A stretch of DNA of 61,915 bases, filler included. It is 13 parts of 13 records of this genome, joined end to end, with 100 filler letters (N's around TTAATTAATTAA, not from the genome) between each part and the next. Parts side by side here need not be neighbours in the genome. Positions count along the whole stretch, not along the records: positions 5,032 to 9,653 come from SRR7504441_19113; positions 9,754 to 13,572 come from SRR7504441_19115; positions 13,673 to 17,487 come from SRR7504441_19119; positions 17,588 to 22,530 come from SRR7504441_19125; positions 22,631 to 25,804 come from SRR7504441_19127; positions 25,905 to 29,679 come from SRR7504441_19167; positions 29,780 to 36,874 come from SRR7504441_19168; positions 36,975 to 45,103 come from SRR7504441_19183; 5 more parts are not named here. One strand, written 5' to 3'. The translations under genes were made by a program, and so were the position numbers. Of this stretch, positions 1 to 61,915 are shown one piece after another; position 1 is the first letter of the stretch, and the number at the start of each line of letters is the position of its first letter. The notes under the pieces were generated by a model. That model saw nothing but the letters and a program-made list of their open reading frames with translations. It did no database searches and had not been told where the DNA came from.

Positions 1-417
1 CGCACACACTCGTCGCGGGCCCATGGCAAGGGGAGGGGGACGAGCAGGGGCGCAAGGGTGAGGGTCACCGGCTGCTTTCGTATACTGTCCCAGCTGTCCT
101 TGTCGCCTGGGCGCCACCAACTCAGTCGATGGGAGCGGGGGAGGGGGGGGACCGAATCCGGAGGAGGAGGCGGACATGACTGGGGGCTTGAATGTGATTT
201 GCCGCTGCGTCCGGCTCGCGTCGCAGGGGCGGGCATGGCTCACCATGAGCAGCGAGGAGGCTGACGCAGCACGGATGGTCTGCATTGTTGTTGGGTTTTA
301 CGCTCGTCTACTGGAAAATTCAATTAATGTGGCTGGCCATGGGAAAATCAAAGCTCAGCTGCGGCTGCAGGGGATCCACAGAGGAGGCACACACAAGGGG
401 CAGCCTCAAAGGGTGCG

Positions 418-1311
418 ATGCTCAAGGAACCGGCCGGCGGGCAAGCCTCCGGGCGGACCCGGCCGAAGCCACTGCCGCTCAGCTTCAAGCAAAAGCTGCG
501 CCGGAAGGAACGCCGCGCCGACGCCGAGCGGCGGGCCCAAAACTCGCCCATCCTCGGGGACTCGCCGCTCTCGTCTCCCGAGGACGAGTTCGGCACTTGC
601 ATCAACAGCGACCAGATCCGGCAGATCCAGCAAGAGGGCGGCTCGTGCATTGAGACGTGCCTCGCCCCCCGGGGCCGCTCTGACGGTGTTCACAGGTCGG
701 CCTCCCCGCGCTCCCCCGGAAAGGCAGTGCCGGTCGCTGGGGGGTCGCACGTGCTGCTTCGAGATATGAATAAATCCCGGCTGACCCGGTACCTGGAGAA
801 GAAGCGACAGCCGGTGAATTGGCCGGCGGCGCCCGCCGGAGCGCGGCTGCAGCACTCAAAGGAGCTAAGGACGGATGAGTCCACAAACCTTCACTCAGTG
901 GGGGTGGACCCTAGGGGCCGATCGCGCCAGGCGGGGGGCAAGGTGGGTGGCGCGGTGTCGGGTGTGACGACCGGGCAGGCTCGCAGTAGAGCTCGAGCGG
1001 GCGGTGATGAATGGGAGGAATTCGAGACTGGCAATCGGATGGGATCGGCCTGCAAGCTCAATCATCAGGTCACAGCTAACTCGAGCGGTGTGTTCACTGG
1101 GAGAGCGCAGATGTCACAGCAGTTGGCCGAAGCCCGGCAGAAGGGCGCCAAGCGGGAGACCATCATCTACGGCGTGATTGCGCTGCTGTGTGTGTGCTCT
1201 GGTCGTTTGGATGGCTCAGCGATTGCCATGCGTGTCGTGTGTTGCATCATCGTCGCCATTGTGATGAAAGCGTTCAATATCTCCAAGCTGGAGATACCTG
1301 GTTTGAGTTGA
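418..1311 (+). CDS. hypothetical protein with C-terminal hydrophobic segments
   Basis: 297-aa ORF ending in two hydrophobic stretches (IIYGVIALLCVC, VVCCIIVAIVM) and followed by AT-rich intergenic DNA. No family recognised; start uncertain. Confidence 0.4.
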   Translation: MLKEPAGGQASGRTRPKPLPLSFKQKLRRKERRADAERRAQNSPILGDSPLSSPEDEFGTCINSDQIRQIQQEGGSCIETCLAPRGRSDGVHRSASPRSPGKAVPVAGGSHVLLRDMNKSRLTRYLEKKRQPVNWPAAPAGARLQHSKELRTDESTNLHSVGVDPRGRSRQAGGKVGGAVSGVTTGQARSRARAGGDEWEEFETGNRMGSACKLNHQVTANSSGVFTGRAQMSQQLAEARQKGAKRETIIYGVIALLCVCSGRLDGSAIAMRVVCCIIVAIVMKAFNISKLEIPGLS

Positions 1312-1463
1312 TCGGGTTGCACCGAGCGCTGTTTTTATTTCAAGCTTTTAATTAGTGGTAGGTACGAGTATTATTATTGTACAGTATGAGTATACTAGGA
1401 ACTTTACAGAAATGTACGAGTACGTACAACATTCACAATTGGAGCCAAGGAGCTCTTGCAAGT

Positions 1464-4400
1464 TCAGATTCGCGGGATGTTGCAACCCGTATCGTCATCA
1501 CAAGCTGGATTCGGACTCACTGGCGTCACTGTCGTGCTAGCATTATCGGTGTACTCGGGCACCCACTCGCATGCTGGATTTGGACACATGACTGCTGCAT
1601 TAGTGACGTCCCCTGTCAGGGAGTTTGACGGGAGAGACAATCGTCCCGGCTGGGGAGCCCCGGTGAGAGCAAGCTTCTTCATTTGGAACTGGCGCCACCT
1701 GTTGCGAGCCGCTTGTTGCTTGTTCGTTAGGCACGCGTCGTGCACCGACGCATCGCGTGTATCAGACTCGCCAGTTGTACTTGCATCCAGCTTTGAGCTG
1801 TGCACAGAAGATATGCCTGTCGAGAGGGTATTGAGCTCCAGCGTGAGTCCAGTTTCTGGATCGGTGAACTCGCCTTGTTGGCTTGTTTTGGAGGGTGCGA
1901 TATACAGGACCTCACTGTCTTGGTGCACTTTGGCACTTCTTGATTTTGTAGAGTCGTTTCGTGGTGACGCAACTTGATAAATCACCTCTCGGCGTGCTTT
2001 GACGCGGTGACCGTAATAGTGCACCCACAGGATGACTGCCGTTATCTCAACAGCGCTCAAGCATGAAAACAGAATCAAGGGGCCGAGTCCAAACTCCAGG
2101 TCCAGCATGACGAACACTGCCATTGCCAAACCTAGCAGAATCACCAACACGCGGAACCGCCGTGCAGGGAACTGTACAAGCACCCAGACGGCCAGTCGCT
2201 TTTCGAAACGCATCACGTCGTGGTCGTTCAACCAGCGCAGCGCACAGAGCTGAAGCCAGACCAATCCCGGGATCAGCACAAGTAAAAGGGGCATCATGCT
2301 CCCAAAGACACTTGCAATCATCAGCGTGGTCAGGAGCTGCACCAGCTCGGATTGCATTTCATAGACTGCCTGGTAGGTTCTAGTGTAGTCGTCTGCATCC
2401 GCACCAGAAGAACGGCCAAGACACCGGCTCCAGGCAGACTTGACCCGCATTGAGAGTGCTCTCATCCACGGTAACGCCTGGATCAGCCACCTGGCAGGCG
2501 AGAAGAGCGCATTGAACAGCAGCATCTGGACCCACACCTACCAATGACCAGCTCAGACAAAACTTGGCATCCGTGGGCAGTCACGTATCCAAAGCTTCGA
2601 ATCATAATCCTCGAGCAGAACTGGTACCGGTAGGCATAGAAGCCAGTTTGTCCGATGCCCCAGGCCTCAAGGAGGGCATGCAGATCAGGATTGAAAGCCA
2701 GGTAGTACCTGCCGTTGGCATCAGCGGGATGGATACTCCTAGTGTGATTCATGCTATGATCACCTGAGACAGCTCTCGTCCAGCAAGAAAACAGCAACCA
2801 TTGGTGCCAGGACGACACCGAAGACATCACAATACAAAGCGACAACGACCTGCGTCTTGAGAAAATCCAGGAGATGTGGGTAGTCGATAGGTGGCGTACC
2901 CTTGACAGAATGCTTAAGGCGTGCCAAGAAAACAGCCACTCGCGGTACCACAAGTGATTGAACTCCCATGTTCAGTACAGTCGTGACCAGAGAATTTCCA
3001 AGGATCACAACAATTGAACTGACAGTAGGGCTTAGGTCAGCTGTCGACATGTTGTTCGCGAGCACATCTGTCAGGATGTCACTCTGCTAGATGTGATCGC
3101 TAGGGCGAGACTTACATGCACAGGAAGGCAACGCAACGACAAACAGCACAGGCAGTGTGGCTAATGCGTAGACTACTCGGCGTATCACACCAACACGTCT
3201 CTCCACCGCGCTGCGATACCACCAGTTCCTTACCACCCGTGCGCTCATAGAGCGCAAACAGCATCCATCGGAGGGCCCGCAGGTCCTCGCCGAGGCACAG
3301 AAGTCAGACAACCCTCGGATGAATTCCCTTGCATTCGCAACCTGGCTACCCGCTGCCAATCTTGACGTCAGCAAGCTCGCAACTGCGACAAGCAACGAAC
3401 TGAGCACCACCCAGACGTACTCATACGCCGTATCAGGAATGATCGGTTCAGTGGTCAGTCTTAGGAACGGATCTCCAGAGCCCCCGTAGCTGTCATATAG
3501 CCCATCTGTCGCCAGATTAAGGATGATCAAACTAAGGCCCAGAACTGCAAGCAATGCCATCACCGCTGCAGAACGCTGCAAACAAAGAATATCAATCCAA
3601 AATACGCCGTATACTGGCGCTATGCCTCCTCACCTTCAGAACATGTTGCATCACACCAGCCTCGCGCCTCGGCATATCCACTGTACGCTGCACAAAGTAC
3701 CTGCTCAGATGCGCGCAGTACGTGCGGGTGCACTGCCCCGGCCAGACGGCAGCCAGCACTGCGGCGAGGTGCATCAGAGTCAGGAGTGGCAACACGAGCC
3801 AGAGGAGCTGCTTGAGATTGCCATGCCCTGAAAATAAGCTGTGCCGGCCTCGTCGGACCCGATCTCGCTGAAGCAGGTTGCTGGCTGGGATTTTTGGTAT
3901 GGAAGCGGCCGAGGTAGTGAGCTCAGTATTGCCGCTGAAAACCCAACAAAGTGTCGGGAAGCTCTCTGGCTCGATCCCCACGAAAGGATTAACATTGGAA
4001 AACTTGGACAGGTAGTCGCCTTCCCTTTCCATTGCTTCGGCATTCGGCTCTGCGAAGGAGTTACTGCTCAGCCCAAGCTCAACAGCGCCGTCTAACGCCA
4101 CGACATCGCCAGATAGATGGTTGGAGCCCAGTAGTAGCGTTTTCAAGTTGACGGCGTCCTCTAGTACATCGGTCCGGCCTCTTAGGTAGTTCCGAGCCAG
4201 TGAGAGCGTCTCAAGCCTCCATGTGGTACTGCCACCACCGCAGGCACAGCATGCCAGGAGGGCGGTGTAGTCGTAGGTCGGGTAGTTGTCTGCTGTATTC
4301 GCCACAGGCAACGATTTATCCCCTGCATTGCATCGGCTGAAGCCAGGTGGCATGGTCAACGCAGTAAAAATGCCCAGTCTCCAGTACTCCCATGCTTTGC

Positions 4401-4931
4401 TTGAGCTGTTGTACCAGTCGCAGCTGCAGCCCAACCATCGACTCTCATTGTTCGGGTCCCGACAGAACTGCGTGTCTTCTGTTGGAAAGACAAAATTCGA
4501 CTGGGTAGGATACGTCAGCACCCTGGAGTCGCGCCAGGGCTGGCCGTCGGGACCAGCAAGGTCTACACACGTGCTGTTGCCCCGGCCTTCGCTCTGCCAG
4601 CTGCTTGGAATGCTACCAGACAGCCGTAGGCCGTTGGCTAGCAGCGTCTTCAAAACTGGAAGGTCCCTGAGCGCCGATGGGAGGGTCCCACTGAGCCGTG
4701 GATTGTTTGAGACCGCCAGTGTCTCCAGAGCAGGCATGCCATGAAGGAATGCATCGCCAATAGTACCCGAGATTTGGTTGTCTGTGACCAGCAGCGTGTG
4801 CAGGCTAAGCCGTTGTCTGTCCGACAAAGGAGGTAGCGTTCCTTGAATACTGCAACCCTGACACAGCACACCACTATCAGTTTGGCAAGAGTCAAGGCCA
4901 GAGCTGAGCAGACCTGAAGCAGCGCGATCTT
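1464..4931 (-). CDS. LRR receptor-like multi-pass membrane protein, 5'-partial, multi-exon
   Basis: Plant-type LRRs (LVTDNQISGTIG, LAVSNNPRLSGTLP, LLANGLRLSGSIP) and a Cys-rich insert ending CCACGGG. Consecutive minus-strand ORFs (3592-4869, 3087-3581, 2760-3065, 1464-2537) carry many TM helices and are separated by intron-sized gaps. Confidence 0.7.
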
Positions 4932-5031
4932 NNNNNNNNNNNNNNNNNNNNNNNNNNNNNNNNNNNNNNNNNNNNTTAATTAATTAANNNNNNNNNNNNN
5001 NNNNNNNNNNNNNNNNNNNNNNNNNNNNNNN
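4932..5031. other. artificial contig linker (first of 12)
   Basis: N-run + TTAATTAATTAA (stops in all six frames) + N-run, 100 nt. Others at 9654-9753, 13573-13672, 17488-17587, 22531-22630, 25805-25904, 29680-29779, 36875-36974, 45104-45203, 48894-48993, 53592-53691, 58571-58670. Confidence 0.99.
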
Positions 5032-5356
5032 GGTGTGGGTATACCCAAAGAGCCGAGAGACAGCGTCGCCAGCAAACAAGAAAGGTAGCCAAGAGTTCAG
5101 CGAGAGGAGCCAGATTGGTCAGAGCTGCCGGGTGGGCCCGAGATTGGTCGTGTGGGCCCGAGAAGAGTTCAGCGTGTCGCCACTGCCCCGTGCTGTGCAG
5201 TGGGGCAGCCCACGCTGGGTGGGTACAGAGCCTGGCTTGACGGAGCATTGGCTTGTGTGAACAACAACAACCTGCTGAAGACGCGGCAACTGCCCGGGTG
5301 CGGGGATGGCGCTGCTGCGCGCGAACCGTGAGTTGGAGCGCTGAGTGTGCGGGGTC

Positions 5357-6556
5357 ATGCTGCTGGACGGGTTCATCGAGCGGCTGTACCGGGGCGAGCT
5401 GCTGCGCGAGTCGGAGGTGGTCGGCCCGCCGGGCCGGGCCGAGGCCGGGCAGCTGGCGCTGGTGTGCGCCCAGCTGCAGGACGCGCTGCTCGACGAGTCA
5501 AACGTGCTGCCGATCAGCACGCCGGTCACAGTGTGTGGGGACGTGCACGGACAGTTCGACGATCTACTCGAGATATTCCGGGTGGGCGGCCGCTGCCCCG
5601 ACACCAACTACACCTTCCTGGGTGCCGGCCGGCCCGGGGCTGCCCGGCAGCCGCGGGGGAGGCGACTTTGTGGACCGGGGGCACGACAGCGTGGAGACAA
5701 TCAGCCTGCTGGCCTGCCTCAAGCTGCGGCACCCGGGCCGGATCTCGCTGCTGCGGGGCAATCACGAGTCCCGCCAGATTACTCAGGTCTACGGCTTCTA
5801 CGCCGAGTGCCTGCGCAAATACGGCGGCTCCGCAGCCCCCTGGCGCTGCTTCACGGACATGTCTCCCCCCCGAGTAGCCTGCGCCCAGCCCGGGGTCAGG
5901 TTTGACTATCTGCCGATCGCCGGGCTGATCGACGAGAGGGTGATGTGCGTGCACGGCGGTCAGAGCCCGCCAGCCCACCCGTGAGCCGGCGCAGGGCTCT
6001 CGCCGTCGGCGCACACGCTGGACCAGATCCGGGCGGCGTTCCGGTTCCAGGAGGTGCCGCACGAGGGGCTGCTGGCCGACCTGCTCTGGTCGGACCCGTC
6101 GACCGAGTGCGACGGGTTTGAGAGCTCGGCCCGGTGCGTGAGGCCGCACGGCCGGCGCGAGCCCCGGGGCAGCGGGGCCGGCTACTTGTTCGGGGCGGAG
6201 GTGGTCCAACGGTTTTTGTGGACCAACTCGCTTGAGAGCATCATCCGCGGGCACCAGCTGTGCACGGAGGGCTTCCAGAGCCTGTTCGACGATCAGCTGG
6301 TCACGGTCTGGTCGGCCCCTAATTACTGCTACCGGTGCGGCAACCTGGCCTGCCTGCTAGAGCTCGGCGAGAAGGCCGCCACCGCCCCCGTCTCCGAGTG
6401 GCACTTCAACCAGGCGCCGGCCGGTCTGCCGTTGCGGGCTGAGTTGGGCGACAGTTTAGTGCGGTGCCGCCTGAGCTGCGGCGCAAGTACAGCTCGGGGG
6501 TGGGCGACGGGCCGGGGGAGCCGGACGACGAGGAGTTGCCGGACTACTTTCTATGA
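5357..6556 (+). CDS. PPG1: PP2A-family Ser/Thr phosphatase catalytic subunit, PPG1-like, 6 introns, 322 aa
   Basis: Removing introns 5417-5452, 5622-5661, 5861-5899, 5959-5994, 6134-6172 and 6414-6454 (GC-AG) gives a continuous ORF with [39 protein letters not shown] and C-terminal DYFL*. The N-terminus [14 protein letters not shown] resembles fungal Ppg1. Confidence 0.88.
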
Positions 6557-6594
6557 CGTCGGTTTAAATAAAGGCCTAAGTAGTAAATTAATGG

Positions 6595-6921
6595 CTACAC
6601 GATGTGGCAACCGGCTAGGTCCGGGTCAGCCGTCGGCACCCGTTCGAACACCAAGCGGCTCCGGCCCATCTTGCCGGCTCGGTTGATCGTCCCGTAGATC
6701 GCTTCCGCCGTGCCCGAGGCCATTCCAGCCAGCCAGTGGAACAGGTGCAGCGCCAGGACGGCCAGCGCGCCCGGCTTGGCCGGCTGGCTGGTCCGATCGG
6801 GCACCGGTCGGCTCTTGCCGGTGCGGTTGACTCTGAAGCGCGACCGCCTGATCTGGACAGGCAAAGCTGCCCGGCCCATGTAGTCCGGCACCGGCAGGCA
6901 GCTCCGCAGCTCGCGCGCCAT
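6595..6921 (-). CDS. small hypothetical protein
   Basis: 108-aa ATG ORF ending in the AT-rich gap convergent with the phosphatase. No motif recognised. Confidence 0.3.
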   Translation of the reverse strand: MARELRSCLPVPDYMGRAALPVQIRRSRFRVNRTGKSRPVPDRTSQPAKPGALAVLALHLFHWLAGMASGTAEAIYGTINRAGKMGRSRLVFERVPTADPDLAGCHIV

Positions 6922-6985
6922 GCGCCGTCTGGTTGTGAAGCCACCCGAGCCGGCCTCTTCGCTTCGAGCTGTTCAACCGGTCAAA

Positions 6986-6997
6986 TTTTCCCGCCAA
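6986..6997 (+). promoter_or_regulatory. E2F-like site TTTTCCCGCCAA just upstream of trmL
   Basis: Matches the TTTSSCGC consensus, 15 nt before the ATG at 7013. Single occurrence, so it may be chance. Confidence 0.25.
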
Positions 6998-7012
6998 CCC
7001 GGTGCCACTTTG

Positions 7013-7667
7013 ATGGCTGGGCGTGTGGCCCGGGTGGTGCTGGTCAGCCCGGTGGTGCCGCACAACACCGGGGCGATCGGGCGGACCTGCCTGGGACTGG
7101 GCGCCGAGCTCCACCTGGTCCACCCGCTCGGTTTCGACCTCTCCTCCGCCGGTGCCGCCGCGCGGGGCCAGCTCAGTGGGCTGCAGCGCTCAAGCGGGCT
7201 GGGCTGGACTACTGGCCGAGGCTCCGGGTGGCCGAGCACGACAGCTGGGCCGCCTTCCGCACCGCGGAGCTCCAGACGCCGGAGCGCCGGGCAGGGGCGG
7301 TCATCTTCTCGCGGGCCGGCCGGTTCGGGGCGAGCAGCCTGTTCGAGCACAGGCGCCGGCCGATCGGGCGTCGGGCGAGCGGGTGGCAGGTTCGAGTGCG
7401 GGCCAGAGGCGGAGGTTAGCCTGATCTTCGGCTCGGAGCAGGAAGGAGTGCGCAGCCTGCCGGCGGCCGACCGGGAGCAGCTGACCAAGCTTTTCCTGCC
7501 GATGGACGACAGCCAGATCCGGTCCGGGCTACTAGCGGGGCGGGGCGAACCGGGGCAGGTCGTACAACCTGGCCAACGCGGCGGCTGTTGGGCTGTTCGA
7601 GCTGCACCGGCAGTGGCACCGGGCTCTCACTAGCAATTCGGGCGTTCAGCATGACCAACCGGATTAG
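7013..7667 (+). CDS. trmL: SpoU/TrmL-type tRNA (C34/U34) 2'-O-methyltransferase, 3 introns, 181 aa
   Basis: Removing introns 7152-7186, 7353-7389 (GC-AG) and 7522-7558 gives PHNTGAIGRTC, HLVHPLGF, LKRAGLDYW, LIFGSEQEG and RSYNLANAA, the TrmL/YibK motifs. Confidence 0.92.
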
Positions 7668-7746
7668 AGTGCCGTATCTTCGTATCTTTTCTCACATAAT
7701 TTGTACTCAATTTTATCAATATATTTGGATTACTATGACCGGCATG

Positions 7747-9522
7747 CTATAAGAGCGCCGAGGTGGCCGTGAGCACGAAGTCGCCGAGCTCGAACGAGTC
7801 GACAGGGGTCTGGCACACCGGGCAAACCGCATCCGGGTCCTCAGCCAGCTGCTCCGAGCAGCTCCGGCAGGTGACCGCGTGGAGGCACGGCTGCAGCCGG
7901 GCTCCGCGCGGGTTGGCCTGGCAGACCAGGCAGTGCTGGACCCCTCGCTGCATCGGGGAGGCGATCTCCTCCTGCACCCGCTCGCTGAGCTCCCACACCT
8001 CCTCCAGCACTTGATTCATCTCGCCCAGCCCCGGCCGGTGCTTCCGCCGCTTGGCGCAGCACTGCAGCCCGAGCTTGAGCACCACAGCCGCGGCCGGCAG
8101 GTGCCAGCCGGCCTTGGCGTCCACCAGCAGGGTGGCGGCCATCAGATATGGGTTGCCCTTGCCCATCCCTTGCCCCTCCTCCACCTCATCCACCACCTCC
8201 TCGCAGTGAGACAGCAGCGTCATCCCGGACGGCAGCATCGCCTTCTGACCAGTGAGCACCTCGAGCAGCACCACCCCGAGCCCGAAGATGTCCGACCACT
8301 CGCCGTAGCTCATGGTGGCCGCGAACTCCGGGTCAATGTAGCCCGGTGTCCCGGCCACCTTCATCGTGTGGCACCAGGTCGCTGCCCCGTGATGAGTCCG
8401 CGCGAGCCCTACGTCGGTCAGCGCGGCCTGGTCGTGCGAGTCCAGCAGGATGTTGGCGCTCTTGATGTCCCGGTGCAGCTGCCGGTGCTGGTGGAGCACC
8501 TCCAGTCCGCTCCCAGCCGACCATACCGCGCGCACTCTGCTCGGCCACCGGAGTGGCTCTTTGCTCGGGTCATGCAGTCGGTCCTGCAGCGAGCCGCCCT
8601 CCATCAGCTGGTACACCAGGCACCGATTGCCCTCGTCCAGCGCGATCGCGAGCAGCGGCACAATGTGCTCCGATTGGCAAGTGCCCAATATCGACATTTC
8701 CCTCATAAACTCCTGGTCGCCCTGCGCAGAGCACTCCTCGAGCACTTTGATTGCCACCGGGGTCCCGCGCCACACCCCGCGGTACACCGGCCCGAACCCG
8801 CCCCGGCCGATGATTCGGGCGGCCTCCCAGTCGCCGGTTACCTGGCCCATCTCACTGTAAAGCACCACGTGCACTGGCTCAGTGGACAGCTGGATCTTCT
8901 TCCGCCGGAGCCCAAGCCGGCTCCGGGCCCGCCAGTGGAGCGTGTGCACGCATATGGCCATGGACACCTTGTGTTGGGCCCCGAGCATCGCCTGGAGCAG
9001 TCGCATCCCGGCCCAGTGCATAAACTGCTCCGAGTACATCGAGCCGGTCTCCAGCTCCCGGGCCAACCGGCTCACCTCCTGCTGCTGGGTCTCCACCGCT
9101 GAAGTGGCCAGCTGCTCGGCCTCCTCCACGATCTGGCAGTGCACCTCGGCCGCCCGCCGCTGGTCGTGCAGGGCGGCCTGGTGCTGGGCCCGCAGCGCGT
9201 CCACCGTCTCGCTGAGCGACTCGTTCAGATGGACGATCTTGACGATCTGGTCGGCCCGGGTCTCGGCCACCGCCTGCACCCCCTCCAGCTGGGCCCGCAG
9301 CCCGTCCACGCTCTCGTTGAGCGACTCGAGGTCGGCGCTGGCCCGCCAGAGCTCGTCGCACAGCCGGAGCACTAGCTCGGGGCCCCCCGCCGCCCGGGCC
9401 AGCATCGCCGGGCCCGGCGGCAGGTCGCTCGCGCGAATGGCCGCGATCAGCTGCTCCGGGTTGAGCAGCTCCCCCCCCGGAGCCCCCACAGCCGCCGATC
9501 CAGCGGAGGCCGGGTTGTCCAT
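7747..9522 (-). CDS. coiled-coil + RLK/Pelle(IRAK)-type protein kinase + C-terminal RING
   Basis: Intronless. IGRGGFGPVYRG, VAIK, HRDIKSANILLD, DVG (in place of DFG), GTPGYIDPEF; C-terminal CLVC-x11-CLH-x3-CRSC-x11-CPVC RING. Confidence 0.9.
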   Translation of the reverse strand: MDNPASAGSAAVGAPGGELLNPEQLIAAIRASDLPPGPAMLARAAGGPELVLRLCDELWRASADLESLNESVDGLRAQLEGVQAVAETRADQIVKIVHLNESLSETVDALRAQHQAALHDQRRAAEVHCQIVEEAEQLATSAVETQQQEVSRLARELETGSMYSEQFMHWAGMRLLQAMLGAQHKVSMAICVHTLHWRARSRLGLRRKKIQLSTEPVHVVLYSEMGQVTGDWEAARIIGRGGFGPVYRGVWRGTPVAIKVLEECSAQGDQEFMREMSILGTCQSEHIVPLLAIALDEGNRCLVYQLMEGGSLQDRLHDPSKEPLRWPSRVRAVWSAGSGLEVLHQHRQLHRDIKSANILLDSHDQAALTDVGLARTHHGAATWCHTMKVAGTPGYIDPEFAATMSYGEWSDIFGLGVVLLEVLTGQKAMLPSGMTLLSHCEEVVDEVEEGQGMGKGNPYLMAATLLVDAKAGWHLPAAAVVLKLGLQCCAKRRKHRPGLGEMNQVLEEVWELSERVQEEIASPMQRGVQHCLVCQANPRGARLQPCLHAVTCRSCSEQLAEDPDAVCPVCQTPVDSFELGDFVLTATSALL

Positions 9523-9753
9523 TGCCCGCTTCTGTTGTTGTTGTCGTTGCACCCGGTGCAGAGCTGGTGGTACTGTCCAGACAGCCGACCCGGAACTGTC
9601 AGGGGTTCCGTTAAATGAGACTCGAGAGTCTCACCGTCCGCCGACAAGCGCGANNNNNNNNNNNNNNNNNNNNNNNNNNNNNNNNNNNNNNNNNNNNTTA
9701 ATTAATTAANNNNNNNNNNNNNNNNNNNNNNNNNNNNNNNNNNNNNNNNNNNN

Positions 9754-10002
9754 GTGCGTGATTTATTGACAGCTCAGCAGGAGGCTGGGGAGCTCTACTG
9801 TGTGTGCCTGCAGCCGGATGATGGCTCAGAGTTAATTGGCTGTGAGGGCGTTTGCGAGGGATGGTTCCATCCAGAGTGCCTTGGGATGAGCTCAGACGAG
9901 GCGCAGCAAGCCCGCAAGACTTTTCCTTGGCAATGCCCTGAGTGCAAGCGGGGGGGGGGAGGTCGCAGATGCGAACCTGGTGTGAGCCATGATCCGTGCT
10001 AG
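9754..10002 (+). CDS. PHD-finger protein, 3' fragment
   Basis: YCVC...LIGCEGVCEGWFHPECLG...WQCPEC; starts at the contig edge. Confidence 0.8.
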   Translation: MRDLLTAQQEAGELYCVCLQPDDGSELIGCEGVCEGWFHPECLGMSSDEAQQARKTFPWQCPECKRGGGGRRCEPGVSHDPC

Positions 10003-10179
10003 CGATGGCTTGACACCAGGCCGGCCAATGAGTGTCAATTGGGCCTGAGCAGCCCGTGTACTCAATTCATCACGTATGCCTCAATTCAAGAACTTCCCCA
10101 ACTGTTGAATCTGATCGCTTTGGTTAGGCCGCTTGCGTGCACTTGAATGCTATAGATGACAATACAGCCGTATAACGTA

Positions 10180-10746
10180 TCACTCGATGCCATCACTCTG
10201 ATGCTTCTCGCCATCACTCGATGCCATCTCACCCACACTCGCCTCCTGCTCGCCCACCCTGCCACTCAGCTCCGCTGCCTCGGCCTGCTTGGCTTCCAAA
10301 GCAGCCTCCGACTCATCACGCTTCTGCTCAGCCGCTGCAAGCGCAGCTTGGTGTGATCGCCTGTCCTCCTCGCGGGGGGCTTGGCTCCGCCTCACCTGAC
10401 ACCCCGACCCTGAGCCTCTAAGCTTTGCCACCCCGCCACCGCCTCCTCCATTGCAGTGCTATGCTTGTCCTCAAGTGCCTGGACAACGTCCCTCTGCGCC
10501 GCATCCTCGCCCGAGAGCGCCTCCGCGTCTTCCGCCCGAGCTTCCACACTCTGGGCCCGCGCCTCCGCTGCCTGGTCGCCCGTCAGATCCGACCGACTGG
10601 GCAGCGAGCGCCTGTAGGTTCGCCGGCGATTCGGTGAGGGAGGCTACCGTCTGCTGCAGCACGGTGCTCAGCTCGAGCACCTTGGCCTGCTCCGCGGCCA
10701 CAATCCCCCGGTACCTGCTGGAGCCCGCCCTGCCCGACCATTTCAC
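10180..10746 (-). CDS. hypothetical coiled-coil protein, intron-containing, boundaries uncertain
   Basis: Ala/Glu/Gln-rich heptad segments joinable through ~35-40-nt introns; no clear start codon. Confidence 0.3.
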
Positions 10747-10758
10747 TCGAGTGAAAAA

Positions 10759-12455
10759 ATGGGCTGCAGGTCATCAGCTTGCACGGCAACAATCGTGCTG
10801 CTGGGCGGGGCTCTGGCGGCGTACCAGGGCGAGGCTTTGCGGCCATGGTATCATTTCACCCGGCAGCACGGCGAGATGAAGTGCCTGCCCGGCCCGGCCC
10901 CGCTGAGCCGGGTGGCAGCGACCCGAACGGGTTACAGTGGCGCCGGGTGAACGGATCGGTGCGGTACGAGATGTTCCACCAGCACAACAACGGCAGCACC
11001 GCCTGCTACGGCTCCGAGGGCAGCGGGGACGTCTGGGGGCATGCCTCCTCGCCGGACCTTGTCCGTTGGACCCGCTGGCCGCTCACCGACCGGATGACCT
11101 GCGCCTCCACCGGGGCAGGCATCACGCTCCCGCCCGATTTCCGGGGCCCGAACGGCGAGCGCTGGCTGAGCGCCAACTTGGGTTCGGCCCCGGCGATGAA
11201 GCCCAACCCGGACGAGACGGTGGGCCGGGGGCTCAAGCTTTGGACTTCCAATGACTCGCGGACACTCAACTACTATGATGAGTATCTGCCGCCCGGTACA
11301 GCCACAATAGACAACCAGACGCGCCAGAACAACGCGTGTGTGATCTGCCCGGCCAAGGTGCGCCAAGGCGCTTCCAATCCGCCGAGCTGGACGCGCGCGG
11401 CCGACATAGGCGATTCGTACATTTGGAGTGAGCCGACCTGGGACAAGCCTTCGAACAATCGAACCTTCTACGCCATGTCCGGCCAGGGCCGCTGCCCGGC
11501 CGGCGGGCCGCCCATGTGGTGCGGCTGGGCCAACGGGCGGGAGCCGCAAGTGCTGCTGTGGTCGTCCAAGAATCTTGTCGACTGGCGGTTTGTCTCTGAA
11601 TTCTACAACGGAACAGCTGACGATCGCACGGCGGTGATGACCCCCGAGACGTTTACGTTTGCAACGGGCGAGCAGGCGCTGATTTGGCTCGGGTCGCACA
11701 ACTCGCTCTACGTGACTGGCCTAGCTTCCCGCCGTGACGGCGAGATTTATGCATTTCGGGAGCGGCAGTTTAATGGAAATCCAAGTACCGGCTCTGTGGA
11801 CCTCGGCGGCGGCACCCACTGCGGCCAGTCCATGTGGGACGCGGCGGGGCGGCGGGTCCAGTTCATGTGGCTTGGGCTCAGTCTTCCGGGTGCGAGCTGG
11901 ACAGGGGCACAGACAATCGCCCGCGAGGTACTGCTGGCCCCGGTGAGCCCAAGCGCCACTGGCTTGTGGTTTCGGCCCATTCCGGAGATTGCCAGCCTGC
12001 ACACCTCCGTGGCGCCCGGCCTGGCGGAGCGGTACGTCATTGCCAATGATACTCGGCGGCTGTTCTCTCCTGAAGATGGGATGCACTGCCATATCAAGCT
12101 GGCAGTTACGCCGGGCGAGGCCGGAGTGCTCAACGTCACAGTGAGGGATGGCGTGCAGCCTGGGTCGACGGGCAGCCTCGCGATTTCTGTGGAGCAAGCT
12201 GGCGGCAACCGGACCGTGACATTTGGGCGGCAGTCCGTGACAGTGGCCCGGCCCGGTGAGCAAGTGGAGCTTGAAGTATTCGTGGACGGCCCGATCGTGG
12301 AGCTGTTTGTGAACGGCGGAGAGCGAGTTATGACCACGAATTCTGGCAACCCGAGTGTCATAGCAAGCGACAAGATTGGGGTGGAGGGCAGCCGGAACGT
12401 CGAGGTTGACCTGCAAGTGTGGGGAATGCAAGAAGCTATATCCGGGCCCAACTAG
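10759..12455 (+). CDS. secreted GH32-family glycoside hydrolase (divergent), 1 intron
   Basis: Hydrophobic leader (TIVLLGGALAA) and RPWYHF. Intron 10881-10918 restores MNDPNG. Also WGHASSPDLVRW, GRRVQFMW and the C-terminal beta-sandwich motif LEVFVDGPIVELFVNGGE. Confidence 0.88.
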
Positions 12456-12570
12456 ATCAACTCTAGTCGAGACCTCCTACATTGTTAGAACATCAAGTGC
12501 CTGTGCAATTGTGTGCATTGTTAAACTGACTTTCCTCCTGCCTCGAATTCCGTTACTCCTTGCCCTGGCA

Positions 12571-13572
12571 ATGCTGAGGAGCGGGGCGGGGAGGTGGTGC
12601 AGCACAGTGGTGCTGCACCCTCATCTCAAGGCCCAGCGGCGGGGCCGGCTGCCGCCCGAGGTCCAGCTGCAGGAGATCACCCAGCTTGCCAAGGCCGCAG
12701 GCTGGGCCCCGGACCAGTCGGCGGTAGTCTCGGTGCGCGACACCAGAGCCAAGTGGCTGCTGGGCAAGGGGGCCTGCGACACCGCTCTCGGGGTGATCAG
12801 GCAGGCGGCCAGTCCGGTGGCCCGCGTGGTGGTCAACGCGCCGCTCTCTGCACTGCAGACGCGCAACCTCGAGGAGTTTTGGGGGGTGCCGCGGTGCGGG
12901 GCGGCCGGGTGCCGGCTGACCAGGTGCAGGGTGATGGACCGCGTGGGGACAATCCTGGCCATCTTCGCGGCCCGGGCGCGCACGGCCGAGGCCCAGATGC
13001 AAGTTGAACTGGCCCAGCTGACTTATGATAGCGCCCGGCTTATCAAACCAGCAGGCAGCGCCCGGCACCAGAGCTGGGCTGAACCCGGGGGCAGGGGCAG
13101 CCGACCTGGAGCTGATGGATCTGGACCAGCAGCGGGGCGGGAGCGGGGCCATGGCCGGGGCGGGCGAGACCAGGCTGGAAGTGCAGCGACGGAAGATCCG
13201 AGCCAGGCAGGGTCAACTCCGCCGCAAGCTGAACCAGGTTCGCAAGCAGCGGAGCACGCGGCGGAGCAAGCAGCGAGCCGGGTTCCCGCTGGTGGCGATG
13301 GTCGGGTATACGAATGTAGGTAAGAGCTCGCTGTTCAATCGGCTCACGAGGGCGAGCAAGGCGGGAGTCGATGACGCGGTGTTCGCTACTTTGGATCCCA
13401 AGCTGCGCGACTGCTACCTGCCGCACAATGGCGCCCGCTGCCTGCTTACCGACACAGTCGGGTTTGTCTCCGACCTGCCTCACTTGCTGGTCCGTGCGTT
13501 CGGAGCTACTCTCGAGGAGGTAGCGCTCGCAGACTTGATTTTACACGTGAGAGACGCGTCGCTGCCGGCCGA
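12571..13572 (+). CDS. hflX: HflX/GTPBP6 GTPase, likely mitochondrial, 3'-partial
   Basis: Introns 12894-12929 and 13055-13094 (GC-AG). IFAARARTAEAQMQVELAQL, GAGETRLE, GYTNVGKSSL, FATLD, DTVGF; Arg-rich N-terminus. Confidence 0.92.
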
Positions 13573-14011
13573 NNNNNNNNNNNNNNNNNNNNNNNNNNNN
13601 NNNNNNNNNNNNNNNNTTAATTAATTAANNNNNNNNNNNNNNNNNNNNNNNNNNNNNNNNNNNNNNNNNNNNGTCTTCGACGAACTGAGTCTCGGCGTAG
13701 TCATATCAATGGCAGGTACCGCAGCACAGCATTGGATGGTACATCTGCCAGGTGGCGCAGAGTAGGCGCAGAGCAACAAGCACTGCGAGAGCATCAAAGA
13801 CGTCATCAAGCACACCCGACAAGCGAATGGATCCAACTGAAGACCGGCAGCTGGGTACTTACACAACTCGCCATGTACGCCCAGCCCAGCCTGGACAGAC
13901 TGGCGACACGTGTGTCCGTTTGTCTCTTATTGAAGAGTTGATTTTTTTTACTAACAGGAGTAACAGCGCCGACAACTGAGCAAGAAATAGACTTTAGTTA
14001 GACCAACCACA

Positions 14012-14098
14012 CTCACTTTTTCGAATCTTATAATTATACGTACATTTATTAAAAGGTCGGGAACTAGCCACATAACCTTTCTCACTTTTTCGAATCTT
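14012..14098. repeat. 18-bp direct repeat CTCACTTTTTCGAATCTT, two copies
   Basis: Identical copies at 14012-14029 and 14081-14098 in AT-rich intergenic DNA. Confidence 0.8.
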
Positions 14099-14207
14099 TT
14101 AATAAATTTATTAATCACTGAATCGATCGCGTGGTGTGAGTTTTTAATTCTTCTGCTTGGCTTGCAACACTTCAGTCGCCGCCTGCTTGACCTAGGCAAC
14201 CGCGACC

Positions 14208-16571
14208 TCAGACCCGCCATGCGTCGGGCGTTGCCTGCGCCTCTGCTCTTCCGAGCAACTCTTGCATCTCAAGCTGATGTTTCCTTTTGAGTTTCAACCC
14301 ATGCCGGCGCAGCTTCGCCAGCTTGGCCTCACCGTGACTTGCAATCTGCCCGCGCTCAGCCGCTATGCCAGCTTGCTCGCACCATCTCACGCCAACAGGC
14401 CCGCAGCTCTGCCCGCGCCACCACCTTCACAGCTAGCCGCGCAAATCCGCACAGTCGCTTGACCCGGCCCGCACTCCCTGAGTTTCTACGGAGCGCAGCC
14501 ACTGCAGCGGCCACGGCCGACTGGCCCAACTGAGCCGCTCGAGCCATTGCGCGGATCGCGGCGTCCTGGCAGCGCTTGACTGCCTTGGCTCGCGCGAGTG
14601 TGGCGCGCTCCAGCGCCAGAGCCCCTCCGGGGACTAGCTTTGCAGCCGCCCTGCACCGCCACTCCACGAGCCGCCCGCGCACCACTGCCTGCCACCGCCG
14701 CCGGAGAACCAGCCGGAGCACCACCCCGCAAGCCGCCATCCGAGCAGCCCGTGCCCGCCAGAGCAGCAGCGGGCAAGCACAGTCAGTCTTAGGCCGGTCC
14801 AGGAACGCCTGTAGCCGGCAGAGCGCCGCCGTGCGGTTATGGCTGAGCTGACCAATTGCAGTCTTGGCCCGCTCGTGGATCCTGAAGAGCTTGCACGCGA
14901 GTGCACACACCCAGCTGCCGCCCGGTCAGCCGCCGGCATGAGCGAGGGCAGGCACCGCTCCAACCCACTGGCCAGCATCGCTTGCTCACGCCCGTGCATC
15001 CAGCCGGCCGCCAGCAGCCCGGCCACCCGCCGACCGGCGCGCGCCAGCCGTGCGCGGTACACCCATACCCTCACAAGCACGGCCGCAACCGGCGCCGGCT
15101 GGGCCAGCGCTGCGCGCATCTGGACGCTTGCAGCATGGATGTGCGCAGCTTGGGCGGTTGAGCCGCGCCGCCAAGAGTTGAGGCACGCTGCTGTGCTCGG
15201 CCGATCCAACCAACGCCCTAGCATCCCCACCGCCGCCCCGACCCGCACCTTGCGCACCGCGCTGCGCCGCTGCTGGGTGGCCAGTGAGAGCACGGCCGCA
15301 TTGGCTTTCGAGGCGCCAGAGCTGCGTGAGGCCTCAATCCGCCAATTGGCTATTGCCCGGGACGACTGGTGACCGAGCAACCCTCGGAGTCCAGAAGTCA
15401 TCCGCCGACGGGCATGCGCCGCGCGGGCCGCGGCTGCCCGCCACCGGAGCGATGCAATCCGCAGCACACTGGCTCCCCAGCTCAGGGCGACACAGCGGAC
15501 TGCTGCACGGCGCAGCCCGGCAATGGCATTCGACCGGGCTGCTTGCGACCAGCAGTCGATTGCCTGGGCGAGCGCCGCGGCCAGGAACCGGCGGGCCGAT
15601 CGCTTGATGAGCGTCGCGGCCCTGTGCCGTGCGCTGTCCACCTGCCACGTGTGCTTCCAGCTTGTGTGAGCCTGCAACAGCTCTGCCGAACTCATTCGAG
15701 CAAAGACTTGCCGCATTTTGAATTGAGCGGCCAGCTGGTCAGTCCAGTTATCGTGCCACCCGGCTAGCATTCGGGCCAGCCCGGCGTGAAGGAGTTGACC
15801 CACCACCCGCCGCAGCCGCGCGCGGCCATGGCGTGAGCCACGCAGCTGTGCTCGCAGCATCAGCCCAGCTCGCGCCGACCGTTCATACCGGCAGCGCCAG
15901 CAGAGTACCGCCTGCCGTCGAGCTGCCCTCCCGAGCGCCAGCATGGCCAGGGCAGCCAGCACACGTCCTGCGCGGGTTGACCGTCGCCTGCCTGTCTCGG
16001 CGGCCCAGAGAAGCAGCATGGTGCGCACCGCATTCCTATTCGCCAGAGGAATCAGTATCGCGCCGGCCAGTCCGCGGGCGCGAAGTCCAGCCTGCAACCA
16101 GGCGGCCTGACCCTCCAGACGAGACAGCTGCTCCTCCCGACGGGCACCTCGCTCACACTCGCGGGCCTTGTCTTCCTTCGCCTCCCCCGCCGCTGCCTCG
16201 CGCCCCCGCCGCACAAGATTCTCGACTGTGCTCCTCCGGGCCTGCGCCACCACCCCCGCCCGCTGCTCGGTCGCCCGCTTCGCCTCAGCAGCCAGCCCCT
16301 CCAGTGCCGCCACGTCGGCCGCCGCGTTTCTGGCCGCCGTCTTGGCCGCCTCGCGTCGCCGAGACAAGACGGCCTGCTGCTCTCGCTCCCGGACCACCTG
16401 CTGGGCCGCCTCCTCGCGGGCCTCCTCGGCGGCAGCCTGGCTGATCGCATGCTTCAGCCCGGCATTCGAGGCCCGCCGGCCGGACTTGCGGAGCGCCTGT
16501 CCCCGGCCGGGTGAGAGAGGGGGCAAGGGGCGAAGCGCGCCTCTTTCTTGGCGCCCACGCGGGCCAGCCAC
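14208..16571 (-). CDS. Arg/Ala-rich helical protein with Trp-spaced repeats (Sfi1-like?)
   Basis: Long ORF 14634-16571 plus downstream pieces. Repeated AxxxW motifs (LLQAHTSWK, AQAIDCWS, ACLNSWRR); exon structure not resolved. Confidence 0.4.
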
Positions 16572-16911
16572 TCATGGTGCGCCGGGCTCTTGCTGTTGGG
16601 ATCCCGGGCCTCGATGGTTACCGCTGCGACAGGCCACCCTTCTCCATGCAAGGAGCTGGAGTCCACTTGAATATTTTTTGCGATCACCGCAGCCAGCCAG
16701 GGTTCACATGACATGGCTACTCGTACTTTCATGCTCTTTGGGCTCTACAATGCTACAATGTGTATGAGTACATGCTAAGACTAGTGCTGTAGTTCAGTTG
16801 GGAGTCATGTGTTGAAATCAATATAAATTATCTGTTATGTTCACGGACTAGCCGCATGACTAATTAACGCCTTCGCAAAAACGCGAGACCACGGAGCTCG
16901 ATCGGAGCCGA

Positions 16912-17487
16912 TCAGCGGCCGACCGCCTGTGCTTGCATGTTGGAGTGCAGAATTGACTGCGCAAAGTCTTGCTGGGCACTCCCGACAGCCGACGGGGCCG
17001 TGGGCACAAAGATGGTAGAGGTCTTACCGGATGAGCTGCCAGGCGCTCAGCCGGCAGCCGGTGCGGGTGGGCACCCGATCTCCTTGAGCGTGTCGAAGTA
17101 CTGAGTCATCAGCACGATGTTCATCACCTCTTGGCTGCTGGTGCCCTCAATGCTCTCCCCAAACTCCTTGACTGCACCCCCGATCAGACAGGCCACCCAG
17201 ACCCGCCTTCACCGGCATCGCGCAGACCATCCACAATGTTCTTCCTCTGCCGCGCAATACCGTTACCAGCCAGAGCCGAAGCATCGGCCGACGCCTCGGC
17301 AGCCTTCACCACCCTGCGCCTCCCATCAGCCCGTAGCACGCCGCGGGATCCTCACCGAATCTTCTCAGCCTCAGCCTCGTCGCCGGCGGCTTGCCTAAGT
17401 CGGACCGCCGCGTTCTTCCGGTTCATGGCATCCTTGACTTGCCTCTCCGGCTCGACTTCCGTCACCAGCGATGATACGATCTTGTAC
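16912..17487 (-). CDS. SPFH/band-7 protein, hypersensitive-induced-response (HIR) type, 5'-partial
   Basis: Spliced translation gives [37 protein letters not shown] and [32 protein letters not shown] at 16912-16914. Confidence 0.88.
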
Positions 17488-17587
17488 NNNNNNNNNNNNN
17501 NNNNNNNNNNNNNNNNNNNNNNNNNNNNNNNTTAATTAATTAANNNNNNNNNNNNNNNNNNNNNNNNNNNNNNNNNNNNNNNNNNNN

Positions 17588-18697
17588 TCAGCCCAGCCGT
17601 CAGCCGCGGCTCGCCTGATGAGGCCATGATACACAGGGTCCAGACAATCGTCAGCTTGCGAACGCTCAGGTTTTGAGTGAGAATAGGCAGGTTACTACAG
17701 GGCACAGCGTCGATCGGGCGCCATTCCCGTACTGCCCCACCAATCACGCCAGGCCCACAATCACACTCTACCTGTGTTTAGCGTTTCAGGCAGCGCAAAC
17801 AGCGCGAACACCGCCGAACCGAATTCGAAACCAGCTGCAACTGCGAACGGAAGAGTGTGTGAGACCGAGCCGAGCCCGGCCCCGAGTAACGCGCCGACTA
17901 TGGCCCCGGCGGCTCCAGCGATGGAGATAACTAAGAATTGGCCGGAGATCTGGGTGCCTGCGCCCAGCTGGGTCTGGCGCTCAGTGGCGGGGCACCCTCG
18001 GACTTGGGCGAGGAGTCCACCACCATCGCTGAGATAACGCTCCCTGCGCACTTTGTGAAGCCTCGCACCACCGCTGTGATCGCGAAAGTGGCCTGTAACG
18101 GCTATTATACCACTGTGCCCGGACGACCTGAGTGAGTGTGATGGCCAGCATGAGCAGGCAGCCGCCGGACAGAATCGTCAGTCCCACCAAGAACCTGACC
18201 TCCGGCTCGGCCTGTAACCCCGGCGCTGAAAGTCGCCTGATCCGGCCGTAAAAGTCGCTCAACGAGCCGACGATCGGGCTGAACCCAAACTCGATCGCCT
18301 GTGCTATTTATAGCGCATTCGGTGCTATTTTTGGCCACCCCAGAGACGCAGAACAGTATGGCGAGGAATACCGAGGCCCGCCGGGTAGAGCCGTCGAATA
18401 AGTGGTCTGTTACCTACCTCCGGGCTCGGGCCGTCCGGGGTGCCCGCCACACCGCAGGGACCACCGACGGGACGACGACCATGAACCCCAACACGCGCAC
18501 GGTTTGGAAGGCGCACAGCAGCCACTGGGCTCGGCTCACCTGCCCAGGCGGCTCGGTGCAGCGGGTGGGTAGATTGCCTGGGAGAGGGTCTGGCTGGCCG
18601 GGATCGGGCCAGGCGGTGGGTCGCCGAGCAGCGGGGCCGACTCGTGCCCGGGCTCGGCGCTCGAAGGGTTGGTCTCCGGCTCTTCGTCGGGCAGCAT
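17588..18697 (-). CDS. MFS transporter (TetA/MFSD14-like), 3'-partial, at least 6 introns
   Basis: Spliced TM helices; motif A FSPIVGSLSDFYGRIR; FALPETL at the end of the N-terminal half. Confidence 0.8.
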
Positions 18698-18810
18698 TCG
18701 ACCAACCCCCGTGTGAGTTATAACGGACTTAGAACGGACCATCTCGCCAATTGGTGGTGAGTGGACCATAAGCCGAACGCGCGGCTCAGCGGCTGCCGGA
18801 CGCGGAGAGG

Positions 18811-21800
18811 ATGTCCGAAAGCGAGGAGGACGAGGACGATATCTGCCTCACTGAGCAGATGATGCGGATGATGATGTCCGGCCCGCCCGATGTCGGAAAG
18901 CTCAAGGAGGTGATGCGGGATATCCTCCCGCCGATGCTGCCAAGCCGCGGGCCATTCGAGGAGCCCGCAGACCCGGCGCTCGAGTGCTACGTCAGGCAAG
19001 GCCCCGGGTTGGTGACCGGGCCCTTCCGTTTCGCCGAGATGATCCAGCGGATCCACAGCGACCACGACCAGACTGTAGGCGGCTCCGAGCTGTGCGCGAC
19101 AACAGAGATCCAGGTACCGGAGTGGACCGGCCAAGCGTTCACCCAGCTGGGCCGGCTCTGGGCCAATCCGAGCACCGCCTTCAAGTTGGCCCCGGCGCTG
19201 GTGCCGCTGCTCCAGACGATGAAGCAGAGGCCCGAACCACCCGCGCGTCGGGAGGACACGAAAGAGCTAGAGCAGCTAGTCAAGTCCAACGCGCTTCAGG
19301 CTCGCAAGATAGCCCAGCTGGAGGCCCAGGTGCGAGAGCTGCAGCGAGGTCAGACCGAGGCCAAGGCCGAACTAGGGGTGCGCCGTGCGGCCGGGGTGGC
19401 TGCTGAGTTGCGGGTGCAGACTTGCTCCGGATGCGCTCGCACTTTCCCGCTGCACGAGCTCAAGCGGTGCTCCCGGTGCAAAGTTGCCTGCTACTGCTCG
19501 ACCACGTGCCAGAAACAGGCGCACGAGCACCACAGGAAAGTGTGCAGGCTACTTGTCAGCGGGAACACTGAGCAGGCGAGCTCAGGTCTAGCAAAGGAGC
19601 TTCTGGCGCTTAGCCGGAATCATAGGCGGACTGTGCACCAGCACAGGCAGGACAGGCAGGCGCTCAATGGCTTGATCGCCAAGGCCCGGCAGTCGGATGC
19701 CGCCGAGGCTGAGCAGCAGCTAGTCGAGGTGAGGCCAGCAGGTGAGCCAGTGGTGCTGAATGTAGGCGGCGAGCTCTTCCACACCACCGTTGAGACGCTC
19801 ACCAAAGACCCGAACAGCATGTTCGTTGCGATGCTCAGCGGCAACTTTGCGCACCGCTGCGACGAGGATGGCAACATGTTTATCGACCGCGATCCTGCGA
19901 CTTTCAGAGTTCTGCTAAATTACCTCAGAAGCGGCACCGTGCCTGTCCAAGAAGCAGCTCGGATTGAGCTGTTTTACGAAGCAGACTACTTCCTTTTGGA
20001 GGATCTTCAGAGGCTGCTGCAGCAGGAAGCTGGTCAAGCGCGGCTGTTAGATCTGCCAAAGATTGTGACAGAAGAGCGCAGGGCTGAGGGGTCCGCCAGG
20101 CAGCTGTTTGCGCAGGATCGTGCGCATCCGGACCTGCAGGAGCTGCACCTGCTGCTTGTGGACGTGTTCGAGGTGATCGAGCAGAAGCCGTCGACTAATC
20201 CTTTCGTGATGGACGAGGATTCGGAACAGGCCAGCCTGCCAGTTATGTTTGAGGCCTACCGAAAGCAGGCATTCGAGCATGGCAGGCTGTCGGTCTGTCC
20301 ATCCATGTCTGCCTTCGGGCGGCAATTTGAGTTTTTCACTGCGGGTACATTTACCAATGGGTTCAATTGGCAGAATGTGGTAGTCGCGGGCGGCTCTGTG
20401 CTAGGGGCCTTACTGCCACTCCCTGATGAGTATGACTCCCATGAGGGCCGGCTTCAGTACTATCATGGTGCGCGTGACTGGCCCTTCCACGTCCATGACG
20501 CCTGTGTAGGAATCGAGGAGTGGGAGCAGGACGATCCTGAAGCTAATGATTGGGATTTTAATTACGTGACTCGACATATGACAGCGTGGCTGACACTGTC
20601 ATGGCAGGTCAGCTACTGGAACCGAGCTGGAACCAAGGTAGGGGACAAGACCTGCGGCGAAACCAGTACTTTTAAAGGTCAACTGGTATGCCGACTAGCA
20701 ATTGAAATTGGGTGGCAGGTTCGGACATTGACTTGTTTTTGTATGGTCTGGACGCCTCGGAGGCAATAGCTAAAATAGACGAGATAGCGCAGGCACTAAT
20801 GCCACATCTGCTGGGTATCGTCAGAACAGCAGCTGCGATCACGTGGCCCCTCACCTGGTGGGCAGCTAACAGTATCTGGTAGGTTCGTGCGGTCGTTTCC
20901 TCTGCGGCATGTGCAAATCGTCCTCCGGCTTTACAAGAGCCCCGCCGAGATTCTGATGGGGTTTGATATAGACTGCTGTGCGGTATGCTACGATGGTAAT
21001 CCAACCACAAAGCTCGCTGCCTGAAGGCTTGCCAGGGTCGAGGGTGTGGGCGCTTCCAAGAGCCGTTGCAGCGCTTAGCTCCAGGCTGAACGTGACAGAT
21101 GGAACTCGTCAATCACCAACGTATGAATCGCGCCTGACCAAGTATGCAAAGCGTGGATTCGGGGTTGCAGTCCCGGTGTCACCCAGGCCCGGCGCTAGGC
21201 CTAACATCCGATCAGGGGCTCAGAAGACAAGAGATCGACCCACGAATTTATGCGATGCCATTCTCCGAGACCCAAGGCCTCGCTCGACTGCTTTTGCTAG
21301 AACACAATGCGATTAGAAAAGGCATGCATGAACGAGCTCACCACGGGTTTTTTACTGGGAGAGGTTGACACTAGCAAAGTCCTCAGTTTTCTAACGTTTT
21401 TTTACAGGTGTGGTAGACGGCTGTGGTACGACGATTCGCAACCGACAGGCTGGCGATCCGACCGGCGACTACAGCGCTGTGCTGATTCCCTATCGGCCGT
21501 GCGATTACTACGATCCAATCGACGAACTCAAGGAAAAGATTCGGAGGGAACATTCGACTACAAAGCCAGCAGCGTTCTTTGTCTGCACGCGGCCAGCTTT
21601 GTTGGAGCAGCTGCATGACATTGAAGGGCATTGCAAAGTGGCTTCCCACGGCACCCGGAAGAACCCAGAAACAAACCAGTATGAGACGTACACCTTCGAC
21701 CATCACTATGCAGTCACGATTTCTCGGTTCATCACGTTCTTGGAGGATGATCCGGGAAGACAGCAAATAGGCTCGTTTCATCCTCTGGCAGGCGATTGGG

Positions 21801-21841
21801 AGAGGACAGCTTATAGGCAGGAGATCCTCACAAGCAAATAG
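18811..21841 (+). CDS. MYND zinc finger + BTB/POZ + nucleotidyltransferase-like domain protein, 6 introns, 927 aa
   Basis: CSGC..CSRCKVACYCSTTCQKQAHEHHRKVC (MYND); VVLNVGG..FIDRDP..F..LLNYLR (KCTD-type BTB). Introns 20566-20607, 20678-20718, 20843-20882, 20996-21035, 21176-21215 and 21364-21407 give NVVVAGGSVL, SDIDLFLYG, QIVLRLYKSPAEILMGFDIDCC, YESRLTKYAKRGF and FLEDDPGRQQIGSFHP. Confidence 0.85.
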
Positions 21842-22893
21842 GACGGCGCCTGCACGTTGCCAATTACATTGTAAACCAATTATAATGCTGCAGCAACTAG
21901 CAACAACCTCGCGCGATTTACGCGCGATTGGCTGGTACTTTAAGCCTTGTCGTCTACGTGTACTTGTCATATACTTGTCATTATACTCGATGAACTTGAC
22001 CTGCCGTCTGCTAATTGCCGTAATTGCCGGATTTATCGCGTATAAAACGCAGGATTCATGCATGTCATTAATTTTAATGTCAACTGATTGTCTCTCAGAC
22101 AATGGTCTAATAGTAGTCTAGATAATTATCTAGTAGGGTAATTTATCATTAAAATGATTTACAACAGTTACAACATGTACTCCTTTTGCCCCTTTCTCGC
22201 ATTTGTAGTACTATCATAGTGTTAGTACGTGCTTTAATTAATTACTAAAGCTCGGTAACTGACTACATGTAACTAACTACTAACCCAAGCGGTGTGATGG
22301 TCTTTGCCAACTCGACATCCCCCCTCACCAAGATGCAGCATACCATCTAATCGGTAAATCTGTTTTTTTGTGTTGTTTAGGCGTTGCCCTAAACTCCGAC
22401 TCGTTGTTCAGGCGGGATCATCATTCTCCATCTTGATAATGTTCTTCTATGCAGGTATCTCGGTAGCCCCCTCAGCAAGAGCCCTCAGCAATGCAGCCAG
22501 CCAAGACGCCTAGAATGAGATCCTTGTACTNNNNNNNNNNNNNNNNNNNNNNNNNNNNNNNNNNNNNNNNNNNNTTAATTAATTAANNNNNNNNNNNNNN
22601 NNNNNNNNNNNNNNNNNNNNNNNNNNNNNNCTGTACTGCCTGAATCCTGGTGGCCGCTGCTGCCTGCTCCTTGGCAGCCTGCACAATGGCAGCCTGCTTT
22701 TGCAGTGCCATGGCCTCGGCTGCGGCTTGCCTCGTCAGCATATCGTCGAGCTCATCCGGATCCAGCTGGGGTATCACCCCGATCCCCTCCTCCTGCGCCT
22801 CGGCGCACCCCATCGCCTCCCACTGCACGCCGTCCCACTGCCAGGAGCTCGCTTTTTTGTCGGTTGGACACCGACAGGTGTCCGGGACGGCGG

Positions 22894-23621
22894 CATGGCC
22901 TCGTATCCGATCGCAGGCAACTACCAGGCCAATGTGGGTCGCTGCATCGCATCAGCCCAGAACCTCAGGCAGAGCGCGCCATCCCGGGAGGGCCTGCGGG
23001 ACCGGGACGCTCGGCTCGCACAGATCGTAGAGCGCTCGGCCCCTGCGTACAGCGTGCTCGACCCGGAAGTGAAGCGGCCGCCAGCTGACGCCGAGTCGGA
23101 GCTCCAGTACTTTAAGGAGGAGATGGAGCGATATGCCAGTGAGATAAAGAAGCTGACCGAGGAGCTGGCCTGCAAGGACCTTCAGCTGGCCGAGGCCAAC
23201 GACGAAATCAGCAGGCTCAAGCTGAGCGCGTCGCTGGCTCCGGGCCCAGCTCCTGCACCAGCGCAGATTGTTGCCCACCGCTACCACAAGAAGGCACTGG
23301 CGGACGCAGGTGAGGCAGGCCTGGTGCTGGGCTCACCCGGGCGTGTGTGCAGCCGCAGCGCGGGGTGGACACATCCAGATCCATGCCCGCACCACCCGGG
23401 AGCCACACAGCCATGCCGATCCGGCAGTTGATCGGCTGGACCAGCTGGCCAATGATACGAGCGAGGACCCAAAGCCGATCCGCGCCGAGGTTGGCCATCA
23501 CCGGTGCTGGGGGGACAACTATAACCCGACTTGTCGACCACAGAGCACGGTGAGGCAAACCGCATGGCAGGCATCCCGTGCCAGGACTGGGGCCCCGTAT
23601 CGTCGGTTCGTGGGTTGGTAG
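22894..23621 (+). CDS. hypothetical coiled-coil protein, 1 intron
   Basis: MASYPIAG... with heptads ELQYFKEEMERYASEIKKLTEEL; a GT-AG intron near 23310-23352 joins it to the ORF ending at 23621. Confidence 0.45.
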
Positions 23622-23955
23622 GCTTCTTACTTACAATAACACACATGCCTACAAGAGAGGCTGCAATCGATTGTAGAGACGAGTAAATATGTGCGAATAC
23701 GAGTATGATGTACGTACTCGTACAAGTTTATGATTGACCAGTAATCCGGTATACAACAAATCATGCGCATGTTACTTACAATACGATTGTACATCATTGC
23801 CTAGTACCTAATGCCTACTGACTGATCAATCGACTGACAATCGACCGATGTGTGATGACGCACTTTATGTAGTAACGTACCTATGTATGCAGTAATGTTA
23901 GTGCATGCCCAAATTCCATGGAATTTATTTGACACCGCCACACTGCATGCGCATG

Positions 23956-25590
23956 TTACTGTCGTGGGGTCATGCGTGGTGTACGAGCCCGTGGGGTGCC
24001 ACTGCTGCCGCGTGGGGACTCACGGGGGCTAGGGTTAGTCAAGAATATGCTTTCTCTGGAGATCCTTACACGTGTTTTGTCAACAGCTTCATGCACGAGA
24101 GCAGCCATTTCTGCGGTTGTCATCACTGGATTAAATCGCGGCCGCTCAAAGATCTGACGGGACTCACCGACGCAGTCTGTAACGTAACGTTTGAGCTGGA
24201 CATCACTGCCCACCGTCCCAGCACACAACGACGCAGCACATGCAAGCGGAGCACTCTCCTTCGCAGTTTTGGCTGCATTGCATCGGAGCATAAACCAAGC
24301 ATAGATATCTTCAAGGTATTTGCGCTTTTTCTGCTTCATATGTGCAAGCAGGGTCTGTCTCATTGAGAGTGTGTCAGCCTTCTCGGTAACCGGCCTCACC
24401 TTGTGCTCAGCCAATTCATCGTTAATTTTTCTTGCATACCTTCTCATCGCATCTCTGCGACGATAGCTCATACGCTGCCCCTTTCGGGCACGAGCAGCTT
24501 GCTCTACCATCACATCTTGAACGCGGATAAACAGCCGCTCACACAGTTTCAATCGAGAGGTCCACATCAGTGAGAAAGATCGGAATCTTCTTTGCACCAA
24601 GATCACAAGATGGCGATACCTTCTTACTGCATATACAGATGTTTTCATGCTCTTCACTTTACCCAGGAACCGAAGAATGACCGACGCACGCCTTCGATTC
24701 CATTTCAGTCTCAACCTTCGAACCCAATTGACCAGCACCCTCACAAGTATCCTTCTGGCCTTCGCTCGCCTTTTCACCAACCACTCAAGAGCACAGAGAC
24801 GCCATCTCTTCTGTAAGCACACAACAGCAGCAGTCTGCCTGAGCGTGAGAAGCCTGCTCTTGCGGGCTGCCACCAGTTGTTGACCCCAGCTTGCGAGCCT
24901 TGATGCATTTGTCACCTGCATGAGCCAAACGCCTTTCAGTGAAAGTAGCTCAAGCTGCTTCCGTCGAGCCTGCTGCGCCACCAGCCTGGATTCAACTGAT
25001 CGGCGCTTATCATCCATGAAGGTTTGAGTTTGTAAAGCCTTCTCAGCTCGTGCGTTGCGGAGCCGAATCTCATGTTCTCGTGCGCGCGCCTCAATCATTG
25101 ATCGCTTTTCTTCAGACCTGGTCCAGGCGTTCAGCTTGTTGATCCCCGAAAAGTCCTTGACATCGGCTGATATCACATGGCGATCGGAGAGCAGCGCTTT
25201 GAGCTTACGCTTTACAGGTGAAATGCGCTCATCGTGGGTTGCGGCCACAGCCTGGACCTTGGCCAGCAGGGACTCGGGGAAAGACATCCGGCGCCCCCGA
25301 GGTTTGGCCTGCCTGCGCTTGCTGCTGCGGTTGACCAGGTCAGTTCGTGAGGCGAGGGCAGGCCGCGAGGTGTTGGGTGCCTTGGGCTGTTCTCGGAGAG
25401 TGCTCTCGGGCGGGCGTGCAACAAGTGGCACGCTGTGCCTGCGGGGTCGGACGGCTCCATCGGTGGGGGCCTGGGCGGCCGGAGCGAGCGGCGGCAGTCT
25501 AAAGGTGGAGCCGGCCTTGCTTCGGCGGAACTCGGCGGCCGCAGATCGCGGACGAGCTGGCTGTGGTTTGGCCGGATGCGCGAAGTCCAT
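23956..25590 (-). CDS. basic hypothetical protein with IQ-like motifs
   Basis: 544-aa ORF with AAVVCLQKRWR and VILVQRRFRSF. Confidence 0.55.
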   Translation of the reverse strand: MDFAHPAKPQPARPRSAAAEFRRSKAGSTFRLPPLAPAAQAPTDGAVRPRRHSVPLVARPPESTLREQPKAPNTSRPALASRTDLVNRSSKRRQAKPRGRRMSFPESLLAKVQAVAATHDERISPVKRKLKALLSDRHVISADVKDFSGINKLNAWTRSEEKRSMIEARAREHEIRLRNARAEKALQTQTFMDDKRRSVESRLVAQQARRKQLELLSLKGVWLMQVTNASRLASWGQQLVAARKSRLLTLRQTAAVVCLQKRWRLCALEWLVKRRAKARRILVRVLVNWVRRLRLKWNRRRASVILRFLGKVKSMKTSVYAVRRYRHLVILVQRRFRSFSLMWTSRLKLCERLFIRVQDVMVEQAARARKGQRMSYRRRDAMRRYARKINDELAEHKVRPVTEKADTLSMRQTLLAHMKQKKRKYLEDIYAWFMLRCNAAKTAKESAPLACAASLCAGTVGSDVQLKRYVTDCVGESRQIFERPRFNPVMTTAEMAALVHEAVDKTRVRISRESIFLTNPSPRESPRGSSGTPRARTPRMTPRQ

Positions 25591-25904
25591 TCTTGCTGTG
25601 TAGGTCTCGTGCTCGGCCTACACACCCGCTCGACCGCAGACCGGGTTGGTCATTTGTATTCGTATGAGTCACGGCCGTTTGGTAACTCAACGGAAGTCAT
25701 TATCTTGTACATACCAAGACCCTCTCAGCTGCGCTCACGAGGGTCTTGGTGTCACCGTCAGATAAATATCTTGGGAGGTCTGCAATGGCGCGTCTGGAGC
25801 GGCTNNNNNNNNNNNNNNNNNNNNNNNNNNNNNNNNNNNNNNNNNNNNTTAATTAATTAANNNNNNNNNNNNNNNNNNNNNNNNNNNNNNNNNNNNNNNN
25901 NNNN

Positions 25905-27673
25905 GGGTTCGACAATCCAACTGTCTGGCCAGGCGTCGGCTGTTCAATTGAGCTGGCAAGCGCCGGGGCTGGTTGTTTCGGAATCGCTGCACTTGGTTGG
26001 CTGGGTGGGTCCAGTGGCGGTGGGCTGGGATTGGGGCTCGGCAGCTGGCTCCACGGACCGTCGATCATGTACTGTTGATAGCCACACCGGAGCGCTTCCT
26101 CCGCATCCAGTCTGTCCAGCACGGCCTGGGTCTTGCTAAAGCTTAGTGCCGGGTGTGTGCGCTGCTCACTTGGCTCATTTGGCTGCCGGCTCCTCTGGTT
26201 CCATCCGACTGGACTGCCCATCCCGCCAAACCACGGGGCCAGCAGCCGAGTGTGCGAAGCTGCACCGCTGGCCTGTGCCACCGACTCCCCGGCCTGCTCT
26301 ATGGCCGACTTCTCGAGCCCCGGCCTAATCGAGTCGAGCCCAGCGCCGCTCAGCTGGTCTGGCTCTGCTCGGTCAGCTGGCTGAGTTGGCTGTACGTGCT
26401 GGAAGTGATACGCAGTTCGGGTGCCAGCACTCGCCTCACGGCCAGGCTCTTCAGGCTCAGTCGGTTGGGTTGGCTCAGTCTGGTGGTTGCTCTGCTGATC
26501 AACATTCATGTTGAGCTCCCGCATCTGCTGCGCCACGTCTTGCTGGATCCGCTCCAGCTCCGCCAGGGAAGCCGGCTCAGTTGGGTGCTCGGCTGCTGGC
26601 TGCTCCGGCTTGTTACAGGACTGTATCACTGTATGGCCTGCTGCTTGGGTGCTCGGCTGCTTGGCCTGCGGTGATGCCGGGTGTGGATTGTCGGGTTCAA
26701 CCTTCATCTCAGCCTCGAGTAGCATCTTATGCAGCCTCAGCGACTCCCTCGCCTGGACCACCCCGCGCTCATCCACGGCCCTCCCCTGCGACACTGCCAC
26801 GGGCACGTCACCACCCGAGCGGTGGATGCTTCGCCTGCTCTCTGCTGCAGCCGTAACCCCTGAAAAAGTACCCAGGGCAGCCGCTGCTGGCACTGCCGAA
26901 GGTTTAGTATTGGCCGCGGTTGCCGCCTTCGGCGCTACTGTTTCAGACTGGTGGACAGCTGCTGTGGGCGCGTCTACTCTCTTATTCGACCGCACCGGCA
27001 CCGCCTCCTCAGCTGCCGCCACCTGCACCGATCCACCCCCCTCCCCGCCTGGCCGAACCCCCGCAGCCGCCATCTTCCGGCTTCGCTCCTCGTGCCGCTT
27101 TCGTTGCGCTGCATCCCAGTGGCCCAGCAGCTTGGCCAGAAAGGAGACATTCTCCCAGGGCCACCGCCCGGCGGCGCCACGGGAGGGCGGCTGCCGCAGC
27201 ATTGCCTCCAAGCACTTCCGCACTGCCTCGGCGAATTCGTACGGCCGCATCGCCGACCTGTTCTTGTCCTGCCGGCCGCTGCTCGAGATGAAAATCGCCT
27301 TGAGCGCGCTGGTGGAGAGCCGGAGGAGCAACCCGTAGTCGGCTGCGAACTGAAAGAACTCCTGAAGATTCATCCAGCGTGCCGCCTTGCCGATGGCGTC
27401 GAAGCTGGCGCCGGGCCGGAGCAGGGCCGCTCGGGCGTACCTTCGGAAGATGGCCTGCAGGGTGCGAGGACCGTTGCTCGCCAGGCTGAGCGGCTGGGCC
27501 GAGGCGCGCAAATCGGACGGCCAGTCGGTGTGCGGCCTGCCACCCCGCATGCGCCCAAGGTGCATCTTCTCAGCCGACGAGACGCGCCGGTTGGCCAGAG
27601 CCATCGTGAGAGGGGCGGCCTCGCGCGGCGCTAGAGATGCATACCACCTCTCATCACCTTGCTGTCCATGCAA
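25905..27673 (-). CDS. hypothetical protein, N-terminal EF-hand/p25-alpha-like region, 3'-partial
   Basis: LQAIFRRYA..MNLQEFFQFAADYGL..EFAEAV followed by a low-complexity tail; start uncertain. Confidence 0.5.
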
Positions 27674-27691
27674 GCAAATATTCTGAAAAAA

Positions 27692-29215
27692 ATGAAGCCG
27701 CAGGCACTGCTACTGCTCTGTGGGCTGGCGGCGGGGGCGTACCGCGCGTACGACGAGTTGCACTTTCCTCAGAAGGTCGACCACTTTGACCCGAGCTGCT
27801 CCGCCCGCTGGCCCCACCGGTACCTCCTGAGCAACGCCAGCTGGGACGGCCGAGGCGCGCTCCCGAACGGCTGCCGCGGGCCAATTCTGCTGTACACAGG
27901 TTCAGAACCCCGCAGGCTAATTCTAATGCCCACTGTGTACAGGAAACGAGGGCCCTATCACCGGGTTCTGGGAGAGCAACGGGTTCATGATCGACCGGCT
28001 GGCCCCGGCGTGGGGCGGGCTGCTCCTATTCCCGGAGCAGCGGTACTACGGCACTAGCCTCCCGTTCGGGGCAGAGTCATTCTCGGCCGGCAATATCAAA
28101 TTCCTGAGTACCAGCCAGGTGCTGGAAGACTACGCAGCGCTGGTGTCCCATCTGAAGCGGTCGCTCCCGGGCGCAAGCAACTGCCCTGTGGTGGCGTTCG
28201 GAGGCTCTTACGGCGGGACCCTGGCGGCGCTGCTGAGGGCATCGCACCCGGAGACTGTGGTCGGCAGCCTGGCGGCCTCGTCTGAGCTTGGATACTATGA
28301 TCTAGCCGGCTGGGCTGAGCACGATGTCACGGAATTCAGCTTTGAAGAGATTGTGCTCCGAGACTACCAGCTTGCTGACAGCTCCTGCCCGACAGCGCTG
28401 CAGGCAGTCATCAGTGCCCTGGACAAGCTCCCTGCGCAAGAAGTCGCCCAGGGGCTCCATCTGTGCTCCTCAGCTGCACTCAAGCCTCGGCAGTCCTCGA
28501 TGTTTGTGTATGCCCTCGAAGGGCTGCCTCAGATGGACTACCCGTATCAGATCGGTGCAATGCCAGCATCGCCGGTCAAGCGCGTGTGCGAGATTGCACT
28601 GAGCCGCCCAGTGGCAAGTTCTGGGCATGCGCTTCAGGCCGCTGCAGCTGTGACAGATATGTTTTTTGGATACGATGGGCGCCACTGTGTCGAGTCGCCG
28701 GGGGTCGGCGGGCTAGGCAACACGCCCGGTGACGGGCCTGGGCCCGACTCGTGGGGCTACCAGTCTTGTACTGAGACACTGCACAGCTTCTCAGCTCGTG
28801 GGTTCCGATCATACAATTTCAGCTTTGAAGGCTCAGTTGCACTGTGTGCTCAGCTATTCAACCACACTGTTAAGCCTGAAACAGATAAACTGGCGGTTGA
28901 GTTCGGAGGCTATGGGCTAGCTGAGGGCACTGCTGGTGTGCGCAATCTGATCTGGTCGCACGGCACGCTGGACCCTTGGCACGGCTGGTTCCGCAATATC
29001 AAACCGCCACGGGCTGGCGTGCACCACTTCCTGATGGAGGGAGCAGCTCACCACCTCGATTTAAGAGCGCCCAACAAGGCCGACCCTCCTGCGGTGACGA
29101 TGGCTAGGTTGGGTCTGGCTGCGGCTCATGCGCGGCATGGCAGGTGACAGCCGCTCGAGCCGAGTATGAGCAAATTATTTGGGGCTGGATCTTGGAGGCG
29201 AGCTTGCCTAATTGA
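27692..29215 (+). CDS. secreted S28 serine carboxypeptidase (PRCP/DPP7-like), 2 introns
   Basis: Signal peptide, QKVDHF, YTGNEG restored by intron 27900-27942, EQRYYG, GGSYGG nucleophile, GTLDPW, AHHLDLR. Confidence 0.93.
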
Positions 29216-29804
29216 TTCAACTGCGGCTGCATGCATTGATGAATTACGGATGAAGCTCTACAACATGATTGTATAACGTACGAGTTAATTAATTAAGACG
29301 TAGTATTGAAGTCCAAGTTGATACACTAAGTTTACACGCGAAAACCCGTTTAGTAGTTACCGCGTGCTAAGCAGGGAGTCCCTAATCGGAATCCGATCCC
29401 CACCCACTGCTATGAGGCTTTAGTTTGCCATACCGTACCCAATACTTGATATTCTTGGTCAATTCTGTCCTGCAATATCGTGTGCTGTCCATACTGTGGT
29501 AAGCGGCTCTGTCCGCATTATACCCGAATCGGTTCTTGTAGCTGGTACTGGATCCAGCTAGCAGTAGCGGAATCCTTGCAGATCAATATCGCTAGGCTCG
29601 GCATTTGGACCATCCTCCTCCTCGTTTTCAGGAGCAGCGCCCAGGCTCATCTCTTTGGAAATGAAGATGGCAACCGGCGNNNNNNNNNNNNNNNNNNNNN
29701 NNNNNNNNNNNNNNNNNNNNNNNTTAATTAATTAANNNNNNNNNNNNNNNNNNNNNNNNNNNNNNNNNNNNNNNNNNNNCAGGCTCGGTGTCAAGAGATC
29801 TGAG

Positions 29805-30713
29805 ATGCCGAAACAAAAGGAGCCGCTGGTGAAGCAGGAGCTTAGGCGGGCGGTGAGCATCATCCCGAGCCGGCTGTCGTGGGCGAGCCTCACTGCTACA
29901 CCGTCAGAGGTGACGTGTCCCAGCTGGCGGCCGCCCAACGCTCGGTAGGACCTCTACAAGGAGTACCACTTCTTCAGCTTCGACCCGGGCTACAAGCCAA
30001 AGGACCGCGACTTTGGCCCACCGCACATCGGAGCGCTGCTCCAGTTCTGTCAAACAGTGCAGGAGCTGCTGACTCGGCTGCCAGACAAGCACCTGATCTA
30101 CCATGCGCCACACGATCAAGTAAAGCGCACGGTGTGCCGGCTGCTGCTGCGGTTGGCGACGTTGTGCAGGTCGCGGCTTGTCTGATCGGGGTTTACTGCG
30201 TGCTGCACCAGAGCTGGGGGCCAATGGAAGTCAACCGACTGATCATTTGCGAGCCTCCCGGAACCATACCATTCAGCGACCCGGATACGTGATCTTCGCG
30301 ATACAGTAAATTTTCCAAGCTCAGGCCTGGCGCTTGGTACACCACAAGGGGACACTCTGATGCTGGACATGTACGAGCGGTCACAGTCTGCAAGTCCAAT
30401 TCATGGAGGCTCACTGCCTGGGAGCCCACTTGCTCATAGTGGGGCTGGCTCTGCAAGCCCCGGAAATGAGTCTAGCGAGCCTCTGGAGTCATACAACACC
30501 AAATATTACGACTATCGATCCACAACTGCGGCCAGGCCAGCTAGCAAAAACCCACCTACTTCAACCATCACATCCGGTGTTTCAGCCAATGGCACTGGGA
30601 CAATCCGGAGTGTAAGCTCTCGAGCAGCACAAACTGGAATGAGGCGAACCTACCACGCCTCCTCCATGGTCGGTTGGGGCGAAAGGGGACAGCGCTACGG
30701 AAAGATTGACTGA
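29805..30713 (+). CDS. CDC14 N-terminal (DSPn) domain protein, no catalytic domain seen
   Basis: Spliced: YKPKDRDFGPPHIGALLQFC, LIYH, KRTVAACLIGVYCV, IPFSD. 3' exon structure uncertain; the frame is open to the contig edge upstream. Confidence 0.65.
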
Positions 30714-30842
30714 ACTGCTCCCATTATATACTACAAGTAATAATTATAAGCTTACTAACAATGCACAAGTAGTTGTATTGGTCCAGTACAGATAATCTAG
30801 ATCACACGTACTCGTACCTAATGACTTGTACAAGTTGTAATT

Positions 30843-30875
30843 GGTTTGAACTAGGTTTGAACTAGGTTTGAACTA
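30843..30875. repeat. 11-bp tandem repeat GGTTTGAACTA x3 overlapping the PPEF stop codon
   Basis: Exact copies at 30843, 30854 and 30865. Confidence 0.9.
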
Positions 30876-32712
30876 TTCGAAAGCACTCACACCACTCGTT
30901 GAGGCTTATGGTACCATTTCCGTCGAAATCCATCATATCAAATAGAGCGTCCGGGTCTTCAAGCTTTGGTCGTTCTCGGCTCGGATCCGCTTTCTCCAGC
31001 AACTCGAGTGCCAGCGCAAACTCCTCACGATCCACGCTGCCGGATCCATCCTTGTCCACAAACCGGAACACGGCAGTCAACGTTTCGTGGTTGCGGTACA
31101 GCGCCTCGAGCGACGTGCGTTGGGCCGAGGGCGCTAGCTCGTTGCCCATCTGTAACTTGTATTGGTTGAGCCACGCTTCATACTCCACCCCACCCGGACT
31201 GAGCCACTCACCCACCAGACTGGAGCACATTCCGGCCCAATCCACCTGGTCGCCCAACTGCTGGCCCATCGCCCGGCTCCAGTCGGCCTGGGACACATGT
31301 ACCCGGTCGGACGATGCCTGGCTCAGCCTATCGAGCAGCTGGTCGCGCTGGCTGAAGATGAGCTGGTTCAAGCTGTGTGTGTTGATCACCCGCAGCGCCT
31401 CCTCGTCCTCCACCTCGCCCGTCTCCAGCCGCATCACCTCGACCGGAGCCGGACCCACCTTCCCGCAGGAGGCCGCGTGCAGCCGGAGCACTGCCGCTGC
31501 AAAGGCTCACCGGGGATGGGCCCAAAGCCGGGCACCGCGGTTCATACCCTGGTTGTTAGGGTAGTTGGACGCAGAGAAGACTGTGTACATATCCACCCCC
31601 GGCTTGCACTGGTGCCGCTCCACCCCAGCCGGTACACACTGATGCGACCTGCCGGCCAGCTCATCCAGCCCAGGCCCGCTGCCCGCCTGATCAGCGTAGG
31701 CACTCCGACCACCTCGAGCCAATCAGCCACCAGGTCATATCCATAAAAGCAGCCGGCGCCCCGACTCTCGTTCGGGCGGGAGCCTCGCTGATCGGGGTCC
31801 GGGTCTGACCAGAGGAGCTGTTGGACTGGGCTGTCGGGCACTAGAGTGGAGCTGAGCTGGCTGGGCTGCAGCTGATCGAGCGTGTGCCAGACGGCTGGGT
31901 CAGGGCCTACCCCTCCGTGCACTACGAGCGCCCTGCCCTCGACCAGCGTGCACAGCGGCAGTCGATTGAACACCCGGTTTATCCTGTCCAGGATAGTCCT
32001 GCCCTGTCCCGGGTACTTGTTCAGCACCTCCGCCTCGAAATTAAACACCCGCTGCCCTGCCTGTGAGCCACTGCCAGTCAGCGGCAGGGACCGTGATTGC
32101 GGCATCCTCGTGGTTCCCTCGATTGATGTGTACCCACTCCGGCCAGACCAGTTTGAGGCAGAGCACCGTGAACAGCGTCTCGAGCCCGGACGTGCCTCGG
32201 TCTACCAGATCTCCGTTGAAGATGAACAGGTTGCGCTCGGACGGCAGCCCGCACTGTGTGAACACTTGGACAAGGTCGGCGTACTGACCATGCAAGTCCC
32301 CCACCACCGTCACGCACCCGCGGCCCACTGGGGCCGGCAGCCGGGTGATCGGTCGGGTGTTGGCCAGCCAGCTGGCCTCCACCTGGTCGAGCACCTGATG
32401 TACCGCCCTCGGGTGCAACCACCGCCGCTGCTCGAGCCCGCGTACCATGGACACCAGCCCCACCTCGTCGAGCAGCTCCGGCAGCCGGACCGCGTCGGCA
32501 GGGGCGTCGGCTACAACCAGCTCGACGGTCTGGTCACTGGGCTGGGCCGGTTGGTGCGGGGCCAGCTGCGAGAGCCCGTCGAGCAGCCTGGCCAGCGCGA
32601 CCTTGGCGGCCTCGGCCTGCAGATCGAGCGAGTTCATGATCTGCCACTCCCGCCCGCCCGAGCACCACCGCCGCACCCCGCGCCCCGACGCCGCCCGCAC
32701 CAGCCGGTACAT
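30862..32712 (-). CDS. PPEF: PPEF/rdgC-type Ser/Thr phosphatase with EF-hands, 3 introns
   Basis: WQIMNSLD, GDLHG, GDLVDRG, GNHE, HGG, LLWSDP, RSHQ, FSASNY; C-terminal EF-hands DKDGSGSVDREEF and DFDGNGTISLNEW. Confidence 0.9.
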
Positions 32713-32776
32713 GCCAGAACACGTCTCCTCCCGTCCGTCCGATCCCGGCCCGGCGGAAGACTCCCGGCGGCGCGAG

Positions 32777-34570
32777 ATGCTCGGGACGCCGGCGTGGCCC
32801 GAGTACTACGCAGCGGCTCCCCATCGGCCCGGCGGCCGTCCGGTGTTTGTGCTGGTGGCCGGGGAGTCTGCCCAGCTGGTCCGGCGGATCTTCTCCGGCG
32901 AGGCGGCCGCGCTCTCCCCGACCGGCGGGCACTGCTCGATCACCCACCTCGGATGGGCCTATGCCCAGCTCCGGCGGCGGTTCGCCCGGGATCAGATCGT
33001 GGTGGTGGCCCAGCTGGCCGAGCTGCGGGCAGTGCTCCGGGTCGGGGCGGCCACGGGGCGGCCACAGCTGGCCGGGCAGTGCCCACTGATGAGTCGAGTG
33101 ATCCACAGTACCTGCCTGGCCGGGCTGGAGCAGGCCTGCCAGCTGCTCATCGATGAGGGCGGACCAGACTTCGACGGGGAGCGTGTCCGGCCCGACACTC
33201 TTGAAGCCGTGCTCACTGGGCACCCGGCGGTGGCCCAGGCGAGCAGCCTGACCGTGGCGCTCTACTCGCACGGCGACTCGTCTCCGACCCAAATCGGCTT
33301 CTTCAAAGGTGCCAGGCCGGTGGCGAGTGCCTGCAGCCGTGGGCAGACTGCGACGCGACTCGCCAGTGGTTTGCCTATCTCCCGTATGGCGGAGTGCTCA
33401 CCGCAGACCGGCTGAGTTCTATGCTCACGCGCTTCTTCACCGACCGGCCTGACTGCCCGGTGGTGCTACTGCTCAAGTGCCCGCCCGCCGGTGCCTGGCT
33501 CAGTTGATGGGCAGCTGCTGCCGCTCGGGCGGTTTCCTGCCTGCGCTACAGGCGCTCGACCCTGTTTGGCCATTGGTCCGCTAGCCCGCCAATCTGATTG
33601 GCTCATCCGGTGGCAGTTTGCGATGTGCTCATCCCAACCGGATGTGGACTCGCTGGTGGGCGGGCTCTGGAGCGCCTGGTTCGAGGAGTTGCTCGTCCAG
33701 CTCAACCGGCCGGGCTGTTCGCTGCTTGAGCTCTGGCAGCTGGTCTGCTGCCCGCCCCCACCTGGCTGACCGAGCGCAGGCGGTCAAGAGGTTCCACTAC
33801 AGCAACGCCTATGAGTTGGCCGACGGGTTGATCGCCAGCACCATTGTCCGGCCCGGTCCAGCCGGCTGCCGAGTCGGTGCAGGTCCCCGAGAGACTCAAG
33901 CTCAAGCGGTCGCTCGCTGTCCGCCGAGCCCTCACCCGGGCTGACGGGATCGACGAGCCGGCGCTGGCGAGGCTGACTGAGGAGCTCCGCCCGATCCGGC
34001 CAGTCCGGTGCGTCCAATGCGCTGAGCCTGGGGTGGTGGGCCGGGAGGATTGTCATTGGCTCTGCTCGCGCTGCCATAGGGTGTGCTTGGGCTAGGGCCT
34101 GGCGTGAGTGAGTGGTCAGGAATGGTCGGCGCACGAAGTTAGGCCAGAGCTGCCTCGCCCGGTGATCGAGGCGGTCGACTTTGTGGAGGTGCCAGCCAGT
34201 GCGAGTGGGCAATGAACGGTCCGCGCAGGAGACCAGAAAGGCGGGCGAACGGGTGGCTCGACCGTGCTGCCACCACACTCCAGCAGCAGCGGCCGCTCTG
34301 GTGTCGCATGTATGGCACAGCGCCAGCTCGGAGCCTGGCGCTGATGCAAGCTGCTGGCGGTGTTGTATATGTGGCTGCGACACGCCTGGCGACCAGCCAA
34401 ACTGCTCGGGCTGCTGCGCACCTAGGGCTATGGACTTTGATAGATTCGACTTGGGGTCCGAGGCTGGGCTGGTCGAGTACCTAGAAGAGATGTTCAACGT
34501 ACGAAAGAGCCAGCGCCAGGCTGAGTGTGCCGATTGCTCAGGCGCTGTGGACCATGGGGATGCTAAATGA
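32777..34570 (+). CDS. legumain-like (clan CD, C13-like) cysteine peptidase with C-terminal zinc fingers, 7 introns, ~507 aa
   Basis: Introns 33309-33346, 33477-33514, 33576-33616, 33743-33779, 33846-33882, 34081-34119 and 34189-34228 give a continuous ORF. Motifs: VFVLVAG, WAYAQL..DQIVVV, DFDGERVRP..VLTG, LYSHG, LLLNCCRSGG, FAMCSSQPDVDS, and WRCCIC-x10-CSGC. Alternative start at 32711. Confidence 0.7.
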
Positions 34571-35013
34571 GAAGTTTATGTTCGCAAAAGACAGCTCCGG
34601 GCAAGCCACGACGACCAAAAGATCGAGAGCAGTCGCAATGTCAGAATATATTAGTGCTAAGCTACAAGAAAACGGGTACTAAGTCGAATTGGGTATTTTG
34701 TAGTTGCGTAGGTACCAATATAATCTCGGAGGGACCTCGTTCATCTTACGAGTTATAGTTACTCTACCAGACCACTTATTGAAAAACTACCTAGGGTTAT
34801 ACATCCATATGTACCACATATTGCGAGTCGCAGAATCGCCGGCTGCACTGTCAACGTCATGGGGCCCGGGCGGCAGCCGCACCGACAGGCGGCCAGTTCG
34901 AGCTCGCGCAGTTCTGTTGCAGTTCGCTCGAGTCGTCGAGAAAAAATGCGGTCAACTCTCAATCACAAAATGCGCTTCAATGGTGAGGCGTTTCTAGGGT
35001 GAGCGTTGTGGAA

Positions 35014-36874
35014 ATGAGCACCTCCCAGTCGAGCGCGTGCTCGACCAAGTGTGATGAGAGCCAATCGACCGGGGTCGAGCTCAACCCGATCCGGATCCAG
35101 TCGATCGGCTTGCCGGCCAACGGCCTGGCAGTGGACCAGAAGTACGAGCAGGCGGGGCTGTGCTGGTCTGGGGTGAGTCTGCGGGTCGGGGAGGCCCAGA
35201 TCCTGGACAACGTCAGCGGGTGCGCCAATCAGGGCGAGATCCACTTCATGTTCGGTGCATCTGGGAGCGGCAAGACGTCGCTGCTGAACGTGCTGGCCGG
35301 CGGGCACCGCGGCGACCGATGCACAGGCACCGTGGAGGCCTCGCAGCCGCTCTGTATGATTGAGGATAGCGACATGTTTCACGGGACGCAGACTGTTCGG
35401 GAAGTTCTGCACTTTGAAGCAGCGCTGCAGCAACCCGGTGACGGCGGAGACGCGCGGAGGCGCGCGGGGGAGACGGCGGAGAAGGTCCTGGGGGATGTGG
35501 GCCTAGTGGACCAGGCCGAGGCGTTTTGTGGCGGGCTGTGTCCTGGGGGCTACTACATCAAGTCGCTGTCTAAGGGGCAACTACGTCGGTTGACGATTGC
35601 TTCTCGGTTGACACGGTTCTACTCGTGTGCAGAGCAGCGGTATACCCTGCTGGCAGATGAGCCGCTGACGGTGAGGCCCCGCTTGCGCTGTGATCTAAGC
35701 TGGACACAGGCGCTCGACTCAGCGACAGCTGTTCGAATTCTTGACATCTTCAAAGGGCTAGCAAACCAGGGCCACACTATCATTCTCACGATCCACCAAC
35801 CGAGCGAGTATATCTGGCGAACCTTTGCCTCAACCTGCTCAGTACTGCAAAACGGTCTCTGCGTGTATAACGGGGGAGTGAAGGCCCTGCTACGCTCCTG
35901 CCACACCAACTTTGGAGATCACTATCTATGGAGCGAGCTAGCAGCGGAGAGTAATATGTCTGATGAGCCTGATTTTCTCCTCCGCTTTTTCAGTGGTATT
36001 TCCGACGATGAGTTGCGTTCTCGGATCTGTGCTAGGCTTAACAACAAGGACGCTACAACCCTGGAGGTGCAGCCAGGCTTGGAGATATTAAGCTCTTTTA
36101 CCACACAAGTGACTGCTGTCTTGATCCGATCATTTAGAGTAACGAGCAGAAATGTGGCAACCTGGGTATTTCGTATCGTGCTACACTTACTCATAGGGCT
36201 GATGGTACTCAACGGCTTCTGGGATGTAGCGGCGAAGGGGACAAGCGGTACACTGGCTCGGTATAGACTGGACTTCTTCTCGCTGGTCGTTCTCCTCATT
36301 ACCCCAGTATTGGCAGTTTCCGGCTTTGTTCTGAGTGCACAACTTGACAAGAAAGACATGGCTAACAAGCTGTATAGGCCCGCGGTGTTGTGCCTTTCCT
36401 ACCAAGTTGTGGAGAACTCCATCTGCACTATCAATGCACTTTGCTATTGCGCATGCACGTTGCCTCTTTTTTACTGCGCTGGAGTGGCGCGGATCATGAT
36501 AATGTTGTGGCTTTTTCACATTTCTATGACACACACATTTTTCCTGCTTGCCCAGTTGATTTGGATTCCAGATGTGGCGATACTAATTTGTGGAGTACTG
36601 GTTATTCTAAACGTACTGGCCTCTGGCTTCATCATTTTCCCTACCGAGATGGTGGCTCCATTCAAGCAGCTGCAATGGATTTCGTTATTGAAGTATGTGT
36701 TCATGGGCATGATCGATATTGATGTTCTTCAGGAGGGTGATAGCCCTATCTTGTTTGACGCCGTCTTTGATGGCGACATCTGGAGGGAACAGGATTGCTT
36801 CATTGTTCTCATTGTATACACCGTGGTCATGCATGTTGCATTATTTGGATTATTCGCATGGAAGTACCGTAGCT
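35014..36874 (+). CDS. ABCG (White-family) half transporter, stop codon not seen before the contig end
   Basis: GASGSGKTSLL, LSKGQLRRLTIA, LLADEPLT (39-nt in-frame intron) ALDS, TIHQP, C-terminal TM domain. Confidence 0.92.
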
Positions 36875-36974
36875 NNNNNNNNNNNNNNNNNNNNNNNNNN
36901 NNNNNNNNNNNNNNNNNNTTAATTAATTAANNNNNNNNNNNNNNNNNNNNNNNNNNNNNNNNNNNNNNNNNNNN

Positions 36975-39157
36975 CCCCCCCCCCCCCCAGGCCAATCTCG
37001 CAGTTTCCGGCTCGGGCATGGACACGAGCGCTCAGAGCTGCGGCCCAAGCGCGTGACTGGGCTGCAAGGTGCTGCAGCCAGGCTCGGGCCGGGTCGGAGC
37101 CGCGGGCAGGTGAGGCGATCACGCGGGTGGCGATGGGTTCCGACCATATGGTGGCGCTCACCGGTGCCGGCAAAGTGTGGAGCTGGGGCACGCACAAGGC
37201 GAGCCCGAGCCTCGTGCGGCTGGCTCACCCGGCGGCAGGGGGCGCAGAGGAGCGCGCGGGCCCCCATGCTGGTTGCCGGACTCGAATCGGGTGTGACTGA
37301 AATTGTGTGCGGCGAGAAGCACTCGCTGGCGCTGCAACGGGGCGCGGTGTTCTGCTGGGGCGCCAACGAGAGCGGGCAGCTGGGGACGGGGTACACTGAC
37401 CCAAGCGCCACCCCGCAGCTGGTGATCGGGCTGCCATCCACCCGCGTGACCCAGATAGCCGCTGGAAGCTCCCACTCGATGGCCGTGCTCGAAGACAACA
37501 GCAGCTGGGCCTGGGGGAGCAACAAGTGCGGCCAGCTTGGTGTGGGCATCCGGCCGGTCCAGAGCTCATCGGCAATCCAAGTCCAAGGGCTGGCCGGGCT
37601 GACTGTATCCCGGATTGGCTGTGGCGATCAGTTCAGCATCGCACTCGTTGAGGAGCCCCATTCAGACGGCCAGGTGCCGTTGCCCTCGTGTAGAGGCTCT
37701 AAGCATGTGTCGGGTGTAGGCTTATCCGGCGCCGCCCAGCACAGCCCGGCTCTCGCTGTCAGTTGGATGTGAGGATAGGGAGCTGGTGGAGGATCTGTGC
37801 ACGCTGCACCAGGATGTCTCCGAGGCCAAGGCGGCCGCGGCCACAGTCCAATTTCAAGTCGACGAGGCGGAGGCCAGGGAGGCGGCAGTCACAGCTCAGA
37901 TCATCGAATGGCGTCGGCTGATTGCAGAGATGAACGCGGCAGCTGAGAAGTCTGCAGCAATTGAGCTGGAAGAGGAAAACTTTCATAACGCTGAGCAGGC
38001 CCGGGTTGAGGAAGCGATTGCGCCGCTCCGCGAGATGGCAAAAACCCGCAAGCAGGAGATGGAGGAGAATGTGCAGAAGCTGCAGAGCGAGCAGAAGGCG
38101 CTAGAAGAGCTGAAAGTCCAGCTGACGCATGCTGCGGTCGAGCAGGCTACGCTTGAATCCGAGAAGCAGGCGCTAGACTACGACATCTCAGCGATTGAAG
38201 CCGCAACCGAAAAGGAGAAGGCGGATATTCAGCAGGCCAAGACTGCGATCGACAACGCGTTGAGCAACGAGGAAAGCCACAGGCTCAAGGGGCTGCGGCA
38301 GGGCTTGCATGACGCGCAACAGCAGATGCTGAGGGCGCCCAAGGCGGATCGAAAGGGTCTCAAGACAAAGGTGGACTTGCTGGAGAAGGAAATAGACAGG
38401 CTGCTCCGGTCCGGGAAGAACGAGGGCGCGCGGGATCTGACCAAGGAGGCGGCTGAGATGAGGCGTGAGCTGGACCAGCAGCTGGCGCAGGAGATGGCGA
38501 TCCGGGACGAGCTCGAGGAGCTCATGATCCGTTGGCAGGACGAGGTCACCCGGAATCAGGAGTGCATAGTGGCGCTCAAGGAGCAGAAGGCCTACCTCAA
38601 GGACCTGGAGGTGGCTGCCACCAAGGGCAAGGAGTCGGCTCGGAAGGAGGAGCAAATATCAATCCAGCACTCGTCTGATCTGCACATGGAGCTGATGCGA
38701 ATGAAGAAATGCGAGCAGGACGAGAGCCACGCGCAGGCTGCAGACGTGTCTACAGACGACAGGGTGCTGGTGCTGGTGTCTGACATATTTCAGATTGCCA
38801 ATATCAAGCTGGATCGGTTGCTCGACAACTACGAAGTGGCAGCTCTGCTCGAGAGGCTGTTTGCAAGGATTGGCAGAAAGCCGAGTTTCATGGAGGCCGA
38901 CGGGATGCAGCAGCGCCTCACTGGGATTGTGGCCAAAACCATGCAGAGGTTTGACGAGAAGCGCTCGATGCTTGATTTCAACGGATTCCTTCGAATGGTG
39001 CGCCTAATTTGATGGGCTATCGGCTTACTGGGGCTGACAGGTGGCTTCTGAGCCGTGGAATGAGCTCTTTGTAGAGAACAACGTCAAGTCCACTCTGCCT
39101 GCCTACATCGAGGAGTACATCAAACAGACCACGCGTCATCAACGCGAGGGCGTGTAA
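36975..39157 (+). CDS. RCC1-repeat + coiled-coil + EF-hand-like protein, 5'-partial
   Basis: CGEKHSLAL, WGANESGQLG, AAGSSHSMA, WGSNKCGQLG; long coiled coil 37786-38700; last exon ends with TAA at 39155-39157. Confidence 0.8.
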
Positions 39158-39403
39158 ATCAACGGCTCATGACGGCTATTGTGGTGCTAAATTACCATGT
39201 GCTGTATTGGGATAAGACTATAAATACCCCAGCATGCTGTCTATCTCCTTCTCATAGCCAGGGCTGTGAAAACATGCACCTGACCTAGGTTGAAGTGTAG
39301 CGCAATAAAATAGACCTAACTACGGCTCAGTGTACGTACGTAGATTCTATTTAATAGCCTGAAGGAGAGCGATTTCTCAAGATATAGAGTTTTTGTGAGC
39401 ACT

Positions 39404-39715
39404 TTACTCTAACGTGTAGTCTGTTGGGAGTACCTTTGCCTTCATCTTCAGTGCACCGTCGCTTTCAAATTGTGGAAATAGGACAAAGCACTCCTCGCCT
39501 CTCTTACAACTGCCATCAAGACACTCGCAATGCTTACTGTCAAAGGTGACGACATCCCCCACAGAGGCCCAAGGACACTCTAGAGGTGGGTCACATAGCT
39601 CTAGTGCAAAAAGCAAATGGAAAAGCTTGGATGTACAGGTCCTAAATGCTGCCACTGCCTCTGCCGAATCCATGTGCTTCAGCTTCAGCTGTAGAATAAG
39701 TTTCTCAGCGTTACT
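39404..39715 (-). CDS. MIEAP/SPATA18-like C-terminal domain fragment, no 5' part
   Basis: CTSKLFHLLFALELCDPPL...FDSKH...VLFPQF...KAKVLP resembles the MIEAP C-terminal domain (recognition by eye). Confidence 0.45.
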   Translation of the reverse strand, partial: SNAEKLILQLKLKHMDSAEAVAAFRTCTSKLFHLLFALELCDPPLECPWASVGDVVTFDSKHCECLDGSCKRGEECFVLFPQFESDGALKMKAKVLPTDYTLE

Positions 39716-39730
39716 GATCCGCATGTGCAG

Positions 39731-40522
39731 GATATGAAGATGAACGACATGGTGGACGAATACAACAGACGGCACGGGACTAGCCTAAAGGTTCGAGGTA
39801 AGAGCACAGTTGTGTTCTCGCATCAGCAGATGAAGAACTTCTTCCACCCTGTGATTCAGCCCATTATTGAGCACGTTCGACAGTTGCTCAGCGCACAGCC
39901 CATCAAATACATCTTCCTAGTAGGCGGATTCGGGGAGTCCAAGCTTCTGCAGCAGCAGGTCAAGGCTGCCTTTGAGACTGGTCAGCGTAAGGTGCTGGTG
40001 CCCATGCGGCCCGGCCTGGCCGTGGTGCAAGGTGCAGTGATCTATGGCTTGTCTTCAGAAGCATTCGTGAGCCGGAAGTGCAGATTTACTTATGGAATAA
40101 ATGTTTCAAACAAAGAAGAGTTTTCCGGGATGCATCAGCTTTCATGTGGCTCAAAGTTTACGGATGGCGGTTGCAGCTGGGTGAAAGACTGTTTCTCTGA
40201 AATTGTGCGATGTGGCCGAACAATTACATGCGACGAGAAGATCACTCGACCAAATTACTTTGCATTGAGTGCGAGACAAACCGCGATGGAAATCAGGCTT
40301 CATTCGACGACAGCCCCAGAGTGCAGCAGTTTTAGTGACATGCTGACCACAGACCAAGGGATGACAAGGATTGGAACAATTAGCATTCCTGTGCGTGGAA
40401 CAAAAGATGCAGTGGACGTCAGCTTGCAGTTTGGCACCACTGAGATCCTGGTTGAAGCCTACAATAACCATACCCGGGCTAGGGTGGATGCCAAGCTTGA
40501 CTTCGGCTTCAATGCTGTTTGA
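39731..40522 (+). CDS. HSPA12-like Hsp70, C-terminal part only
   Basis: YIFLVGGFGESKLLQ, GLAVVQGAVIYG, SRKCRFTYG, VSLQFGTTEILVEA. Preceded by a 3' splice site (CTGAT...GTGCAG, ending 39730), but no N-terminal ATPase exons are present upstream. Confidence 0.8.
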   Translation, partial: DMKMNDMVDEYNRRHGTSLKVRGKSTVVFSHQQMKNFFHPVIQPIIEHVRQLLSAQPIKYIFLVGGFGESKLLQQQVKAAFETGQRKVLVPMRPGLAVVQGAVIYGLSSEAFVSRKCRFTYGINVSNKEEFSGMHQLSCGSKFTDGGCSWVKDCFSEIVRCGRTITCDEKITRPNYFALSARQTAMEIRLHSTTAPECSSFSDMLTTDQGMTRIGTISIPVRGTKDAVDVSLQFGTTEILVEAYNNHTRARVDAKLDFGFNAV

Positions 40523-40794
40523 AGAACAGAAAGCTTTTGAAGTGTACGAGTACTCCGGAGTTACTCCAAAGACTTAAGTGTACGTATGTACAATGAGTGC
40601 AAGTATTGTAAAAGTAGTAGTATTGAATAGCTTATACGTATATTATCAGTTTTGTGCCTCCTACCTTACCGGTAGTCGACCTTCCGCTCAGCTCTCCCAT
40701 CTACAAACAGGAAAAAGGCACAGCCGGGCCAAGTGGCATGTGTCAAACCGGAGACAACAAGCATGATGAAGGAGTGCAAGGAACTCGTACTATA

Positions 40795-41709
40795 TTAATC
40801 AGCTCGAAAGCTTCGCCATTTGTCCTTCCACTCGACAATCGCTTTCAAGCCTTGGTCTCGGAAGTCTATGGCTTCCGACCGACTTTGTCGCTGCTTACCC
40901 AGCTGCTCGTGAATTTTTTCCACAGCACCCGGTGGCGGCTCACTCCACACATCCATATCGGCCCAGCAAGGCTCAAAGCAGCCCTTGCCGATCGTTTCGT
41001 AAAACCCTTGGTAGCCGGCCTCGCCCCCACCGAGATCAAACACCTGGTGCATGCCCATGAGCGCCCACCGCACCCCGGGTCCCTCATGCAGCGCCCGGTC
41101 CACGTCCTCGACACTCGCCACGCCATTGGCCACTAGACTAATCGCCTCCCTCCACACAGCAGCCTGCAGTCGGTTGGCGATGTGTCCGTCCACCTCCTTC
41201 TCCAGCACCACTGGAGCCTTGCCCAGCGCCCCGAAGAACCCCGCGACATCCTTTACTACGCTCCTCTCGGTGGCTGGCCCGGGAACAAGCTCCACCAGCC
41301 TCAGCAGGTGCGGCGGGTTGAAAGGATGGGCCACCAAGCTCCGCCGCCCGAGCTCGGGCCCAACCGCTTCTTGTAGCCGGGAGACCCTCAGGCCGGAGGT
41401 AGAACTCCCGAGCACGGCACCAGGGCCGGAGTGTGCCTCCACCGCCCGCCAGACCGCCGCCTTCACACTGTACTCCTCCTGCACGCTCTCTTGCACATAC
41501 TGCGCGTCAGCCACCGCCGCCTGGATCGAGGGGGCCAGCTCGAGCTGCGCACCGGCCCCGGCGATCGACTGAGCCGCGGCAAGCCCCGCTGCGGCTGTGG
41601 GCGGGTGGTTGTCGAACAGAGTCACCTGCAGCCCGGCCCGCGCGAACAGCCCAGCCCACGAGGCCCCGATCGTGCCGCAGCCCACCACCGCCACCCTCGT
41701 GTACTCCAT
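40795..41709 (-). CDS. 3-hydroxyacyl-CoA dehydrogenase family (CRYL1/L-carnitine dehydrogenase-like)
   Basis: VVGCGTIGASW, VQESVQE, SSTSG, HPFNPPHL, GHIANRLQAAVWREA, GPGVRWA; intronless. Confidence 0.92.
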   Translation of the reverse strand: MEYTRVAVVGCGTIGASWAGLFARAGLQVTLFDNHPPTAAAGLAAAQSIAGAGAQLELAPSIQAAVADAQYVQESVQEEYSVKAAVWRAVEAHSGPGAVLGSSTSGLRVSRLQEAVGPELGRRSLVAHPFNPPHLLRLVELVPGPATERSVVKDVAGFFGALGKAPVVLEKEVDGHIANRLQAAVWREAISLVANGVASVEDVDRALHEGPGVRWALMGMHQVFDLGGGEAGYQGFYETIGKGCFEPCWADMDVWSEPPPGAVEKIHEQLGKQRQSRSEAIDFRDQGLKAIVEWKDKWRSFRAD

Positions 41710-41847
41710 GCTGGACACTGCGCAGCTGCGCAGCCGGCACTGGGAGCGCATCCTACGAGCCAGGCCTGCAGTCCTCATCCCGGGCGGTGCCGTCTGCTCT
41801 CAGACGGAGCATGCCGTTACTCGGGAGTTACTAGGCCCCTCTGCGGC

Positions 41848-42900
41848 ATGCGGAGCGGGCAGGTCTTCCAGTCACACACTGTTGGCCGGGGGCTATGCTT
41901 CCTCAGCGTGGCGCTGATAGGCGCCAGCAGCGCGGCGACAGACGCCGCCCAGTGGTGCACTGACCCGACCAACACCGACGTAGTGATCAGCCCGCACGAG
42001 CGACGAGCGCACGTGCTGAGTTCGGCGTCCAAGTACAGGGCGCTCTACTCGGCTCGGCGGTGTGGATTCTTCAGGCTCCAGTCAGCTCTCCTGCCGTCGT
42101 TGCTCCGCCGCATCAAGCGAGAAATTGAGCGCAGCAGCCGAGCGCACCCTGAGTTGCTCGAGCCACTGCGGGGGAGTACCGAGGGTTCGTACGCAGATGA
42201 AGACCAGAGAGTGCAGTTCTCGCTTCCTTACCGTGCACCTTTCAACGACCAGCGGGTGATCAACTCGTCGCTCGTCATGCCACTGGTCACGGCCTGGCTC
42301 CAGGGCCGGAGATACGGCGTCGAGCTGCACGTCGCAGCACATCTCCTGGCAGGCCCGCGCGCACCGGCACAGGTGCCGCACACGGATGTAGATGCTTACC
42401 ACGGGCCGCAAGACTATGTCAAGAATCGTGTTGACAGCTCGATACTTCGCACCAAACGGACTTATGCTCAATTCGTGGATGGCAGTCTAACATTTGCTCT
42501 AAATGTGCACCTGCCGCTGAAGAACATCACCCGCCAAAATGGCGCCACAGTGCTGTGTCCAGGAAGTCATCTGTTGCAGCTGCAGGGAAGGAGAATTTCG
42601 TTTGCTAACTACACGAGCTCTAAGCATTGTACTGGTCCGAATCGAGTTTATGGCACAGGTCGCATTGGCGATATCTTGGTGTACGACTCGAGGCTTGTGC
42701 ACTGGGCTGGTGCAAACCCGACTGAACAAGAACGCGGCCTCCTGTCCTATAGTTACTGTCAGAGCTGGTTGGAGCATTTCAATCAAGGAAGGCAATGGGA
42801 TAGAGAGGCCCGATGGCACTACAAGCAGTGGAGACAAGCGTGGCGGAACTCGGATGGAATGCATAGAAATGGCGGAACACTAGAGCATAATGATTTATAG
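41848..42900 (+). CDS. PhyH-family Fe(II)/2OG dioxygenase with signal peptide/anchor
   Basis: QVPHTD, NGATVLCPGSH, GDILVYDSRLVHWAGAN, R; hydrophobic leader LCFLSVALIGASSA. Confidence 0.85.
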   Translation: MRSGQVFQSHTVGRGLCFLSVALIGASSAATDAAQWCTDPTNTDVVISPHERRAHVLSSASKYRALYSARRCGFFRLQSALLPSLLRRIKREIERSSRAHPELLEPLRGSTEGSYADEDQRVQFSLPYRAPFNDQRVINSSLVMPLVTAWLQGRRYGVELHVAAHLLAGPRAPAQVPHTDVDAYHGPQDYVKNRVDSSILRTKRTYAQFVDGSLTFALNVHLPLKNITRQNGATVLCPGSHLLQLQGRRISFANYTSSKHCTGPNRVYGTGRIGDILVYDSRLVHWAGANPTEQERGLLSYSYCQSWLEHFNQGRQWDREARWHYKQWRQAWRNSDGMHRNGGTLEHNDL

Positions 42901-42986
42901 CATAAGCTTGCTTGCAAGTACAACTGCAAGGTCCATAGTAAATCACTCCCGCTGATCAGCAACAGAGTTTTAGCGGCCGGCGGGCA

Positions 42987-44663
42987 TCATGAGCTAGTAT
43001 AGGCGAGGGTAATCCAATGGAAGTTCTTGCCGCACACACAAATCATGTGATCGCATCCGCTGACCCTGTACCACAAGACAATCAACACGTGTCGCAAAAA
43101 GACCTCTACCGTTGAATCATAACACCGCACTGCGGGCATGGCTTGGCTTCAATATTCGCGTAGTGCTCATTGCTGCCCCAACTCACCCCACCATTGGGCC
43201 AAATACTGACTTATACTCCTCGCAAGTCTTGCCCCAATGGTTGACCTTGCACTTGAAGCAGATGCCTCGCTCATCCCACGGATGCTTCCACAGCCAATGC
43301 ACCTGCCCGATCCATCTCACTACGGCCGACCCCAGGACACAAACCGACCTGAAACGAGGCTCGCCGTTCAAGGTCCTTGAACCGCTCGGCCAGCTGTGTC
43401 GCGAACACAGCGCGTTCAGTGTGCAGTTGGAGCTCCACTGGGCCACCAGCCGAACCGAAAGCCTCCAGCGGGATGTGCCTGTCGATCTCCTGCGGCAGCT
43501 GGTCAGTCTGGGCCGGGTAGCATTGACACATTGATAAGGAAGTCGGGAGTGGTCTGCCCTCTGTGGTAGTTGGCCATGGCAACCAAGATATCCACCTCTC
43601 GACCAGGGCAGAGAGCTTTCAGTCTGTCCAGCAGACCGTTGATCGGTGAGCTGTCATCAACGTAACTTCTTAGACGGCTGCCAACGTAGCTATCGGAATC
43701 GCGGGAGGCGAGCACAGCGCTGGCATTCTTTTCATACGCCCGGATCTCGGCAGATCCAACGAATGGCTGCCAGTAGCTCGTAGGCAGGCGCTCGGAGCAG
43801 ACCGGGCAGCGGATGGTAGCCACATGGTACCGGGACGAGTCGATGATGCCTTTGATGTAAGTTTGGCAGCACTCTTCACAGACAAGGCAGCTCTGCATCC
43901 CGTTACGACACATCTGACGTGTCCCTGGATCCAGCTCGACGCAGCACAGCGTGCACTCATCCCCGAGCTGGGCTGTGATCGGCTCAGGCTCGGGCATGGC
44001 TGAGATCTGCTTGGCGGTGCTGTTGAGCTTGAGCGAAGCTACCCAGGTCTGGTACAGATGCTCCATCGAGTAGTCTGGGTTCGGGTTAAGATTGAACGAG
44101 GGCGTCCGAGCGATCTGCGCCAGCCGCACCGCCTCGTCCGCCTGGTCCTCGGGCGACAGGTCCGAGGTGATGATCTCCGAGGCGGCCACCGCATCCAGCC
44201 CGGCCTCCCGGGCCGAGAAGCCCTTGGAGGCAGGCCGGTGTTCCACCCGGACGATATCGGCCGGCCCGGCCACCACCGCGTCCTCGGCCGGGGCGGGCGG
44301 CTCGGGCGCCCGGAAGGCCGCAACGAACTCGTCGAGCGTGATGTAGTTGTCCGAGTTTCGATCGATCTCGGCAAACACTCGGGACCATGGCCGGCCTTGG
44401 GCTCGGATGGCCTTCCGGAGGGCTTTGGCCTTCCGCCCGCGCATTGCCCGCTGGAACTCCCTCTTGGTCAGCCGGCCGTCGCCGTCCTGATCAAACTGCG
44501 TGAAGAAGGCCGTCGCGATAGCCCGGGCTGGGTCCTCGTCGGCTGGGTCCTCGGAGGGCGCCGGCTCGGCCGGGTCCTGACGGGCCGCTTTGGCCGCCTT
44601 GAGCCGGGCGATCTCGGCCTTGGCTGCCGCCAGCTCTCGCCGCAGGGTGTCGGTGTCGGCCAT
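42987..44663 (-). CDS. EF-hand pair + RBR (RING-IBR-RING2) E3 ubiquitin ligase
   Basis: DQDGDGRLTKREF and DRNSDNYITLDEF; RING1 CTLC..CEEC..CPVC; IBR-like CFKCKVNHWGKTCEEY; spliced RING2 KPCPQCGVMIQRVSGCDHMICVCGKNFHW; TGA at 42987-42989. Confidence 0.8.
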
Positions 44664-44807
44664 GCCTGCAGCCCGAGTGACGCTGGCCCGAACAGTCGTC
44701 CATCATCGCGCACGTAATCGACTTGAGACGTCCCAACTCCTGCCCTCGGAGGCCACTCGATTTATTTTTAGTCGAACACCGCACTCTCCCGGGAGGCCAC
44801 GCTGCCG

Positions 44808-45103
44808 ATGGTGGCCCAGCCGCTGCACCCGACCTGGGTGCGGCTGCACCGGGAGGCGCACGCCGGTTTCGACCGCCAGCTGCGCTCCGAGCTGGCCCGG
44901 CCGTCCTCGGTCCCGCCCCGGATGATCCGGCGGGCCGACGGCTCCCGTGTGTCAGTGTCCAGCCGGCCGGCCTCCCAGCCGTCCGGCGAGCGGCTCTCCA
45001 CCCTGTCCGCCCGGATGCGGCTGTACCGGAACCAGGCCTCCCTGTGGCAGACCGACCAGCCCTACCTGCCGCGCGAGGGCAAGGGCACCCCCGGCGCGTG
45101 CCA
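44808..45103 (+). CDS. hypothetical protein, 3'-partial
   Basis: ATG ORF divergent from the RBR gene, running into the contig end. Confidence 0.35.
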
Positions 45104-45249
45104 NNNNNNNNNNNNNNNNNNNNNNNNNNNNNNNNNNNNNNNNNNNNTTAATTAATTAANNNNNNNNNNNNNNNNNNNNNNNNNNNNNNNNNNNNNNNNN
45201 NNNCTCCTGTTGACCTGGGCCGGGTCAGGCACCCAACGCACAGAACGAA

Positions 45250-46862
45250 TTGGTGTCGAAAATGTTCAAACAGGGATTGCCTTACCTGCCGCCCGAGGAG
45301 GCGGGCAACTATGAAGTTGTGAATGGCCAGCTCGCGTTGGAAAAAGACCAGCTCTACTTCCTCGTGCCGTTGTTTGGCGAGGCGTCGTGCACCGCCTCGC
45401 TGATAGCTTCCCAGTGGGTGCTGACGGCTGCTCATTGCCTGCACCGCTACGAATTACAGCTGCGCGTTAAGGTCGAAGATTTCGAGGCTGGAATCGGGAT
45501 ACACAACAAAAATCAGATCAAGAATACCAAATGCTCCAAGAAAATTCCTGCAGCCAGGATATACAACCATCCGAGCTACGACTCAGAAACCTATGAAAAT
45601 GACATAGCGCTGATATATTTGAGTGAGCCGGTCGAATGCCAGGACCGAAACAAGGTGCGGTATGTTGAGCTGAATGAAGAGAAGAGCATCCCAGAAGAGG
45701 GCAAAGAGCTTGAAATTGCAGGGTGGGGGAACCGAGCAATCTCTGGTGAGGCAGATGATTATCCTGACGAGCTGCACAAAGGAGTGGTCTACGCCAAAAA
45801 CTGTACAGGATGGTCAGATGGTCGGATCAATGACAAGCTGATGGTTTGTGCATCTGGAAATGATGCGAGCCATCGAAAGGACACAGTCACCGATACATGC
45901 CAAGGCGACTCCGGCGGACCCCTATACTACAAATCCGGAGGCGAGGTGGCAGTGGATGCTTACTTGCCTTTGTACTTGTAGTATTATGTGTATCACTTGT
46001 GTAAGTGAATGTGTCTGTGCAGAAAGTCGTGCAAGTTGGGATCACCAGTTTTGGAACAGATTGTGGCAGTGCACAGGTAACAGCAGTGTATACGCGTGTG
46101 AGTGCCTATGACCATTGGCTCAAGGAGGTAAAGGAAACAAATGAGAAGGTCTTGGAATTATCGGGAATCGCTGACCACCAGACCAGGGCTGACACATTAG
46201 TTGCTAAGGGAACTGAAGAGGCGTTAAGAATTCTGCAGAGCATGAAGCGCGAGGAGATTGCCATCATATTAAATCATCTAACCCCCGAGCAGAACGAAAT
46301 GTACCGCACGAAGCTTGCGCACGGCACTGGGTTGCATCGGCTGCTCGGTGCACTTGCTGTCGAGCTGAAGGGGAAAGGTGGTGCATCAGATCAGGCCAAG
46401 TTCTTGAATGAAGAGGAGCCTCATGTGGCCTGGTTTACAATGCTCCAGTTATTTGGCTTCGAAAGAAACCACCTGATGCGCTACATGTCTACGGATCGCA
46501 TCAATGAAATGGTGCAGAAAGGGACCCCCGAACCCTACACCCTCTGGAAAGCTATAGCCGAGCAATTGAATGACAAGGTGGACGAACTTTTTAATCCTGA
46601 AGGCCTCAGAGAACGAATTTGGTCGGCTCTCAATTTTTCTGGTCAGCCTCATGATCAGACAACGAATTTGGTTAAAGGAATGGTGTTGTTCGAAATGTCT
46701 AAGCTGTATGAGCCCAATGCGTTGGCGATGCAGCAGTTGTGGAATAAGGAGCCTGACAAGGAACAAGTCCTGAAAGAAATGGCAGACGTCTTTCGGACAC
46801 GCATAGAAAAATACATACCTAACCTGTTGGCAACTGTGAAGAAGCATATTCCAAAACCCTGA
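45250..46862 (+). CDS. trypsin-like S1A serine protease with helical C-terminal extension, probably 5'-partial
   Basis: VVNG, LTAAHC, NDIAL, DTCQGDSGGP. Intron 45946-46022 joins to VGITSFG..VYTRVS, followed by ~240 aa of unknown helical sequence. Confidence 0.9.
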
Positions 46863-47084
46863 AAGTTCGCTCCATGCATGGGCAATTGATGGACTTTGAT
46901 GGCGGCATGCATTAGGGCCGCGTACCCAGGGCCATGAGGTATACATGAGGTAGATAACACATAACATTAACGTTACCTTTATACTTGTACAATCATACAA
47001 AATGTCATTGGAATAAAAGTAAAAGATACTTATTGGATTTAATTCTGGTTTGAGATGTTACGGAGACCCGGAGACCTCACCGAG

Positions 47085-47771
47085 TCAGCTCGGTGGCTGG
47101 TCGGTCCATCCGCCCGGCGGCTGCCCACCCTCCGGCCACACGAAGATGAGGTCCTCATCCGTCCCCGCCACCTGACGCGCTCGCTGCAGCACCTCCGTCT
47201 GGACTGACCGCACCCGAGCCGGGCTGGCCGGGTCCATGCACACGAACCCGTGCTCGGCGCAGTGCCCGCTGATCACGATAAAGTGACCCACGAAGCTCCG
47301 GCGCCGCTTGGTCGGCCGGGCAAGATCAGCCGAGTTGACCAGCGCGATCACGTGGTGCCCCTCCCCGCAGCCCACGAACCGTATCAGCTCGTCCAGCGTG
47401 ACCGACCTCCTCTCGAGCCGAACCGCGTGCTGGGGCGCCTGCTGGATCAGGGCGTCCACCCGCCGCTGGTCTTCCTCGAACCCGCTTTGGTAAAACCCGA
47501 GCGTCGAGTGCGCCGGGTTGACGCAGTCTGCGATGGTGGTGGTCAGCGCCGGCACGCCCAGCGCGGACAGCCCGTACGCCAGGTCCACCGTCCAGATCGA
47601 CCGGTTCCGGACCGCCGCGGTGGGGACCGCCTGGGTGGCCTCGGCCAGCGACACCTTGGCCACCGAGGCCACGCAGGCCAGCCCGCAGTCCCAGTGCGCC
47701 TTCTGGGCCACCGGAGCGGCCGCCGTGCTCGCCAGCGGATGCTCCGGATCCGACGACGACGGGCAGCCCAT
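47085..47771 (-). CDS. GUCD1: GUCD1-like protein (papain-like fold)
   Basis: QKAHWDCGLAC, SIWTVDLAY, FVGHFIVISG, GTDEDLIFV. Confidence 0.85.
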   Translation of the reverse strand: MGCPSSSDPEHPLASTAAAPVAQKAHWDCGLACVASVAKVSLAEATQAVPTAAVRNRSIWTVDLAYGLSALGVPALTTTIADCVNPAHSTLGFYQSGFEEDQRRVDALIQQAPQHAVRLERRSVTLDELIRFVGCGEGHHVIALVNSADLARPTKRRRSFVGHFIVISGHCAEHGFVCMDPASPARVRSVQTEVLQRARQVAGTDEDLIFVWPEGGQPPGGWTDQPPS

Positions 47772-47844
47772 CAGAGGGCAGTGGTGTGTCCACGACTTGG
47801 TTTGACGCCGTCTGGCCGTGCCGTTGGCCAGCGGCGGCCGGGCG

Positions 47845-48893
47845 ATGAGTGGGCACTACGGACCGGCAGAGCCCGCGGCGGCGGTGCCCGAGGAGAGCGC
47901 CGCGCCGGAGGAGCCGGACGACGACGATCGGCCGAAGAAGGTGCGGCACCGGTTGGGTTGGGCGAGCGGCCGGCAGCGGAGCCGTTGGGGCGAGCGGCCG
48001 GAAGGGCTCCCCAAGCCGGAGCCACAGAAGGTCGAACTCCCGATCGCAGAGCACCCAGAGGTGCGGCCGGCGGGGGCGGGGCCGACCCGGCCGGCAGGTG
48101 GACTTTTTCGGGTTGATTAACGGGGAGAACAACATCACCAAGGACGCCATCGAGAAGGACACCGGGGCCAAAATCTCGTTCGCGGCCTCCGGGGCGGACA
48201 AGCCGCACGTGCTGATCGATGGCGAGACGGTGGACGCGGTCACCACCGCCAAGACCAAGATCGAGGCCATCGTCCAGCGGTGCCTGCCGCCCGGCCAGAC
48301 TAACCGTTGGCTAGTGCGGCCAACCCGCAGGCGGCCCAACAAGGCTCCGAGGAGTGGCAGCATAACTTACACACCCAGGCGCCCCCCGGCGGCCTGGCCC
48401 AGCTGACAGGCGGCCAGCTCACGTCGCTCAAGAGTAAGGCCAAGAGTGGGATTGGGTTTGGCTCGGAGGGTGGAGACCCAGCAGTGGCGGCAGCGGCCTC
48501 GTCGGGAGCGGCTGGCGGTGCGACCACGTACCACGTTCGGATGCCGGCGGAGCACGTGGGTCGGATCATCGGGCGGGGGGGCGAGACTATACGCAACCTG
48601 GAGATGTCTACGGGGGCGAGCATCCAAGTCGACTCGACCAACCAGAGCGCGCCCGAGCGGCTGATCACCATCACCGGCACAGTAGAGAGCGCCGCTGCCG
48701 GGCACGCTGCCGTGCAGGCCAAGATTGCCGAGGTGGGCGCTCCGGGCCGCAGCCTGGTGATGGTTGCTGGCAGGCGACCCAGCGAGGGCCTCCATCCAAC
48801 ATGATGGCTGGCCCCTACGGACCAGCCGCCGGGATGGCTGGGGCGTACGGCCCACCCGGCGGTATGCCCGGCGGCATGCCCGGCGGCATGCCC
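47845..48893 (+). CDS. KH-domain RNA-binding protein, 3'-partial
   Basis: FGLINGENNITKDAIEKDTGAKI and VGRIIGRGGETIRNLEMSTGASI, separated by short introns. Confidence 0.8.
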
Positions 48894-48993
48894 NNNNNNN
48901 NNNNNNNNNNNNNNNNNNNNNNNNNNNNNNNNNNNNNTTAATTAATTAANNNNNNNNNNNNNNNNNNNNNNNNNNNNNNNNNNNNNNNNNNNN

Positions 48994-49902
48994 CGGAGTG
49001 CGCTCATTCCATTCTGAAAAGCTGATGGAGCGTGGCGAGCGCGACGAGCCCACTGGACTTCGGCTGTCAACTGCGACACTGCTGCTCTCTCTTTTGGTGT
49101 CCAGCTGGATGAGCCCAGCCTTGAAAGCATGAGCCATCTCCGCCTGATCAATCCTGCCGTCTCCGTTGGTGTCCACCTTGTCGAAGAGATCTCCCTCCTT
49201 CGAGTCCTGCCCCGCTCCGCCCTGCTCTACCGTCACCCGTGCTCTTGCCTCGGCCCACGCCACAAAGCTCTTTTGGTTTTCTTCAGAAAAGCTACTTTTC
49301 CTCTTCTTGGGCTTCGTTGGGCCTTGGCTGGCCAGCTGAAACTTCAGCTTCAGGGGGCGGCCCAGGGAGCCGATGAGCGCCAGCACCTCGCTGTGTGCCT
49401 TCCCGAGCACGCTGTGCCCGGCCACTTCTAGCAGCACACTGCCCTCGAGCAGCTTGGGCACGGCCGCGTTCTTCACTTCTCCGACCACCACATGCACGTT
49501 CGGCTCGAACCGGTGCTCCAGCCGCAGCCCCAGCTTGCCCGGCGCGTGCCATGTATGCTCCAGCGTCCTGCCACCGGGCGCGGGAGGGTCCTTTCTCGGC
49601 CCAGACGCCCGCGGCGCCGGTGTCGGCTGGCCGGCACTCTTATTCGCCCGCTGGCGAAACCCGCCGCCCAGCTTGATGATCCCGGCCTCGATCTCGGTGT
49701 CCAGATCGGCCTGGTCGATCTCGCCTCGGACGAACCGGTCGAACAGCGCGTCCTCGCGGCGCTTGGCCGCCTGCTTGGCCGCCGTGAGCTCCCGGCTCAT
49801 GGGGGACATCGGGGACATCGGTGACGAAGGGGAGTCGGAGGAAGAAGGCGGAGACCCGAACCAGGGGGAGGCCGGCGATTTGCCGGCCGCCTTGTCTGCC
49901 AT
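48994..49902 (-). CDS. PDZ-like + EF-hand protein, 3'-partial
   Basis: PGKLGLRL..GSVLLEVAGHSV..RPLKLKF; DTNGDGRIDQAEM. Confidence 0.65.
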
Positions 49903-50087
49903 CCCAAGGCGCCCTGGCGCCCTGTGGATGAGATATGCCGCGCCAACCGACGTCGGCAACGTACTTTTACCATGTGCAGGGAGCGCAAGTACAATGCCAT
50001 TGGCCGCAGGAGCGCATTTTGACGGCCTATAGATGTAGTGAGCTCATCACGGCTCACAAGCACTCAATGGGGGATTTAACGCCTAGT

Positions 50088-51086
50088 TCAAGCCGACTCG
50101 TTGCCCGGTTTGCACTGTTTAAGGAGCTCCTCGAGCGTCTCACGAGCATCGCCGATCAGCTCTATCGTGGGACCGCCCAGGTGATCAGACGGACCGATAT
50201 GCTCGGCGTTCAGCCACACCACCTCAGTCTGGTCGCCCTGACCGGCCCGATCTTCAATCAGCAGCCGCAGCTCGGGGGCCAGCGAGTGCAGATGGCTGGC
50301 AGAGACCCCAACAGCCAGCACCGCCAGCACCCGCCCGGCGCTTTGAGCCACAAACTCGCGAGCTTTGGCCAGGTCCCGCGCGATCCTGGTCCAGATCACC
50401 TCCTGCTCGCCCAGCGAGTCAGTTGGCAGGTTGAACAGCGGCGGTCGGCCACAGCCCTCGCAGTTTGCTGGCGGCCAGTCGTGGCCAGTGCGCCAGAGCC
50501 GGTCGCACGGCTCGCACTGGAGCCATTCGGTAGAACCGTGCAGCTGGAGCTCGGGCAGGCCGTCCCGCCGGGCTAGACCGTCGATGTTGGTGCTGATCAC
50601 ACAGTGCTGATCGCCCAGCCGTGCCAGCAGTTCCCTCAGCGGGTGATAAGTCCCGACTGGCGCCCTCAGTGCAGCCGCCCGTACCGGAGCGTACTTTGTG
50701 AGTGGGTCCAGCTTGGATGAATTAGCCAGGTTGAGGGGGACGCCCGCCGCAGCCGAGGCGCCAGCACCGAGCATCACCATAACTCTGCCCGCGTTCCGTA
50801 GCACTGCTAGCGCCGCCTGCGGAGACTGGTCGGCGGGCTGCGGCACTTGCGCTGGGTGCGGGAGCAGCGGCTGGAGCAGGCGGCGCATGGCGTGCCCGTC
50901 GGCCTGGACCAGCCGGTGTGGGAAGAGGTAGCTGCTCCGCCAGGCGCCCCCGGCATCCTCGGCAGCCACCACCAGATCCAGGCACCGGTCGCAGCAGCCC
51001 AGCGTGGCTGCAGGCCCCGCCCAGCCGGAGCCACACAGCCCGCACGAACCTGCCGACTCCCGCGCCCGCTTGCGCCGCCGGGCCAT
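50088..51086 (-). CDS. divergent Sir2/sirtuin-family protein
   Basis: GAGASAAAGVP, STNIDGL, QLHGSTEWLQCEPC..CEGC, AVGVS, WLN, LIGDA. Confidence 0.75.
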   Translation of the reverse strand: MARRRKRARESAGSCGLCGSGWAGPAATLGCCDRCLDLVVAAEDAGGAWRSSYLFPHRLVQADGHAMRRLLQPLLPHPAQVPQPADQSPQAALAVLRNAGRVMVMLGAGASAAAGVPLNLANSSKLDPLTKYAPVRAAALRAPVGTYHPLRELLARLGDQHCVISTNIDGLARRDGLPELQLHGSTEWLQCEPCDRLWRTGHDWPPANCEGCGRPPLFNLPTDSLGEQEVIWTRIARDLAKAREFVAQSAGRVLAVLAVGVSASHLHSLAPELRLLIEDRAGQGDQTEVVWLNAEHIGPSDHLGGPTIELIGDARETLEELLKQCKPGNESA

Positions 51087-51268
51087 TAAGCTTTTTAACG
51101 GCAATGCCGTTGGGATCGTGACGCAAGAGAACATCGGCCGCAGCGGCCAGTGGTCAGCCCGAGATACACAGTCGCTCCGTAGATCCGGCGCTGACCCTCT
51201 GCATACTGCGTAGGACTACCGAGACGGGTGCAGCATTGGCGCATAGCACCCTCGGCGCGCTTCTAGAT

Positions 51269-51814
51269 ATGCCGATTTTGAAGGCAAAGCGGAGGCACAA
51301 TGAATCGGAGGAGGACAAGATGGAGCGGATACGGCGCCAGGCCAAGGCCCGGCTACACGGCAGCGAGCAGCTGTTTCTGGACGCGGAGCTCGACCCGGCC
51401 GAGGTGCCGCGGGAGCTCGCCGAGTTCTTTAGCACCGCCGAGGATTGGCGGGAGTTCGCCGTGGGGCTGCGGGCGGCGATGGAGGCCGCGCCCCCTCCGT
51501 GCCGGGGGAACGGCTGCCTGTCCGCTCTCGGGACATGCGTTTCGCTTTTGACGTGCTGCGTGCTGCCGTGGCCGTGTTGGTTGTATTGCCATGGACAGCA
51601 GCAGGAAAGGTTTAGCGACGAGGTGAATAACAAGGTGCTTCGTGAATGGAATGAGCGGCACGGCGGCATGGAGGCCTCGCTCCGTGCTGTGGAAGAGTTT
51701 GAGTCCACCTACATCGCATTCGCTTACCAAAATGGATTTGATCACGACGCTCAACGCATGGAGGAGGCTCAACGCATGAAGGAGGCTCTCGAGAGGTCCA
51801 CGCTGGACCAGTGA
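51269..51814 (+). CDS. Erf4/GOLGA7/CHIC-like Cys-rich hydrophobic protein
   Basis: VPRELAEFF..EDWREF, then the Cys-rich hydrophobic stretch CVSLLTCCVLPWPCW, then LREWNERH; 18-nt tandem duplication near the 3' end. Confidence 0.5.
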   Translation: MPILKAKRRHNESEEDKMERIRRQAKARLHGSEQLFLDAELDPAEVPRELAEFFSTAEDWREFAVGLRAAMEAAPPPCRGNGCLSALGTCVSLLTCCVLPWPCWLYCHGQQQERFSDEVNNKVLREWNERHGGMEASLRAVEEFESTYIAFAYQNGFDHDAQRMEEAQRMKEALERSTLDQ

Positions 51815-52131
51815 GTGACTGCACGAGTATACAGCTTCAATGCTGGGTGCAAATACCCAGTGTTAAGATGGTGTACGCGTATATACGGTTGGAATAATTA
51901 ATTGGAGTTCGAGCTCTCGTCGCGGCTCTCTCAGTATAGTAGGGTTCTCCGCTCATGTCTCCGATTATGATAATCAATCGTATACCATTCAGCCCGTGTT
52001 TTATTCATGAGCCGAGGCTTCAGATTCCCACACCATCATGCAAGCCCACATCTCTCTTTCATCTCTCTCGCGAGCACCTTAGCTATAGCTAGCTTGTCTG
52101 AGACCGTGCAACGAATCTACGAGTAACGGCA

Positions 52132-53067
52132 ATGTCAATGGTCATCTGGTCACTCTGCTACCTCGTCGTGCTCGCCACAGTCGCGGTGGGGGCCGACGAG
52201 ACGGTGTTCTACCTGGGCGACCCCCAGATTGGGTTCGGCCGGTCCGGCTGGCGGGAGGACGAGCTTCGCTTCGCGGCCGCAGCGCGGGCCGCCGGGAACG
52301 CGACGGCTGTGGTGGTGGCTGGCGACCTGATCAACGTGTGGGACAATCAGACCTTAACGGCCGGATTCGACCGGGTGTGGCCGGCCATGTTCGACCGGTC
52401 GCGCGTGCACCTGATCCCGGGGAACCACGACGTCAACAGCGCGGGGAACAGTGCGGCAGTGCTCAGGAGCCAACTCGAGCACTATTGGGCGGCCTTTGGG
52501 CCGGACTACCACTCGTTCACCACGCAGTACGCCACCTTCGTGATGGTCGATTCGGAGACGCTGATTGCGCCGATGCTCGGGCTGAAGGGGACCAGTGATC
52601 CGTGGGTGTGGAACCAGAGCCAGGCGCAGTGGCAGTGGCTCGAGGCCACCCTGAAGGCGGCGAGCACACCCCACAAGGTGCTCGTCTCGCACCACCCTCC
52701 ATTCCTCAAGAGCCCGACCGAGCCGGACGTGTACTGGAACTGGCCCAACGCCATAAGACCTCGCCTGCTCGGGCTACTCGCAAAGTATGGCGTCAGAAAC
52801 GTGCTTGCAGGCCACACCCACACGACCACAAGCCGCACCGTAGGCGGGCTGTCCATCTACACCGTCGCGGGGACGGCCCGCGCGTTTGACAGCAACGGCT
52901 GCGGCTACCGCGTGCTGCGGATCAACGAGACTAGCATCGAGAGCGAGTATGTAAGGCTGGACAACCCGGCGCTCGTGCAGTGCACGCCGAGCCTGACGCA
53001 CCCGGATTTTGAGGACAATCCGCTGCTTTCGCGGACCTGGGCAGACGTTCGCTGGTTGCTCGATTGA
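52132..53067 (+). CDS. secreted calcineurin-like metallophosphoesterase, CPPED1-like
   Basis: Signal peptide; GDPQIG, AGDL, GNHD, HHPPF, GHTH; intronless. Confidence 0.88.
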   Translation: MSMVIWSLCYLVVLATVAVGADETVFYLGDPQIGFGRSGWREDELRFAAAARAAGNATAVVVAGDLINVWDNQTLTAGFDRVWPAMFDRSRVHLIPGNHDVNSAGNSAAVLRSQLEHYWAAFGPDYHSFTTQYATFVMVDSETLIAPMLGLKGTSDPWVWNQSQAQWQWLEATLKAASTPHKVLVSHHPPFLKSPTEPDVYWNWPNAIRPRLLGLLAKYGVRNVLAGHTHTTTSRTVGGLSIYTVAGTARAFDSNGCGYRVLRINETSIESEYVRLDNPALVQCTPSLTHPDFEDNPLLSRTWADVRWLLD

Positions 53068-54240
53068 GCGGAATACCCATGATTGTACGTATAGCTCCTG
53101 CAGGCATTGATTGCGCTCCTATAGCCAATCTATCATCGGTCTGTCAGACCTCAATCACCTCGATCATGGCGGGTTATGTGAGCCTTGGGGCCCCGACTAA
53201 AGTTCTAACAAATGTACTTATATGGTATGTCAGACCTCATGCAATATGTAAGTGTGTAAATCAATGATGAAAGCGTTGATGAAAGCGTAGTGGATCGGGT
53301 GCAGCGGGATCAGCTCCGCAGAGGTATCTATAGTTCCCCTCGAGGGTCTTTATAAGGACGGACGGGCACCTGCGAGCAGCAATCGCATTCACCAAGTTCT
53401 ACCCCGGTAACTTACCGTCGGCTCTGGCAATCGGCACCCCCATTGGCAGGCATACACTCACACCCATTTGGTTTGACTTGCCCTTTGAAGCTGCCAACCT
53501 TGCATGTCAGGGCTCTTTTGTGTCGCCATGTGCTCACCCCGGTTGGGTCAGCTTGTCGACGACCGAAGCCTCGAGGAACTCGTTCTCGGGGNNNNNNNNN
53601 NNNNNNNNNNNNNNNNNNNNNNNNNNNNNNNNNNNTTAATTAATTAANNNNNNNNNNNNNNNNNNNNNNNNNNNNNNNNNNNNNNNNNNNNCGCCGATGC
53701 GGACGAGCAAAAGAAGCTAGCCACCTTTGCGTCCGCCATGTCTGTCACGGAACGAGGCCTCAATGACAGCCGGTTTGCATCCGACCAATAAGCACTCATA
53801 TGCCACAGCGGGGAATTGCCACTTATTCACCCATTCTGATTGATTAGGCACTGTATAATAAATCACTCGAATAAATAGTATAATAAATACGTGTAAAACC
53901 ATCTCACATGCGCTAGGTGATTTCCCTTGTCCGTTGTCGTGTGGATAGTCAGTTGGATCACACACACATGAGGTTTAGTTCTTCCACGAGTAAGTATCAG
54001 TATTCTGACTATTCTCGTTATACACGTAATGCAAGACCCAACTGTGAGGCATTTATAATCATTCCTTCGAAGTATTATGAATGTAATTGTAAGCAATTGT
54101 AAACGCCGGCGGCGGCACGAGTCGTGCCTAAGTCGTGCTATTGCTGCCATATATGAATTAAGCCGAGCCCAACAACCCTACTAAAGTGCTAAGCTACTCA
54201 TATTCTACGACATCGATTCGTTTTAGACAGACAGCTCAAT

Positions 54241-56231
54241 TCAATTGTAAAAGTTAAGCAGGACGGCTCTCTTGTTGGTACCGAACCAGTCAGGCCTACG
54301 CGGGATGAAGCTCATGGATGTCTCTGGGTCCCGAGGGAAAGGATGCCAGGTTCTCGGACTATCTTGCCAATCCCACCCACCAAATTCAGCGAACGATATG
54401 CCCTCGTTGCTCGTCCACTCATAGAAGGCCGCATCCCCATGAACATCCACGTTGTCTTGAACGAAGCCGACCTGTGCCCAATCTGTCTGGCTGCTAAACG
54501 CCGCCTGGTCAGGGCGACATGTGTCTGCATACGCGATGTGAGTCGCGTTGGGGCCCCGCATGCCGTATTCCAGGGTAGTCGAGCAGATCGAGCCTGCTGT
54601 GGTGTTGAGAGCGATGCCAATGAACCCGCTGAAGTACCCAGCGACGTAGCGTCGGTACAGCGGCAGGTCCCGGTGGGCCCCAAACGCAAGCTCGACAGGA
54701 ATACCTTCGTAAATAGTTTCCTTGGTGTCGATTGCTGTGCGGCGCATCTCCACCAGGGTGGTGCCGATCACGAAGAAGCACAGCCTGACCGGACAGGTCG
54801 CCGGATCTGGACAGGGTGCTGGTATGCCGCAATCGGAGAGCTCCATCGCTGCAACCGTCGCTGAGCGCTGCTCATCCATGTCAAAGATGTGCGCAATGTT
54901 GACTTTGGTGTGAGTCGTGTCGAATTGGAGCTCAAAAAAGCTGAGCGCGCCGGTCTTCGGGTCACGACGGGCGACGATGCCATTATGTACTGCAGCGATG
55001 TGGCGGCCCTCGTCTTCACACCACATTGGGTCAATCGGTGCAACGGCGAAGGCAAGCTTGGCCTTTTCCCTGGCCCCGTCGATGAACATGGTCCTGATTC
55101 CGCAACCAGTACTGTCACTGCTGCTGCTGTTGTGCCGCACAAAGCTGATAGAGGTTGAGGTTGTACCCAAAGTCCCCGAGCCGAGCCGTCCTGTACCCTG
55201 GAGCGATCGTGCATGCGCCACAGCATCGTCGTCGACCAGTTTGATCAGCCCCTCCCAGTTCCGTCGGCAAATCCCATCCAAGCGGCATGTTGCAAAGATT
55301 CCCTGGCCGAATTAGTGAGTGAATAGTAAGTGGATGCTAAGTAGTGAGTGGATAAATACCTCCCCCTCGACCTCGACCACAGGACTGCTGCCTAGAGTAT
55401 ATATAACTCTCCAACTCTCAGGGCAGCTGCAGCTGTAAGGAAATGGCTTCCCTGGGTCGTTGCATGTATGTGCAAAGCTGCAGTTGCGCGGGAACGCAAT
55501 CCCGCAGGTCGCGTTCGTCGGCGGGGCTAAAAACTGATTCACGGCGGCTGGAGGTTGCTGCTTGGAGGTGGTAGGAGGTTCCGGTGCAGTCCTCCTCCTC
55601 CTCGTGGCGTTAGGGAACTGGCACGTTGTATACATCCCTGCGTACGGCCGGTCGGGGCCTGTTGTGTCTTCGCTGCAGTAGGTGCCTGGCCACGCCTCGC
55701 ATTGCTTATTGTCATCGCACCACCTTGCCGTGCTCCTTGTCTTGTTTTGCCACCGGCGTGGCGATGTCCCGAAGACGAGTGCTGATGGCTCCCAGGTCCC
55801 TGCGCTCTCGTTCCCACTGGTGCAGTAGTTGAGATACGCCATCTGAAGAGGCGCCGATATGACCGTGCTCCATCCGCCCCCGTAGTTGGGCACTTTCCAC
55901 TTCGGGTTGACGGTGTATGCAGAGCCGTCGAGCCGAACATATCCGGATGCACCAGGAGGCAGAGTGAACCCGTCCGTGCTCGTGCATGTTGCTTTGTACC
56001 TTGTGCACCGGCTAGTCAGAAGAGCACAGGAGCAGGGTTGACTCACGTTCCGTAGTAGTCGGAGTAGCTTGCTATCGCGAGGCCTAGATACTCGTGGTTG
56101 TTGGTGACCAGAAAACCCTTCTCGGCGGCAGGATTTGCGGTCTCAGGGCAGCCGAATTGGTCGCCACCGGCCGGGGATCCATGGGCTGAAGAATAGGACG
56201 CGCAAACCGCCACGAGAAGCCGAGCAAGCAT
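54241..56231 (-). CDS. secreted Cys-rich hypothetical protein, multi-exon
   Basis: Signal peptide MLARLLVAVCASYSSA; three consecutive minus-strand ORFs separated by intron-sized gaps. Confidence 0.55.
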
Positions 56232-56330
56232 GCTGGCACCGACCGACAGTGATGGAGCGGCCGCTGTGGGCGCTGTGATCCGTTAATAAAGGTCCGTTAC
56301 AAGGCTTGGCCGGCGGGATTTCCACCAACC

Positions 56331-58570
56331 ATGGCGAGCAGCGCGTTCATCGGGTTTCTGAAGGCGTGCAAGTCTGGGGATCCTGCCCGGATCGGCGCCC
56401 TCATCGCTGACCAGATGAAGAACCACATCAACTGGGCTGCCAACGGCGGCTCGCACGCGGCCTATTTCAAGAGCTGCGGCGGCGGCTGGAGCGCACTGCA
56501 CGAGGCTACGTGCACCGTGACAGCAGACTCGGACCAGGGCTGGTCCAACTGCACCATTCAGGCCGATCAGCAGGTGGGCGGGCGCACGGTCCGTGGGGTG
56601 CTCCGCTGGACTGCGGCGTTCAGCGGGGGGCTGGTGGCCGGCTGGAAGGACGGAGTCAGCTTCCTGCCGGATGGCGGACTCGATCGCAAAGTGCTCCCTG
56701 CCCGGCAGCTCGGGAGCGGGTCAGTGGTGCTGATGCGCCGGCCGTACCAGCACCTTCTGGTGCGGACCAAGCTGAGGCTCGTCCCGTCCCAGTACGACTG
56801 GTCGCCCTGGCGCCACGGTGTGGCCCGCAATAACTTGTACTCACTGGGGCGCAGGCCAAGCCTTCGTCTGGGGTGTCCGGTGAGAGGCGGAGGGTTGCTC
56901 ACTGTGTGTGAGCGTATGCAGGTGCCCTGGGCTGGACCCAGAGGACGGTTCGAGGGGTCAGACTGGTCGCGTGTCAATTGAAAGCGACAGCAACATCAGG
57001 CACATCGCCGGGCTGCAATCTATCGCGGCTGGGCTCGTCCCGTTCGACCATCTGGACCGGGTCCGCATCACGCACAATATTCTGATCTGGGAATGTCGGC
57101 TCGTACCTCAGTCAGAGGTGGATAACGGCACTGCGGCGGAGCTAGAAGAGGGGTTCACTGTTGCACCCGCCGCACGACTTAGTCCAGAAGAACGGTCCAG
57201 ATTCTTGTTTGACACCCGCGAGCATGGGTTGGCCGATAGAGAGCAGATGCTAGCCGAGTTGCGTGCACGCGGGCTGCATCGGGCCGACGGGATGACAGAT
57301 TACGCCTTCGTCCAACAGTTGGCCGCCAGAGTCCACGATCACATCACTTACCACGCGGGTAACGACATGGCTATGAATCAAGGCAAGCCGCCATCGCACG
57401 CTTTCAAGAGTGGCTTTGGACAATGCGGGAGATTTTCAGCGGTCATGGTGTCTGCATGCAGGGCCAGTGGGATACCCGCCAGAATCCTCTATAACAACCC
57501 CAAAGGGGACAAGCCAGCCCGTTTATTCCCACCTTCTGCGGTGCACGTGTGTGCTGAGGTGTGGATCTCAGGCGCTGGGTGCCGCCCTGTGCTAGGTTGA
57601 TTTGATCCTGTGGGCTGCAGATGGGTGCTGATCGAGCCTCAGGGCGGTGTTCTTGGGGACTTTGTGAATTATATGGGCCTTGACACGGATGTTGCCCCTT
57701 TGGCTTCATTTAGAGACAGTGAACTGCTGTATGGCGAGCCCCCAGCTGGCCTGAGCGTGGGCGATGCGTTTGCCAAGTACGATAAAAACAAGAATGGGGT
57801 CCTCGAGGGTCAGTAGCAAGGCAGGCGGGCGTGAAACTTGCACTGTGCTGCAGGTGATGAGATTGTCGCGATGCTCGGAGAAGTGCTCGGCTGGCCAACA
57901 CCAATCCCATCTCAACAGAGGTGGCCACCCTGTAATGACTCTCGTATACCTGCTCTGTTGCGTGGATGCTTAGCAAGGCTTCAGCCGCGGTTCTAATCCT
58001 AACGGCAGGCATGTATTGGATGAGGCATTGGCCGTTTTGGACAAGGACAGCAATATGCGCATCAGTCAAACCGAGTTGCAGTCAGCATTGGATAGCGGAC
58101 TGTTGGTGTCCAACTCCCGGCTGTTCCGTGTAGGTCAGGCTACCGGCGGAATTCTCTTGCAGCAGTCCGCTAGTAGGCCTGCGAGCCTGCTAGATGGCTC
58201 GGAGCTTCGAGTCTTTGCCATGCCAGGACCAATCGAGGAGCGTATCCAAGAGGATGAAAAGTGCCATATACCAAGAGCAACCAACCCACTTGCCCTCCTT
58301 GCAAATCAAGCATACCCGGTGGCTGAGTTCATTTACGATAAAGTCACGGTGTACAATGTTGAGCCCAAGACAGCTCAGCGCAGGGACTTGATCACTGATT
58401 GGGGTGATGGTCCCGACTTTGATTTGGAGGCTCATCCAATATTACTTGAATCAGACCAACAGTCCGGCCTAGGTCCACGTCAGCAGTTCCTGAAGTCAGA
58501 TCTAGCCCAAGTTCGCGAGCGGTACTCCCAGCCTGGATCAGAGGCTGATGCCAAGGCATGGGCTGCCAGC
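56331..58570 (+). CDS. transglutaminase-like domain protein with EF-hands, 3'-partial
   Basis: GQCGRFSAVMVSACRASGIPARI (Cys at 57424), HVCAEVW (His at 57544), spliced GAGWVLIEP; EF-hands DKNKNGVLE and DKDSNMRISQTEL. Confidence 0.8.
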
Positions 58571-58670
58571 NNNNNNNNNNNNNNNNNNNNNNNNNNNNNN
58601 NNNNNNNNNNNNNNTTAATTAATTAANNNNNNNNNNNNNNNNNNNNNNNNNNNNNNNNNNNNNNNNNNNN

Positions 58671-59965
58671 GAACGGCAGGCGGCAGCAGACGCGTTGGCT
58701 CAGCCTCCAGCTGATCAGGTCCAGCCGGCGGCTGAACCAGCCCCCACGGCTGAGCCGGCACCAGTGGCCGCAGCGCTCTGGAACTCGGACCGGGTTTACG
58801 TCAAGCTGAGTCCAAGAGAACAAGCAGACGGCCAGAAGTCAAGAGTAGTCGGGGAGCACAGCGGCTGGATCCGTGCGGCTGCGGTGGCCGGCAGCGTGCT
58901 GGTCACTGCTGGACACGACAACAGGCTCAAATTCTGGGGACTGACAGATACCATGCCCCTGCTCGGCTCGGCCTCGGCTCACAGCCATTGGGTGCGGGCG
59001 GCCGTTGAGTCAGGCTCAGCTGGCGGTGGCAGGTGACGGCTCTGTGCACAATCGATGCCGGGAGGGTGGCCAGTGCCAGCTTTGATGGCACGGTCCGGGT
59101 CTGGGACGTGCCGCAACAGCGGGTGCTCAACGTGCTGAACGGGCACCTGTCCGTGGTGTACACCGTGGCCAAATTCGATGAGTCGAGGCTCGTGTCCGGA
59201 GGGGCCGATCGCAAGCTCAAGATCTGGGATTTGGAGGGCGCTGCGTGCCTGGCCAGCTTGGCAGGGCACGACGACGTGATAGGAGCAGTTGCCAGGGTGG
59301 CCGCCCCTGCGCCGATTGGATCGAATCGCGAGATCAGGTGAACCAGCGGATGGTGGCTAGCGCTGGCTGGGACACAGTGGCTCGGCTGTGGGTGGAGAGC
59401 GCGCAGGGTGAGTCAACGGATAGCTTAGCTCTTAGTCGGTCCGGCAGGTTGGAGCTGCGTGCACGTGCTTGCTGGGCATCGCGACTGGGTCCGGGCTGTT
59501 GCCGCGGTCGAGGTAACTATCCGGCCGGTGCAGGCACGAGCGTTTCGCAGGTTGGGCCGGGAGAGCAGCAAATCGTGACTGGTAGGCCGGTGGTCTGGCT
59601 CGGCTTGCAAGCATGGTCGGACAGGCTCTGACGATGGGACGATCCGGGTGTGGGACCTGGGTGGAGACTGCGTGGCGACTGCAGATGCGCACTACTCATC
59701 GGTCGAGTGAGTCTCTAGCCCTAGGCAAGAGGTGACCATGTGGCGTGTCAACAGATGCCTTGTAGCGCTTCCTGATTGCGAGCTCCTCCTAAGTGGCGGA
59801 GGAGACAGTCGCGTGAGGGCATGGAGATTGTGTGATAATCAATTGGAGTTGCACGACACGTACTTGGAGCATCAGTCCTGCGTTCGATCTATAGCGCACC
59901 ATGAGCGCTGCTTCATTAGCGCTGGGGACGACAAGCAAATCAGGCGATGGGATTTGAGCAATTAG
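58671..59965 (+). CDS. WD40-repeat protein, 5'-partial, multi-exon
   Basis: Repeated GH...SxSxDxTVRVWD units (SASFDGTVRVWD, SGGADRKLKIWD, SAGDDKQIRRWD). Confidence 0.9.
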
Positions 59966-60215
59966 CAGACAGACTGCGCATGGCTGCACAGAAGCTGGTG
60001 TACGTGTTCAAAGAATTCTGACGCTCAACCACTCAACAGACGAGTGCGCTACGCGATCGAGAGGCAAGAGCGCGTGAATGTGGTTTGTTAAGTTCAGCAT
60101 ACTGTACCGCTCCTGCTCCTATTGTACTCCTACTAGTAAACTGATTTATCGCGGCCAGGAGATTAACAGCGGGAGAGACGTTTATACATTTTGCGATTAT
60201 TCCGATGCGGAAAGC

Positions 60216-61492
60216 TTATTTTTGCGTTCTTAGGATGGATGCAGCGACTGATGCCGCACCGAAGCCGTTATCCACATTCACCACCGCCACCTAGACTCAA
60301 TATTGGCTTGCGCTCGAGCCAAGGCTTACCCCGGTTGCACAAGAATTGAGCATTGTCAACAGAGCTGCGACCCCACCAAAGCTAGCTCCATAACCGACAC
60401 TCTGCAGCCCATAGAGCTCAGCCGGCTGTTGGACCGTTTGCAAGCCACCGTCGGGACAGCGATCACTGGCGCCTGGATCAGTCCTGCCCCGCAGCCGTGA
60501 GCTCGGGGTGATCGACCGGGCACCAGCGACTGCGCTGGGCAGTGCACCATCCATACCAGCCACCACCAGCACGACATCTGCCTGCGATATCTTGGGGATC
60601 TCGGCCAAAAGCCTGCAGCTCGCTAAATCAGGCTAGCCAAGCTGAGCACCGGTGGATGCCCGCAACCCCAACATCACAAACTCGTTCGACTGGGATTCCA
60701 AACAGCTCTGCAGCCCGACCGATCAATCGCCGCTGGGCTAAACACACTCACCGCACACAACAGCCGCTTCTTCCGCCACCGGCACGTCTGTGGTTCCGGC
60801 GCAGACCACAGCCACGCTTCCCCGCCTGCCAGACAGGATGCGGACTGCGCCGCTTGTTGGGCTACCAGAGCTCCGGCCTTGGCAGCCCGTGTGTGTGGCC
60901 CGGGGCGCCGCACGCGACTACCCTGGCCACCTCAAAGTATTGCTGCCCCGGAGCTAGGCCGCCGGGTCAGCTGCACAGCCCACCGGGTTGGGTAGCTCTC
61001 TGGTCTCGAGTTCCCGCCACAGGCTGGGGCCAACCCGGGTGGTGAGCACGCTGCCCACACCGGCTGGCCCGCATACGGCCGGCCAGTCGCCTCTGGTCTG
61101 GGTTGCGCTCGACTAGAACTCGGCTTATCTCCGCGATCTGCCGCTGATCAGCCCGGCAGCCCGGCCCCTGCCTGCTCGCTGGTCTTGCCTTCGCCGTAAA
61201 TCACCTCCGGCAGCCCTGTGCTGCCCCGCGCTGGCCACCTCCGACCACACAGCTCACCGCAGCGCTCGGTGGTGGTCCACGGTGGCTGTGCCACCGGCCA
61301 CCGGCTCGGCGAACACGTAGCGCACGCGGTCGAGTGCTTGGTCAACGGACAGCCGGCCCTGCGACGAGCTGAGCCCGCCGGGGAGCCAGGTGCCTGCGCC
61401 AGGCTCTCGAACAGCTGCTGCATCTCCGCCCGCCCAAAGCTCTGGCTGCATACTGTCCGCCGCAGCGCTCCCCGGGCTGCCCGGGTCCACAT
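60216..61492 (-). CDS. larB: LarB/CpmA-family (PurE-like) nickel-pincer cofactor biosynthesis protein, 11 introns, 280 aa, mitochondrial-type presequence
   Basis: Removing 11 introns of 34-47 nt (434 nt total, 3 GC-AG) leaves 843 nt in frame. Motifs: [97 protein letters not shown]. Confidence 0.93.
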
Positions 61493-61915
61493 GCTCACTG
61501 CAGTGCACGTTGTGAAGGGTTTTGGAAGGTGCAGTTCCAGCTGCTGTCGTGCTGTGTGGCGTGTGTGGCAGGAGCACGTTCACCGTAGAGTAGAGCAGGC
61601 TAGAGCGCAAGCCATTGACATGGAGGGAGAGTTGTTGTCAATGCTGTGCGCATGAGGCAATTGGCGGCAGCGGCACTCTCTGGTGACAATCTAAAAGACG
61701 TAAAAGACTAAAACTCGAGCTCCGCCCGCTTCGCCACAACATTACATGAAACACAAGTGCGTGAAATGTACAAGTGCGAGTACATAGTCGGTTACTTAGC
61801 TACTGGCAAAAGTACTCTGAGTTTCTAGGACAATCTGTCCTGACCTGCACTACCCGGTAGATCTGAAGGGAGGCTCGCGCACCGTGAGTACTGGATATTT
61901 TTTTCCAAAACTGCA

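Follow-up and report, generated by a model that had tools for sequence, protein, structure and literature searches.

How are introns of about 40 nt recognised when their 3′ ends are G-rich instead of pyrimidine-rich and many of their donors begin with GC? The window analysed here is a 61,915-nt stretch of 13 joined draft contigs of 3-8 kb. The final list holds 64 short introns of 34-50 nt (median 39 nt), with 61 of them at 34-47 nt and some in each of the 13 contigs (Table 1). This bears out the initial annotation, which had reconstructed about 55-60 introns and placed nearly all of them at 34-47 nt. A purpose-written gene finder, whose length prior was flat from 20 to 400 nt, made 53 intron calls and put 23 of them in the 34-47 nt range, where uniform lengths would predict about 2. 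Decoy donor dinucleotides in the same program yielded 3-13 'introns', 0-5 of them away from real sites. The introns are 71% G+C. Across positions -14 to -3, G makes up 43%, T 15.5% and pyrimidines together 46.5%, and a G-rich run precedes the CAG acceptor; the earlier description of G-rich 3′ ends lacking a polypyrimidine tract was correct. As judged from the DNA, these results confirm a tightly length-limited, pyrimidine-tract-free intron class.

Homologues back 25 of the 64 introns, in five genes encoding a PP4-like phosphatase, TrmL, HflX, a PPEF phosphatase and LarB. Splicing these introns out restores homology, and retention of any one costs 2.6 to 321 bits against the family HMM or breaks the frame. 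The spliced PP4/PPG1-like protein scores 480.6 bits and the PPEF-type phosphatase 169.6 bits against the PP4 HMM. HMMs built from 73 bacterial TrmL and 64 bacterial LarB proteins give 136 bits for TrmL/SpoU and 321-325 bits for LarB, respectively, and the HflX relatives P0249-P0252 are 64-86% identical. The other 39 introns are calls of the gene finder only. At least one of that program's calls (13490-13532) was false, and 10 of the 25 checked introns escaped it when it was run on the whole window. The listed read runs contain nearly none of the window's sequence and gave only 18-24-nt chance matches to it. There were no Rfam matches within the window.

GC-AG termini are predicted for 12 of the 64 introns. 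Six are firmly supported, either by homologue scoring or because no GT alternative exists: 6414-6454, 13055-13094 and the three in larB (61359-61393, 61138-61171 and 61051-61090), all cited in the initial annotation, together with 31649-31686. The 6414-6454 junction splits FNQ/FSAVP, which is identical in the intron-free relatives P0002, P0007 and P0008. At 13055-13094 there are no frame-compatible GT alternatives among lengths of 20-130 nt, the exon end RLIKPAG matches P0250-P0252, and another AG follows 6 nt further downstream. The 61138-61171 intron has no GT inside, and the LarB profile match stops exactly at the last exon residue. Two donors are ambiguous. The intron ending at 7389 is needed, since its retention costs 38 bits, but the TrmL HMM scores the GC-AG form at 136.0 bits and the GT-AG form at 137.0 bits; GC-AG introns are frequent, as the initial annotation said in counting at least 9, but its example 7353-7389 is not distinguishable from the 49-nt GT-AG form. 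The 60826 intron scores 321.1 bits as GT-AG, a form within the length class, and 324.9 bits as GC-AG. The GC-AG intron 37199-37238 is likewise unverified, as a 34-nt GT-AG form would also fit. Four predicted GC-AG introns (10555, 10732, 14192 and 16497) have no homologues to compare; for 16497-16540 the nearest frame-keeping GT alternatives, 29 nt and 62 nt, both lie outside the length class.

Among the homology-checked introns 6 of 25 are GC-AG, and the chance of at least six at a true rate of 1% is ~2e-7. The fraction in the window is therefore far above 1%, and the predicted introns suggest that between about a tenth and a fifth begin with GC (at least 9%, perhaps 19%). The premise that about 1% is a general rule does not hold either: one report gives 14-17% GC-AG for GC-rich pelagophytes, ascribed by its authors to genome GC content (10.1101/2024.10.30.620910).

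An exonic AG precedes all six verified GC donors and 10 of the 12 overall, so the claim that every GC donor follows AG stands for the verified set only. The base at -2 is A for 10/12 GC donors vs 13/52 GT donors (p = 3e-4), and for 6/6 vs 2/17 when only verified introns are counted. AG before a GC donor is the compensation expected under ordinary pairing with the U1 5′ end. Because A at -2 is enriched at GC donors, the exonic AG fits an ordinary U1 5′ end and gives no sign of an altered U1.

The GT donors carry G at -1 in 48/52 and at +3 in 39/52 introns, and positions +4 to +6 hold at most 0.3 bit each. 'Almost no consensus' from +3 to +6, as first described, is accurate for +4 to +6 and slightly overstated at the donor as a whole because of the G at +3 and -1. 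At the acceptor, C occupies -3 in 58 of the 64 introns and G occupies -4 in 47. The loose CTGAS/CTCAS/CTAAC motif noted upstream of the 3′ end was recovered as CT[GCA]A[CGT] in 27/64 introns, vs 6.6 in shuffled introns (maximum 16, 500 shuffles) and 12/64 exon segments. This strict motif is missing from 37/64 introns. In 25 of the 27 introns that have it, the distance from its branch A to the 3′ end is 10-17 nt; the median spacings are 26 nt from the 5′ end to the branch A and 12 nt from the branch A to the 3′ end. Site scores average +6.0 bits for real introns vs -7.9 bits for exonic GT/GC...AG decoys of the same length (AUC 0.976). A threshold keeping 75% of real introns leaves 13 GT-AG and 35 GC-AG decoys in 14.1 kb of exon, and the measured linear signals are therefore insufficient by themselves.

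Table 1. Genes and introns in the window. GF, gene finder only; 'retained' gives the score change when the intron is kept.
Feature	Position	Strand	Evidence
PP4/PPG1-like phosphatase gene, 6 introns	5357..6556	+	Pfam Metallophos; homologues P0002-P0120
Intron, GT-AG, 36 nt	5417..5452	+	Retained, -14.0 bits; junction as in P0002
Intron, GT-AG, 40 nt, ends GGGGAG	5622..5661	+	Retained, frame broken, 88.6 vs 480.6 bits
Intron, GT-AG, 39 nt	5861..5899	+	Retained, -19.4 bits
Intron, GT-AG, 36 nt	5959..5994	+	Retained, -12.1 bits and in-frame stop
Intron, GT-AG, 39 nt	6134..6172	+	Retained, -18.2 bits
Intron, GC-AG, 41 nt, verified	6414..6454	+	4.2 bits over best GT alternative
TrmL/SpoU methyltransferase gene, 3 introns	7013..7667	+	Pfam SpoU_methylase
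Intron, GT-AG, 35 nt	7152..7186	+	Retained, -83.9 bits
Intron, donor ambiguous: GC-AG, 37 nt, or GT-AG, 49 nt (7341-7389)	7353..7389	+	
Intron, GT-AG, 37 nt	7522..7558	+	Retained, -24.0 bits
HflX GTPase gene, truncated by contig end	12571..13572	+	Pfam GTP-bdg_N/M
Intron, GT-AG, 36 nt	12894..12929	+	Junction contiguous in P0250; retained, only -2.6 bits
Intron, GC-AG, 40 nt, verified	13055..13094	+	Retained, -248 bits
PPEF-type phosphatase with EF-hands, catalytic and C-terminal part	30862..32805	-	Pfam Metallophos, EF-hand
Intron, GT-AG, 39 nt	31497..31535	-	Retained, -5.5 bits and stop
Intron, GC-AG, 38 nt, verified	31649..31686	-	8.5 bits over best GT alternative; retained, -22.6 bits
Intron, GT-AG, 40 nt	32052..32091	-	Retained, -100 bits
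LarB gene, 11 introns	60216..61492	-	NCBIfam NF033503 matches exons contiguously and in profile order
Intron, GC-AG, 35 nt, verified	61359..61393	-	+8.8 bits vs GT 44 nt, +9.1 vs GC 41 nt
Intron, GT-AG, 37 nt	61221..61257	-	Retained, -296 bits
Intron, GC-AG, 34 nt, verified	61138..61171	-	28.7 bits over best GT alternative
Intron, GC-AG, 40 nt, verified	61051..61090	-	9.3 bits over GT 37-nt alternative
Intron, GT-AG, 41 nt	60943..60983	-	Retained, -248 bits
Intron, donor ambiguous: GT-AG, 40 nt, or GC-AG, 52 nt (60826-60877)	60826..60865	-	
Intron, GT-AG, 44 nt	60708..60751	-	Profile contiguous at junction 102/101; retained, -209 bits
Intron, GT-AG, 37 nt	60613..60649	-	Retained, -175 bits
Intron, GT-AG, 40 nt	60484..60523	-	Retained, -123 bits
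Intron, GT-AG, 47 nt	60402..60448	-	Retained, -100 bits
Intron, GT-AG, 39 nt	60291..60329	-	Profile contiguous at junction 189/188; retained, -19.7 bits
Predicted intron, GT-AG, 39 nt	657..695	+	GF; 3n without stop, weak
Predicted intron, GT-AG, 39 nt	814..852	+	GF; 3n without stop, weak
Predicted intron, GC-AG, 50 nt	10555..10604	+	GF; unconserved 5′ part of GH32 gene
Predicted intron, GC-AG, 38 nt	10732..10769	+	GF; GT alternatives 41 and 59 nt
Predicted intron, GT-AG, 38 nt	10881..10918	+	GF
Predicted intron, GC-AG, 43 nt	14192..14234	-	GF; GT alternatives 22-31 nt
Predicted intron, GT-AG, 37 nt	14346..14382	-	GF; stop if read through
Predicted intron, GT-AG, 41 nt	14915..14955	-	GF
Predicted intron, GC-AG, 44 nt	16497..16540	-	GF
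Predicted intron, GT-AG, 39 nt	17036..17074	-	GF; stop if read through
Predicted intron, GT-AG, 41 nt	17172..17212	-	GF; stop if read through
Predicted intron, GT-AG, 42 nt	17314..17355	-	GF; stop if read through
Predicted intron, GT-AG, 41 nt	20678..20718	+	GF
Predicted intron, GT-AG, 43 nt	23310..23352	+	GF
Predicted intron, GT-AG, 43 nt	26045..26087	-	GF
Predicted intron, GT-AG, 36 nt	27023..27058	-	GF; 3n without stop
Predicted intron, GT-AG, 36 nt	27405..27440	-	GF; 3n without stop
Predicted intron, GT-AG, 43 nt, S28 peptidase gene	27900..27942	+	GF
Predicted intron, GT-AG, 39 nt	29910..29948	+	GF; stop if read through
Predicted intron, GT-AG, 38 nt	30132..30169	+	GF
Predicted intron, GT-AG, 39 nt	35671..35709	+	GF; 3n without stop
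Predicted intron, GT-AG, 41 nt	37069..37109	+	GF
Predicted intron, GC-AG, 40 nt	37199..37238	+	GF; 34-nt GT-AG alternative
Predicted intron, GT-AG, 49 nt	37714..37762	+	GF
Predicted intron, GT-AG, 43 nt	38998..39040	+	GF; stop if read through
Predicted intron, GT-AG, 34 nt	43349..43382	-	GF
Predicted intron, GT-AG, 48 nt	47784..47831	+	GF; stop if read through
Predicted intron, GT-AG, 36 nt	47941..47976	+	GF; 3n without stop
Predicted intron, GT-AG, 37 nt	48061..48097	+	GF
Predicted intron, GT-AG, 35 nt	48280..48314	+	GF
Predicted intron, GT-AG, 39 nt	49568..49606	-	GF; 3n without stop
Predicted intron, GT-AG, 42 nt	51008..51049	-	GF; 3n without stop
Predicted intron, GT-AG, 37 nt	56818..56854	+	GF
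Predicted intron, GT-AG, 42 nt	56880..56921	+	GF; stop if read through
Predicted intron, GT-AG, 42 nt	57579..57620	+	GF; stop if read through
Predicted intron, GT-AG, 41 nt, WD40 gene	58992..59032	+	GF
Predicted intron, GT-AG, 41 nt	59297..59337	+	GF
Predicted intron, GT-AG, 40 nt	59408..59447	+	GF
Predicted intron, GT-AG, 38 nt, ends GAGAG	59528..59565	+	GF

The initial annotation proposed that splicing is defined mainly by length and exonic context. In its full form this means near-uninformative sites read by a spliceosome altered in the U1 5′ end, the U6 ACAGAGA box, U2AF65 and SF1. We consider this unlikely. The flat donor from +4 to +6, the missing pyrimidine tract, the introns with no strict branch motif and the numerous high-scoring exon decoys all speak for it. 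So do human G-rich ultra-short introns reported as spliced despite ineffective sites (PMC4463651) and an SPF45-dependent, U2AF-independent route for human short introns (10.1101/784868). However, donor, branch-like motif and acceptor together separate real introns from decoys well, contrary to the claim, and the AG requirement at GC donors is consistent with an unaltered U1. The pelagophytes reach a similar GC-AG share with ordinary 103-177-nt introns (10.1101/2024.10.30.620910).

The GC-AG excess could also be an artefact of misplaced junctions, C-for-T consensus errors or strain variants in a metagenome assembly, with a true rate near 1%. The draft state of the contigs leaves room for such errors, and GT-AG alternatives of 31-49 nt would keep the frame at 7353, 10732, 14192 and 37199, a third of the 12 predicted GC-AG introns, as well as at 60826, whose GC form is outside that count. 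Homologues nevertheless fix six junctions at which only GC...AG gives G at +1 and a 3′ AG, and the AG before all six is unexpected from random errors. For these six introns the sequence comparisons largely refute an artefact, and as an account of the excess it is highly improbable. Equally improbable are non-classical elements, whether recently spread introners or DNA removed by a different mechanism, for instance in the manner of ciliate eliminated sequences or of the nonconventional introns of euglenids. Intron positions do differ from those of a relative at 71% identity, and GC-rich marine algae have introners with GT and GC donors, according to one report (10.1101/2021.10.25.465678). Against this, the introns form no sequence family (mean best pairwise score 11.4 vs 8.5 shuffled, maximum 18 vs 17), they are bounded by G(T/C)...AG and not by TA, they carry a branch motif, and the genetic code is standard, with genes ending at TGA and TAA.

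The protist, an uncultured marine organism with GC-rich DNA, very probably splices these sequences as ordinary U2-type spliceosomal introns. Their length would have been squeezed down to a narrow minimum, and their composition would have drifted to a very high G+C content. Recognition most likely proceeds across the intron (intron definition) and would use four weak signals. One would be the G/GTG donor, an exonic G followed by GTG, and another the branch site GCT(G/C)A(S), set a short and constant distance away from the 3′ end. A G-run leading into CAG/G may replace the pyrimidine tract, and the narrow spacing itself would be the fourth signal. Genome GC pressure may have turned the observed share of donors to GC, and these would survive only at exons ending in AG, which would restore pairing with a conventional U1 5′ end. 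Because the introns still carry recognisable ordinary splice signals, the system appears to be an unusual variant of normal splicing and not a new mechanism.

Introns of the window fall into a single short class. The 64 introns identified are 34-50 nt long with a median of 39 nt, and introns of this size are the sole class seen, with 1-15 on each of the 13 contigs and a density of 1.05 per kb. The set combines filtered calls of an ab initio gene finder with introns fixed by homology: 23 were checked by homology, 2 have an ambiguous donor, and 39 come from the finder only. Twenty-five lie in five genes with homologues and were placed by hand or by homology. In the PP4-like phosphatase gene, six gaps of 36-41 nt are needed, as judged by eye, for colinearity with intron-free relatives. 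Family HMMs were built from 84 PP4-like and 78 HflX proteins and, as translations from genomic loci L081-L240, from the bacterial sequences of LarB (64) and TrmL (73). Retention of any single checked intron lowered the family-HMM score or broke the frame. LarB exon fragments match NCBIfam NF033503 in order, and their profile positions abut (79-102, 101-124, 164-189 and 188-206). The short introns of 34-47 nt described in the initial annotation are real and well above chance, with 25/25 checked introns needed and 61/64 of all introns in that size range.

The gene finder was written for this analysis and used dynamic programming on codon usage and splice sites; its length prior was kept flat from 20 to 400 nt to keep any particular length from being imposed. 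In the last round under the flat prior, 23 of 53 intron calls fell at 34-47 nt, where uniform lengths would give about 2 by simple arithmetic, and the others spread over 21-345 nt. A learned length prior yields 59 short and 5 long calls. With decoy donor dinucleotides the finder also yields 3-13 short "introns", of which just 0-5 fall outside intron sites of the real model. In the checkable genes, 15 short calls passed the filter; 14 are exact, one has its donor displaced by 6 nt, and 10 of the 25 checked introns were missed in the whole-window run. A sixteenth call in these genes (13490-13532, 43 nt) is false, since the HflX relatives P0250-P0252 read straight through it. The finder had placed it close to a contig end in order to reach a stop codon, and ab initio calls adjoining contig ends should be distrusted. 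It was filtered out with five other calls that had a terminal exon of <25 nt (20815-20865, 25953-25992, 29108-29143, 49071-49114 and 36067-36316). Four further long calls without homology support (16624-16919, 18556-18789, 32806-32947 and 43508-43802; 142-296 nt) were dropped. Besides its tiny terminal exon, the call at 36067-36316 has a great length (250 nt), and it likewise lacks homology support. The five bridged stretches of 142-296 nt may reflect merged genes, small exons that were missed or true longer introns.

Positions of the spacers, the homology-checked genes and the firm GC-AG introns (P0002, P0007 and P0008 are homologous proteins; P0250-P0252 are HflX relatives)
Feature	Position	Gene	Observation
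Spacers	4932-5031, 9654-9753, 13573-13672, 17488-17587, 22531-22630, 25805-25904		44 N, TTAATTAATTAA, 44 N
Spacers, rest	29680-29779, 36875-36974, 45104-45203, 48894-48993, 53592-53691, 58571-58670		44 N, TTAATTAATTAA, 44 N
Checked gene	5357-6556 (+)	PP4-like	score loss on intron retention 12-392 bits
Checked gene	7013-7667 (+)	TrmL	score loss on intron retention 24-84 bits
Checked gene	12571-13572 (+)	HflX	score loss on intron retention 2.6 and 248 bits
Checked gene	30862-32805 (-)	PPEF	score loss on intron retention 5.5-100 bits
Checked gene	60216-61492 (-)	LarB	score loss on intron retention 20-321 bits
GC-AG intron	6414-6454	PP4-like	junction FNQ|FSAVP identical in P0002, P0007, P0008; +4.2 bits vs best GT alternative
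GC-AG intron	13055-13094	HflX	0 frame-keeping GT-AG alternatives of 20-130 nt; exon end matches P0250-P0252
GC-AG intron	31649-31686	PPEF	+8.5 bits vs best GT alternative
GC-AG intron	61359-61393	LarB	+8.8 bits vs best GT alternative
GC-AG intron	61138-61171	LarB	+28.7 bits vs best GT alternative
GC-AG intron	61051-61090	LarB	+9.3 bits vs best GT alternative

The splice termini are 52 GT-AG and 12 GC-AG; the finder imposed these termini, and homology also fixes 23 of the junctions. Six of the 12 GC-AG introns are firm, so the GC-AG share lies between 6/64 and 12/64, with 6/25 among the checked introns. Among the placements of the PP4-like intron at 6414-6454 that yield the junction protein, GC...AG alone has both a +1 G and a 3' AG. 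The HflX intron has two AG acceptors 6 nt apart (13093-13100) that score 364.0 vs 365.0 bits, and the upstream AG is favored by the read-through ORF of the closer relative P0249. The TrmL HMM does not separate GC-AG 7353-7389 from GT-AG 7341-7389 (136.0 vs 137.0 bits). A 34-nt GT-AG alternative is present for the predicted GC-AG intron at 37199-37238, and the predictions at 10555, 10732, 14192 and 16497 are without homologues. For a fourth GC-AG candidate in larB (52 nt), a 40-nt GT-AG intron is the better reading. No independent GA-AG introns were found among the 6 calls made with a GA decoy donor: 4 coincide with GC-AG calls of the run and another with one of its GT-AG calls, and the sixth overlaps the larB GC-AG intron 61138-61171, uncalled in that run.

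GT donors have G at -1 in 48/52 and at +3 in 39/52, and positions +4 to +6 each hold <=0.3 bit. GC donors have G at -1 in 11/12, a mixed +3 position (G 6, A 4, C 2) and G/C-rich positions +4 to +6. The two types differ at -2, where A occurs in 10/12 GC donors vs 13/52 GT donors (Fisher p = 3e-4); among verified introns only, the counts are 6/6 and 2/17. Compared with AG|GCAAGT, the GC donors keep the exonic AG part and lack the intronic AAGT part. A U12-type donor was not seen: none of 59 gene-finder introns starts with GTATCC or ATATCC, and A stands at +3 in only 3/52 GT donors.

At the 3' side, acceptors have C at -3 in 58/64 and G at -4 in 47/64, are G-rich back to -9, and are followed by an exonic +1 G in 35/64. 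The most over-represented intron 5-mers are GGCTG, GCTGA, GCTCA and TGAGC. A candidate branch motif, CT[GCA]A[CGT], was seen in 27/64 introns vs 6.6 in shuffled introns (maximum 16 in 500 shuffles) and 12/64 neighboring exon segments; the other 37 introns have only degenerate forms. Of the 27 motif-bearing introns, 25 have the A of the motif, the candidate branch point, 10-17 nt upstream of the 3' end; the median distance between the 5' end and this A is 26 nt, and that between the A and the 3' end is 12 nt. Intron composition is 40% G, 31% C, 16% T and 13% A (71% G+C). Positions -14 to -3 are only 46.5% pyrimidine (15.5% T, 43% G), with a median longest pyrimidine run of 3, so a polypyrimidine tract is absent. 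GGG is concentrated 5-9 nt upstream of the 3' end but is present in 45/64 introns vs 52/64 shuffled ones, which rules out an enrichment of G-triplets in introns beyond base composition. Under leave-one-out scoring of the sites, introns average +6.0 bits vs -7.9 bits for 2,231 decoys (GT/GC...AG stretches of the same lengths from 14.1 kb of exon), an AUC of 0.976. At the threshold that keeps 75% of introns, 13 GT and 35 GC exon decoys still pass.

A conventional spliceosome most likely recognizes these introns across their minimal length. A weak donor would act jointly with a branch site at a set position and a G-run-CAG|G acceptor, all within a fixed spacing. GC donors would be tolerated where the exonic AG restores U1 pairing, in keeping with the established scheme of U1:5' splice-site pairing. 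One mutational or gene-conversion pressure, the same as is invoked for pelagophytes (10.1101/2024.10.30.620910), plausibly accounts for both the high G+C and the GC donors. The modified spliceosome proposed in the initial annotation would not be required by these sequence data. It is unlikely that a whole lineage has replaced 3' recognition through a pyrimidine tract and U2AF65 with a ~26 + 12 nt ruler and a G-run-CAG element, as is suspected for the few human G-rich ultra-short introns. If it had, the organism would be a natural system with that poorly understood route as its default, and the relaxed +2 donor position would be a by-product. Human introns of 37-65 nt are reported to be often G-rich, with G the commonest base, G-runs, ineffective sites and weak or absent branch and 3' signals (PMC4463651). 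Window introns resemble them in size range, in G content and in the GGG near the 3' end, but their G-triplets do not exceed composition, and the human introns are a handful of exceptions whereas the window introns are the only class seen.

Animals, fungi, plants and model organisms have 97.9-98.7% GT-AG and <1% GC-AG introns (PMC7072748). The GC-AG excess claimed in the initial annotation is real, although the six verified introns are fewer than claimed and the excess is not unprecedented: in the pelagophytes Aureococcus anophagefferens and Pelagomonas calceolata, ~14-17% of introns are predicted GC-AG, which is attributed to genome GC content (10.1101/2024.10.30.620910). These are likewise marine, GC-rich genomes with frequent GC-AG. 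Their introns, however, have a mean of 103-177 nt or a peak near 210 nt and number 0.1-0.9 per gene, compared with 34-50 nt and ~1 per kb in the window. The Pelagomonas introner elements of ~210 nt use both GT and GC donors (10.1101/2021.10.25.465678), but they are repeats and the window introns are not a repeat family. Near-identical intron families were not found in the 62 kb sampled (best pairwise score mean 11.4 vs 8.5 shuffled, maximum 18 vs 17). The S28 peptidase of the window shares just 47% identity with Aureococcus.

Micromonas, also a marine organism and a picoeukaryote, has canonical introns with a preference for AG|GTGCGT as donor and NCTGAC as branch site (PMC3879977), similar to the window's G|GTGC and GCTGAS. 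The branch site is 43-52 nt from the acceptor in that account, compared with 10-17 nt here. The BOC1 introns of Mamiellophyceae are described as <75 nt, with <43% G+C, no discernible branch motif and confinement to one low-GC region (PMC3879977). The window introns are short too, but at 71% G+C and on all 13 contigs they fall outside the definition of these AT-rich introns. Dinoflagellates have GT donors with some GC and GA, near-universal AG acceptors and a median intron of 439 nt (PMC12584245), and many introns of Amoebophrya are non-canonical (PMC7789003). The window shares the minority GC donors with dinoflagellates and differs in intron length and in the GA donors, of which no independent case was found; a further difference is that window genes lie on both strands within one contig.

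Narrow intron classes near the minimum length, recognized by intron definition, are known from Paramecium (~25 nt), Blastocystis (~30 nt) and chlorarachniophyte nucleomorphs (18-21 nt), where they are AT-rich or lie in reduced genomes. The window introns likewise form one narrow length class near the physical minimum, but they are GC-rich. Stop-free 3n introns are depleted in Paramecium. This depletion is absent from the window, where lengths modulo 3 number 21/23/20 with no 3n bias, and selection against stop-free 3n introns was not seen. Ciliate internal eliminated sequences are TA-bounded DNA segments found with the ciliate genetic code; they are ruled out here by the G(T/C)...AG termini and by the use of TGA and TAA as stops.

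The window, 61,915 bases in all, consists of 13 contigs (3.2-8.1 kb) linked by twelve identical spacers, so genes on either side of a spacer are not necessarily genome neighbors, and the window is a sample of one draft bin rather than a piece of a single chromosome. A run of 14 C begins the contig at 36975-36988 and a short repeated GGCATGCCC-type unit ends the contig at 48860-48893; the assembly probably broke at both. The G+C content is 52-69% in 2-kb windows. The ORF domains are eukaryotic (PPP phosphatases, kinase plus RING, MYND plus BTB, S28 peptidase, GH32, CDC14-like, WD40 and KH), and neither the Rfam nor the tRNA scan gave a match in the window. Two marine metatranscriptomes from the same sample contain next to none of the window, with only 18-24-nt chance matches and no joints on 36975-45103.

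The nearest relatives come from environmental sequences and share 71-86% identity. A quick single-gene tree puts the S28 peptidase and dinoflagellate transcriptome proteins together in one supported clade. An intron-free 591-residue protein (7747-9522, minus strand) joins an N-terminal coiled coil to a protein kinase domain and a C3HC4 RING at the C-terminus, and the cluster with this kinase and RING pair is commonest in Haptophyta (ESM Atlas). The LarB gene, which functions in nickel-pincer cofactor synthesis, is complete in this eukaryote. Its nearest relatives in a prokaryote collection are cyanobacterial (48-49% identity for one exon fragment), which hints at a plastid-derived gene and a host that bears, or formerly bore, a plastid. 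A metagenome scan with an HflX exon returned only bacterial HflX at 50-59% identity and no genomic loci of close relatives, a search of longer proteins for homologues of a PPEF exon gave no match at E <= 1e-8, and PDB searches with two larB fragments gave no LarB match. The genomic ORF of a PP4-like relative (71% identity; ORF pieces P0244-P0248) is uninterrupted at FLG|DFV, where the window has intron 5622-5661, and breaks after ITQ (window 5662-5860), where the window has none. Such unlike intron positions in close relatives point to rapid intron gain or loss.

Minimal-size introns, a G-rich, pyrimidine-poor 3' region and a 9-19% share of GC donors dependent on an exonic AG are each known elsewhere. 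No description of the three together was found in a literature search with most subscription journals outside its coverage, and none, within the same coverage, of a GC-rich genome-wide class of 34-50-nt introns with such a GC-AG share. Standard gene callers set a minimum intron of 40-60 nt and accept GT donors only, so most multi-exon genes of this organism would be mis-annotated, a concern that extends to marine eukaryotic metagenome bins generally. The organism is a natural experiment on the extent to which GC pressure can erode donor and 3' signals with a conventional spliceosome still working.

Follow-up and report, generated by a model that had tools for sequence, protein, structure and literature searches.

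The window analysed here, a stretch of DNA of 61,915 nt, carries near one end a gene of the LarB family. The gene occupies 60216..61492 on the minus strand, running from an ATG at 61492 to a stop codon ending at 60216, and its assignment rests on NF033503 as the sole NCBIfam match and on alignment with homologues over the full length. In the gene model, 12 exons and 11 introns yield a coding sequence of 843 nt and a protein of 280 amino acids. Exon 1 (61394..61492, 99 nt; all features given here are on the minus strand) encodes residues 1–33, that is, an N-terminal extension and the beginning of the LarB N-domain. Codons 1–23 (61424..61492) specify a basic extension, a candidate organellar presequence in light of charge counts, the alignment of relatives and the AlphaFold model of one relative, P0121. 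Exons 2 (61258..61358, 101 nt), 3 (61172..61220, 49 nt), 4 (61091..61137, 47 nt), 5 (60984..61050, 67 nt) and 6 (60866..60942, 77 nt) were checked at their junctions against homologues; exon 3 contains a ten-residue motif placed by the homologue alignment, and the 3′ part of exon 6 lies within an RNA contig described below. Exons 7 (60752..60825, 74 nt) and 8 (60650..60707, 58 nt) are backed by the same RNA, and exon 7 encodes AGTTD, which a structure match places where the solved LarB chain has Ser127. Exon 9 (60524..60612, 89 nt), with AGMDGALPS, draws on both RNA and NCBIfam, and exon 10 (60449..60483, 35 nt) on the junction check. Exon 11 (60330..60401, 72 nt) carries MLNSC, the Cys codon of which (60339–60341) specifies residue 253, and is supported by NCBIfam and by alignment to 7mj0_A; exon 12 (60216..60290, 75 nt including the stop codon) is supported by NCBIfam.

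The introns are uniformly small, measuring from first to last 35, 37, 34, 40, 41, 40, 44, 37, 40, 47 and 39 nt. Eight of the 11 have GT-AG borders. The other three (introns 1, 3 and 4) are of the GC-AG type, a detail absent from the earlier note on this DNA. At none of the 11 exon junctions are residues missing relative to the majority of 238 homologues, and the extra residues seen (two near intron 4 and one near intron 6) fall in variable loops. No in-frame ATG lies between the upstream in-frame stop codon and the ATG at 61492 (ORF 61148..61579). An AG lies 6 nt before this ATG, at a 5′ end without an RNA contig, and a further coding exon may precede it. Coordinates, strand, exon count and protein length all held up on checking.

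A 207-nt contig from one poly(A) seawater metatranscriptome run (X6) spans introns 6, 7 and 8 with exact joints and differs in a single one of its 207 letters. Its joints run from 60824 to 60865 (cut +1), from 60707 to 60752 and from 60611 to 60649 (cut +1), skipping 40, 44 and 37 nt, respectively. Introns 6 (60826..60865), 7 (60708..60751) and 8 (60613..60649), all GT-AG, are thus spliced out in RNA. One caveat here is that contigs cover only 60584–60911 of the gene, leaving 60229–60552 and 60958–61915 without cover, and hence 3 of 11 introns are backed by RNA and the other eight by homology only, with the start and end of the gene outside the RNA cover. Matching words occurred in 11 sequencing runs, at small shares in each (0.05–0.11), and four runs labelled as seawater or aquatic metagenomes contained pieces at 95–100% identity. 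The locus is a real nuclear gene of a marine protist, transcribed and spliced.

By sequence criteria, the predicted product is an intact, stand-alone LarB orthologue. Three of four exon pieces matched NF033503 (LarB), and no other NCBIfam family, at 64.7, 25.6 and 22.9 bits; the equivalog cut-off of 175 bits applies to whole proteins, and the window protein was scored only as pieces. A 33-residue piece of exon 2 gave no NCBIfam match, and Pfam, for which the pieces lack the length, matched none of the four. On NF033503, six homologues (the four closest relatives and two further eukaryote-like proteins) scored 264–281 bits, well beyond the cut-off. On a profile of our own, built from 234 homologues, the window protein scored 346 bits, within the range of the homologues themselves (257–430, median 397). 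Of 65 near-invariant columns (conservation of at least 95%), it retains 63 and departs in two, V to A and I to V. End-to-end alignments gave 70% identity to a eukaryote-like relative, P0001, and 50–55% to bacterial LarBs. When a bacterial LarB was searched against the window by tblastn, the locus was found at 2e-24, compared to E values of 0.04 or higher elsewhere, so chance resemblance is no explanation. The motifs GIHRL, AGMDGAL and MLNSC, which the earlier note had listed as kept, are all present in the spliced product, and its description of a complete stand-alone LarB is borne out by these alignments and scores.

Structural comparison points the same way. Residues 52–298 of P0001 align with the solved LarB 7mj0_A (E 7.7e-60), and by way of P0001 the MLNSC cysteine (residue 253 of the window protein) aligns with position 221, which we take to be the number of the active-site cysteine of LarB. 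This column is invariant in sets of 14 and of 40 aligned homologues. The active-site cysteine forms a transient cysteinyl-pyridine adduct, which Rankin et al. 2021 name in their title. Like 7mj0_A, the window protein combines a LarB-specific N-domain with a PurE-like AIRC domain: its residues 24–110 align with bacterial LarB from about residue 6, including DHHR.LR and PEVI.G.GKT, and the motifs PEVI(Y/F)G.GKT, VAGIHRL, AGM(D/E)GAL, PTSVGYG and NIDNGFGAA are shared. It differs in being encoded by a eukaryotic gene with 11 introns, in carrying ∼18–23 additional basic N-terminal residues, and in having Thr at the Ser127 position. LarB shares the AIRC fold of its C-terminal half with PurE (N5-CAIR mutase/AIR carboxylase, PF00731), and relatives match the PDB entries 2ywx (E 9e-11) and 1o4v (E 2e-5). 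We considered PurE itself (TIGR01162) and rejected it: the six homologues scored just 25–42 bits on purE against a cut-off of 149.6, none of the window pieces had a purE match, and the window protein has the LarB N-domain, which is absent from PurE, as well as the MLNSC cysteine.

Bacterial LarBs begin 5–6 residues ahead of the position that matches window residue 24 (by BLAST, this residue corresponds to bacterial residue 6 or 7 in 159 rows). The window protein reaches ∼18 residues beyond that usual start, the extension being put at ∼18–23 residues in all. The earlier note had described this N-terminus as Arg-rich and free of acidic residues. Its quoted sequence matches, with E23 as the first acidic residue; the first 20 residues contain four Arg and no Asp or Glu (+4/0). 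For comparison, the first 20 residues of seven bacterial controls range from +0 to +4 with 1–4 acidic residues. Basic N-termini without acidic residues are found in five of seven eukaryote-like homologues (P0001, P0121, P0026, P0078 and P0211). Against the presequence reading, one close relative (P0122) is acidic at its N-terminus and another, P0123, carries two Glu among its first 10 residues. A crude measure, the hydrophobic moment, did not separate eukaryote-like from bacterial N-termini. AlphaFold models residues 1–13 of P0121 at pLDDT <50, with a low-confidence helix over residues 2–12, and the fold begins near residue 23. On direct reading, residues 1–23 of the window protein show no hydrophobic core of the signal-peptide kind. 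We read the Arg-rich extension, predicted to lie outside the fold, as a putative cleavable organellar presequence, and on balance we lean towards a nuclear protist gene for an intact LarB that carries such a presequence. The mitochondrion is the location we would tentatively assign, at somewhat less than even confidence; the interpretation in the earlier note is supported in part.

The same enzyme could instead reside in the cytosol, its N-terminus being a lineage-specific tail or being bypassed by translation from M24. We consider this unlikely, if not strongly so. The substrate argues for it, as NaAD would be expected mainly in the cytosol. So does P0122, one of the four close relatives, in which an equally long N-terminus is acidic. 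Residues 16–23 are conserved at the protein level with the four closest relatives, in which the position of the extension is common, and such conservation is what part of the mature protein would show. Against it stand the +4/0 charge, made up of Arg only, its recurrence in most eukaryote-like homologues, and the placement of the first 13 residues of P0121 outside the fold. A start at M24 would remove the presequence, as the earlier note had pointed out, and, set against bacterial LarBs, would mean the loss of only ∼5 residues of low conservation. However, the four closest relatives have I, M, L or V at this position, and the three with I, L or V must start upstream of it. Together with the conservation of residues 16–23, this makes translation from M24 unlikely by sequence comparison.

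If the organellar reading is correct, substrate and metal would both need delivery, since NaAD synthesis is mainly cytosolic and nuclear and no mitochondrial nickel import is known. Our literature search found no paper discussing LarB localisation; in the available portion of PMC11770544, the string 'mitochondri' appears 0 times.

Among the best 120 matches of P0001, all 26 rows with a named organism are cyanobacteria. In an IQ-TREE phylogeny of 56 rows, the window protein belongs to a eukaryote-like clade of five rows (SH-aLRT 93) that is sister to 17 named cyanobacteria (100), the joint node having an SH-aLRT of 83; the corresponding value was 36 in a FastTree of 239 rows, and the rows were chosen by similarity to P0001, which biases the outcome towards a cyanobacterial sister. 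The other members of the clade come from contigs of ∼1 kb. A metagenome scan with P0001 returned at least 80 loci at 45–54% identity, with no close relative among the matches listed. Cyanobacterial LarBs, such as that of Synechocystis sp. PCC 6803, are the nearest named bacterial kin (53–55% identity), but they lack the basic extension. Cyanobacterial cpmA also belongs to the LarB family; a literature search on CpmA together with LarB found nothing relevant.

Because the clade is sister to cyanobacterial LarBs, a plastid history and location are possible: the gene would come from the cyanobacterial ancestor of the plastid in a primary-plastid alga, and the N-terminus would be a short transit peptide on an enzyme supplying cofactor to something other than LarA. 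The sister relation is equally compatible with a plastid protein and with a retargeted one. In addition to the cyanobacterial matches and the joint node, this alternative draws on the gene content of cyanobacteria, most of which have larB, larE and larC without larA, with larB often lying away from any larA as in the window, according to the available text of PMC11796402. Nevertheless, we regard it as clearly unlikely. Support for the joint node is moderate and drops in the FastTree, the choice of rows is biased as noted, nothing among the genes of the window suggests photosynthesis, and a transit peptide would usually be longer. The lack of a signal peptide makes a complex (secondary) plastid unlikely. 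Moreover, the ESM Atlas has eukaryote-like LarBs in a cluster in which Oomycota, which have no plastids, are the commonest phylum.

The presumed mitochondrial enzyme would act at the head of a known pathway. LarB carboxylates NaAD with release of AMP, giving pyridinium-3,5-dicarboxylate mononucleotide (P2CMN), and LarE, which inserts sulfur, and LarC, which inserts nickel in a CTP-dependent step, convert P2CMN to the cofactor nickel-pincer nucleotide (NPN). To our knowledge, NPN is the only known biological nickel-pincer cofactor. Judging from its sequence, the window LarB would commit NaAD to P2CMN as the first enzyme of this synthesis. What uses the cofactor may be a LarA homologue from the branch of gluconate epimerases, like the oomycete one, or, as proposed for cyanobacteria, an enzyme other than LarA. 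The window gene is not part of a lar operon: six bacterial tblastn queries (three LarC, one LarE, one LarC-LarE and one LarA) found no larA, larC or larE within the 62 kb, with best E values of 0.07–0.34 compared to 2e-24 for the LarB control.

That larC and larE did not turn up in the 62-kb window is in keeping with a LarB-family protein off the standard nickel-pincer route, whether making a variant cofactor or working alone without LarC and LarE. An adenine-dinucleotide form of the cofactor is mentioned in the available part of PMC13524815, which also reports that S127A shifts the balance between product and hydrolysis. The position of Ser127 is Thr in the window protein and Ala in most cyanobacterial homologues. 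Yet the near-invariant columns and the cysteine are kept, and the closest relatives exceed the equivalog cut-off of NF033503. The Ala-bearing group itself includes Synechocystis LarB, which supports normal synthesis: with LarE and LarC from the same organism it makes the NPN cofactor in E. coli, as stated in the accessible text of PMC11796402. These data make a departure from the standard route very unlikely.

The surroundings of the gene are eukaryotic. Neighbours within the 62 kb encode kinase+RING, BTB+MYND, RCC1, ABCG, trypsin and S28 proteins. A convergent WD40 gene, 250 nt from the LarB gene, has micro-introns of 43 and 48 nt that are seen in RNA, and a PPP phosphatase gene has one of 36 nt. 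One ORF, resembling 3-hydroxyacyl-CoA dehydrogenase, has its best named match in Symbiodinium natans (58%), followed by transcripts and planctomycetes at ∼46%, matches too remote to assign a lineage. Rfam and tRNA scans of the whole window found nothing. Bacterial contamination or an assembly chimera, which could be entertained since the LarB family is overwhelmingly prokaryotic, has a negligible chance of being correct: eleven introns break the reading frame so that a bacterium could not express the gene, poly(A) RNA has three of them spliced out, the WD40 gene next to it has like introns, and eukaryotic domain architectures occur across the 62 kb. Contamination is excluded by the micro-introns, the poly(A) splicing and neighbours with the same intron type, as the earlier note had argued from the introns. 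Its claim of long residence likewise stands, with 11 spliceosomal micro-introns of host type and splicing in poly(A) RNA; the gene is a long resident of the host genome. The host would be a marine protist with a compact, GC-rich genome, the LarB gene being nuclear and its product intact. Small introns in a low-GC outlier region are a feature known from Ostreococcus. We considered a prasinophyte genome with such a region and rejected it, there being no named green-algal relative among the best matches of P0001 or of the dehydrogenase-like ORF.

If the mitochondrial reading holds, a little-sampled lineage of marine protists would make NPN in its mitochondrion, using a LarB that descends from cyanobacteria and was retargeted once its gene had moved to the nucleus, for an enzyme other than a classical lactate racemase. 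Taken as a whole, this account is rather doubtful. Were it true, marine eukaryotic plankton would have an organellar, organometallic need for nickel beside urease and Ni-superoxide dismutase. A presequence would raise two questions: by what route nickel and NaAD enter the organelle, and what enzyme inside it employs the cofactor. LarB enzymology is prokaryotic, and eukaryotic occurrences are merely listed, save for one assayed oomycete LarA homologue. The window locus offers a clean, expressed LarB from open-water plankton, with 3 of 11 introns checked in RNA, and it suggests that a basic extension of the N-terminus recurs among eukaryotic LarBs.

LarB in unicellular eukaryotes is already on record, and the window gene extends known biology. 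The available portion of PMC11770544 describes genes of NPN biosynthesis and LarA homologues in unicellular eukaryotes, as well as the first active eukaryotic LarA homologue, LarAH15, a gluconate 2-epimerase of Phytophthora nicotianae. Eukaryotic LarB homologues and the oomycete LarA homologue resemble the window gene in belonging to the NPN pathway in unicellular eukaryotes, and the homologues P0026, P0078 and P0211 share its basic N-terminal extension, although the window protein belongs to its separate clade of five. The ESM Atlas cluster with Oomycota as its commonest phylum has 325 members, 59% of them Eukaryota. A second has 64 members, all Eukaryota (100%), with Bacillariophyta as the commonest phylum. 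Together with the published oomycete enzyme, these clusters indicate that the earlier note overstated the case in calling the nickel biochemistry 'undescribed'. The representatives of the two clusters, at 338 and 372 aa, are longer than bacterial LarBs.

The gene at 60216–61492 (minus strand) is confirmed and adds a well-documented eukaryotic gene to LarB, a known enzyme family that catalyzes the first step of nickel-pincer nucleotide (NPN) cofactor synthesis. The earlier note's observation of such a gene is upheld by homology across the splice junctions, conserved alignment columns, profile score, and splicing seen in a metatranscriptome. No long open frame exists on the minus strand from 61492 to 60216; removal of 11 short introns gives a coding sequence of 843 nt (280 codons) in 12 exons: 61492–61394, 61358–61258, 61220–61172, 61137–61091, 61050–60984, 60942–60866, 60825–60752, 60707–60650, 60612–60524, 60483–60449, 60401–60330 and 60290–60216. 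The N-terminal peptide and three motifs of the product are identical to those quoted before. Introns range from 34 to 47 nt, and all 11 end in AG, with GT at eight of the 5′ splice sites and GC at the other three (introns 1, 3 and 4; 61359–61393, 61138–61171 and 61051–61090). We read these three as putative GC-AG introns on the basis of homology and because no GT is suitably placed in frame; all three lie outside the RNA cover.

At every one of the 11 junctions, no residue is missing relative to the majority of 238 homologues, and extra residues amount to only two and one, in two variable loops. Among 65 columns with at least 95% conservation in 234 homologues, 63 are kept, the exceptions being V to A and I to V. 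On a profile built from the same 234 sequences, the protein scores 346 bits, and the homologues themselves range from 257 to 430. Run X6, a poly(A) metatranscriptome of seawater, contains a 207-nt contig that aligns to 60584–60911 with one mismatch and omits exactly introns 8, 7 and 6 (37, 44 and 40 nt), these introns having CT..AC ends on the plus strand and hence GT..AG on the LarB strand. RNA cover extends over introns 6–8, and the remaining eight introns and both transcript ends are predicted from homology. Upstream of the ATG (61493–61915), the sequence becomes AT-richer beyond ∼61680 and looks intergenic; ATGs near 61652, 61620 and 61614 are out of frame, and 6 nt ahead of the start codon there is an AG.

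Assignment to LarB rather than PurE is secure. Exon pieces matched a single NCBIfam family, the LarB equivalog NF033503 (three of four pieces). As proxies for the window protein, we used whole-protein scores of its four closest relatives, P0001 (70% identity over 277 residues), P0121 (65%), P0122 (55%) and P0123 (54%). These score 271–281 bits on NF033503 against a cut-off of 175, and the eukaryote-like homologues P0026 and P0078 score 264–278 bits; with the purE model, scores are only 25–42 bits. P0001 matches the solved LarB chain of L. plantarum (7mj0_A) with an E value of 7.7e-60, placing the cysteine of MLNSC at chain position 221 and the serine of AGTSD at position 127. We take Cys221 to be the residue of LarB's transient cysteinyl-pyridine intermediate, which is named in the title of a 2021 paper by Rankin and colleagues. 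The Ser127 position is Thr in the window LarB and Ala in most cyanobacterial homologues. According to PMC13524815, the S127A variant favors the dicarboxylated product, which indicates that changes are tolerated at this position.

LarB is the host's own gene. The 62-kb window encodes ∼30 genes, most with long exons, and includes eukaryotic architectures (protein kinase plus RING finger, BTB plus MYND, RCC1 repeats, an ABCG transporter, trypsin, peptidase S28, EF-hand proteins and PPP-type phosphatases). A WD40-repeat gene (59400–59965, plus strand) converges on LarB, ending ∼250 nt from its stop codon; a contig of run X10 lacks its GT-AG introns of 43 nt (59582–59624) and 48 nt (59707–59754). 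A PPP-type phosphatase gene (5241–6683, plus strand) consists of two same-frame ORFs split by a 36-nt GT-AG intron (∼5957–5992) with an in-frame stop, and removing this intron restores HGGLSP, a motif of that family. Other Metallophos genes lie at 31545–32805 (minus) and 52102–53064 (plus). Since micro-introns occur in the WD40 and phosphatase genes as well as in LarB, they are the rule in this organism. LarB is unusually intron-dense, with one per 77 coding bases; many neighbors have exons of 400–650 codons. No tRNA gene or Rfam match was found across positions 1–61915, over which the GC content of 2-kb bins ranges from 0.52 to 0.69. Pieces of the window recur at 95–100% identity in contigs of four runs labeled seawater or aquatic metagenomes. 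Strain-level variation in the environment shows up in a DNA contig of run X1, which has 12 nt inserted after 60130 (intergenic or 3′-UTR, between the convergent LarB and WD40 genes) and six single-letter differences close by.

Residue 24 of the window LarB corresponds to bacterial residue 6 or 7 in 159 BLAST rows, making the protein ∼18 residues longer than the usual bacterial start would give. Were translation to begin at the second Met (M24), the 23 residues before it would be lost. M1 aligns with M24 of P0001, M2 of P0121 and M1 of P0122; all five proteins share a motif, Q-x-F/Y-G-R/T-x-E/Q, directly ahead of the LarB N-domain; and at the M24 position the four relatives have I, M, L or V. 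Translation is therefore far more likely to begin at 61492 than at M24. The stretch from the upstream stop to 61492 contains no in-frame ATG.

Residues 1–20 contain four Arg and no acidic residue, versus one to four acidic residues in the same span of seven bacterial LarBs. A basic N-terminus lacking acidic residues is seen in five of seven eukaryote-like homologues, the exceptions being P0122 (acidic) and P0123 (two early Glu). Residues 1–23 of the window LarB lack a hydrophobic signal-peptide core. In the AlphaFold model of P0121 (mean pLDDT 83.4), residues 1–13 fall below pLDDT 50 and the fold starts near 23. Taken together, the N-terminal evidence favors a cleavable organellar presequence, and organellar targeting is a reasonable inference. 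The earlier note had specified the mitochondrion. The organellar part of that claim is plausible, but the N-terminal features fit mitochondrion and primary plastid alike and do not separate them; we tentatively regard the mitochondrion as the most likely single location, at somewhat less than an even chance. Anecdotally, Arg-rich starts also occur in two window ORFs with plausibly organellar roles. One, an HflX-like GTPase (12364–13621, plus strand; two frames, suggesting at least one intron), has ∼30 basic residues ahead of its GTP-bdg_N domain and is a candidate organellar protein. The other is an intron-free ORF resembling 3-hydroxyacyl-CoA or L-carnitine dehydrogenase (40798–41799, minus strand); its best named match is Symbiodinium natans (58%), followed by unnamed transcripts and then planctomycetes (Gimesia, ∼46%), and it may be of bacterial origin.

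Among the best 120 matches of P0001, all 26 organism-named rows are cyanobacteria. In a FastTree phylogeny of 239 rows, the window LarB and its four relatives form one clade (support 100) adjoining a 111-row group that contains 27 of the 28 named cyanobacteria, with a join support of only 36. An IQ-TREE analysis of 56 rows (18 cyanobacteria, six other named bacteria, eight eukaryote-like sequences including the window LarB, and 24 random unnamed; the other 183 omitted) recovered the same clade (SH-aLRT 93) with 17 named cyanobacteria (100) as sister (joint node 83). These results give a moderate hint of a cyanobacterial or plastid origin for the clade, a hint biased by the collection of rows through similarity to the query.

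When the 62-kb window was searched by tblastn with LarC, LarE and LarA proteins that NCBIfam had recognized in bacterial lar clusters, only noise was returned (best E 0.07–0.34), whereas a bacterial LarB control found the gene at 2e-24. Thus, the LarB gene is unclustered, as is normal in eukaryotes.

The proposal of an undescribed organellar nickel biochemistry is new only in part. According to PMC11770544, some unicellular eukaryotes have NPN biosynthesis genes and LarA homologues. It places every eukaryotic LarA homologue in the gluconate-2-epimerase branch and names LarAH15, from Phytophthora nicotianae, as the first of them whose activity has been confirmed. The string 'mitochondri' is absent from the text of that paper, and nothing relevant to LarB localization was found in the literature searched. 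PMC11796402 reports cofactor production by Synechocystis LarB, LarE and LarC and the lack of LarA in most cyanobacteria, and PMC13524815 a non-LarA family of NPN enzymes. Two LarB clusters of the ESM Atlas are rich in eukaryotes: one of 325 members is 59% Eukaryota, most commonly Oomycota, and one of 64 members is 100% Eukaryota, most commonly Bacillariophyta.
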